Assembly (NCBI GenBank): GCA_964626935.1
Contig: CAZVIU010000001.1
Coordinates: 5,056-40,452 of the forward strand
DNA: 35,397 bases
Reading direction: 5' to 3'
Source of the DNA: an uncultured Gammaproteobacteria bacterium
GTDB taxonomy: Bacteria > Patescibacteriota > Patescibacteriia > CAZVIU01
Shown: in pieces, positions 1 through 35,397 of the stretch
How positions within the stretch are numbered: position 1 is the first letter of the stretch
How the letters are laid out: every line of letters starts with the position of its first letter
Position numbers and translations under genes: made by a program
The notes under the pieces: generated by a model
What the model was told of the DNA's origin: nothing
What the model saw: the letters and a program-made list of their open reading frames with translations, nothing else
Databases searched by the model: none

Positions 1-34
1 GATTTTGGGTTACGGAGAAAAGTCGATAAGTATT

Positions 35-1084
35 ATGAATAAACTTTCAATCAATATCGTCACTTGGAATAGTTTTAAATTTTTGCCTGACTGTTTGGAA
101 TCGATTCGCGCGCAAACGTATCGGGATTTTTCCGTTCTTATTATTGACAATAGTTCAACTGATGGAACAGTTAACTTTATAAAAACACACTACCCAGAAT
201 TTACTCTGCTCAAAAATACTAATAATCTAGGGTTTTGCAAGGCGCATAATCAGGGTATTGATTTTGTTATCTCGCACTGGCAAGCCCTTGGCGAGCCCGG
301 TGATCTCGGAATAAGTTATATTTTATTAGCCAATCCGGATATTATTCTGGAATCAGATTTTTTAGAAAAGTTGATGAAAAAGGCTCGCGGGGCGCCAACG
401 GTTGCTAGTTTCGGCGGCAAGTTATTACGAGCTTACTCAAAAGACTTGGGCAGGCTCTCAAGCGTTGTTAAATCAAATATCCTAGATTCTACTGGTTTGG
501 AATTACTTCGGAGCCGTCAGGCCCGTGATCGGGGCACTGGCCTGGAAGATAATGGCGATTTTGATATTGATGAGGAGGTCTTTGGAATCAGCGGCGCCTT
601 AATTTTGCTTAGAGCAGCAGCGCTTTTGGACATCAAGCTTGGACAGGAATATTTAGACGAAGATTTTTTTATGTATAAAGACGATGTTGATTTGGCTTGG
701 AGATTGAGAAATGCTGGTTGGCAGTCTCTTTATGTGCCAACCGCGCGTGCTTATCATTTTCGTTCGGTTCGAGAGGCGGTTCTTTCAAGCTTCCGAGCGC
801 GATTCGAGAATCGTCGTCTTCGTTCATCACAAACACGCATCTATTCGTATCGCAATCACTGGTTTACAATTATCAAAAATGAGCGGGCAAGCAAACTCTT
901 GCTGAATATACCGCTTATCTTTTGGTATGAACTTAAAAAGTTGATTTTTGTAAGCTTATTTGAACCGCGCACCTTGTTGGCCATCCCGAGCTTTTTGATA
1001 AAACTGCCAAAAATGATTAAAAAAAGACGACTAATTATGAAGAAGTCATTAAGTCATGGAGTTATTAAGCAATTAAGATGTTAA
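35..1084 (+). CDS. Family 2 (GT-A) glycosyltransferase
   Basis: Track ORF 5..1084. MNKLSINIVTWNS...LIIDNSSTDGT N-terminus and YKDDVDLAWR acidic motif are typical of GT2. ATG 35 chosen because GT2 proteins start just before this strand. No clear SD; the ORF is open to the window edge. Confidence 0.8.
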   Translation: MNKLSINIVTWNSFKFLPDCLESIRAQTYRDFSVLIIDNSSTDGTVNFIKTHYPEFTLLKNTNNLGFCKAHNQGIDFVISHWQALGEPGDLGISYILLANPDIILESDFLEKLMKKARGAPTVASFGGKLLRAYSKDLGRLSSVVKSNILDSTGLELLRSRQARDRGTGLEDNGDFDIDEEVFGISGALILLRAAALLDIKLGQEYLDEDFFMYKDDVDLAWRLRNAGWQSLYVPTARAYHFRSVREAVLSSFRARFENRRLRSSQTRIYSYRNHWFTIIKNERASKLLLNIPLIFWYELKKLIFVSLFEPRTLLAIPSFLIKLPKMIKKRRLIMKKSLSHGVIKQLRC

Positions 1085-1878
1085 TGAAATTATCCATTGT
1101 TATATTAAATTATAAAACCCGCGGTCTCCTGCGACAGTGTCTCAAAGCGATTTATAATAATCCGCCCGAGTCTCCTTACGAAATAATTGTTATTGATAAT
1201 AATTCAATGGATGGCAGTTTTGAGATGACGCGCGAGAAATTTTCCGAAGTCAAATTTTTATCTTTGGATAAAAATTATGGTTATGCTGGGGGCAATAATC
1301 GCGGCCTGCGCGCTGGTTGCGGCGAGTATTTGGCCATATTAAATCCTGATATTTTAGTCAGGGCCGAAGCGCTTTCGCGACTCATCAGATTTATGGAAAA
1401 AAATCTTGATGTTGGCATGATTGGTCCGAAGCTTCTAAATCCTGACGGAACTTTGCAGTATTCATGTTACTATTTTCCCAAACCCCAAACACCAATTTTT
1501 CGAAGAACGGTTTTAGGACATTTGCCATTTGCCCGTAAAGAGATTAGCCAATATTTAATGACTGATTGGGCGCATGACGAGCCGCGCGATGTTGATTGGC
1601 TTTTGGGCGGGGCTTTATTTATCAGACGAACGGCTTATGAAATGATTGGGGAATTAGATGAACGATTTTTTCTTTATTTTGATGAAGTAGATTATGCTAA
1701 GCGAATGAAGAAAGCCCGCTGGCGCGTAGTTTATTTCCCCGAGGCTCAAATGATACATTTTCATCAACGTGAATCTCGCGGCTCGCTCTGGTCATTTTTA
1801 ACTAATAAAGTAACCAGAATCCATGTTTATTCAGGGATTAAATATTTTTGGAAATATAGAAGCGACAAGAAAATCTGA
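1084..1878 (+). CDS. Family 2 (GT-A) glycosyltransferase
   Basis: MKLSIVILNYKT...VIDNNSMDGS...FDEVDYAKR motifs. ATG 1084 overlaps the upstream stop as TAATG, suggesting translational coupling. Alternative ATG at 1078. Confidence 0.8.
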   Translation: MKLSIVILNYKTRGLLRQCLKAIYNNPPESPYEIIVIDNNSMDGSFEMTREKFSEVKFLSLDKNYGYAGGNNRGLRAGCGEYLAILNPDILVRAEALSRLIRFMEKNLDVGMIGPKLLNPDGTLQYSCYYFPKPQTPIFRRTVLGHLPFARKEISQYLMTDWAHDEPRDVDWLLGGALFIRRTAYEMIGELDERFFLYFDEVDYAKRMKKARWRVVYFPEAQMIHFHQRESRGSLWSFLTNKVTRIHVYSGIKYFWKYRSDKKI

Positions 1879-1934
1879 ACAATAATAGTGTTCATTGTTT
1901 GACTGAAGTGAGGAAAAGGGTTAAGATTAAACGA

Positions 1935-2942
1935 ATGTTTATAAAAAAGATCGGTATTGATCTTGGCACAACCAATACTTTAGTTTATGTCCCGGGCAAG
2001 GGGGTTATTATTAATGAACCTTCGGTGGTGGCTATTTCCACGGTTGATAAAAAGATTTTAGCTGTTGGTCGTGAAGCCAAAGACATGTTAGGCAGAACGC
2101 CAGATACGATCGTGGCCCACCGCCCGTTGAAGGACGGTGTCATTGCTGACTATAAAACCACTGAAGCCATGCTTCGTTATTTTATAAACAAATCGCTTGG
2201 CGGTTTGCGTCTTTTTCGTCCAGAAGTTATGGTGGCCGTGCCCGGCGGCATCACCTCGACCGAACGTCGGGCGGTGATTGATGCCACCCTAGCTTCAGGC
2301 GCGCGCGCCGCCTATATTATTAAGGAACCAATCGTAGCCGATATTGGCGCGGACATTCCTATCGGCAGCGCTTCTGGACACATGATTATTGATATTGGCG
2401 GCGGCACAGCCGAGACGGCTGTAATTTCTTTGGGCGGCATTGTTTCATCAGCCTCAGTAAGAATTGGCGGCAATCGTTTGGACGCGGCCATTGCTGAATA
2501 TGTGCGCAAAAAATATGGATTGGCGATTGGCGAACGCACGGCTGAAGAAATAAAAATTAGAACAGGTTCGGCGATGTATTTGCCGGAGAAAATATTCATT
2601 GATATTAAAGGACGAGATATGCTTTCCGGTCTGCCTAAAGTCGTCCGCATTTCTTCTGATGATGTAACTGATGCCATTACCGAAGAACTTCACGGAATTA
2701 TTGAAGCAGTTAAAGAAGTCTTGCATCAAACTCCGCCAGAACTTGCGGCTGATGTTATGGAGCGGGGGATAATGCTCTCTGGCGGCACATCGCAGCTGCG
2801 TAATTTAGATCGTTTAATTTCCGAAGCCATTGGCGTGCCAGCTTATGTGGCTGAAGAGCCAATGCTTTGTGTGGTCAAGGGTACAGGAGTCGCGCTAGAA
2901 AATCTGGAGTCGTATAAGCGAAGCATTCTTGCTACAAAATAA
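1935..2942 (+). CDS. mreB: Rod-shape determining actin-like ATPase MreB
   Basis: IGIDLGTTNTLVY, DIGGGTAE and LSGGTSQLRNLD actin-fold phosphate/adenosine motifs; length about 335 aa. ATG 1935 lies inside the track ORF that begins at TTG 1899. Confidence 0.9.
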   Translation: MFIKKIGIDLGTTNTLVYVPGKGVIINEPSVVAISTVDKKILAVGREAKDMLGRTPDTIVAHRPLKDGVIADYKTTEAMLRYFINKSLGGLRLFRPEVMVAVPGGITSTERRAVIDATLASGARAAYIIKEPIVADIGADIPIGSASGHMIIDIGGGTAETAVISLGGIVSSASVRIGGNRLDAAIAEYVRKKYGLAIGERTAEEIKIRTGSAMYLPEKIFIDIKGRDMLSGLPKVVRISSDDVTDAITEELHGIIEAVKEVLHQTPPELAADVMERGIMLSGGTSQLRNLDRLISEAIGVPAYVAEEPMLCVVKGTGVALENLESYKRSILATK

Positions 2943-2970
2943 TTAAAAATTCAAAAATCAAAACGCAAAA
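2943..2970. repeat. Heptanucleotide tandem array x4
   Basis: TTAAAAA TTCAAAA ATCAAAA CGCAAAA, starting directly after the mreB stop codon. Confidence 0.7.
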
Positions 2971-3083
2971 GGAGATGCTACCGAACTTCAATGGTTATTA
3001 AACGAACTTGTAGAGATTGCCAATATTTTGGCTTCAAGCACCCTCACTCTAAAAGGCAGAAAATAATTTTCACACTTTAAAAT

Positions 3084-3118
3084 GTCATTTTTTATTTTGA
3101 TCTTTGTATTTTACATTT
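3084..3118. repeat. Degenerate heptad array x5 abutting the GT4 ATG
   Basis: GTCATTT TTTATTT TGATCTT TGTATTT TACATTT, then ATG 3119. Confidence 0.5.
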
Positions 3119-4396
3119 ATGTTAATTGGTATCGATGCCTCACGCGCCAACTTAGAAAAGAAGACCGGAGTAGAACACTACTCCTATTTTTTAATTCAAG
3201 AATTTAAAAAAATAATAAAAATTGAGCCCGAACCCTTACTGCGGGCGCAACACGAGGTTCGGGCTCAAGTTAAAAAAGTAATTCTATATTCTCCAGAGCC
3301 TTTGCGCGGCGATCTCGGTAACCTGTCAAAGAATTGGCAATGGCAAAAAGTGCGATCACCGATAAATCTGCCGACCGGCAAATTTATTGGTAACGGAAAA
3401 TTACACGGCAAGCGTCCATTTTTATGGACGCAGCTAGGTCTGGCACTAGAAATGCTGCGGCGGCCACCTGATATTCTTTTTGTGCCATCGCATGCCCTGC
3501 CATTTATCTGTCCAAAAAACTCTTTTGTTACTATTCACGACATTGGTTTTGAACGATTTCCAGAAAGTTATCATTGGTTGGCGCGCCTGTATCACGAGTT
3601 GGTAACTCGGTTTGCTCTAACTCGAGCAAAGAAAGTCATCACCATTTCAGAATTTAGTAAAAACGAGCTTGTTTCGTTTTATCATGCTGATCCAGAAAAA
3701 ATAGCGGCTATATTGATTGCGTACGATAATTTAAGATTTCATGCTAATTTAGATCTGGTAAAAAAGGAAGTGGTTTTAGAAAAATATTTTCCGCGATCTG
3801 AAAAATCCGAATTGCATCCGAATGATGCAAAATACATTTTATATGTTGGTCGGCTTGAAAAAAAGAAAAATATTTTAACTTTGATTAAAGCATTTGAACT
3901 ACTTTCCAAAATCTATAACCTACCACCGCGGGGCGGGATCCTGTTCGCGGGACAACCTATGACTTATAATCTCGTTCTTGCCGGTTATCCCGCCTTCGGC
4001 TTTGACGAAATACGTAAGACTGTTCAAGATTCTCCAGTTCGTGATCGTATCAAAGTCTTAGATTATGTCCCTAGTGATGATCTGCCTTATTTAATGTCCG
4101 GCGCAAGCGTTTTTGTTTTTCCATCGCTTTATGAGGGTTTTGGTATTCCAATTTTGGAAGCAATGGCTGTTGGCACGCCAGTTGTTTGTTCTGATATTCC
4201 TAGCCTAAAAGAAGTGGGCGGCCAAGCCGCGTTGTTTGCTAACCCCCAAAGCCCAGAAGATTTTGCCCTAAACATACATCAAGTTTTAACTGATCAAAAT
4301 CTCCGCGAAACTTTAATTAATCGCGGCCTTGAACAAGTTAAAAAATTTTCCTGGGCAAAGACCGCTAAGGCAACCGTTGACCTTTTGATTAGCTAA
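3119..4396 (+). CDS. GT-B fold (GT4-like) glycosyltransferase with N-terminal insertions
   Basis: N-terminal IGIDASRANLEKKTGVEHY and C-terminal FPSLYEGFGIPILEAMAVGTPVV (E-x7-E region) are typical of GT4. ATG 3119 has no SD and is abutted by a T-rich heptad array. Confidence 0.8.
   Translation: MLIGIDASRANLEKKTGVEHYSYFLIQEFKKIIKIEPEPLLRAQHEVRAQVKKVILYSPEPLRGDLGNLSKNWQWQKVRSPINLPTGKFIGNGKLHGKRPFLWTQLGLALEMLRRPPDILFVPSHALPFICPKNSFVTIHDIGFERFPESYHWLARLYHELVTRFALTRAKKVITISEFSKNELVSFYHADPEKIAAILIAYDNLRFHANLDLVKKEVVLEKYFPRSEKSELHPNDAKYILYVGRLEKKKNILTLIKAFELLSKIYNLPPRGGILFAGQPMTYNLVLAGYPAFGFDEIRKTVQDSPVRDRIKVLDYVPSDDLPYLMSGASVFVFPSLYEGFGIPILEAMAVGTPVVCSDIPSLKEVGGQAALFANPQSPEDFALNIHQVLTDQNLRETLINRGLEQVKKFSWAKTAKATVDLLIS
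3222..3268. repeat. 13-bp perfect inverted repeat inside the GT4 coding sequence
   Basis: TTGAGCCCGAACC, then 21 nt, then GGTTCGGGCTCAA. It is GC-rich, flanked by A-runs, and encodes EPEPLLRAQHEVRAQ in an apparent insertion. Confidence 0.8.
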
Positions 4397-4442
4397 TGCT
4401 AGTATGAGTTTTATGTCCAAAACGAACAAGGAGAAACAACCA

Positions 4443-6212
4443 ATGGATATTTGGGCAACAGTTAAGTTCGTTGTCAATTTATTGCATCCGCATAAACGGT
4501 TGGTGATGGTTCTTTCATTGTTGGCATTTCTCGCGGCGCTACTCGGAGTCATTATCCCGATTGTGTATGGAAAAGTGCTTGATACGGTGCTCGCCAAATC
4601 GCCGGTTGTTACTGTTGTCTGGTTTCTTGTCATTTGGTTTGCACTACGCATTATCGTTGGATGGTTGCACCGTACCATTAATCATCGGGGAAGATTAATG
4701 GCGCATGGTGTCTCTTCAGAACTGGCTACTTCAATGGAGCAAAGGCTTTTTGATTTACCGCTTTCATTTCATCAAGGCAATAAGCTTCATGATGTGTCCG
4801 ATAAGATTGGTACCTTGCGATGGACATTGAACAATGTGATTGAATGGGGACTTTTTGATACCGGACCAACGTTTATTGCGTCAATCTGCATGGTTGCATA
4901 TACCGCCTTTCTTGATGTGCGAGTAGCAGCGACACTCTTCAGTGGTTTAGTGTTATTCCTTATAAGCAATATCGCACGGTCGAAAAAATTTATTGCTCTA
5001 CTGGAAGAATCGGATGAGTATGATCACGATCGCGTTGCGAGTATCTATGATGGTCTTGGCAATATCCTCATTGTAAAATCATCAGGCGGTGAGGGGTTCG
5101 AGCGGCAAAGGGCGCATGACGGACTACTTGGTTTACGAGAAAAAAATAATGTTTGGGCTCGGTGGCTCAAGGGTACGGTGTTGCGACAGGATATCATCGC
5201 AGCGTTTGGAGTCTTGGGAGCAATTTCATTTGCCGCTCACAGTGTTTATGTCGGACGTCTTACGGGCGGACAATTTGTAAGCATTATTGGTTATGCGTAT
5301 ACCATTTTTGGTTATATTGCATGGATTCAGTGGCAGTTCGTCAGTCTACTCAAAATAGTTGCGCGTAAAAAATTTGTGGATGAGATTTTTTCTGAAAAGA
5401 TTGAAGACTATGAAAGCGGCAGAGCGTTTGCCATCGAAGGAGCTGTAGAATTCAAGGGGGTCAGTTTTAGATACCGTGAAAATGTGCCGTTACTCCACGA
5501 TGTTAATTTCGCGGTTCGTGCTGGAGAACAAGTCGCGATTGTTGGCGAGAGCGGTGAAGGAAAGACAACGATCGTAGAATTGCTCGGTAGATACATGGCG
5601 CAACGCCAAGGAAGCATTACCATTGATAGACACAATGTTAATGAGATAAATCTCCGTTCATTGCGTGGTCAGATGGCTTATGTTCCACAAGACCTGACGC
5701 TCTTCCACGATACTATCGGCGCTAATATCCGTTATGGCAGGCGAGACGCGCAAGATAGTGAGGTGCAGGAAGCAATACGAAAAGCGCATCTTAACGAGTT
5801 CGTCGCAAGGTTGCCCGAAGGACTGGAGACAAAAGTAGGCGAGAGGGGATTGAAATTGTCGGCTGGCGAACGTCAACGCGTTGCGCTAGCTCGCGCTTTT
5901 CTTCGCGATCCAAGGATTTTAATTCTTGATGAGCCAACTTCAAATCTTGACGCTAAAACTGAAGAAATTATCCGCGCCTCGCTTCTAAAATTAATGCAAG
6001 GTCGGACGACATTAATTATTGCTCACCGCTTGCGCACTATTCGTGAAGCAGACAAGATTTTAGTGTTAAAAGATGGCCGTATTGTTCAAGAAGGAAGACA
6101 TGATGAGCTTATAATACAAGGCGGTGTTTACAATGAACTGCTTCGCGCTCAAGCCGGTTTTGTTCAAGAAGATATAGATGATAAAGAGGCATCAACTGCC
6201 CTAGAGCCCTAA
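4443..6212 (+). CDS. ABC exporter, fused permease/ATPase (MsbA-like type I exporter)
   Basis: N-terminal multi-helix TMD, then Walker A GESGEGKTT, signature LSAGERQR, Walker B ILILDEPTS and H-loop IAHRL. AAGGAG lies 9 nt before ATG 4443; the longer ORF from 4404 is possible. Confidence 0.85.
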   Translation: MDIWATVKFVVNLLHPHKRLVMVLSLLAFLAALLGVIIPIVYGKVLDTVLAKSPVVTVVWFLVIWFALRIIVGWLHRTINHRGRLMAHGVSSELATSMEQRLFDLPLSFHQGNKLHDVSDKIGTLRWTLNNVIEWGLFDTGPTFIASICMVAYTAFLDVRVAATLFSGLVLFLISNIARSKKFIALLEESDEYDHDRVASIYDGLGNILIVKSSGGEGFERQRAHDGLLGLREKNNVWARWLKGTVLRQDIIAAFGVLGAISFAAHSVYVGRLTGGQFVSIIGYAYTIFGYIAWIQWQFVSLLKIVARKKFVDEIFSEKIEDYESGRAFAIEGAVEFKGVSFRYRENVPLLHDVNFAVRAGEQVAIVGESGEGKTTIVELLGRYMAQRQGSITIDRHNVNEINLRSLRGQMAYVPQDLTLFHDTIGANIRYGRRDAQDSEVQEAIRKAHLNEFVARLPEGLETKVGERGLKLSAGERQRVALARAFLRDPRILILDEPTSNLDAKTEEIIRASLLKLMQGRTTLIIAHRLRTIREADKILVLKDGRIVQEGRHDELIIQGGVYNELLRAQAGFVQEDIDDKEASTALEP

Positions 6213-6358
6213 ACTAGCGTACAGAGACTTGACAGCAATTTTCATCCATGCTACGCTTGGAATACTCATTGAAAATTAGGCAAATTATCGCCTTGCCTGT
6301 TGGAGAAGATTTTGGTAGGGTAGCTGTTGAGAGAACTGTAGAATCAGCCTAAATTCGT

Positions 6359-6385
6359 AAAGAGTCCCTCGGGACTCTTTTTCTA
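6359..6385 (+). terminator. Rho-independent terminator-like hairpin
   Basis: AAAGAGTCCC-TC-GGGACTCTTT followed by TTC, about 147 nt downstream of the ABC exporter stop. Confidence 0.6.
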
Positions 6386-6401
6386 TTCTTGCAGATCTAT
6401 A

Positions 6402-6445
6402 TACGGAGGTCCGACCTCCGAATATTCGGAGGTCGGACCTCCGTA
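6402..6445. terminator. 44-bp perfect nested palindrome between convergent genes
   Basis: TACGGAGGTCCGACCTCCGAATATTCGGAGGTCGGACCTCCGTA. Every position pairs, and each arm is itself a 17-nt palindrome. It ends 2 nt from the corA-like stop. Confidence 0.65.
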
Positions 6446-6447
6446 CT

Positions 6448-7401
6448 CTATAACCATTTTTTCTTTTCAAAAAATTCAAACATGGCTAGAGCGCCGGCGA
6501 CAATAATCCCGACAACTACCCAAAATCCATAAGACAAATCCCGGAAAGGCATGCCCGGAAGATCAGTGGCAAAAAGGGTAGCAAAAAGAGTCAGCGGGAA
6601 AGTAATAACAGCAATAATAGTTAAGGTCTTCATAATCATATTGGTGCGGAAATCTATCAGTGAAACATTGGTGCTATGCAAAGCGTCAACCGTGTCTTTA
6701 TAATTATCCAGTAGGTCCCATATTTCTTGAATCCCTAAAACTAAATCACGTGAATAATTTTCTAATTTGCCAGTAGCAAAAAATCTCGGCACCATTTCAA
6801 GCAGGCGATTAACAATTAATTTATGCGATTGCATTGATCGGCGGAAATTAACAATGTTAGTTTTGATTCGTAGCAGTGTCCAAATAGTGGTTTTTTCAAA
6901 TTCAGAAAAGATTTTTTTCTCAATCTCATCGATATCATTGGAAAGATGAACTAGCATGCGCGAGGCATCGTTAAGCTCGCGGCTTAAAATTTCATAAAGC
7001 AAAGTTGCTGGATCGGAGTTTAAACAAATATTGCGCGAAGCCGAGTCAATACCACAAGTTTTAAAAAGATTAGTAAGCGGCTCGAGCTCTTGGGCGTGCA
7101 CAGTTACCAAAAAATTTTTACCGATGAAAAAATCTACTTCTGAAGGGCGCAGCTCGCCGCTTTTACGATCATAAAACGGAAAAAGCAAGACCATAAAAAT
7201 ATATTTTCCACGATCAAATATTTTATGACGCTGCAGGGGCGGCAGAGTATCACGAAGATCCTGATCGCTAAAGTTAAATTCGCGCTTGAGCTGCAAAAGC
7301 GCTTTTTTATCGCCAGCTAAAACATTTAGCCAGCGTAAACGGCCGTGTTTTATTTCAGTAATTGATCTTAATGGTTTTTGACTGCCTCCTCCCTTAGGCA
7401 T
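6448..7401 (-). CDS. CorA-like (MIT superfamily) divalent cation transporter lacking the canonical GMN motif
   Basis: Large soluble N-domain plus two C-terminal TM helices ending FEKKKWL, as in CorA. The periplasmic loop reads DLPGMPF where CorA has YGMNF. No SD before the ATG. Confidence 0.7.
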   Translation of the reverse strand: MPKGGGSQKPLRSITEIKHGRLRWLNVLAGDKKALLQLKREFNFSDQDLRDTLPPLQRHKIFDRGKYIFMVLLFPFYDRKSGELRPSEVDFFIGKNFLVTVHAQELEPLTNLFKTCGIDSASRNICLNSDPATLLYEILSRELNDASRMLVHLSNDIDEIEKKIFSEFEKTTIWTLLRIKTNIVNFRRSMQSHKLIVNRLLEMVPRFFATGKLENYSRDLVLGIQEIWDLLDNYKDTVDALHSTNVSLIDFRTNMIMKTLTIIAVITFPLTLFATLFATDLPGMPFRDLSYGFWVVVGIIVAGALAMFEFFEKKKWL

Positions 7402-7436
7402 AGATTAGGTTTTAGATATTAAGCGTTGGTTTTGAT
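7402..7436. repeat. Degenerate heptad array x5 abutting the corA-like ATG
   Basis: AGATTAG GTTTTAG ATATTAA GCGTTGG TTTTGAT on the plus strand. TAG, TAG and TAA at 7406, 7413 and 7420 occupy all three frames. Confidence 0.5.
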
Positions 7437-7543
7437 CTCATATCTGCAAACGTGAAACAGATCTAGCTACGTAATCATGTTTTACAGGCCACCTTTTTTA
7501 TTATACCATATTAAAGAGGCGAGTATTAAGAGAAGCAAGAATT

Positions 7544-8497
7544 ATGAATCATGGTAATAAACATTTTTTAGTTAATGTTCTAAGAGCGGCGCCGAGCTCG
7601 GGAGTGGCTGAAGTTATAAATAATCTTTTTGAAAAAAATGGCGATTTTGATTTAGTTACATATATTTATGTAGTGGATCACGAGAAACTTGTTGGCGTAC
7701 TTTCGATTAAAGAATTGCTTAGAGCAAAAAAGGAGGTAGTAGTCTCGGAGATTATGCAGGCAAACCCAGTTGTTTTACATTCTAATGGAACCACTGAACA
7801 AGCCGCGGCTCTAGCTATTCGGCACGGCATCAAGGCTGTCCCAATTACCGATAGCCTTGGAAAGTTTTTAGGAGTTATTGGTACTGATACAATTTTACAC
7901 ACACTGCACAAAGATCATATTGAAGACCTTTTGCGATTAGGCGGCATTAAAATCCTTGAACAAAAACATATTATGGAAATGCTTTTTGACCGCGTCGGGC
8001 ATCTCCTGCGTATCCGGTTACCATGGTTAATTTTAGGACTCGGGGGCGGTTTTTTGGCAACTCTAATTGTCAGTCAATTTCAAGAAGAGCTGTCCAAGAT
8101 ATTGGCTCTAGCTTTTTTTATTCCGGTGATTGTTTATATGTCGGACGCCATTGGCACGCAAACGCAAACACTTTTTATAAGGGCTTTAGCAATTAAGAAA
8201 TTTTCTCTTAAGCGTTATATTTTAAAGGAGGTTTCAGTAGATGTTGTTCTTGGCGCCATCCTTGGCGCAATCATTATGATTTTTAGTTTAATTTGGGGCC
8301 AAAAAGAAGTTGCTCTAGTTGTTGGACTGGCCATGGCCATCAATGTCGTTTTGGCTGGGACAGTGGCAATTTTGATTTCCTGGATTCTTTACCGCGCGCA
8401 CAAAGATCCGGCCATTGGCGCTGGACCATTTGCCACGGTTGTTCAAGATGTTCTAAGTCTGGTGGTTTATTTTGTTACAGCAAAACTTATACTTTGA
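7544..8497 (+). CDS. mgtE: MgtE-family Mg2+ transporter (CBS pair + membrane domain, N-domain absent)
   Basis: Two CBS-like units (VGVLSIKELL, LGVIGTDTILHTL) followed by an MgtE membrane domain with PVIVYMSDAIGTQTQT. At 317 aa it is much shorter than canonical MgtE. Confidence 0.75.
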   Translation: MNHGNKHFLVNVLRAAPSSGVAEVINNLFEKNGDFDLVTYIYVVDHEKLVGVLSIKELLRAKKEVVVSEIMQANPVVLHSNGTTEQAAALAIRHGIKAVPITDSLGKFLGVIGTDTILHTLHKDHIEDLLRLGGIKILEQKHIMEMLFDRVGHLLRIRLPWLILGLGGGFLATLIVSQFQEELSKILALAFFIPVIVYMSDAIGTQTQTLFIRALAIKKFSLKRYILKEVSVDVVLGAILGAIIMIFSLIWGQKEVALVVGLAMAINVVLAGTVAILISWILYRAHKDPAIGAGPFATVVQDVLSLVVYFVTAKLIL

Positions 8498-8546
8498 CTG
8501 TTGACTTAGCCGCCCTTTTATGCTAAATCTGCTATAGGAGGAAGAC

Positions 8547-9008
8547 ATGAATCAAGGCAGGACCATTGTTCTTTTCATAAGTTTTTTGATGTTTAGCGAA
8601 AGTAATGTATTAGCTGAATTACCAGACTCTAGCGCGCAAGTTATCTGGCGAGATGGCGGAAACCGTGTTGATATTTGCGCGTCAGGAGTTAGAGTTTTTA
8701 AAGAACTAACCAATGTTTGTTACGTTGTATCTTTAAAAAGAGGACACGAGTGGTTAAGAATTAATTATCTTGCGAGAGACGACCGTCGCCAATATTTCCG
8801 CTGGATTGAAATTAAAGACGACAATCATGATGGCCAAGCTGACCGCGTTCTCGCCTTTAATTTTCAGTATAAACGAAGTTGGCCGCGTACAGCAGAAATT
8901 TTTCGCAAAGCCGATGAATTGCTTGGACGATTTAGAAAAGAGCTTGAAGTTCAAAAAGTATTAGAAGGCGGTCCAGTTTATCCCGATCCGTTTTTACCAA
9001 GCCGTTAA
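8547..9008 (+). CDS. Secreted hypothetical protein with DxNxDG Ca-binding-loop-like motif
   Basis: Hydrophobic signal-like N-terminus IVLFISFLMFSESNVLA; GGAGG SD upstream; KDDNHDGQAD resembles an EF-hand/DxDxDG loop. No family recognised. Confidence 0.5.
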   Translation: MNQGRTIVLFISFLMFSESNVLAELPDSSAQVIWRDGGNRVDICASGVRVFKELTNVCYVVSLKRGHEWLRINYLARDDRRQYFRWIEIKDDNHDGQADRVLAFNFQYKRSWPRTAEIFRKADELLGRFRKELEVQKVLEGGPVYPDPFLPSR

Positions 9009-9018
9009 GGAGGCAAGT

Positions 9019-9561
9019 ATGGACTTTGGAAATTTTCCGCCGCTAAAATATCCAACTGCTTATGTTAGCGTTGACGCCATTGTTTTTCGACCAGATGATG
9101 GGAAGATTTTGACTGGCCTAAGACGTGATGATCCGTGGAAAGGTTATTTGACGCTGATGTTTGGAGGATATGTTGATCCAACTGATGAAGATGCTCAAAG
9201 TGCGGCTGTACGCGAAACTAAAGAAGAAACCGGGCTCAAAGTTCAACTGACTGGATTTGTTGGTATTTACGGCCCAGAGCGATTTAGGCACAGATTGCGC
9301 CGAATAGGTGGCAATAATATGTTTTTTGCTGAAGCTACGAAAGAACCAGCGCACATTCGTCCGAGTGTCAGCATAGCTTTTTCCAGCGTTGTAGTTGACG
9401 GCACACTCAATGATACGACTGAACAAAAAGATTTGAAGTGGTTGGATATTAAAGATATTGTTGACCGGGAATTTATTGCCTTTGATCACGCCCGTGCCTT
9501 ATCTGATTGGTTAAACAATTTTTATTCCTCCAAACGCGCTCTTGTCTTTTTGAACAAATAA
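9019..9561 (+). CDS. Nudix hydrolase
   Basis: Near-canonical Nudix box GGYVDPTDEDAQSAAVRETKEETGL. AAGGAGG SD. Lies 10 nt after the previous gene, so probably in an operon with mgtE. Confidence 0.75.
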   Translation: MDFGNFPPLKYPTAYVSVDAIVFRPDDGKILTGLRRDDPWKGYLTLMFGGYVDPTDEDAQSAAVRETKEETGLKVQLTGFVGIYGPERFRHRLRRIGGNNMFFAEATKEPAHIRPSVSIAFSSVVVDGTLNDTTEQKDLKWLDIKDIVDREFIAFDHARALSDWLNNFYSSKRALVFLNK

Positions 9562-9586
9562 AGATATTCACGATCGTGAATATCTT
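9561..9586. repeat. 26-bp perfect loopless palindrome
   Basis: AAGATATTCACGATCGTGAATATCTT, starting in the stop codon of the Nudix gene. Confidence 0.8.
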
Positions 9587-9593
9587 GTACGAT

Positions 9594-9630
9594 AAAAAAT
9601 CGTCCGCCTGCGGTGGACGATTTTATTATT
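9594..9630. terminator. Bidirectional terminator-like hairpin
   Basis: AAAAAATCGTCCGCC-TGC-GGTGGACGATTTTATTATTTT: a 10-bp stem flanked by an A-run and a T-run, between the convergent Nudix gene and glyA. Confidence 0.7.
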
Positions 9631-9685
9631 TTAAATGTTCCCATTAAATTAATGAGGTTTAAAAGTCCCGCACCTTTCTGTGGTA

Positions 9686-10975
9686 TTAGGAGAAGGGTGC
9701 GGGATAAACCGGAAATTCAGCTGTTAATTCTTTCATTACTTTTTTAGATTTTTGTAAGACCGTATCTGATTTAGGATTTTGAAGTATTTGCGCAATTATT
9801 TTTCCAATTAGACACAGTTCACCTTCTTTCATTCCGCGAGTAGTCAAGGCTGGCGTGCCTAGTCTTATGCCCGAAGGATCAAATGGTTTGCGGCTGTCAA
9901 AAGGGATTGTATTTTTATTAACAGTAATACCAGCTTGAGCAAGAAGATTTTCAGCTTCTTTGCCAGTTAAACCAACAGAAGTGACATCAGCGAGAATCAG
10001 ATGATTATCAGTGCCGCCGGTGACCAAACGTAATCCGTGAGCGAGGAGTTCATTGGCTAAGACGCGGGCATTTTTAACAATCTGCTCACCGTATTTGCGA
10101 AAAGCAGGTTTAGCTGCTTCGGCCAAAGCCACGGCAATGGCTGCAGTTTGATGATTATGCGGTCCGCCCTGAAGCCCGGGAAAAACCGCGCGATCAATCA
10201 TTGTTGGCAAATATTTAGGTGTTCGTTCTGGCGGCGCAAGCAGGGGATTTGATGGCTCGCCATTACATAAAATCATAGCGCCGCGCGGCCCGCGCAAAGT
10301 TTTATGAGTGGTTGTTGTAATGACATCAGCGTATTTTGCCGGAGACGGATGGACGCCGGCAATAATTAGTCCGGCAACGTGGGAGATATCGGCAACTAAA
10401 TAGGCATCGACAGTTTTAGCAATGCTAGCGAGTGCCGCCCAGTCAAAAATGCGCGGATAAGCAGTAGCGCCAACAAAAATCAGGCGCGGTTTTTCGATTA
10501 ACGCTTGCTTTTCCAAAGCATTATAATCCAGCCAGCCGTCTTTGCCGGTAACATATTGAACTGCGTTATAGTAAACGCCGGAAAAATTAACTTTCCAACC
10601 ATGAGTTAGATGGCCGCCGTAGAACAAATGCAAACCCATTAGTTTTTCACCAGGCGCAAGTAAGGCAAAACAGACTGCTTGATTAGCTGGCGAGCCAGAA
10701 TAGGGTTGAACATTAGCATGACTTACTTCGAAAAGTTTTTTAGCTCGCTCTTGCGCCAAAAGTTCAATCTTGTCAATAAATTCATTGCCGTCGTAATATC
10801 TTTTGCCTGGATAGCCTTCTGAATATTTATTAGTCAGCGGCGTGCCTAAAGCCTCTAGCACAGCGCGCGATACATAATTTTCTGAAGCAATTAAAGATAG
10901 CTCGTGGTTTTGACGAGCAAGTTCTTTATTAATAAGTTGATTAATTTTAGCATCAGTTTTTGGTAAATAACGCAT
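9686..10975 (-). CDS. glyA: Serine hydroxymethyltransferase
   Basis: LIASENYVS, GSPANQAV and the PLP-lysine region TTTTHKTLRGPRG; about 429 aa, full-length SHMT. Confidence 0.95.
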   Translation of the reverse strand: MRYLPKTDAKINQLINKELARQNHELSLIASENYVSRAVLEALGTPLTNKYSEGYPGKRYYDGNEFIDKIELLAQERAKKLFEVSHANVQPYSGSPANQAVCFALLAPGEKLMGLHLFYGGHLTHGWKVNFSGVYYNAVQYVTGKDGWLDYNALEKQALIEKPRLIFVGATAYPRIFDWAALASIAKTVDAYLVADISHVAGLIIAGVHPSPAKYADVITTTTHKTLRGPRGAMILCNGEPSNPLLAPPERTPKYLPTMIDRAVFPGLQGGPHNHQTAAIAVALAEAAKPAFRKYGEQIVKNARVLANELLAHGLRLVTGGTDNHLILADVTSVGLTGKEAENLLAQAGITVNKNTIPFDSRKPFDPSGIRLGTPALTTRGMKEGELCLIGKIIAQILQNPKSDTVLQKSKKVMKELTAEFPVYPAPFS

Positions 10976-10994
10976 GACTTGATCATAGCATAAT

Positions 10995-11018
10995 AAAAAC
11001 CCCTGATCTAGTCAGGGG
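10995..11018 (-). terminator. Terminator hairpin downstream of the 11037..11336 gene
   Basis: On the minus strand this reads CCCCTGACTAGATCAGGGG followed by TTTTT. Confidence 0.65.
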
Positions 11019-11036
11019 CAGAAAAAATATTGATTC

Positions 11037-11336
11037 TTAATTAGTTAAGTAAAGTTCAATTATATGATCATCATCACTGTCTTGATATAATCTGGCCTTG
11101 AGCGGTTTTAGTAATTTAAAAGTAATATTGCTTCTATGAGGCAGGGGCAGATAAACAGCCTTGTTTCTGGATTTCAGCGATGTTTGTAAGATTACTTTAT
11201 GGGTTTTTGGCGGGCTCATTTTAAATTTTGAAGGCGAAATCTCCAAAATACTTTCAAACGGATTTTCTGTGTCTTGAGTTAATCTAAGCTGCACCAAGAC
11301 CCCAGCATTATTATGAACATAGATTTCGTCAGCCAT
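11037..11336 (-). CDS. Hypothetical small protein
   Basis: ORF with GGAGGAG SD 6 nt before ATG 11336 (the track ORF starts further upstream at 11363). No recognisable motif. Confidence 0.45.
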   Translation of the reverse strand: MADEIYVHNNAGVLVQLRLTQDTENPFESILEISPSKFKMSPPKTHKVILQTSLKSRNKAVYLPLPHRSNITFKLLKPLKARLYQDSDDDHIIELYLTN

Positions 11337-11349
11337 GTTGTCTCCTCCT

Positions 11350-11384
11350 GACACAAAAACCAATTACCAACTGCCAACAACTAA
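11350..11384. repeat. Heptanucleotide tandem array x5
   Basis: CCAATTA CCAACTG CCAACAA CTAATCA GTAACTT, between the two small minus-strand genes. Confidence 0.7.
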
Positions 11385-11409
11385 TCAGTAACTTTAATTC
11401 CAACCGTTG

Positions 11410-11739
11410 CTAATTTATTAATTGTGTGATTTTAACAATATGTTCGCCAGCTTTTTCATCAGTTGTTTCTTCAGATTTCAGACAGATACCTTTGACGCGA
11501 CTGACATCTATAACTATGCCATTGAACCCTTCCCAGTTACCGATGAGCTTGATTGGGAAACCCGTTCGTGGTTCAATTATAGTTTGATTATGTAAAAAAT
11601 TAAGATGCCAGTCTTCTTCCGGGAATTCTAGAACCACAATTCGTAGCTTCCAGATGGGGATAGATTTAAAATAAACCCGAAGTCGCTGATTTGTTAAATT
11701 GTAAACGAGCACTCTTTTTATTCGCTTGGCACGCGGCAT
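11410..11739 (-). CDS. Hypothetical small protein (basic N-terminus)
   Basis: 109-aa ORF on the same strand as 11037..11336, similar in size, with a similar ending (HIVKITQLIN vs HIIELYLTN). No family recognised. Confidence 0.45.
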   Translation of the reverse strand: MPRAKRIKRVLVYNLTNQRLRVYFKSIPIWKLRIVVLEFPEEDWHLNFLHNQTIIEPRTGFPIKLIGNWEGFNGIVIDVSRVKGICLKSEETTDEKAGEHIVKITQLIN

Positions 11740-11886
11740 GGGCCTGCCTTGCTATACACTAATTATAGTAAAACATACTATAGACCTTTTTTCAATATTC
11801 TGATCGGGCCCGAACCCCGATCATTAATCAGGGCTTATTGACTTTTTTCAAAGCTATGGTTAAGTTCTTTAATAGGAGGATGGTGA

Positions 11887-12528
11887 ATGAGAAAAGCTGG
11901 CATTGTTGCAGGCACCTTGCTTATCTTGGCAAAGTCAGCCAGCGCGGATAAAAATTTTGGTCTGGGCTTGGGATATGATCGAGTTTTCAGTGACCAAGCG
12001 AGGATTATTGATACACTGAAACCCAATATTCATTTACGCGCGCCTAAGTATACCATGCTCGAGCTTGGCGCTGAAGTCGGGAAAAGCTTGGTTCTAGATT
12101 TCAAGTTCCATCTTTTAAGATTTGATAGATTTTCTTTGCACTTGATTGATCCGGGAATTTATCTACCATTCCATGATTTATTTTTTACGCGGCAGGATGT
12201 GAAACGCTCATTTGATTTTATCTTTGGCGGGGGAGTAGATGTTTTTCTATATCAAGGCTTAATGGTTTCTCTAGGCGCGCGCTGGATGTTCCCAAATTAT
12301 TTCCAAGTCATGCCCGATGTTAAAGACGGTAAATATGATCAACAAACAGCAATTGCTGAAGATGAAGGAACAGGTAGTGGTCCACCCTTGGGTCCGCCAA
12401 TGCTTTGGAGCATTCCGATTGAAGATCCAGCCGCCAAAGCCCTAAACCACGCCAATTTCCTAAAAGATATTTATCTTGACTCTTTAGGCGCTGTACATTT
12501 AACTTTTGATTTGCGGTGGTACTGGTAG
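11887..12528 (+). CDS. Secreted protein with outer-membrane beta-barrel-like features
   Basis: AGGAGGA SD; signal peptide MRKAGIVAGTLLILAKSASA. Alternating-hydrophobic strands (FGLGLGY, LVLDFKF, FDFIFGGGVDVF) and a C-terminal VHLTFDLRWYW ending in an aromatic residue. Confidence 0.5.
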   Translation: MRKAGIVAGTLLILAKSASADKNFGLGLGYDRVFSDQARIIDTLKPNIHLRAPKYTMLELGAEVGKSLVLDFKFHLLRFDRFSLHLIDPGIYLPFHDLFFTRQDVKRSFDFIFGGGVDVFLYQGLMVSLGARWMFPNYFQVMPDVKDGKYDQQTAIAEDEGTGSGPPLGPPMLWSIPIEDPAAKALNHANFLKDIYLDSLGAVHLTFDLRWYW

Positions 12529-12530
12529 TT

Positions 12531-12567
12531 AGCACGAAAGCACGAGAGCACGAGAGCATGAAAGCAT
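12531..12567. repeat. Octanucleotide tandem array x4.6
   Basis: AGCACGAA AGCACGAG AGCACGAG AGCATGAA AGCAT, 3 nt after the stop of the beta-barrel-like gene and just before the terminator hairpin. Confidence 0.8.
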
Positions 12568-12574
12568 TAAAAAT

Positions 12575-12608
12575 AAAAACCCTGTCAGAATGATAGGGTT
12601 TAGTTTTT
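12575..12608. terminator. Bidirectional terminator between convergent genes
   Basis: AAAAACCCT-GTCAGAATGAT-AGGGTTTAGTTTTT. It overlaps the stop of the minus-strand gene. Confidence 0.6.
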
Positions 12609-13070
12609 GGTGAATCTTTCATTTATAGATTTCTTTGCTATTTCGAAATGCGCGTGTGCTTTTTGTAAAATATTTTTGGCACGTTCAATCAGGCCGCTAT
12701 TTCTACCTAACTCAATAGATCTTTCAGTAAGGATTTCGCTGACTGTCACACTTCGCCACTCAATTCCTGTAATTTTCCAACTTATTTCAGTTTGACGTTC
12801 GGCAGTGATCATTAAAAGTCCGGCGTAAGTTTGCAAGCTCGCAACTTCTCCATAACCACCGCTAGATTTTGGAAACTGCCGATAGTTTAATAATCCCCAT
12901 TCTTTATCAAGGAACGTTCCGACCTGTATTGAAATACCAACCAGTTCTCCATCCTCATATTTATACTGCCAGATAGGTTTTAAATCTTTCTTTTTCATCC
13001 ATCGTATGTAAAAATAGGTCGTAAATCCACCAATTACAAAGGCTACAAGAGGAAGCCATGCCCAAATCAT
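12600..13070 (-). CDS. Membrane-anchored hypothetical protein
   Basis: AAGGAGGAA SD before ATG 13070. N-terminal TM helix IWAWLPLVAFVIGGFTTYFYI followed by a soluble domain. No family recognised. Confidence 0.5.
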   Translation of the reverse strand: MIWAWLPLVAFVIGGFTTYFYIRWMKKKDLKPIWQYKYEDGELVGISIQVGTFLDKEWGLLNYRQFPKSSGGYGEVASLQTYAGLLMITAERQTEISWKITGIEWRSVTVSEILTERSIELGRNSGLIERAKNILQKAHAHFEIAKKSINERFTKN

Positions 13071-13161
13071 ATTTCCTCCTTGCGTTGTTTGTTTATAAAG
13101 AACCAAAGTTTTACATGGTTTATATTACCAGAATGCCATGATTATGTCCAGAGGAATGAAG

Positions 13162-13190
13162 TTGACAAGTTGAGCTTTAATTGATAGTGT
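13162..13190 (+). promoter_or_regulatory. Putative sigma-70-type promoter of nrtR (extended -10)
   Basis: TTGACA (13162-13167), a 17-nt spacer containing TG (13182-13183), then TAGTGT (13185-13190). ATG 13202 follows 11 nt later with no SD. Confidence 0.5.
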
Positions 13191-13201
13191 ATCATCAACA
13201 C

Positions 13202-13858
13202 ATGAAGAAATATCAAGACATAAAAGTTGCTGTTGATATAGTCATCTTTGCTATTCGCGACGGTAAACTACAAACGCTTCTAATTCAAATGAAAAAGAAG
13301 CCGTTTTATCGTTTTTGGGCATTTCCCGGAGGACTTATCAAAAAGACCGAAACACTAGATCAAGCGGCGCACCGAGAACTGTATGAAAAAACTGGTCTAA
13401 GGAATGTTTATCTAGAACAGCTCTATACTTTTGGCGAGCTTAGGCGGGATCCTTTTGGCCGCGTGGTTTCAGTTGCTTATTTTGCATTAATCCAAGAACC
13501 GAAAAGACTTAAGCCCGGAGCGAAATATCTGGATGTTAGACTGTGGCCAGTTAGCAAACTCCCGCACCTTGCTTACGATCACACTAAAATTTCTCGGTAC
13601 GCGCTTCGTCGACTGCGCGCCAAACTTCAATATTCAAACGTAGCTTGGAGTTTGCTGCCTCGAGCCTTTTCATTGGGGGATTTGCAAAAAGTTTATGAAA
13701 TTATTTTGGGTAGGAAAATTGACAAGCGTAATTTTAGAAAAAGAGTTAAGGATTTAGAACTTTTGAAATACACTGGCAAAAACAGTCAAGGACAGCATCG
13801 ACCAGCCAAGCTTTATAGATTTAGGACAATAAAATCGGTGTTGGTGGAGGTGACTTGA
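13202..13858 (+). CDS. nrtR: NrtR-family Nudix-related transcriptional regulator of NAD metabolism
   Basis: N-terminal Nudix fold (GGLIKKTETLDQAAHRELYEKTGL, one E to K change in the box) plus a C-terminal winged-helix-like segment (LPRAFSLGDLQKVYEIILGRKIDKRNFRKR). Heads an NAD gene cluster. ATG 13202. Confidence 0.8.
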   Translation: MKKYQDIKVAVDIVIFAIRDGKLQTLLIQMKKKPFYRFWAFPGGLIKKTETLDQAAHRELYEKTGLRNVYLEQLYTFGELRRDPFGRVVSVAYFALIQEPKRLKPGAKYLDVRLWPVSKLPHLAYDHTKISRYALRRLRAKLQYSNVAWSLLPRAFSLGDLQKVYEIILGRKIDKRNFRKRVKDLELLKYTGKNSQGQHRPAKLYRFRTIKSVLVEVT

Positions 13859-14002
13859 CAGTGGATAAGTCATTGTGTTAGTGTATAAATAACACTGAGA
13901 TTTTATAGAACAATCTTTTGTTACGAAACACAGTAATTAAGCGCTAAAAAGTCTAAGTACATTGATAAATTTCATACCTAGGTGCGAGAAAGGAGAGGAG
14001 AG

Positions 14003-14839
14003 GTGAAAACCAAAGTAGCCATAGCCACAGTGAAAACAGCGCCGGCGGAAGTTTTTAAAAATGTTTTGCTAAGGAAATTTGCCGGGGTTCCAGATTTTGA
14101 AGTGGTAGGAGAAGATAGCCGTGATTATATTATGATCGTTTGCGGCGGTGATGGGTTTTTACTAGAAACTGTGCAACGTACCTTGGGTCATGCTCGCGGT
14201 TACTTTGGTATTAATCTGGGGACAGTTGGTTTTATGATGAATGACTTTGGCGGACTCGTGCCTAACGAGATTGTCAGTCAAGTTGTAGATTTAATCCGGT
14301 CGAATTCGTTTAAAGTTGTAACTCATCCGCTCTTGCGTGCGGAGATTAAACTTATAGCTGGAGAGAAATTTGTTCGTTATGCTGCCAACGATGTTGTCGT
14401 TAGATATTTTGATTCTGATCAAGCTGTGCGGCTTGAGATCGTGATTGACGAAGTCACTCTACCAGTTTTTTCTGGTGACGGCATAATTTTAGGCACGCCT
14501 GCTGGATCAACTGCTTACACCTTGTCAGCCGGCGGCTCGCCAGTTGATCACCGCCTTAAGTGTTTTACCTTGACGCCAATTGCGCCGCAAATTTCAGCCG
14601 AATTTGCCAACTTGACAAAGCCGATGATTCTATCACCTGATGCCAGAGTAATTATTCGCGTGCTTGAGACGAAAAAAAGGCCAGCACGGTGCAGTATTGA
14701 CACAAGCGGCTGGAACGATATAGAAGAAGTGGCTGTTTCCCTTAAACAAGGAAAGGACTTTTCTCTGCTTTATGTGCCCGGTTGGAATTATTTTACTCGA
14801 CTTTCACAAAAGATTTTTGGCGTGAAACAACGAAGGTAA
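14003..14839 (+). CDS. nadK: NAD kinase
   Basis: GGDGFLL, NDVVV and GDGIILGTPAGSTAYTLSAGG motifs. GTG 14003 with AGGAG 7 nt upstream (the track ORF begins at GTG 13982). Confidence 0.85.
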   Translation: MKTKVAIATVKTAPAEVFKNVLLRKFAGVPDFEVVGEDSRDYIMIVCGGDGFLLETVQRTLGHARGYFGINLGTVGFMMNDFGGLVPNEIVSQVVDLIRSNSFKVVTHPLLRAEIKLIAGEKFVRYAANDVVVRYFDSDQAVRLEIVIDEVTLPVFSGDGIILGTPAGSTAYTLSAGGSPVDHRLKCFTLTPIAPQISAEFANLTKPMILSPDARVIIRVLETKKRPARCSIDTSGWNDIEEVAVSLKQGKDFSLLYVPGWNYFTRLSQKIFGVKQRR

Positions 14840-14841
14840 TA

Positions 14842-14873
14842 ATTTGTTCGATGTTTCGCTTCGAATAAAAAAC
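14842..14873 (+). promoter_or_regulatory. Conserved NAD-island element, copy 1 (before nadM)
   Basis: ATTTGTTCGATGTTTCGCTTCGAATAAAAAAC. It can form a 9-bp stem TTTGTTCGA / TCGAATAAA with loop TGTTTCGCT. The 24-nt core matches copy 2 at 22 of 24 positions. Confidence 0.6.
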
Positions 14874-14892
14874 AGAGGCGCTAAAGTACAAT

Positions 14893-14922
14893 CCCCATCT
14901 TTTTAGTAGATGGGGGCTTTTT
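14893..14922 (+). terminator. Terminator or attenuator hairpin between nadK and nadM
   Basis: CCCCATCT-TTTTAGT-AGATGGGG followed by GCTTTTT. It lies 18 nt after the conserved element at 14842-14873. Confidence 0.7.
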
Positions 14923-15004
14923 CCGAGATCGTAACTTCTCGCGGTCTTGGAGAAGAGCTCTTTAGATAAGGCGTATGTGATTTTAAGCAAGGAAGGAGAA
15001 AGCC

Positions 15005-15496
15005 ATGGATCAAAAACCAAAAATCGGTGTTGTGGTTGGTCGATTTCAGCCATTGCATCCGGGGCATGTACGATTAATGCAGACTGCTTATGATCAGTGC
15101 GATCAAGTGAGGGTCGTGATTGGATCAACACAATACGTTGAGCCTTTACCGGTAGAGGAACGACGTCGGCGCATTGTCCGAGCGCTAGAAGTAGCCGGCT
15201 GGGACAAGGGCCGATATGAAATTATTGAACTTCCTGATATTCATAATCTGCCACGTTGGCCGCAACATCTTAAAGAAACCTGTAAGCTGACTAATGAAAC
15301 CGATAATTTATATTTCACAGCTGATCAGCCATCAGCCGATTTCTTGCGGTATATTGAAATGGCTGGATTTACTTTTTGTTTGCATGATCGGCCGTCATTT
15401 ATTTATAGGGGTCCAGATGGTCGAGAATACGAAGTTAGGTCGGCTACGGAAATTCGTGAGTTGCATAGGCAATTGGGAGCAGAGGATAAGTTATAA
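15005..15496 (+). CDS. nadM: NadM-type nicotinamide/nicotinate mononucleotide adenylyltransferase
   Basis: GVVVGRFQPLHPGH (HxGH nucleotidyltransferase motif) in a 163-aa single-domain protein. GGAGAA SD. NAD-cluster context. Confidence 0.75.
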   Translation: MDQKPKIGVVVGRFQPLHPGHVRLMQTAYDQCDQVRVVIGSTQYVEPLPVEERRRRIVRALEVAGWDKGRYEIIELPDIHNLPRWPQHLKETCKLTNETDNLYFTADQPSADFLRYIEMAGFTFCLHDRPSFIYRGPDGREYEVRSATEIRELHRQLGAEDKL

Positions 15497-15517
15497 CTCT
15501 TAGTTTGATTTGGGGTA

Positions 15518-15546
15518 TTGACATGGGCGTAAAAATAGAGTAAGGT
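15518..15546 (+). promoter_or_regulatory. Putative pncA promoter
   Basis: TTGACA (15518-15523), a 17-nt spacer, then TAAGGT (15541-15546). The -10 is weak. Confidence 0.35.
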
Positions 15547-15547
15547 C

Positions 15548-15577
15548 ATTTGTTCGACGTTTCGCTTTGACAAAAAC
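15548..15577 (+). promoter_or_regulatory. Conserved NAD-island element, copy 2 (before pncA)
   Basis: ATTTGTTCGACGTTTCGCTTTGACAAAAAC, immediately downstream of the putative -10. It is followed by the hairpin CCGCCCGAC / GTGGGACGG. Confidence 0.6.
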
Positions 15578-15663
15578 CGCCAGCCGCCCGACTAATGTTG
15601 GTGGGACGGTAGAAAAGGCCTATAGGTTACCAAAGTAAAGCAAGAGTTTGTAGGAGGGTAGGC

Positions 15664-16281
15664 ATGAGCGAAAACGGGCTTAAAGAGCCGCAAGCTCGAT
15701 GGCCGCGAGCAGCATTGTATAAAGAATATCAACTTGATCTATCAAGATCAGCGTTTGGTCTTGTAGATGTACAGTATGATTTTACGCCTGGTGGCGCGCT
15801 GGCCGTAACCCGAGGCGATGAAGTAGTCGCGCCGTTGAATAGTTTGATGAAGAATTATCCTTGGGCTTTTGTTTTTGCATCACAAGATTGGCACCCGGAA
15901 GATCACTGCTCCTTTAAGGATCGGGGTGGTCTTTGGCCGCATCATTGTGTGCGAGGTACACAAGGCGCTAATTTGCGCGATGAGCTTGATCAGTGTTTCA
16001 TTTCGCTAATTGTGCGTAAGGCAACCCAGCCTGATCGAGATGCGTATAGCGCATTTGATAGCACAGGACTTGATGCTTTACTTCGCGCGTTAGGAATTAA
16101 TACGGTATTTTTGGGTGGTCTGGCAACAGATTATTGCGTGAAGGCTACTGCGCTTGATGCTAAGAAAGCTGAATTTAATGTGGTGGTCGCGCTTGAAGCA
16201 TGCCGCGCGGTGAATGTGAATCCGGATGACGAAGCGAAAGCAGTCGCTGAAATGCGTGCTGCCGGCATCGTTTGTCTGTAA
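15664..16281 (+). CDS. pncA: Nicotinamidase (isochorismatase fold)
   Basis: Asp in LVDVQYDF, Lys in IVRKAT and catalytic Cys in LATDYCV. AGGAGGG SD. Sits next to pncB. Confidence 0.8.
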   Translation: MSENGLKEPQARWPRAALYKEYQLDLSRSAFGLVDVQYDFTPGGALAVTRGDEVVAPLNSLMKNYPWAFVFASQDWHPEDHCSFKDRGGLWPHHCVRGTQGANLRDELDQCFISLIVRKATQPDRDAYSAFDSTGLDALLRALGINTVFLGGLATDYCVKATALDAKKAEFNVVVALEACRAVNVNPDDEAKAVAEMRAAGIVCL

Positions 16282-16288
16282 TTTTTTT

Positions 16289-16335
16289 CGCGTAACCCCG
16301 TTACGTTTTGTGTAACGGGGTTACGCGAACTTTTT
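16289..16335 (+). terminator. Strong terminator after pncA
   Basis: 16-bp perfect stem CGCGTAACCCCGTTAC / GTAACGGGGTTACGCG with loop GTTTTGT, followed by AACTTTTT. Confidence 0.8.
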
Positions 16336-16459
16336 AAAGACCAAAGAGTTGCTATCAGGTTGGTAATAAATCTTTGTTCTTTGAGAAATTTTTAAAACCG
16401 AATCTAGCACCAGACGCTTTGTGGTGGTACGGGGCATGCTTTGAAAAAAGGAGAGAAAA

Positions 16460-17689
16460 ATGAAAGACCAGCCGATCATCAGGTCGCTTCTTGAGGTAGA
16501 TTTCTATAAGTTCACGATGGGACTTGTGGTATGGCGACTATGGCGCGATGTTCCCGTAACATTCGCGTTCAAGAATCGAACGAAACGAGTTCGCTTGGCC
16601 GAGATTATCCAAGAGGAAGATCTTCGGGCCGAACTTGATCACATTCGCACCCTGCGATTCGCCGAAGACGAGATTGCATATCTTCGAACGCTAAAGGTTT
16701 TTCCAGAAGAATTTTTGCAGTTTCTTTTTACGGTTGAACTTCCGCCGTATTCATTGCGGATCGTTGATGGAAGCTTTGAATTGACTTTCTCCGGTTCATG
16801 GAGCATAACGATTTGGTGGGAAACGCTTGCGCTCTCCGTCATCAATGAACTGTATTATCGTGCGATACTTGAGAAGATGACAGATGCTGGTCGCGAGGCA
16901 GTGTTTGAGAGCGGTAGGCGTAGGCTTGCAGAAAAAATCGCAATTCTTAAGGCGCAGCCTGAAATTGTGTTCTGCGAGTTTGGTAATCGGCGCGCTTTTA
17001 GTCGCAAGTGGCAGGAATATGTGGTAATGACTCTTGCGCGAGAGTTGCCGAGAACACAGTTTATCGGAACCTCAAATGTGTACTTGGCCAAGCTTTTTGG
17101 TTTGCGACCCATCGGCACATTTGCGCACGAAATGTTTATGATCTATTCGGGTATCATGCATGGAAGCGATGACGAGATTCGCTCCTCGCATAACAGAGTT
17201 TTGCAAGATTGGTGGAAGGAATTTGGTGAATCGCTTTCCGTTGCGCTCACCGATACATTTGGAAGTAAGTTTTTCTTCGAGGACATGACAGTAGAGCAGG
17301 CGCGTATTTGGCGGGGTCTGCGGCAGGATTCAGGCGATCCGATTGAGTTTGGCGAAAAAGCCATTGAGTTCTACAAGAGGCACTTAATTGATCCGCGCAC
17401 TAAAGTTATTGTTTTCAGTGACGGTTTGGATGTAGAGGCGATTGTGAAGATTTGGGAACACTTCAAGGATAGAATCAAGATTGTATTCGGTTGGGGAACT
17501 AACCTAACCAATGACCTTGGATTTCCCGCGTTGTCACTTGTTATAAAGGCGGTGGAAGCTAACGGTTTCGGCACTGTTAAGCTTTCTGACAATCCGGCTA
17601 AGGCAATTGGCGATCTAGAAGACATCCAACGTTTCAGGCAAATCTTTGGCTATAATGATTCCCGAAAATATGTTGAGTGTAAATATTGA
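16460..17689 (+). CDS. pncB: Nicotinate phosphoribosyltransferase
   Basis: LLEVDFYKFTMG N-terminus, GTFAHEMF and FGWGTNLTND regions typical of NAPRTase. AAGGAGAG SD. Confidence 0.85.
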   Translation: MKDQPIIRSLLEVDFYKFTMGLVVWRLWRDVPVTFAFKNRTKRVRLAEIIQEEDLRAELDHIRTLRFAEDEIAYLRTLKVFPEEFLQFLFTVELPPYSLRIVDGSFELTFSGSWSITIWWETLALSVINELYYRAILEKMTDAGREAVFESGRRRLAEKIAILKAQPEIVFCEFGNRRAFSRKWQEYVVMTLARELPRTQFIGTSNVYLAKLFGLRPIGTFAHEMFMIYSGIMHGSDDEIRSSHNRVLQDWWKEFGESLSVALTDTFGSKFFFEDMTVEQARIWRGLRQDSGDPIEFGEKAIEFYKRHLIDPRTKVIVFSDGLDVEAIVKIWEHFKDRIKIVFGWGTNLTNDLGFPALSLVIKAVEANGFGTVKLSDNPAKAIGDLEDIQRFRQIFGYNDSRKYVECKY

Positions 17690-17721
17690 TGCAAGTTGTA
17701 AATTTTACTATCATACATACG

Positions 17722-17745
17722 CCCCACGTTTCGTGGGGATTCTTT
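17722..17745 (+). terminator. Terminator-like hairpin after pncB
   Basis: CCCCACG-TTT-CGTGGGG followed by ATTCTTT. Confidence 0.55.
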
Positions 17746-17749
17746 CCGA

Positions 17750-17796
17750 GCAACGAACATTTTGTTGGTTGCTTAGAGAAGAACACCGGTGTTCTT
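17750..17796 (+). promoter_or_regulatory. Two GAACA/TGTTC inverted repeats upstream of nadE
   Basis: GCAACGAACA-TTT-TGTTGGTTGC (one mismatch), followed by the 18-bp perfect palindrome AAGAACACCGGTGTTCTT (17779-17796), which lies 56 nt before ATG 17852. Confidence 0.5.
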
Positions 17797-17851
17797 TAAA
17801 ATGAGATCATCTAAACAACAGATGAAAACAACAAAGGAGGAAAAAGTGCCA

Positions 17852-19852
17852 ATGACTCGCGAGGAGTTTTTGGATGTTCGTAATCATGGATTTGCCCGTG
17901 TGGCTGTTGTAATTCCGCGCGTGCATCTCGGTAAACCGTTTGAAAATGTTCACGCGCATCTTGAAGAATTAGAGAGTGTTTATCGGCAGGGTGCGATGTA
18001 CGCGCTAGCGCCAGAGCTTGGACTTACTGGCTATAGTTGCGGCGATTTATTTCATTCACAAGCTTTGCTTGGCGAGGCGCTTGACGCCTTGAAACTGTTT
18101 TTGGATAAAACTGCTGGGTGGAATATGTTAATTAGTGTTGGTCTGCCATTACAAATTCGGGGATTACTTTTTAACTGTGCCATAACAATTCTGCGTGGAA
18201 AAATTTTAGCAGTTGTGCCCAAGGCTTATCCGCCCAACTATCGTGAATTTTATGAAGGCCGTCATTTTGCTAGCGCGGCTGAAGCTCTGACCACGTCGGT
18301 TAGATTGTCAAATCAAGACGTTCCTTTTGGCACAGATATTCTAATTTGCGCCCGAAATATTCCAAACTTTATTCTACACACAGATATTTGTGAAGATCTT
18401 TGGGTGCCGATTCCGCCAGGAACGCGCGCGGCTTTAGCTGGCGCCACTATTTTGGCCAATCTTTCAGCCTCAAATGTGACCATTGGCAAATATGAATATC
18501 GCGAGGTGCTGGCTTGCGCTTCATCTGGCAGAAATAATGCTGTACAGATGTATAGCGCGGCTGGTTTTGGTGAATCAACTTCTGATTTAGCTTGGGATGG
18601 CCATGGCATTATTACTGAACGCGGTATTCTGCTTGCGCGTTCGGAGCGATTTGCGCTCGGTGGTACGTACATTATTCAAGATGTTGATCTTGCTTTGCTT
18701 CTAGGGGAACGCATGCGCCAGACATCGTTTTGGCAAAACGCGCGTGATAATCGGACGGACTTCCGTGAAGTTTATTTTGATGAAGGGCTCGGCACCACAG
18801 ACGATTCAAAAGTCTTTCATAAATTCAGGCGTAAAATTGATCAGTATCCATTTGTGCCATCCAATCCAGCTTATCGCAATGAACGATGTCGCGAAACTTT
18901 CATGATTCAAGCGACAAGTCTAGCGCGGTGGTTAAAGCAATTGCCGCCGGATATGCAGCGCGTGGTCATTGGAGTTTCTGGCGGACAAGATTCAACACAA
19001 GCGCTTTTAGTTGCCGCTCGCGCCATGGATCTTTTACATTTGCCGCGCCCAAACATCATTGCCTTGACTATGCCGGGTTTTGGCACAACCGGACGCACTT
19101 ATCATAACGCTTGCGCTCTTGTTACTGCCCTTGGCGCGACCTTTCGAGAGATTAAGATTACGCCAGTTGTGGAACAAATTTTCCGCGATCTTGGACAGGA
19201 TTCAAATGTTGAAGACCTAACTTTTGAAAATGTTCAGGCTTGGACGCGTAAGATTTTTGAACTAGCCATAGCTTGTCGGGAGCAGGGTATTGATCTTGGA
19301 ACTGGTGATCTTTCCGAGCTTATGCTTGGTTGGTGCACTATGTTTGGCGATCATGCCGCCCATTATGGGGTTAATGCTGGCGTGCCCAAAACTCTGATTT
19401 CGTATCTAATTCGTTGGAGCGCTGATGAAGTTTTTAAGGACGAGCTTAGGGTGCGTGAGGCCTTGCTTGATATTTTGGCTACACCAATTTCTCCAGAGCT
19501 TTTGCGTCATAACGATGGTCAGATTGTTCAAAAAACCGAAGAAAACCTTGGGCCTTATGAACTGCACGATTTTTTTGGTTACTATTTTGTGCGATTTGGT
19601 CTCGCGCCAGTACGAATTGTCAGAATGAGTTATGAGGCTTGGCAAACTAAATATAAGTTTGCGGAAATTAAGAAGTGGGCGAGAGTTTTTTTTGAACGAT
19701 TTTTTCGCAGTCAGTTAAAGCGCAGTTGTCTACCGATTGGACCAAAGGTTGGCGGGGCGGCTATTTCGCCTCGTGGTGATTGGCGCATGCCAGCTGATAT
19801 GGATGCTAGTACCTGGCTTAGAGATTTAGCCCAAGCGCCAGAAAACATATAA
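17852..19852 (+). CDS. nadE: Glutamine-dependent NAD+ synthetase (CN-hydrolase + synthetase domains)
   Basis: N-terminal nitrilase-like domain (APELGLTGYSCGDL, TDICEDLW) and a C-terminal domain with the SGGQDS PP-loop. AAGGAGG at 17834-17840; the start is ATG 17852 or GTG 17846. Confidence 0.9.
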   Translation: MTREEFLDVRNHGFARVAVVIPRVHLGKPFENVHAHLEELESVYRQGAMYALAPELGLTGYSCGDLFHSQALLGEALDALKLFLDKTAGWNMLISVGLPLQIRGLLFNCAITILRGKILAVVPKAYPPNYREFYEGRHFASAAEALTTSVRLSNQDVPFGTDILICARNIPNFILHTDICEDLWVPIPPGTRAALAGATILANLSASNVTIGKYEYREVLACASSGRNNAVQMYSAAGFGESTSDLAWDGHGIITERGILLARSERFALGGTYIIQDVDLALLLGERMRQTSFWQNARDNRTDFREVYFDEGLGTTDDSKVFHKFRRKIDQYPFVPSNPAYRNERCRETFMIQATSLARWLKQLPPDMQRVVIGVSGGQDSTQALLVAARAMDLLHLPRPNIIALTMPGFGTTGRTYHNACALVTALGATFREIKITPVVEQIFRDLGQDSNVEDLTFENVQAWTRKIFELAIACREQGIDLGTGDLSELMLGWCTMFGDHAAHYGVNAGVPKTLISYLIRWSADEVFKDELRVREALLDILATPISPELLRHNDGQIVQKTEENLGPYELHDFFGYYFVRFGLAPVRIVRMSYEAWQTKYKFAEIKKWARVFFERFFRSQLKRSCLPIGPKVGGAAISPRGDWRMPADMDASTWLRDLAQAPENI

Positions 19853-19861
19853 TATAAATTT

Positions 19862-19906
19862 GCCCGCTCAAGTTTTGCAATGCAAAATTTAGGCGGGCTT
19901 CTTTCG
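19862..19906 (+). terminator. Terminator-like two-tier hairpin after nadE
   Basis: Outer stem GCCCGC...GCGGGC encloses an inner inverted repeat AAGTTTTGCA / TGCAAAATTT, followed by TTCTTTCG. Confidence 0.6.
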
Positions 19907-19978
19907 TAGAGTTGTTAAAATTTTTATTTTGACACCTCTTGTGAAGAACCAGTTCTTTGAAAATGTTTTTAAAACCAA

Positions 19979-20014
19979 ACAATACTTTCATACTATATAG
20001 TATGAAAGTATTGT
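19979..20014. promoter_or_regulatory. 36-bp perfect palindrome upstream of the NDT-like/Nudix gene
   Basis: ACAATACTTTCATACTATATAGTATGAAAGTATTGT. All 18 pairs were verified and there is no loop. Its centre is TATATA and it lies 50 nt before ATG 20064. Confidence 0.6.
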
Positions 20015-20063
20015 AAAAAAAGCGAAAAAGGAAGCCGGGCTTCCTAAGAGAGGAGAGGCAAAG

Positions 20064-21230
20064 ATGCATCCAGTCTTCACAGGCGAGGATCCACCAGATA
20101 GTTTTACCAAATCGTTATTTTTAGCCGGCCCGACACCACGTTCGGCTGATGTACAATCTTGGCGACCAGAGGCCATACGTTTCTTAGAACAAGCTGGTTT
20201 TGACGGCGTTGTTTTTGTGCCAGAGAATCGTGATGGCGGTTTAAAACCATCTTATGATAGTCAAGCTGGTTGGGAACACCGCATGCTTGATATGGCTGAT
20301 TATATTCTTTTTTGGGTGCCTCGGGACCTTGAGATGATGCCAGCCTTCACCACTAATATTGAATTTGGTTGGTGGATGGATTCAGGAAAAGTAATTTTTG
20401 GCGCGCCATCAAATTCCCCAAAGAATGATTATCTGCGATATTGCGCTAGGAAATTTATGATTCCACAGGCCGAAACGCTTTTGGCAACTATTGATGAAGC
20501 GATTAAATTCGTAGGCAGTGGAGCAGAACGTCGCGGTGGTGAACGGTTTGTTCCGTTTTATATTTGGCAAACGCCTTCGTTTCAGTCTTGGTATCAAGCG
20601 TTAAAGCAGGCCGGCAATCGTTTAGAGTGGGCGCGTCTTGAATGGGTAAAAAGAGTTGGACCAAGGCGTCAGTTTGTTTATGCTTGGGCGCTTCATGCGC
20701 ATATATTTGTAAGCGCTGAAGGTCGTTATAAAACTAATGAAACCGTCATATCAAGACCGAACATCTCTAGTGTTTTACTATATCGTCGAATGCCAGAGAT
20801 TATGAAAAGTTTAGTTGTGCTAGTTCAAGAGTTTCGTAGTTCGGGAGCAACCCCAGATGGTTTTATTCACGAATTACCCAGTGGTTCGTCGTCAAACCTA
20901 GAGTTAAGTCCCAGCGAGATTGCTTCGGAAGAGGTTTATGAAGAAACAGGACTATGGATTAATTCATCGCGTTTAGCGCCACACAGTAGTCGTCAGTTAG
21001 CTGGAACTTTTTCTGCTCACAAGGCTAGTCTTTTTTCTGCTGAACTAACTTATGAAGAACTTGATTTTCTTGCTGGGCAAGCTGGCGTGGCGCATGGCGC
21101 TAATTTAGCTGATTTGACTGGTGAAAGAACCTATGTTGAAATTAAAACGCTTGAGGAAATTTTACGTAAAAATCTAGTTGATTGGAGCGTCTTAGGAATG
21201 ATTTTATCTATTTTGAATACCCCCGCTTGA
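20064..21230 (+). CDS. Fusion protein: nucleoside 2-deoxyribosyltransferase-like domain + ADP-ribose-pyrophosphatase-like Nudix domain
   Basis: N-terminal half (LFLAGPTPR...WRPEA...VFVPE...WEHRMLDMADYILFWVP...TTNIEFGWW) matches the NDT-like family pattern. C-terminal half (EFRSSGATPDGFIHELPSG...SEEVYEETGL) has a NudF-like fold with a non-canonical box (R replaced by E). Confidence 0.7.
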   Translation: MHPVFTGEDPPDSFTKSLFLAGPTPRSADVQSWRPEAIRFLEQAGFDGVVFVPENRDGGLKPSYDSQAGWEHRMLDMADYILFWVPRDLEMMPAFTTNIEFGWWMDSGKVIFGAPSNSPKNDYLRYCARKFMIPQAETLLATIDEAIKFVGSGAERRGGERFVPFYIWQTPSFQSWYQALKQAGNRLEWARLEWVKRVGPRRQFVYAWALHAHIFVSAEGRYKTNETVISRPNISSVLLYRRMPEIMKSLVVLVQEFRSSGATPDGFIHELPSGSSSNLELSPSEIASEEVYEETGLWINSSRLAPHSSRQLAGTFSAHKASLFSAELTYEELDFLAGQAGVAHGANLADLTGERTYVEIKTLEEILRKNLVDWSVLGMILSILNTPA

Positions 21231-21296
21231 CCCCGAAGTTTTTTTATGCTAAACTGGTTGCATCCTTAAAATTAAACAAGACAAGGAGGCAGGAAG

Positions 21297-21854
21297 ATGA
21301 CCCGTTGTGATTGGCGGTATCGCGTACTAGCTTTTGCTCTTGACGTAAATTCATCGGATGAAGTCAAGACACATGTGGAAGGTTGTTTAGTGTGTCAGAT
21401 GCGCATGAAATTTGTTATGGCGACAATTAGGGGTTTTAGTCAACGATCAAAAGATCCTCGTCACCCAACACTAGTTGAATTAGTTGAAAGGTGTACTAGA
21501 TTTGAAAAAGAATGTGTTCTAATAGATGACCGTAACCAGCGCTTGGTAGTTAAACAAGAGTATTGTTTTTGCGGCACAGTAGCTGACTACATTCCGGTGC
21601 CCTTAAGAGAAGGAAGCGAGCAAAGAGTTAATTTAGGATGCCTTGCTTGTGGCGCACGCTGGCGCGCGGCTCATTGCCGAAGCGGTTGTGGAGCGCCGCT
21701 TGATGATCGCTTTGATGAGCTTTGCCTAAGTTGCAACTGGATTAAGTGCCCCGCAGGCCACTGTTCTAATGATCAGTGTCTAGAACCAGAAGAGACCTCC
21801 TGTACAATAAAATTTTTCGTTACAAAAGACGTAAATTTCGAGCAAAAATTATGA
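21297..21854 (+). CDS. Cysteine-rich protein with ZAS-like H-x3-C-x2-C motif
   Basis: AAGGAGG SD. N-terminal HVEGCLVCQ matches the zinc-binding anti-sigma (zf-HC2) signature. The C-terminal half has multiple CxxC/CxxxC pairs (CLACG, CRSGCG, CLSCNWIKC). No sigma factor gene nearby. Confidence 0.5.
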   Translation: MTRCDWRYRVLAFALDVNSSDEVKTHVEGCLVCQMRMKFVMATIRGFSQRSKDPRHPTLVELVERCTRFEKECVLIDDRNQRLVVKQEYCFCGTVADYIPVPLREGSEQRVNLGCLACGARWRAAHCRSGCGAPLDDRFDELCLSCNWIKCPAGHCSNDQCLEPEETSCTIKFFVTKDVNFEQKL

Positions 21855-21864
21855 ATATCTGACT

Positions 21865-21891
21865 AAGACCGTCACTTAACGGTCTTTTTTT
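21865..21891 (+). terminator. Terminator after the Cys-rich gene
   Basis: AAGACCGT-CACTTA-ACGGTCTT followed by a T-run. Confidence 0.8.
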
Positions 21892-21969
21892 CATTTCTAC
21901 TCTCCGCTTCCGCTTAAGGCGAGTCCTAAGGTGGGTTGGTTATCCGCCCCTCCGAATCTTTAAAACATT

Positions 21970-22007
21970 AAAATATCAAATGTAACGATCGTTACATTTG
22001 ATATTTT
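21970..22007. repeat. 38-bp perfect palindrome
   Basis: AAAATATCAAATGTAACGATCGTTACATTTGATATTTT. All 19 pairs were verified. The right arm overlaps the first 33-nt direct repeat. Confidence 0.8.
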
Positions 22008-22070
22008 TTCGTTTTGGGTGGACGGAGATGACATGCTTTTGATATTCTTTCGTTTTGGGTGGACGAAGAT
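21997..22070. repeat. Two 33-nt direct repeats, period 41
   Basis: TTTGATATTTTTTCGTTTTGGGTGGACGGAGAT (21997-22029) and TTTGATATTCTTTCGTTTTGGGTGGACGAAGAT (22038-22070), with 2 mismatches. Confidence 0.8.
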
Positions 22071-22228
22071 AATCTGCTTAGGCGGATTTTTATTGCGTAA
22101 GCATGCAAAGACTTTGTAAGAAAATGCACCCCGCATCAATTGGCACAGATAATGTGTCTAGCTTTGGTTTGTTTTGCCGCGGTATCTTTGCTTTAAATTT
22201 AGAGAGATAAAACCTCATAATTTATAGT

Positions 22229-22264
22229 AAAAACACCTTGGCAAGACAAGCCAAGGTGTTTTTT
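22229..22264. terminator. Orphan strong hairpin with A-run/T-run flanks
   Basis: AAAAACACCTTGGC-AAGACAA-GCCAAGGTGTTTTT forms a stem of about 14 bp. There is no annotated ORF within 370 nt upstream on either strand. Confidence 0.6.
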
Positions 22265-22282
22265 GCACCTTAAAAATGATAT

Positions 22283-22307
22283 TTATTGGAGCTTAGCTCC
22301 AATAATC
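22283..22307. promoter_or_regulatory. Inverted repeat just upstream of the first MFS gene RBS
   Basis: TTATTGGAGC-TTA-GCTCCAATAA ends about 7 nt before the GGAGGA SD. It could be an operator or an RBS-proximal hairpin. Confidence 0.4.
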
Positions 22308-22323
22308 TGGAACGGAGGACAAG

Positions 22324-23523
22324 ATGAAAACAACGGTTAGTTGTTATCTGGCCTTGGAATTTTTATGGCGGTTGGTTACGGCTCTCCATTTCACAATTTA
22401 CGCGATATTTTTGCGCGATAGAGGGCTAGACTTATTTGAAGCCAATTTAGTTAACGCAATTTATTTTATTGCTGTGGCCTTGTTTGAAGTGCCAACCGGA
22501 ATCGTAGCTGATGTTTTTGGACGAAAAGTTTCATTTATGCTAGCCATTGGTTTTTATGGTTCGGGGTTATTAATTTACTCTAAGGCAAATTCTTTTAGTG
22601 GATGCGTTGCTGGTGAAGTACTAGCGGCACTTGGCTTAACTTTTCAAAGCGGCGCTTTTGACGCTTGGATGGTTGATGAATTGAAGTCCTACGGAAGCGG
22701 TGATGATTACATAAAATTAATTTTTTCTCGTCGTAGCCAACTAGAGTATTTAGGCAGTATTTTGGGTGGCTTGCTTGGCGCTTATCTTGGTTTGCGCGAT
22801 ATTGCTTTGCCCTGGCTTATATCAGCAGTAGCCATATTTATGCTTGCTCCAATAACACTATTATGGATGAGAGAAGAACATTTTACGCCGATCGTCAAGA
22901 ATATTGGCAATGTCTTAAAAGAGATGGTTAGAACTGGGATTTACGGAGTTCGTTATGTCCGGAGTAAGTCGTCAGTACATTTGGTAATAATTTTTGCAGC
23001 CTTTTTGTTTTTTGGAGTGATGGCGCCTAATATGCAATGGCAAATTTATTTCGGACGTTTTTACGGATCGGTCAGTGGCAATGGTTGGGTTTGGTGCGGC
23101 ATTGGTATTGCGCTCTTCTGTGGTGCGAGATTCATACCTGGCTTGACGCTAAGGTATTTTGGCGGCAAAACCGATTTAGTCCTGATATTGATTTTAGTGG
23201 CTTGCGGTATTGGCATAGCCGCAACCCCTCTTAGTTCAGTCTTGAGTTTGTCATTAATTATTTTTTGGATGCAGCAATTTTTTCGTGGCGGAATTAATCC
23301 CTTAAAAGATGCTTACTTGAATGAGCAGATTGATGATAAGACTATTAGGGCAACAGTTCTTTCAATTGAGTCATTAGTACGACACTTGGCTGGCGTGGCT
23401 GGTTTAGTTGTAAGCGGTTTAGTCGCGCGCCATATTTCGCTTGAGGCCGCTTGGATTAGTTCTGGGGCAGTGATGATTTTAGGGGGGCTGCTGCTTTTAT
23501 GGAGGAAATTTAAAACGACGTAA
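22324..23523 (+). CDS. MFS transporter
   Basis: About 12 hydrophobic segments and a motif-A-like GIVADVFGRKV between TM2 and TM3. GGAGGA SD. Confidence 0.75.
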   Translation: MKTTVSCYLALEFLWRLVTALHFTIYAIFLRDRGLDLFEANLVNAIYFIAVALFEVPTGIVADVFGRKVSFMLAIGFYGSGLLIYSKANSFSGCVAGEVLAALGLTFQSGAFDAWMVDELKSYGSGDDYIKLIFSRRSQLEYLGSILGGLLGAYLGLRDIALPWLISAVAIFMLAPITLLWMREEHFTPIVKNIGNVLKEMVRTGIYGVRYVRSKSSVHLVIIFAAFLFFGVMAPNMQWQIYFGRFYGSVSGNGWVWCGIGIALFCGARFIPGLTLRYFGGKTDLVLILILVACGIGIAATPLSSVLSLSLIIFWMQQFFRGGINPLKDAYLNEQIDDKTIRATVLSIESLVRHLAGVAGLVVSGLVARHISLEAAWISSGAVMILGGLLLLWRKFKTT

Positions 23524-23537
23524 ATTTACGTCGTTTT
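23512..23537. terminator. 26-bp perfect palindrome spanning the MFS gene stop
   Basis: AAAACGACGTAAATTTACGTCGTTTT, with an A-run on one side and a T-run on the other, between convergent genes. Confidence 0.65.
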
Positions 23538-23625
23538 TAGTTTTTACTGCCAAAATTTTGAACTATAAATTATAAAAGAACGCAGTTTTCTATACTTACC
23601 GCTATTTTAAGTCCTATACTCATAG

Positions 23626-23841
23626 TTATTCTAGCGCCTCGATCTCACTTATTGCCTCATTTAGATTATCTTGTGATAAATCTAGGGCTGTGTCTGGCGG
23701 TGGCGTGGTGATAGGGGAATAAGGTTTTGCTGGCGGAACTTGCATTTTTGATATACTGGATTCTTTTAATGTTAAAACCAGCCACCAAGCCACAACAGCA
23801 ATAATTATAATAAATAAAATTGTTAGTAATATTTTACGCAT
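23626..23841 (-). CDS. Small single-pass membrane protein
   Basis: 71-aa ORF with N-terminal TM ILLTILFIIIIAVVAWWLVL, 50 nt downstream of the Cys-rich secreted protein on the same strand. Confidence 0.4.
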   Translation of the reverse strand: MRKILLTILFIIIIAVVAWWLVLTLKESSISKMQVPPAKPYSPITTPPPDTALDLSQDNLNEAISEIEALE

Positions 23842-23891
23842 CGTTTAATTCAAGTTTATTAGTTTAAATTTTAAAACTATTATCTTAGTGG

Positions 23892-25067
23892 TTAGCGGAG
23901 TAGCGGTTTTGCCGTCTTAATAAATTCTCGCCACCTTTCTTGTACTTTCTGAATAATCTTTTTCCACTGCGTAGTATCAAGTGTTGCGTACATCTCAGCC
24001 TTTTTAGTTTCTATAAATGTTTCTAAATTAGTAACTGCTTCATACGTAACTAAATCACGCAAGAGCAAGGTTTCGGCGCGCACCTCAAGATCATACATTC
24101 GGAAGACAATCATATACTGTACTTTTTCTTTTAGTTCATCTAAACATTGTTTACGTTCATTATTTTTTAATTTTATACACTCTAATTTTTTTTGTTTGAT
24201 ATTATCAAGGCCAATTGTTTTCTTGGCGCAAGCATTGCGGGCATTACCAACAGATATTTGCCAGCAAGGCCCAAATTCTTGATAAAGCCTGATACATTCA
24301 AGTTTTTCTTCCTGATCTTTAATTGATTTGCAGGCTTCAGGCGCGTAAAGAATTTTGAACTCCTTGGCTAGCTCTTCGTCAGTTAGGCGCAAACGGCAGG
24401 AAATTCGTTCATCAAGTTTAGGCAAATGACCACAGCGTAAACCCGGACAAACACGAGTTTCCTCTGGTTTAGTAGTGGAGATGTTTGGACAATTTACAGT
24501 CATCTTGCAAATCCGTGTTTCTAGACCATTTTGATTACATTGTGTCCAGTCGTCACATTCATATTTATCTTGTTTACATGGTTCGGTTTTTTGTGGTTTA
24601 GTTGGGGCTTGGGGGGCAGGAGAAGATGGAGGAGGTTCGGGAGCAGGCTTTTTTTCTTGGGCAGATGATTCACACGCTTGTGTTTCTACGGGCTCAGCTG
24701 TTTCAACCAAGGGGCAATCAGCAGTTTTGCCACAGGTGCGTTGCTGTTTACCGTTAGCGTCGCATGGACCCCAGTTGGTGCAGGAATATAAATCTTCCAC
24801 GCATGATGGCGTACAGTTTTGGATTGTAGGCGGTTTTGGTCTGATATCAGTTGGGCAATCAAAAGTTAATACGCAGACGCGTGCTTGCGTACTATCTAGC
24901 TGGCAGCTTGCCCAGCTTGTGCATTCCCAAGTATCCGCATCACAAGGTGGGGGAGGGGGTACGGACGATCCGCCGCCGCCACCGCCGCCACCAGCCGTCC
25001 ACGCTGTAAGAGGCAATAGCAACAACATAAAAAGCAGTGAAATTTTAGTCCTATTTTGAATCCGCAT
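23892..25067 (-). CDS. Secreted Cys-rich protein with three TSP1-like repeats and a helical C-terminal domain
   Basis: Signal peptide, then a G8 run and a P5 run. Three ~45-aa repeats follow the pattern C-x6-C-x2-W-x2-C-x8-C-x5-CP-x11/12-C (CTSWASC, CTNWGPC, CDDWTQC) around a Pro-rich linker. The C-terminus is helical and contains Cys residues. Confidence 0.6.
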   Translation of the reverse strand: MRIQNRTKISLLFMLLLLPLTAWTAGGGGGGGGSSVPPPPPCDADTWECTSWASCQLDSTQARVCVLTFDCPTDIRPKPPTIQNCTPSCVEDLYSCTNWGPCDANGKQQRTCGKTADCPLVETAEPVETQACESSAQEKKPAPEPPPSSPAPQAPTKPQKTEPCKQDKYECDDWTQCNQNGLETRICKMTVNCPNISTTKPEETRVCPGLRCGHLPKLDERISCRLRLTDEELAKEFKILYAPEACKSIKDQEEKLECIRLYQEFGPCWQISVGNARNACAKKTIGLDNIKQKKLECIKLKNNERKQCLDELKEKVQYMIVFRMYDLEVRAETLLLRDLVTYEAVTNLETFIETKKAEMYATLDTTQWKKIIQKVQERWREFIKTAKPLLR

Positions 25068-25130
25068 AACCCTTTGAATTAAATATCAAAATTACGTATT
25101 AAAGATAAAAAATTTTTAGATTTTAATTTA

Positions 25131-25565
25131 TCATTTTACATTTTGATATTTTATTTTTGATTTGTCGGAATCTTTTAATAGTTGATCTATGGAAATCGTG
25201 CCTCCGTCCATTATACCAAGCGTGATGGATATGGCAAAAAGAAGCATGGTTACTTCGGTGGCCGCGCTAAACCCATGCGGGAGGTTGGCTACTAAAGTTG
25301 CCGTGAGCATCTCCAGAGTAAAAAGAGTAGCAATAATTCTAGTTGAAGCGCCAACCACTAAAAGTATGCCGCCAATAAATTCTAAAAAAGCAATGGCTAA
25401 AACGGAAACATCTGGATAGGGAATATGCAAAGAAGCAAAATATGCAGCCGTAGTCTCTCGCGGCAGGACAAATAACTTAAAATACCCCTCAACAATAAAT
25501 ATTCCTCCAGCCGCCAAGCGCAGCAGTAATAAAGTGGCGTTTAATTTATTCACTTTAACTGTCAT
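25131..25565 (-). CDS. DoxX-family membrane protein
   Basis: Four hydrophobic helices; LLLLRLAAGGIFIVEGYFKLF and EFIGGILLVVG are typical of DoxX. Confidence 0.7.
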   Translation of the reverse strand: MTVKVNKLNATLLLLRLAAGGIFIVEGYFKLFVLPRETTAAYFASLHIPYPDVSVLAIAFLEFIGGILLVVGASTRIIATLFTLEMLTATLVANLPHGFSAATEVTMLLFAISITLGIMDGGTISIDQLLKDSDKSKIKYQNVK

Positions 25566-25606
25566 GTCTTTTATTATACACTAGAACTATCACTCACCAT
25601 ATCCTA

Positions 25607-25716
25607 TTTTGTAATTTTCGTCCACCTTAGGCGGAGTTCGTAGTTCGTACCCCACATAATGATTTTACCTTGTTTGTGTTTGTAATTTTCGTGGCTAGTT
25701 CGTAGTTCGTACCCAC
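25607..25716. repeat. Duplicated leader unit upstream of the second MFS gene, with internal TAGTTCG heptads
   Basis: Unit 1 is TTTTGTAATTTTCGT..GAGTTCGTAGTTCGTACCCCACAT (25607-25656). Unit 2 is GTTTGTAATTTTCGTGG.CTAGTTCGTAGTTCGTACCCACAT (25678-25717), ending in the ATG. Confidence 0.7.
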
Positions 25717-26940
25717 ATGCATTTTCTTAAAAACCTTTTCGCTAATCATTTATCTCGCGAGCTTAAGGAACTATATTTATCCGCGATTATTCTTCGTTTT
25801 GCCTTATCAGCTCTTTATATTTTTGAGCCTATTTATTTTCTTAAGATTGGTTTAAGCATTGGTCAAATTCTTCTTTATCAAGCGGCTTTATATTTATTAT
25901 ATTTCCTACTTTTGCCAATTGGCGGCAAGCTGGCTCGTTTGCATGGTTATGAGCATGTCATGACTTGGTCAAGTCCATTTTTAATTATTTATTTGGTTGC
26001 TTTATTTGCCATGCCTTATAACCAAATGTTTATAATCCTCGCCTTAATCTCGGCGGTATTTTATAAAAGTCTATATTGGCCTGGTTTTCACGCTGATTTT
26101 GCCAGATTCGGCCAGAGTCACGAACGAGGAAAAGAAATCGGTTTGTTAGTAGCCGTGCTCACAAGTGTTGGAATTTTCGGGCCAATTTTTGGCGGCTGGA
26201 TAATATCAATTGCCGGATGGCAAACGCTGTTCGTAATCATCGGCAGTTTTATTCTATTTTCCAGTATTCCTATGCTAACTACTCCAGAAAAATTTCAACC
26301 AGTAGATTTTTCTTACCAAGAAGCGATACGTGAAGTTTTTGCAAAAAGAAATCTACGTCAATCAATAGCTTTTATTGGTTATAGCGAGGATCTAATCTTC
26401 GGTATAATTTGGCCGATTTTTATTGCCGCAGTTATAAAAAACTTATTCGGAGTCGGTGCCTTAATTTCGGCCTCAACTCTGGTCAACATATTGATCATTT
26501 TGCTCATTGGAAATTTTGTTGATAAGCATGCGCGCTTGCGTATTGAACGTTTTGGGTCAATTTTAACCGCTTTTGTTTGGTTTGGCGCCAGCTTAATCCG
26601 CAATGCGGCCGGAGTTTTTATTTTTGATAATCTTTACAGAATTTCTAGAAATATTTTGGGCACATCGCTGATGTCAATTATCTATGATGAGGCTAAAAAT
26701 TCTTCAGTTATGAAGGTAATGATTTTTAGAGAAATGGGTTTGGCTTTTGGAAAGATTTTAGGCGCCTTGGTCGCTCTCTTGGTTTGGACGATTTTTCCCA
26801 ATCGGTTAAATCTGCTTTTTGTGTTGGCTGGCTTATTCAGTTTGTTTTATCTTTTACTTAAAGAGCGCGTCAAGCCAGATGGCCTGACGCTCCCGCCGAT
26901 ACAACCGGATGTAATAGTACCAATAAACCCTAAAGCATAA
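25717..26940 (+). CDS. MFS-like transporter
   Basis: About 12 hydrophobic segments with a central loop. No SD; the ATG is abutted by TAGTTCG TAGTTCG TACCCAC. Confidence 0.65.
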   Translation: MHFLKNLFANHLSRELKELYLSAIILRFALSALYIFEPIYFLKIGLSIGQILLYQAALYLLYFLLLPIGGKLARLHGYEHVMTWSSPFLIIYLVALFAMPYNQMFIILALISAVFYKSLYWPGFHADFARFGQSHERGKEIGLLVAVLTSVGIFGPIFGGWIISIAGWQTLFVIIGSFILFSSIPMLTTPEKFQPVDFSYQEAIREVFAKRNLRQSIAFIGYSEDLIFGIIWPIFIAAVIKNLFGVGALISASTLVNILIILLIGNFVDKHARLRIERFGSILTAFVWFGASLIRNAAGVFIFDNLYRISRNILGTSLMSIIYDEAKNSSVMKVMIFREMGLAFGKILGALVALLVWTIFPNRLNLLFVLAGLFSLFYLLLKERVKPDGLTLPPIQPDVIVPINPKA

Positions 26941-26941
26941 A

Positions 26942-26962
26942 TTTTTAATCCTTAATTTTAGT
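26942..26962. repeat. Degenerate heptad array x3 abutting the HAD-IB ATG
   Basis: TTTTTAA TCCTTAA TTTTAGT, then ATT ATG. Confidence 0.4.
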
Positions 26963-26965
26963 ATT

Positions 26966-27658
26966 ATGTCAAACGAACAGCACAAAAAATATATTGCCAT
27001 TTTTGATATTGACGGCACGGTTTTTCGAAGCGCTCTTATGACCCAGCTGCATTTAGCTTTAGTACGTGAAGGCATTTTCCCAAAGAAAACCAATGAAATC
27101 ATTAAACCAAAATTACAAGCTTGGCTTGATCGCCGGGGGTCATATCGAGTTTATATTGATACCATGGTTAAAGTTTTCAAAGATAACATTATTGGTAAAA
27201 AACAATCAGACATTTTACGCGTTAGCCACAAAGTAATTGAAGAACAAAAAAACCGGGTTTATACTTATACAACTAATTTAATTAAAAAAATTAGAAAGAC
27301 ACATCTGCTAGTGGCTATTTCTGGTTCATCAATTGAAATCGTACGCGAATTTAATAAATATTGGAAGTTTGATCATGTCTACGGCGAGATTCTAGAAGTA
27401 GAAGATGGCGTTTACACGGGAAAAATTGTTGTTGAGCCGATTTTGGATAAAAAGGTTTTAGTTGAAGCATTTATTGATGCCCACCACCTATCTTTGAAAG
27501 GCTCAATCGGAGTAGGAGATACGGAATCAGACATTAGTTTTTTGGAAATAGTTGCCGAGCCGATTTGTTTCAATCCCAATAGCCACTTATACGTGGTAGC
27601 TAAGAAAAAAGGCTGGAAAGTTGTTGTTGAGAGAAAAGATGTGATATATGAGTTGTAA
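26966..27658 (+). CDS. HAD-IB (SerB-like) phosphatase superfamily protein
   Basis: Motif I IAIFDIDGTVF, motif II AISGSS, motif IV GVGDTESD. No SD. Confidence 0.7.
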   Translation: MSNEQHKKYIAIFDIDGTVFRSALMTQLHLALVREGIFPKKTNEIIKPKLQAWLDRRGSYRVYIDTMVKVFKDNIIGKKQSDILRVSHKVIEEQKNRVYTYTTNLIKKIRKTHLLVAISGSSIEIVREFNKYWKFDHVYGEILEVEDGVYTGKIVVEPILDKKVLVEAFIDAHHLSLKGSIGVGDTESDISFLEIVAEPICFNPNSHLYVVAKKKGWKVVVERKDVIYEL

Positions 27659-27731
27659 AATGAGGGCATCATAATTTATAAGCTCATATATTACATGAAG
27701 ATGGATGGATGTATGAAATGAAAAAATAAAA

Positions 27732-27753
27732 AAATCCGCCACTTGGCGGATTT
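27732..27753. terminator. Bidirectional terminator between the HAD gene and the convergent hypothetical
   Basis: AAATCCGCC-ACTT-GGCGGATTT preceded by a long A-run. Confidence 0.7.
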
Positions 27754-28084
27754 AACTAATTATATACTCAACATGCACATCACAAAAATCTGGATCAATG
27801 CCGAATTTCCCCCAAATATCTAATATCACCCCGAGTCTTGTTCGTTGCGGGTCGTCCGCGCTAAGCTGATCAATAAAATCATCAAGCCAAGCGCGAGCGC
27901 CCTCACACTGTTCATGATATTCCTTATTCTGTGCCCACAAACGGTCAATTAGCTCCCTAACCTTGCGATCCATGTAAGCTAGAAGTTTTTTCTTGCTTTT
28001 CCCTTTTGATAAAATTGCTGGCCAGTTGATGGGCGCGATCCTGACAGTATAATCTTCAAATGGTGTTGAAGCTACGCGGGGCAT
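27752..28084 (-). CDS. Hypothetical protein
   Basis: AAGGAGGAAAAA SD before ATG 28084 (the track ORF extends to 28138). A TTGTCA-17-TAATAA promoter-like sequence lies upstream. No family recognised. Confidence 0.45.
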   Translation of the reverse strand: MPRVASTPFEDYTVRIAPINWPAILSKGKSKKKLLAYMDRKVRELIDRLWAQNKEYHEQCEGARAWLDDFIDQLSADDPQRTRLGVILDIWGKFGIDPDFCDVHVEYIIS

Positions 28085-28187
28085 TTTTTCCTCCTTAGCG
28101 ACTAATGATTTATTATCATAATTGCGGCCGCTTGACAAGGCCTATTTTTTATGATTAGTTGGAGTTAGCTGTTTTAAGGAGGAAACC

Positions 28188-28826
28188 ATGCCCGCGCTTC
28201 TAGTTGATATGGGGGAGGTGCTTTGCCTGCTCGAGCGAGAAAAGTTAATGCGTGCGCTGCAGTTATTTTCCCGAGACCCAATTCGTCAAGGTGCGGATCC
28301 TATGGAGATTTATCGTGAATACCTTGATTCGGGACTAAATGATCGGTTTGATAGCGGGATGGCGACGCTTTATTTTTATCGTGAAATTTGTCGCTTCTTT
28401 GATATTGATCCAGTTAGTCTTTCTTACGGAGAATTTCGTAGAATTTGGGGAGCAGTAATCGCTAAACTGAATGAGCCGTTAATTGCTCTACTTCGAGAAA
28501 TTCGTAAACGCACCAGGACTAAAATGGTCTTTGCCTCTAATACGCAGGAGCTGCATTGGGAGTATTTTGTGAAACATCATGGGCACGTACTAGATTTATT
28601 TGACACCTTTGCTCTTTCTCATGCCATTGGTGTTTCTAAGCCTGATCCACAGTTTTGGACCGAATGTGCTTTGCGGTTAGGTGTTGAGGTGCCAGCCCTG
28701 CTTCTTCTGGATGATAAGCCTGAAAACGGCGCGTCACTTATGCGAGCTGGCGGAAGCTTCCTTCTTTACAATGCCACTAGGCACGGAGAGATTGAATGCA
28801 AGTTACGCAAACTCTGCCAACTATAA
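28188..28826 (+). CDS. HAD-fold protein with degenerate motif I
   Basis: Motif III-IV region GVSKPDPQFW...LLLDDKPEN is typical of HAD-IA. Motif I reads LLVDMGEVL, so the nucleophile Asp is present and the Asp+2 is replaced by Gly. AAGGAGGAA SD. Confidence 0.55.
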   Translation: MPALLVDMGEVLCLLEREKLMRALQLFSRDPIRQGADPMEIYREYLDSGLNDRFDSGMATLYFYREICRFFDIDPVSLSYGEFRRIWGAVIAKLNEPLIALLREIRKRTRTKMVFASNTQELHWEYFVKHHGHVLDLFDTFALSHAIGVSKPDPQFWTECALRLGVEVPALLLLDDKPENGASLMRAGGSFLLYNATRHGEIECKLRKLCQL

Positions 28827-28843
28827 TTAGCAAGATGGTTTGT

Positions 28844-28869
28844 AAGACGCTTGGAAGAGCGTCTTTTTG
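28844..28869 (+). terminator. Terminator after the HAD-fold gene
   Basis: AAGACGCT-TGGAAG-AGCGTCTT followed by TTTG. Confidence 0.75.
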
Positions 28870-28911
28870 TTCTCCTTTGGGTGTTTGATCGTGATCTTCG
28901 TAGTCAGCGTC

Positions 28912-28940
28912 TTGACTCAAGTAGTCTTTTGCGATACTGT
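28912..28940 (+). promoter_or_regulatory. Putative uvrB promoter
   Basis: TTGACT (28912-28917), a 17-nt spacer, then TACTGT (28935-28940). Confidence 0.4.
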
Positions 28941-28962
28941 TGAGTTAACAATTGAATATGCG

Positions 28963-28993
28963 CACCCCCTTAGCACGAATGCTTCGCGGGGTG
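28963..28993 (+). promoter_or_regulatory. Two-tier hairpin in the uvrB leader
   Basis: Outer stem CACCCC/GGGGTG and inner stem AGCA/TGCT with a CGAA loop, followed by ATTTATAGTTT. Confidence 0.5.
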
Positions 28994-29016
28994 ATTTATA
29001 GTTTAATACTTTTTTC

Positions 29017-29044
29017 TAGAGCCTAAAGCCTAGTGCCTAGAGCC
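29017..29044. repeat. Heptanucleotide array x4 (TAR-N4) just upstream of uvrB
   Basis: TAGAGCC TAAAGCC TAGTGCC TAGAGCC, ending 8 nt before ATG 29053. Its stop triplets fall in all three frames. Confidence 0.8.
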
Positions 29045-29052
29045 TTCAATTC

Positions 29053-31149
29053 ATGGATTTCAAATTAACCTCAAAATATAAACCAGCTGGTGATCAACCC
29101 AAAGCTATTGCTGAGTTACGTGATGGTTTACTTCGGGGTAATCAATATCAAACTCTGCTTGGCGTGACTGGTTCAGGTAAAACTTTTTCTATTGCTAATG
29201 TAATCGAAGCATGGCGGAAACCAACCCTGATCATTGCCCATAATAAAACACTGGCTGCGCAATTATGTAATGAATTCCGTGAACTTTTTCCCCAAAATGC
29301 TGTGCATTATTTTGTTTCTTATTATGATTATTATCAGCCCGAAGCTTATTTGCCAAGAACTGATACTTATATAGAAAAAGAAGCCACGATTAACGATGAG
29401 ATTGATAAGTTGCGTCACGCGGCCACGCAAAGTTTACTCACGCGTCAAGATGTGATTATTGTTGCTTCGGTTTCTTGTATTTATGGTCTGGGCGCGCCAG
29501 CTACTTATCGCAAGATAGCCCAACAATTAGAAGTTGGCCAAATAATTTCTCGCACTGATATTTTACATAACTTGATTGCTTTGCAATTTAGCCGCACTAA
29601 TGCCGATCTTAAACGCGGCACTTTTCGCTGGCGAGCCCAAGCCCTAGAAATAATGCCTGTTAATCAAGAATTGATTTATCGCATAGAAATGTCCGCGCAA
29701 AAAATTGATAGAATTTTTATTCTTGATCCGTTAACGCGTAAAATTCGTGAACAAGTAAACGAGGCGATATTTTTTCCAGCGCGGCATTTTGTAACCCTCC
29801 GTGATGAATTATCTGCCGCCTTAGACGCTATTCGCGCTGAACTTAGCGAACAATTAAAATTATTTGAGCGTCAAGGCAAATTACTTGAAGCCGAGCGATT
29901 AGAACGGCGCGTTAAAATGGACCTGGAAATGATTGAACAAGTAGGGTTTTGCCATGGTATTGAAAATTATTCTCGCCATCTATCTCGCCGCTTGTCTGGC
30001 GAACCGGGAGATACCCTGCTTGCATATTTTCCCGATGATTTTTTAATAGTGATTGATGAATCGCACGTAACTGTTCCACAGCTTGGAGGCATGTATGAAG
30101 GCGATGCGGCGCGTAAAAAAACTTTAATTGAATACGGATTTAGATTACCAAGCGCATCTGACAATCGGCCATTAAAATTTAATGAGTTTCAGCGCTACGC
30201 TAAGCGCGTAATTTTTACTTCGGCCACCCCTAGCATATATGAAAAAAAGGTTAGTCAGCAGATTGTTGAGCAGATCATTAGACCAACAGGGCTTGTCGAT
30301 CCAGCGGTTATTGTGAGGCCAATAACGTCAATAAATCAAAAATCAAAAACCAAAAATCAAAAATTAGGAATGGCTAGGCCACGATTGTTAGAAAACAGAA
30401 CCCAAGTAGATGATCTTATTGAACGAGTGCAAAAAAAGGTGGCCATTGGTGATCGCGTCCTGGTAACAACCTTAACCAAAAAAATGGCTGAAGATTTAAC
30501 CGAATTTTTACAAGCTAAAAAGATTAAAACTGAATATTTGCATAGTGAGGTTGACACATTAGATCGCATCAGAATCCTGATGGATTTTAGAAAAGGTAAA
30601 TTTGATGTACTTGTGGGTGTTAATTTGCTTCGGGAAGGTTTGGATTTGCCAGAAGTTTCATTGGTGGCGATTCTTGATGCTGATAAAGAAGGATTTTTGC
30701 GCAGCGAAACTTCGCTGATCCAAACTATTGGCCGGGCGGCGCGCAATGTCCGCGGTGAAGTAGTTTTATACGCGGATCAAATTACTGGCAGTATTAAACG
30801 GGCGCTTGATGAAACAGATAGAAGAAGAAAATTACAGCTTGAATATAATAAGAGGCACGGCATTACGCCTCGAACCATTAAGAAAAGAATACATGACATA
30901 TTTGAAGAATGGCAGATAATAAATCCGAAATCCGAAGCTCGAAATTTGAAACAAGGAAAAGAAGTTTTAAATATAGAATTACAAACTGATAAGCGGCCGG
31001 TGGAAGTGATTATTAGGGAAAAGGAACTGCAGATGAAGGAGGCGGCGCAAGGACTGGAGTTTGAGTTGGCCGCTTTAATTAGAGACGAGATTAAATTGTT
31101 AAAGCAGTATGCTAGACAAAATAATAATCAAAGGAGCTCGCGAGCATAA
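29053..31149 (+). CDS. uvrB: Excinuclease ABC subunit B
   Basis: GVTGSGKTF Walker A, DESH box, YYDYYQPEAY beta-hairpin region, helicase C motifs (QTIGRAARN) and a C-terminal UVR domain (EFELAALIRDEIKLLK). Carries an insertion of about 24 aa after VRPIT. Confidence 0.95.
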   Translation: MDFKLTSKYKPAGDQPKAIAELRDGLLRGNQYQTLLGVTGSGKTFSIANVIEAWRKPTLIIAHNKTLAAQLCNEFRELFPQNAVHYFVSYYDYYQPEAYLPRTDTYIEKEATINDEIDKLRHAATQSLLTRQDVIIVASVSCIYGLGAPATYRKIAQQLEVGQIISRTDILHNLIALQFSRTNADLKRGTFRWRAQALEIMPVNQELIYRIEMSAQKIDRIFILDPLTRKIREQVNEAIFFPARHFVTLRDELSAALDAIRAELSEQLKLFERQGKLLEAERLERRVKMDLEMIEQVGFCHGIENYSRHLSRRLSGEPGDTLLAYFPDDFLIVIDESHVTVPQLGGMYEGDAARKKTLIEYGFRLPSASDNRPLKFNEFQRYAKRVIFTSATPSIYEKKVSQQIVEQIIRPTGLVDPAVIVRPITSINQKSKTKNQKLGMARPRLLENRTQVDDLIERVQKKVAIGDRVLVTTLTKKMAEDLTEFLQAKKIKTEYLHSEVDTLDRIRILMDFRKGKFDVLVGVNLLREGLDLPEVSLVAILDADKEGFLRSETSLIQTIGRAARNVRGEVVLYADQITGSIKRALDETDRRRKLQLEYNKRHGITPRTIKKRIHDIFEEWQIINPKSEARNLKQGKEVLNIELQTDKRPVEVIIREKELQMKEAAQGLEFELAALIRDEIKLLKQYARQNNNQRSSRA
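30331..30365. repeat. Heptanucleotide array x5 inside the uvrB coding sequence
   Basis: ATAAATC AAAAATC AAAAACC AAAAATC AAAAATT. It encodes part of the INQKSKTKNQK insertion. Confidence 0.75.
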
Positions 31150-33868
31150 TCTTAAGAGCATCTCGCTGGAGTTGCCAAAAAATAAATTGATTGTTTTTAC
31201 TGGTTTGTCTGGATCGGGCAAATCATCTTTAGCATTTGATACAATTTTTGCTGAAGGCCAGCGTAGATATATTGAATCGCTTTCTGCATATGCGCGGCAA
31301 TTCTTGGGAAAGATGGACAAACCCGATGTTGATGAAATTGAAGGACTTTCGCCAGCTATCTCAATAGATCAAAAAGCAGGGAGCGCTAATCCTCGTTCCA
31401 CAGTTGCCACCATTACAGAAGTTTATGATTATCTGCGGGTGTTATTCGCACGAATAGGTAAACCACATTGTGTATTATGTAAGAAGCCGATTAAGAAGCT
31501 CACCGTCGACGAGATAGTGGAGATTGTTATAAGGAAAGAGATTGAAGCTCACAAAGCTGAAAATTCGAAATATGAAGCGCGTTACCATGAAGCTGGATCT
31601 CGTTCGCGAGAAAACACGAAACAACCCCCAAAGTCTAAACTCCAAATTCTAAATTCTATAATCATTCTCGCCCCGGCCGTTCGTGGCAGAAAAGGGGAAT
31701 ACCATCAACTCCTGTATGATTTTTTAAATGCCGGATATAGCGAAGTACGCGTTGATGGAAAAATAAAATCCTTGCGTGATCGCATAGTACTTTCTCGTTA
31801 CCGGGCCCACACCATTGAATTAGTGGCTGATCGCGTGCCTTTAGGCTGGCCGCTAGAAGGCAATAAAAATTTTCGAACCCATCTTTATGAAGCCATTGAA
31901 ACAGCGTTGAAATACGGAAATAACGTGGTAACTATCATTTTAGATAATTGTTTGGAGATGACGATGTCGTCTGCCTTCAGTTGTCCCAACGATGGTTTTT
32001 CATTTCCAGAAATTGAACCGCGATTTTTTTCATTCAACAGCCCTTACGGCGCTTGCGAGACTTGCCATGGTTTAGGCACAGAATTTTTGTTTTCAGAAAC
32101 ACCTTGTCCTAAATGTTGCGGTGCGCGATTGAAAGACGAAGCTATGCATGTCCTAATCAAAGATAAAAATATTGTCGACATCACCGCTATGACTATAGGC
32201 GATGCTTATAATTTCTTCACTTCCATGCTTCACAGCATGGAAGTGGGTAGCTCGTCTCCTCAAATTTGGAAGAGCGATCGAGATGGGAGAGATTTAAAAA
32301 TTGCCGCACCAGCGCTTCGAGAGATTACCAACCGTTTGAAATTTATGTTTGATGTTGGCTTGGATTATTTGATGCTTGATCGCCGTGCGAGCACTTTGTC
32401 CGGCGGCGAAGCGCAAAGAATTCGTTTGGCCTCGCAAATTGGTTCGCGGCTTACCGGCACTCTTTATGTGCTAGATGAACCAACCATTGGTCTTCATCAG
32501 CGCGACAACGAAAAATTAATTAAAACACTGGAAGAGCTGCGCGATCTCGGCAATACCATTATTGTTGTTGAACACGATGAAGACACCATTCGTAAAAGTG
32601 ATTATTTGGTTGATTTTGGGCCGGGAGCAGGCCGGGCCGGAGGGCAAATCGTTGTAGCTGGAGAAACAACCAGTCTTTTGTCGTCGCGAGGAGTGAGCAG
32701 AGCGAGCGACGCGGCGATCTTGTCTCAAGGAGAGAGATTGCCACACCCCGCTTTAGTGGGACTCGCAACGACCGGCAACAGACAATCCCTTACCCTCCAA
32801 TACTTACGCGCCGAAGTAAAAATTGAAGTGCCGAAACAGAGAAGGGGAGAATCGCGAGAAAAACTAAAAATTGTTGGCGCGACAGAAAATAATTTAAAAA
32901 GTATTAATGTAGAAATTCCGCTGCGGCGTTTTGTTTGCGTAACTGGAGTTTCAGGATCAGGAAAATCAACACTTGTTTATGATGTTTTGCATCGAGCCTT
33001 GGCTAAGAAATTATATCGCTCGCGCCTAAACCCGGGTAAGCATAAGGCCTTACTCGGTCTTGAACATTTAGATCGAGTAGCAGAGATTGATCAGTCGCCA
33101 ATTGGCCGGACGCCGCGATCAAATCCAGCGACCTATACCGGAGTTTGGACTGAAATTCGCGATCTTTTTACCATGACTGAAGAGTCGCGTTTACGCGGCT
33201 GGAAACCGGGCCGATTCAGCTTTAATGTTCCTGGCGGTCGCTGTGAACACTGTGAGGGGCATGGCAGTTTAGCCATTGAAATGCATTTCCTGCCAACAGT
33301 TTATGTGAAATGCGATGTTTGTGAGGGCAAGAGATTTGATAAAGAAACACTAGAGGTTAAATATAAAAATAAAAATATTTCTGAAATTTTGCGTATGACC
33401 ATTGACGAAGCTGATGTTTTTTTCCGTGACATCCCGCCAGTTCACGACAAATTAAAAATTTTGCGCGAGGTTGGACTTGGATATTTAGAGCTTGGGCAAA
33501 GCGCCACCACCCTTTCCGGAGGCGAAGCGCAAAGGGTAAAGCTAGCGGCTGAACTTGGGGCGTCGCCTATAACTGAACGCCGCGGCCGAAGCTTGTACTT
33601 GCTTGACGAACCAACCGTTGGTTTACATTTTGAAGATGTAAAAAAGTTACTTGAAGTTTTACAGCGGCTCGTGAGCTTAGGAAATTCGGTGGTGGTGATT
33701 GAACATAACCTTGATGTTATAAAATGTGCTGATTGGATTATTGATTTAGGGCCAGATGGGGGAGACAAGGGTGGGGAAGTGGTGGTGGCAGGAACTCCGG
33801 AAGAAGTGGCAAGACGAGCTGCGTCGTATACCGGAAGATATCTAAAAAGAGTTTTGAGCAGCTCATAA
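31109..33868 (+). CDS. uvrA: Excinuclease ABC subunit A
   Basis: Two ABC modules (GLSGSGKSSLAF and GVSGSGKSTL Walker A; two LSGGEAQR signatures) and Zn-module cysteines. ATG 31109 overlaps the uvrB 3' end by 41 nt. Confidence 0.95.
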   Translation: MLDKIIIKGAREHNLKSISLELPKNKLIVFTGLSGSGKSSLAFDTIFAEGQRRYIESLSAYARQFLGKMDKPDVDEIEGLSPAISIDQKAGSANPRSTVATITEVYDYLRVLFARIGKPHCVLCKKPIKKLTVDEIVEIVIRKEIEAHKAENSKYEARYHEAGSRSRENTKQPPKSKLQILNSIIILAPAVRGRKGEYHQLLYDFLNAGYSEVRVDGKIKSLRDRIVLSRYRAHTIELVADRVPLGWPLEGNKNFRTHLYEAIETALKYGNNVVTIILDNCLEMTMSSAFSCPNDGFSFPEIEPRFFSFNSPYGACETCHGLGTEFLFSETPCPKCCGARLKDEAMHVLIKDKNIVDITAMTIGDAYNFFTSMLHSMEVGSSSPQIWKSDRDGRDLKIAAPALREITNRLKFMFDVGLDYLMLDRRASTLSGGEAQRIRLASQIGSRLTGTLYVLDEPTIGLHQRDNEKLIKTLEELRDLGNTIIVVEHDEDTIRKSDYLVDFGPGAGRAGGQIVVAGETTSLLSSRGVSRASDAAILSQGERLPHPALVGLATTGNRQSLTLQYLRAEVKIEVPKQRRGESREKLKIVGATENNLKSINVEIPLRRFVCVTGVSGSGKSTLVYDVLHRALAKKLYRSRLNPGKHKALLGLEHLDRVAEIDQSPIGRTPRSNPATYTGVWTEIRDLFTMTEESRLRGWKPGRFSFNVPGGRCEHCEGHGSLAIEMHFLPTVYVKCDVCEGKRFDKETLEVKYKNKNISEILRMTIDEADVFFRDIPPVHDKLKILREVGLGYLELGQSATTLSGGEAQRVKLAAELGASPITERRGRSLYLLDEPTVGLHFEDVKKLLEVLQRLVSLGNSVVVIEHNLDVIKCADWIIDLGPDGGDKGGEVVVAGTPEEVARRAASYTGRYLKRVLSSS
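31630..31664. repeat. Heptanucleotide array x5 inside the uvrA coding sequence
   Basis: AAAGTCT AAACTCC AAATTCT AAATTCT ATAATCA. It encodes KSKLQILNSII within a lineage-specific insertion. Confidence 0.75.
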
Positions 33869-33896
33869 TTTTCAATTTCTAATTTCTAGTTTTCAA
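33869..33896. repeat. Heptanucleotide array x4 starting at the uvrA stop
   Basis: TTTTCAA TTTCTAA TTTCTAG TTTTCAA, directly after TAA 33866-33868. Confidence 0.7.
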
Positions 33897-33935
33897 TTAA
33901 GGAATATTCTTTATGTTATTGAGAAAAGATAAGAA

Positions 33936-33962
33936 ATAAAAAAGACGCTCATGAGGAGCGTC
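33936..33962 (-). terminator. Terminator for the small membrane protein pair
   Basis: On the minus strand this reads GACGCTC-CTCAT-GAGCGTC followed by TTTTTTATT. It overlaps the last codons of 33949..34179. Confidence 0.65.
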
Positions 33963-34179
33963 GATGTGTTAACCTGAAGTTAAGCGTTCTAGTACATATT
34001 AAGTTAGTTATAATTGCTGCAAACAAGCCAAGATATCCGACTAGCCCCGCGCCTATAGCGATGCCTTCTGTAAGAACAGGAGATTCGCCCATCTGTTCAT
34101 CGCCTCGTATCATTAAGCCTTTAGTTAAACCATAGGCTAAAAATCCACAAACAATGTAGCTGATAACTAACCAGCTCAT
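33949..34179 (-). CDS. Small two-TM membrane protein (paralog A)
   Basis: GAGGAGGG SD. N-terminus MSWLVISYIVCGFLAYGLTKG and a second hydrophobic helix. Paralogous to the adjacent ORF. Confidence 0.45.
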   Translation of the reverse strand: MSWLVISYIVCGFLAYGLTKGLMIRGDEQMGESPVLTEGIAIGAGLVGYLGLFAAIITNLICTRTLNFRLTHRRSS

Positions 34180-34191
34180 GCTGTCCCTCCT

Positions 34192-34458
34192 CTATTTCAG
34201 GTCCAGATGTTGTCTAGAGGCGCAGAGTTCTCGTGGCATGCGGAAGCAGAGTCGTGAATAAATAAACCCTACAAACTCCATAATTATTACAAGCGGCCCG
34301 AGCGAAAAGTCGATCCAGCAGCTTATCTCATCTGCTCTTGAATAACCCCAGTGTGGCAACCCGACATGATATCTGCTGTAAATCTCTTTCAATTTATACT
34401 TAGATAGTCCGTATGAAAGTACTCCGCATACAATCCATCCGATCCAGAACCATGACAT
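34192..34458 (-). CDS. Small two-TM membrane protein (paralog B)
   Basis: AAGGAGG SD 7 nt before ATG 34458. N-terminus MSWFWIGWIVCGVLSYGLSKY parallels paralog A. The track ORF starts earlier, at 34485. Confidence 0.45.
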   Translation of the reverse strand: MSWFWIGWIVCGVLSYGLSKYKLKEIYSRYHVGLPHWGYSRADEISCWIDFSLGPLVIIMEFVGFIYSRLCFRMPRELCASRQHLDLK

Positions 34459-34561
34459 TATGCACCTCCTTTTGTAAGGAGCCACAAGCTATCCCCCAAA
34501 TCAGGGGTAGTCAAGATCACCACTGACCTCGACGTGAACATAATACTATAAATATCAAAAT

Positions 34562-35397
34562 ATGTCAAGACCGAAATTTCTAAATGCTAAACGCTATACG
34601 CTAGACGCTAAAATTTTGCCTCAAACGCCAGGAATATATTTGTTCAAGAATAAGAATGGGACGATTATTTATATAGGCAAGGCCGGGAATTTGCGTCGGC
34701 GAGTGGTTTCATATTGGCAAAAAAATCATCAAGATATTCGCATCAAAAATTTAGTTTCAGAAATTACTAAAATTGATTTTGAAGAGTCAAAAACGGTAAT
34801 TGAAGCGTTAATCCGCGAGGCCGAGCTAATCAAAAAATATCAGCCAAAATTTAATGTCCGCGAGAAAGACAACAAATCTTTTTTATATGTGATATTCACA
34901 AAAGAAAAGTTCCCTCGGCCGCTTCTTTTGCGTGATCAAGAACTAAAAGTAAATGTCCCGGCCAGGACATTTACTAAATCACAAAAAATAAACAAGTTAG
35001 CCAAAATCAAAGCTTTAATAAATAGAAAATATATATTTGGGCCATTTGTGCAGGCTAGTTCGATTCGCGTAGCCTTACGCATTTTACGCAGGATTTTTCC
35101 ATACTCAACTTGTCAGACGAGAATACAGAATAAAGAATTTAGAATTCAGGCTAAAGCTTGTTTTGATTATCAAATCGGTCTTTGCCCCGGCGCTTGTCTT
35201 GGCGCGATTTCACGCCAAGCCCATCTAAAAAATATTCGTAATTTGATTTTATTTTTCCGTGGAAAAAAACAGCAGATTTTGCGCAATCTAAAACGTGAAA
35301 TGAAACAATTTGCCAAGGCAGAAGATTTTGAAGGCGCGGCCAAACTAAGGAATCAAATTTATGCTCTAGAGCATATTAAAGACACTGCCCTTATAAA
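34562..35397 (+). CDS. uvrC: Excinuclease ABC subunit C (5' partial, continues past the window end)
   Basis: Not in the ORF track because it is open-ended. Translation from ATG 34562 gives PGIYLFKNKNGTIIYIGKAGNLRRRVVSYW (GIY-YIG), a Cys-rich segment C-x16-C-x7-CPGAC and a UVR-like FEGAAKLRNQIYALE. Confidence 0.9.
   Translation, partial: MSRPKFLNAKRYTLDAKILPQTPGIYLFKNKNGTIIYIGKAGNLRRRVVSYWQKNHQDIRIKNLVSEITKIDFEESKTVIEALIREAELIKKYQPKFNVREKDNKSFLYVIFTKEKFPRPLLLRDQELKVNVPARTFTKSQKINKLAKIKALINRKYIFGPFVQASSIRVALRILRRIFPYSTCQTRIQNKEFRIQAKACFDYQIGLCPGACLGAISRQAHLKNIRNLILFFRGKKQQILRNLKREMKQFAKAEDFEGAAKLRNQIYALEHIKDTALI
34581..34615. repeat. Heptanucleotide array x5 (TAR-N4) inside the first 18 codons of uvrC
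   Basis: TAAATGC TAAACGC TATACGC TAGACGC TAAAATT. Only the unit in the uvrC frame (34595) reads TAT rather than a stop triplet. Confidence 0.8.

Follow-up and report, generated by a model that had tools for sequence, protein, structure and literature searches.

Heptanucleotide tandem arrays beside gene boundaries and within coding loops in a Patescibacteria lineage

Introduction

Among bacterial long simple-sequence repeats (SSRs), heptamers form the commonest class; their distribution is sporadic, and polymerase slippage has been put forward as their cause (Mrazek 2007, as summarised in PMC4679880 and PMC4692102). Closely related Xanthomonas species differ in the length and sequence of their heptamer arrays, among which inverted pairs occur (PMC4692102). 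In marine Beggiatoaceae, one invariant unit, TAACTGA, occurs at 169 loci, whereas related heptamers are rarely repeated, and a post-transcriptional regulon has been proposed (MacGregor 2015, PMC4679880). Heterocystous cyanobacteria carry the STRR families of heptamers, and Nostoc PCC 7120 has repeats at recF and recO (bioRxiv 10.1101/2022.06.06.494920). In H. influenzae hmw1A and hmw2A, the copy number of a heptanucleotide array between promoter and start codon affects expression, and its 13-38 perfect units vary between strains (Dawid 1999, as summarised in PMC2651432). Among the systems compared here, hmw1A/hmw2A is the only functional example validated by experiment. The cyanobacterial STRR units include CCCCAGT, TTGGTCA, and CAACAGT, and in Bacillus the binding sites of the HutP antiterminator show a UAG-N4 spacing.

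We analyzed a stretch of 35,397 nucleotides (the window) from a Patescibacteria genome, together with related loci. Like the long SSRs outlined in PMC4679880 and PMC4692102, including GGGAATC of Xanthomonas and GGGGA(C/T)T of Nostoc, the arrays found here are over-represented tandem 7-nt units, mostly intergenic, sporadic in phylogeny, variable in length and sequence from one species to its near relatives, and occasionally in inverted pairs. Unlike those, they are short (3-5 units), imperfect, A+T-rich, and not G-quadruplex-forming, a large share of them lies in frame inside conserved genes, and the host has a streamlined genome (about 89% coding). No report of such repeats in Patescibacteria was found in the literature searched. 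Read as SSRs, the arrays add a lineage of this group to the known bacterial heptamer repeats (cyanobacterial heptamers, Beggiatoaceae TAACTGA, and Xanthomonas GGGAATC).

The arrays resemble the Beggiatoaceae repeats in that TAACTGA is also present in 2-6 copies, mostly a few nucleotides upstream of starts, with downstream genes that usually lack a Shine-Dalgarno (SD) site, some copies in ORFs, and a unit that carries stop triplets (PMC4679880). Here, however, many different units are found, none of them a TAACTGA tandem, and, in contrast to the regulon proposed there, the turnover between relatives argues against sequence-specific regulation. Many unit families per genome, and arrays near or overlapping start codons, are shared with cyanobacteria, and (TTCAAAA)n is common to the Nostoc recF upstream region and the window array at 2943 (bioRxiv 10.1101/2022.06.06.494920). 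A Nostoc control locus shows a period-7 excess comparable to that of the window lineage. Nevertheless, no tandem of CCCCAGT, TTGGTCA, or CAACAGT occurs here, arrays in cyanobacteria can reach far greater lengths, and the host phylum is unrelated. As in hmw1A/hmw2A, arrays occur between promoter and start codon, but with 3-5 imperfect units that do not differ among the sampled contigs. With HutP sites, the arrays at 29017 and 34581 share the 7-nt spacing of UAG/UAA triplets, but no paired second site flanks a terminator, most arrays lack UAG, and the array at 34581 is coding. The suggestion of the initial annotation that the arrays form a track for a repeat-reading, HutP-like protein found no support, as the units vary from array to array, an approximate UAG-N4 spacing is confined to the two CTAG-type arrays, and a scan of 30 window proteins revealed no HutP-like family.

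We consider it probable (roughly 60%) that these arrays are heptanucleotide SSRs arising from a lineage-specific bias in slippage or duplication and retained at permissive sites.

Period-7 excess in the window and its lineage

Clusters were scored as 21-nt test windows with at least 17 lag-7 matches. The whole window contains six strong period-7 clusters, against 0.0 expected from 50 dinucleotide shuffles, and 0-1 clusters for each of the other periods from 2 to 15. In the non-coding DNA only (3,837 nt), there are five period-7 clusters against 0.26 expected (maximum of 3 in 200 shuffles) and three period-8 clusters, also against 0.26, while coding DNA holds seven period-7 clusters against 1.03 in codon shuffles (maximum of 4 in 100). 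TRF independently returned period-7 rows at 2941, 25635, 25696, 29016, 30328, 30921, 31630, 33866, 34580, and 35120.

Per 100 kb, the window and nine related loci (137 kb) contain 49.7 period-7 clusters, with values of 5-15 for other periods, compared to 5.7 in 77 diverse uvrB loci, 7.5 in 13 other Patescibacteria-labelled loci, 49.9 in a Magasanikbacteria locus (L002), and 31.9 in the Nostoc control locus (L026). The over-representation of period 7 is therefore real and specific to both period and lineage. Of the nine arrays listed in the initial annotation, three are strong, three are moderate, and three are indistinguishable from chance or low complexity; at least five arrays within the coding sequence of uvrB, uvrA, and uvrC, as well as a period-8 array at 12528, had been overlooked.

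Arrays at gene boundaries

Arrays reach 2.4 per kb in non-coding DNA and 0.35 per kb in coding DNA, a difference of about 7-fold. They do tend to adjoin starts and stops, as had been claimed: five of the six objectively detected intergenic arrays lie at most 6 nt from a coding-sequence boundary (P=0.009 against random placement in the same spacers).

The 3' arrays are placed between stop codon and terminator hairpin. A strong, objectively detected AAAATTC-type array (AATAATT AAAAATT CAAAAAT CAAAACG) at 2938-2972 begins in the mreB stop codon and occupies the 3' untranslated region (17/21 lag-7 matches over 2943-2970). The period-8 array at 12528-12571, with 4.5-5 copies of AGCACGAA (TRF score 51), begins at the stop codon of a hypothetical gene and runs as far as a terminator hairpin (12577-12601). 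A moderate array, TAATTTT CAATTTC TAATTTC TAGTTTT, at 33866-33895 has its start in the stop codon of uvrA and is followed by a terminator hairpin (15/21 over 33869-33896).

Upstream of starts, a strong plus-strand array at 29016-29048 (CTAGAGC CTAAAGC CTAGTGC CTAGAGC; 17/21 over 29017-29044) ends 4 nt before the uvrB ATG, probably makes up most of an SD-less uvrB 5' untranslated region, and is identical in contig L001. The plus-strand segment 25631-25725 (direct-repeat family D2) carries two copies, 62 nt apart, of a segment with (TAGTTCG)x2.3 (TRF rows 25635 and 25696), the second of which (25696-25711) stops 5 nt short of the MFS ATG; within 25696-25716 two TAGTTCG units are perfect and the third is unrelated, and we class this array as moderate. 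Another moderate array, on the minus strand at 11350-11384 (TTGG-N3 x4 on the sense strand; 18/28), is part of a 73-nt spacer and is followed immediately by a strong AGGAGG SD site and the start codon (ATG) of a hypothetical gene of 99 aa; the orthologous spacer of L097, a relative at 84% identity, is 11 nt long and has no array. The T-rich stretch before the GT4 ATG (3084-3118) does not exceed chance, with 17/28 matches against a fraction of 0.48 expected from its own composition. The arrays claimed beside the corA ATG (7402-7436; 11/28, P=0.35 against its own composition) and on the plus strand in the 25-nt MFS-HAD spacer (26942-26962; 7/14, P=0.46) are not supported as repeats either. Consequently, of the five arrays described as abutting an ATG, those at 25696 and 29017 stand as arrays and the other three do not.

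Such positions could indicate a role in translation, with start-proximal arrays acting as unstructured, G+C-poor landing pads, or as sites for S1-, Csp-, or CsrA-like proteins, that drive or regulate SD-less initiation. A similar role has been proposed for the Beggiatoaceae and Nostoc heptamers, and the same positional habit is reported in two other phyla (PMC4679880; bioRxiv 10.1101/2022.06.06.494920). Both solid 5' arrays of the window stop 4-5 nt short of the ATG within 151- and 226-nt spacers. All five genes named in the initial annotation as lacking an SD site do lack one, but so do about 15 of the 33 window genes. In the wider lineage, an SD site is absent from 10 of 11 array-preceded starts compared to 58 of 106 (55%) other starts (Fisher P=0.018), a test with some circularity, since an array takes up the position of the SD site. 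Array-preceded starts are also predicted to be less folded, with a mean minimum free energy of -4.3 kcal/mol compared to -6.2 for SD-less and -7.1 for SD starts, although against other SD-less genes the difference falls short of significance (P=0.065) and follows the lower G+C content. The boundary abutment and the SD-less association would also be predicted by a translational function. Nevertheless, the array at 11350 precedes a good SD site, many arrays are found at 3' ends or within genes, where a leader function cannot apply, and the heterogeneity of the units makes a single sequence-specific binder unlikely. Orthologues in close relatives, moreover, have a different array or none, as in the 28-nt spacer of L089 and the 11-nt spacer of L097. 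Altogether, we regard a leader or regulatory function as rather unlikely.

Arrays within genes

The coding arrays of UvrA, UvrB, and UvrC, all on the plus strand, occupy indel-rich loops at orthologous positions in four genomes, with differing units, and are in frame in every genome examined. In UvrB, TCAAAAA x4-5 at 30329-30371 encodes a lineage-specific loop insertion (residues about 426-440), as seen in the codon-shuffle test and alignments, and the orthologous loops of L090 and L091 contain other heptamer arrays; an ATCCGAA-type array at 30916-30943 falls in the variable linker before the UVR domain. The TCTAAAT-type array at 31634-31664 falls in a loop of UvrA (residues about 175-185) that is rich in indels and carries arrays in 3/3 relatives, and the AGAATNN-type array at 35118-35149 lies in a variable UvrC loop that carries arrays in L090, L091, and L093. 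The strong array CTAAANG x5 at 34575-34613 (21/28 over 34581-34615) is located within codons 5-18 of uvrC, and the N-terminus, MS(R/I)PK, is conserved in relatives. This array is translated and adds about 5 residues to UvrC relative to relatives; its only unit with an in-frame TAN triplet reads TAT, not TAA or TAG. A short plus-strand CCCAAAC-type array detected by TRF occurs at 1475-1497 in the second GT2 glycosyltransferase gene, and had likewise been overlooked in the initial annotation. In coding arrays, stop-containing units are depleted on the sense strand (10/35) compared to the antisense strand (18/35).

These observations bear on the proposal that TAR-N4 arrays are selected as three-frame stop pads, which would terminate all frames and force SD-independent re-initiation. 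Arrays 29017, 25696, and 33869 do present TAA/TAG at 7-nt spacing beside gene ends. However, the units are not "often TAR-N4" to a significant degree (TAA/TAG in four of the six supported arrays compared to 33% of random non-coding heptamers, P=0.09), and closure of all frames is plain arithmetic for any stop-containing heptamer, 43% of random non-coding heptamers containing a stop triplet. Most arrays of the lineage have no stop or are coding, and the uvrC array is read through. The array at 29017 lies beyond a terminator-like hairpin (28844-28865) and a 190-nt spacer, so that upstream ribosomes are unlikely to arrive there. We conclude that the arrays are almost certainly not stop pads.

Turnover between relatives

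In relatives at 84-95% protein identity, orthologous spacers have other units, other copy numbers, or no array. L086 and L087, whose MFS proteins are 95% identical, share a homologous AAGYTAN array before the MFS ATG, with about 7-8 units in L086 and about 3 in L087, and have unrelated arrays in the MFS-HAD spacer. The spacers of L086-L089 orthologous to 25631-25725 are wholly different in sequence: the DoxX-MFS spacer, where the window has TAGTTCG, contains no array in L088 and L089, and neither does the MFS-HAD spacer of L089 (L088 ends before that spacer). Intergenic arrays thus show no positional conservation in orthologous loci, an outcome that the initial annotation had named beforehand as counting against its claim; it argues against a sequence-specific function but leaves the repeats themselves no less real.

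The arrays might also act as contingency loci, in which added or lost 7-nt units would switch or tune expression from promoter or untranslated-region arrays, or frameshift genes such as uvrA, uvrB, and uvrC. Since 7 is not a multiple of 3, a change of one unit in uvrA, uvrB, or uvrC would cause a frameshift, and relatives do contain perfect 4-unit coding arrays, (ATCCGAA)4 in L090, (CAGATTT)4 in L091, and (TCAGATT)4 in L094. The copy-number difference between L086 and L087, and the precedent of phase variation by 7-bp repeats in H. influenzae as summarised in PMC2651432, point the same way. However, the window arrays are far from the 13-38 perfect units described in that summary, and coding arrays stay in frame in all genomes. 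No copy-number polymorphism was seen among independently assembled contigs of the same population: L001 and L082-L085, from four metagenomes, are 100% identical to the window, just as L092 is identical to L091, and L095 and L096 to L094. Over the time-scale sampled, the arrays are thus not hypermutable, and phase variation appears very improbable.

Origin of the arrays

Among the three readings offered by the initial annotation, slippage-born microsatellites are the best supported, given the period- and lineage-specific excess, the arrays in coding loops, the rapid turnover, and the copy-number difference at a homologous array. We infer that in this lineage tandem copies of 7-nt units, and now and then of 8-nt units, are created, lengthened, shortened, and degraded by a mutational process, most likely replication slippage or short tandem duplication that strongly favours steps of 7 nt. 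Selection would spare arrays only at sites which tolerate extra length, namely between promoter and ATG of genes that do not use an SD site, between stop codon and terminator, and in frame in indel-tolerant loops or termini of proteins such as UvrA, UvrB, and UvrC. Since successive units of a heptamer array fall in each of the three frames in turn, stop-containing units would survive only outside genes and hence mark or abut their boundaries, and this alone would make them resemble three-frame stop pads placed at starts and stops. Neutrality, or near-neutrality, is probable for most arrays, which would act at most as unstructured, G+C-poor spacers. In the relatives, most arrays have no stop and many are in frame within genes.

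Some features, besides the identity of copy number among contigs noted above, fit slippage less well. The imperfection is column-wise, with a conserved 4-nt core and three variable positions (e.g., NNNCCAA, NNNAAAA, TAAGNNN), a pattern not obviously expected if a young, perfect array simply decayed. Many arrays of the relatives, moreover, stand as inverted pairs with significant hairpins. Units also resemble one another, within and between genomes, beyond random heptamers, with 17 similar pairs in L091 compared to 2.6, a count inflated by A+T-rich low complexity; plain slippage does not account for this resemblance, nor for the preference for a step of 7.

Inverted arrays

A further reading concerns inverted array pairs, one after a stop and one before the next start, that would close the spacer into a long stem. 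Such hairpins could serve translational coupling, with terminating ribosomes unmasking the next start, or mRNA stabilisation or processing (REP-like, or an RNase III site); alternatively, they could be small mobile palindromes that spread like the in-frame Rickettsia palindromic elements. In the window, the only candidate pair is the array at 2943 and the stretch at 3084, its loosely inverted partner, which pairs with 2946-2965 in the minimum-free-energy fold, but this pairing is no stronger than that of shuffled sequence (z=-0.08 and +0.31). The strongest window arrays have a single orientation and are unstructured (z about 0), and the window yielded neither dispersed identical copies nor target-site duplications. 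Orthologous hairpins, moreover, differ in sequence among close relatives, and we consider hairpin elements an unlikely explanation of the arrays. Inverted heptamer pairs are nonetheless noted in Xanthomonas (PMC4692102), and significant inverted-array hairpins do span spacers in relatives of the window (z=-3.9 in L086, -5.4 in L087, -4.2 in L088, -3.6 at mraZ|rsmH in L090, -4.6 at ftsH| in L091, and -3.1 at uvrB|uvrA in L093). One more lies inside the uvrA coding loop of L091 (z=-4.8), and uvrB and uvrA of this genome carry two mutually similar palindromic GGAATCA/TAATTCC elements of about 80 nt.

Period-7 arrays in the window

A lag-match scan of the whole window confirmed a period-7 enrichment, with six strong clusters against 0.0 in 50 dinucleotide shuffles; every other period within 2-15 gave 0-1 clusters, and TRF concurs with the scan on the period-7 arrays. 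The excess is found both in the 3.8 kb of non-coding DNA (five clusters, 0.26 expected) and in coding DNA (seven, compared with 1.03 in codon-shuffled controls), and the non-coding DNA also holds three period-8 clusters (0.26 expected).

Nine arrays, named here by the window position at which they start, had been listed in the initial annotation. In an array-by-array test, 2943 (after the mreB stop), 29017 (before the uvrB ATG) and 34581 (in uvrC) are strong and 11350 (at a minus-strand gene pair), 33869 (after the uvrA stop) and 25696 (before an MFS ATG) are moderate, whereas 3084 (before the GT4 ATG), 7402 (by the corA ATG) and 26942 (in the MFS-HAD spacer) are indistinguishable from chance or low-complexity sequence. 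Three of the five arrays said to abut an ATG fall for this reason. TRF and lag-7 matching add at least six arrays of three or more head-to-tail units to the six supported ones; the list had missed coding arrays in uvrB (30329 and 30916), uvrA (31634), uvrC (35118) and a GT2 gene (1475), as well as a period-8 array at 12528. The period-7 observation is therefore real as a phenomenon, but only partly as a list.

Distribution among lineages

The source of the window is an uncultured Patescibacteria (CPR) bacterium whose UvrB is at most 61% identical to that of every GTDB representative; among named groups, UvrB, MFS and GlyA have their best relatives in Uhrbacteria, Magasanikbacteria, Falkowbacteria or "Patescibacteria group". 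Relatives were reached via protein database and contig look-ups, and a search of metagenome contigs with the MFS protein found none. Period-7 clusters number 49.7 per 100 kb in the window and nine related loci (137 kb; other periods 5-15), compared with 5.7 in 77 uvrB loci of diverse bacteria and archaea and 7.5 in 13 other Patescibacteria-labelled loci; a Magasanikbacteria locus (L002) has 49.9 and a Nostoc control locus 31.9. The excess is thus sporadic, lineage-restricted and period-specific. The syntenic relatives L090, L091 and L093 (66-69% UvrB identity) show 13, 16 and 8 clusters per 22 kb, respectively. L094, which comes from a nearby part of the L093 genome outside the uvr region, shows 6; some of its arrays lie within folD and a gene resembling mraY, and another precedes rplU by 8 nt. 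L090 belongs to the MAG GCA_040960175.1, L093 and L094 to GCA_964609095.1, and L002 is on contig CAILTG010000019.1. Of the Patescibacteria loci, L003, L004, L006 and L007 represent array-poor clades, in contrast to the window, L002 and L090-L094.

Two other loci represent further sporadic heptamer-rich lineages. In an uncultured gammaproteobacterial locus (L027, 43% G+C) the arrays are of TAACAAC/TTGTTAG and some of them form inverted pairs (1435-1506, 4805-4883, 21354-21379), and a Syntrophobacteraceae locus (L038) carries three copies of TAGGCTG (4916-4939).

Comparison with known repeats

Among the long SSRs of bacteria, heptamers are cited as the most abundant class, sporadic in occurrence, with polymerase slippage as their proposed origin (Mrazek 2007, as cited in PMC4679880 and PMC4692102). 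Those of Xanthomonas and Nostoc are intergenic, differ from one close species to the next and are in part arranged as inverted pairs (PMC4692102), and Nostoc heptamers also lie at or over start codons, e.g. (TTCAAAA)3 at recF (bioRxiv 10.1101/2022.06.06.494920). In Beggiatoaceae, TAACTGA repeats stand just upstream of SD-less starts (PMC4679880). Our literature search found no published report of such repeats in Patescibacteria, so the arrays are a known kind of repeat in a further lineage.

They do not belong to the individual families that we compared, and no signature unit of the systems cited is tandemly repeated here. Beggiatoaceae have the one unit TAACTGA, related heptamers being seldom repeated, whereas many different units form the arrays here and TAACTGA occurs seven times singly and never in tandem. 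The cyanobacterial STRR families have the units CCCCAGT, TTGGTCA and CAACAGT, none of which was found in tandem. A HutP site comprises two sets of three UAG triplets, 4-nt spaced, flanking a terminator, and comes with a hutP gene. A track for a HutP-like protein, one of the roles first considered, is not supported: the sense strand of 29017 reads UAG/UAA/UAG/UAG as a single set without a downstream terminator, and HutP family matches were obtained for 0 of 30 window proteins. Nor do the arrays belong to any known RNA family, since the Rfam and the tRNA/tmRNA scans of the window gave no match.

Position relative to starts, stops and SD sites

Five of the six intergenic arrays detected objectively lie at most 6 nt from a coding boundary, although the spacers of several are 150-226 nt long. 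Compared with arrays placed at random inside these spacers, P=0.009, which bears out the reported proximity to gene ends. Arrays at 3' ends are placed between the stop codon and a terminator-like hairpin.

A GGAG-type SD is absent from about 15 of the 33 window genes, and about 45-55% of the genes of the lineage lack an SD. When the window is taken together with seven related loci, 10 of the 11 starts that follow an array lack an SD, compared with 58 of 106 others (P=0.018), but the test is partly circular because an array filling the last 30 nt leaves scant room for an SD, so the proposed link to SD-less starts stands only with that qualification. The same figures favour a role of the arrays as translational leaders or regulators, and both 25696 and 29017 lie directly upstream of SD-less starts; however, AGGAGG follows 11350 and equally many arrays occur at 3' ends or inside genes, and such a role is unlikely. 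Leader unfoldedness at array-preceded starts is a trend only, as is the enrichment of TAR, TAA or TAG being present in four of the six supported arrays against 33% of random non-coding heptamers (P=0.09), so that the description of the units as often TAR-N4 is not upheld.

A TATAAT-like box stands 6-9 nt before the ATG in several of the genes that lack an SD, among them doxX (25566-25590), glyA (10976-11000) and uvrC (34535-34561), and the arrangement at the DoxX start is conserved in four relatives (L086-L089), which suggests that these genes have leaderless mRNAs. Promoter and 5'-UTR assignments were made by eye only, because scanning for consensus promoters was of no help (21 and 30 matches, compared with 25 and 22 in shuffles).

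The DoxX-MFS spacer contains a 62-nt tandem duplication (25566-25716) in which a TTTGTAATTTTCGT box resembling a promoter is repeated along with the TAGTTCG array and the start context ACAT(A)ATG; its upstream copy retains an ATG, after which comes an 8-codon ORF. The two strongest window arrays (29016-29048 and 34575-34613) have a CTA(G/A)-containing core in common, so both of their strands read TAG/TAA at 7-nt spacing, and L094 has the unit CTAAACG/CGTTTAG again, in an inverted pair that precedes clpB (20142-20214).

Arrays within genes

In alignments, the coding arrays of UvrA, UvrB and UvrC fall in loops or termini that are rich in indels. The same loops hold in-frame heptamer arrays in four genomes (window 30329-30371, 31634-31664 and 35118-35149; L090 11273-11347 and 12612-12675; L091 9493-9567 and 10791-10870; L093 12699-12837 and 16237-16429), with units that differ; UvrB of L093 is without the loop insertion. 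The encoded peptides, of the IPNSKF, LNSQLS or NPKSEIR type, are lineage-specific and of low complexity. Since three units of a heptamer array cover all frames, a gene cannot retain a unit that includes a stop triplet; accordingly, stop-containing consensus units of coding arrays are rarer on the sense strand (10/35) than on the antisense strand (18/35).

Array 34581 in uvrC bears on the proposal that the arrays are three-frame stop pads. It consists of five TAN-N4 units, the sole in-frame TAN (34595) is TAT, and the UvrC N-terminus MS(R/I)PK agrees with that of the relatives; judged from its reading frame, this array is translated and is no stop pad. Consecutive units do close the three frames, but with a translated array and a TAA/TAG excess at P=0.09 the proposal is scarcely credible.

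Turnover between relatives

The MFS proteins of the relatives L086-L088 are 84-85% identical to that of the window and 92-95% to one another, and their DoxX/MFS/HAD spacers (DoxX divergent from MFS, HAD downstream) are unrelated to those of the window in sequence and length. About 7-8 TAAGNNN units adjoin the MFS ATG in L086, a homologous array of about three units is found in L087, and L088 and L089 have no array at this ATG. The MFS-HAD spacer measures 25 nt in the window, 11 nt in L089, 85 nt in L086 and 157 nt in L087, the last two being made of different arrays. Likewise, the spacer of 11350 is 73 nt in the window and 11 nt in L097, a relative of 84% identity in which the stop overlaps the SD. 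Positional conservation between relatives is thus lacking for the intergenic arrays; the coding loops carry arrays in relatives too, with other units.

Contigs from four metagenomes contain pieces identical to the window. Source metagenomes include JGI 3300022563, 3300009691 and 3300017437, ENA ERZ27245644, and SRR22388212, SRR22387907 and SRR22388087. Copy-number polymorphism was sought among independently assembled contigs of the same populations and none was found, the contigs being base-for-base identical across the arrays. Array copy number and sequence thus change between species-level relatives, and arrays are gained, lost and resized over species divergence without being visibly hypervariable. 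Phase variation has a precedent in the 7-bp tracts of H. influenzae hmw, whose copy number tunes expression (as described in PMC2651432). Contingency SSRs of the hmw1A/2A type are long perfect tracts that vary between strains, whereas the arrays here have 3-5 imperfect units and are identical in contigs from four metagenomes, so phase variation is very improbable.

Inverted pairs and unit likeness

In the relatives, many heptamer (or octamer) arrays are arranged as inverted pairs, which give long hairpins on folding; frequently one arm starts at a stop codon and the other ends just before the next ATG. Hairpin z-scores are -3.9 in L086 (1731-1821), -5.4 in L087 (2061-2150), -4.2 in L088 (1075-1150), -3.6 at mraZ/rsmH of L090 (18351-18485), -3.1 at uvrB/uvrA of L093 (12110-12260) and -4.6 in L091, where a second hairpin lies inside the uvrA coding loop (z=-4.8; L091 4888-5015 and 10785-10875 for the two). 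The strong window arrays are unstructured, and the only candidate inverted pair of the window, a mreB-GT4 stop-to-start hairpin (2943/3084), pairs in the minimum-free-energy fold no better than shuffles. The likeness of units within a genome exceeds that of random heptamers (17 similar pairs in L091, compared with 2.6), a count partly owed to A+T-rich low complexity.

Elements of the Rickettsia RPE or MITE-like type are dispersed, near-identical palindromic copies, some in frame in genes. That the inverted pairs are hairpin or mobile elements agrees with the hairpins of the relatives (z -3.1 to -5.4) and with two similar ~80-nt palindromic array elements in uvrB and uvrA of L091, but the only pair of the window is not significant and a search of the window for dispersed copies or a mobile element found none; we regard this explanation as quite improbable. 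Simple slippage nevertheless does not account for the inverted pairs or for the unit likeness, which keeps a functional or mobile-element reading alive.

Origin and significance of the arrays

The most economical account, to which we give a probability of about 0.6, is a lineage-specific mutational bias towards 7-nt repeats combined with a selective filter. The bias would create and remodel the tandem repeats, and those that selection leaves would lie in the 5' UTR of an SD-independent gene, in a 3' UTR before the terminator or, in frame, within a permissive protein loop. The apparent design of the arrays arises because the genome is compact (start/stop abutment), because 7 mod 3 = 1 (three-frame closure) and because stop-bearing units are excluded from genes. 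Among the roles first suggested, slippage-born microsatellites are favoured by the species-level turnover, although inverted pairs and unit likeness go beyond simple slippage.

An unlikely alternative is a Patescibacteria clade with a functional heptamer-repeat system, in which preferred units are spread by a possibly dedicated mechanism and serve as leaders, gating pairs and linkers. Single arrays would be SD-independent, structure-free leaders, inverted pairs would close spacers stop-to-start and so couple or gate translation, and in-frame arrays would seed heptapeptide linkers in UvrA, UvrB, UvrC and other proteins. If true, this would be an independent case of the post-transcriptional "repeat network" that has been proposed for Beggiatoaceae and Nostoc but never demonstrated, and its hosts would be organisms that have hardly any DNA to spare.

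A Nostoc-like heptamer density in a streamlined, ~89%-coding Patescibacteria lineage is useful. Because nearly every array lies against or inside a gene, the selective filter, i.e. tolerant positions and units that survive in frame, can be read directly. With its syntenic relatives and array turnover at fixed uvrA, uvrB and uvrC sites, the lineage is a compact comparative system for asking what favours the 7-nt step, the preference of genomes for certain units and the placement beside starts. Practical consequences are modest: arrays can mislead start-codon and SD annotation, can resemble designed signals and create lineage-specific low-complexity loops in conserved proteins.

Gene content and other features

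The window is gene-dense (~89% coding). Pfam identifies two GT2 glycosyltransferases, MreB, GT4, an ABC exporter, CorA, MgtE, NUDIX, SHMT, an NrtR-linked NAD salvage cluster, two MFS permeases, DoxX, HAD hydrolases and, at the end, UvrB-UvrA and then a truncated UvrC. The NAD salvage cluster (13181-21230) has a gene for an NrtR-family regulator at its head and comprises NAD kinase-like, cytidylyltransferase-like (possible NadD), PncA, PncB, NadE and nucleoside deoxyribosyltransferase-like members. A 29-nt motif (86% identity) upstream of two cluster genes (14842-14870 and 15548-15576) and a perfect 36-bp palindrome before the last one (19979-20014) are candidate NrtR operators.

Between the convergent ABC and corA genes lies a perfect 22-nt inverted repeat of a GGAGGTC-GACCTCC hairpin unit (6399-6445), and the spacer before the first MFS gene, 469 nt in length, contains two tandem copies of a 41-nt repeat with an adjacent 31-nt palindrome (21962-22079). 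Contig L001 and the window are the same over 4,021 nt and part company within uvrA (L001 4022-4312, window 32858 onward), so that L001 has a 584-aa UvrA with a PhdYeFM antitoxin gene after it, which reflects either a strain-level rearrangement or a chimeric assembly. The uvrA-uvrC interval holds two small paralogous minus-strand genes of 76 and 88 aa (33949-34179 and 34192-34458), each with a strong SD and both beginning MSW..I.CG..YGL; relatives likewise have small minus-strand genes between uvrA and uvrC.
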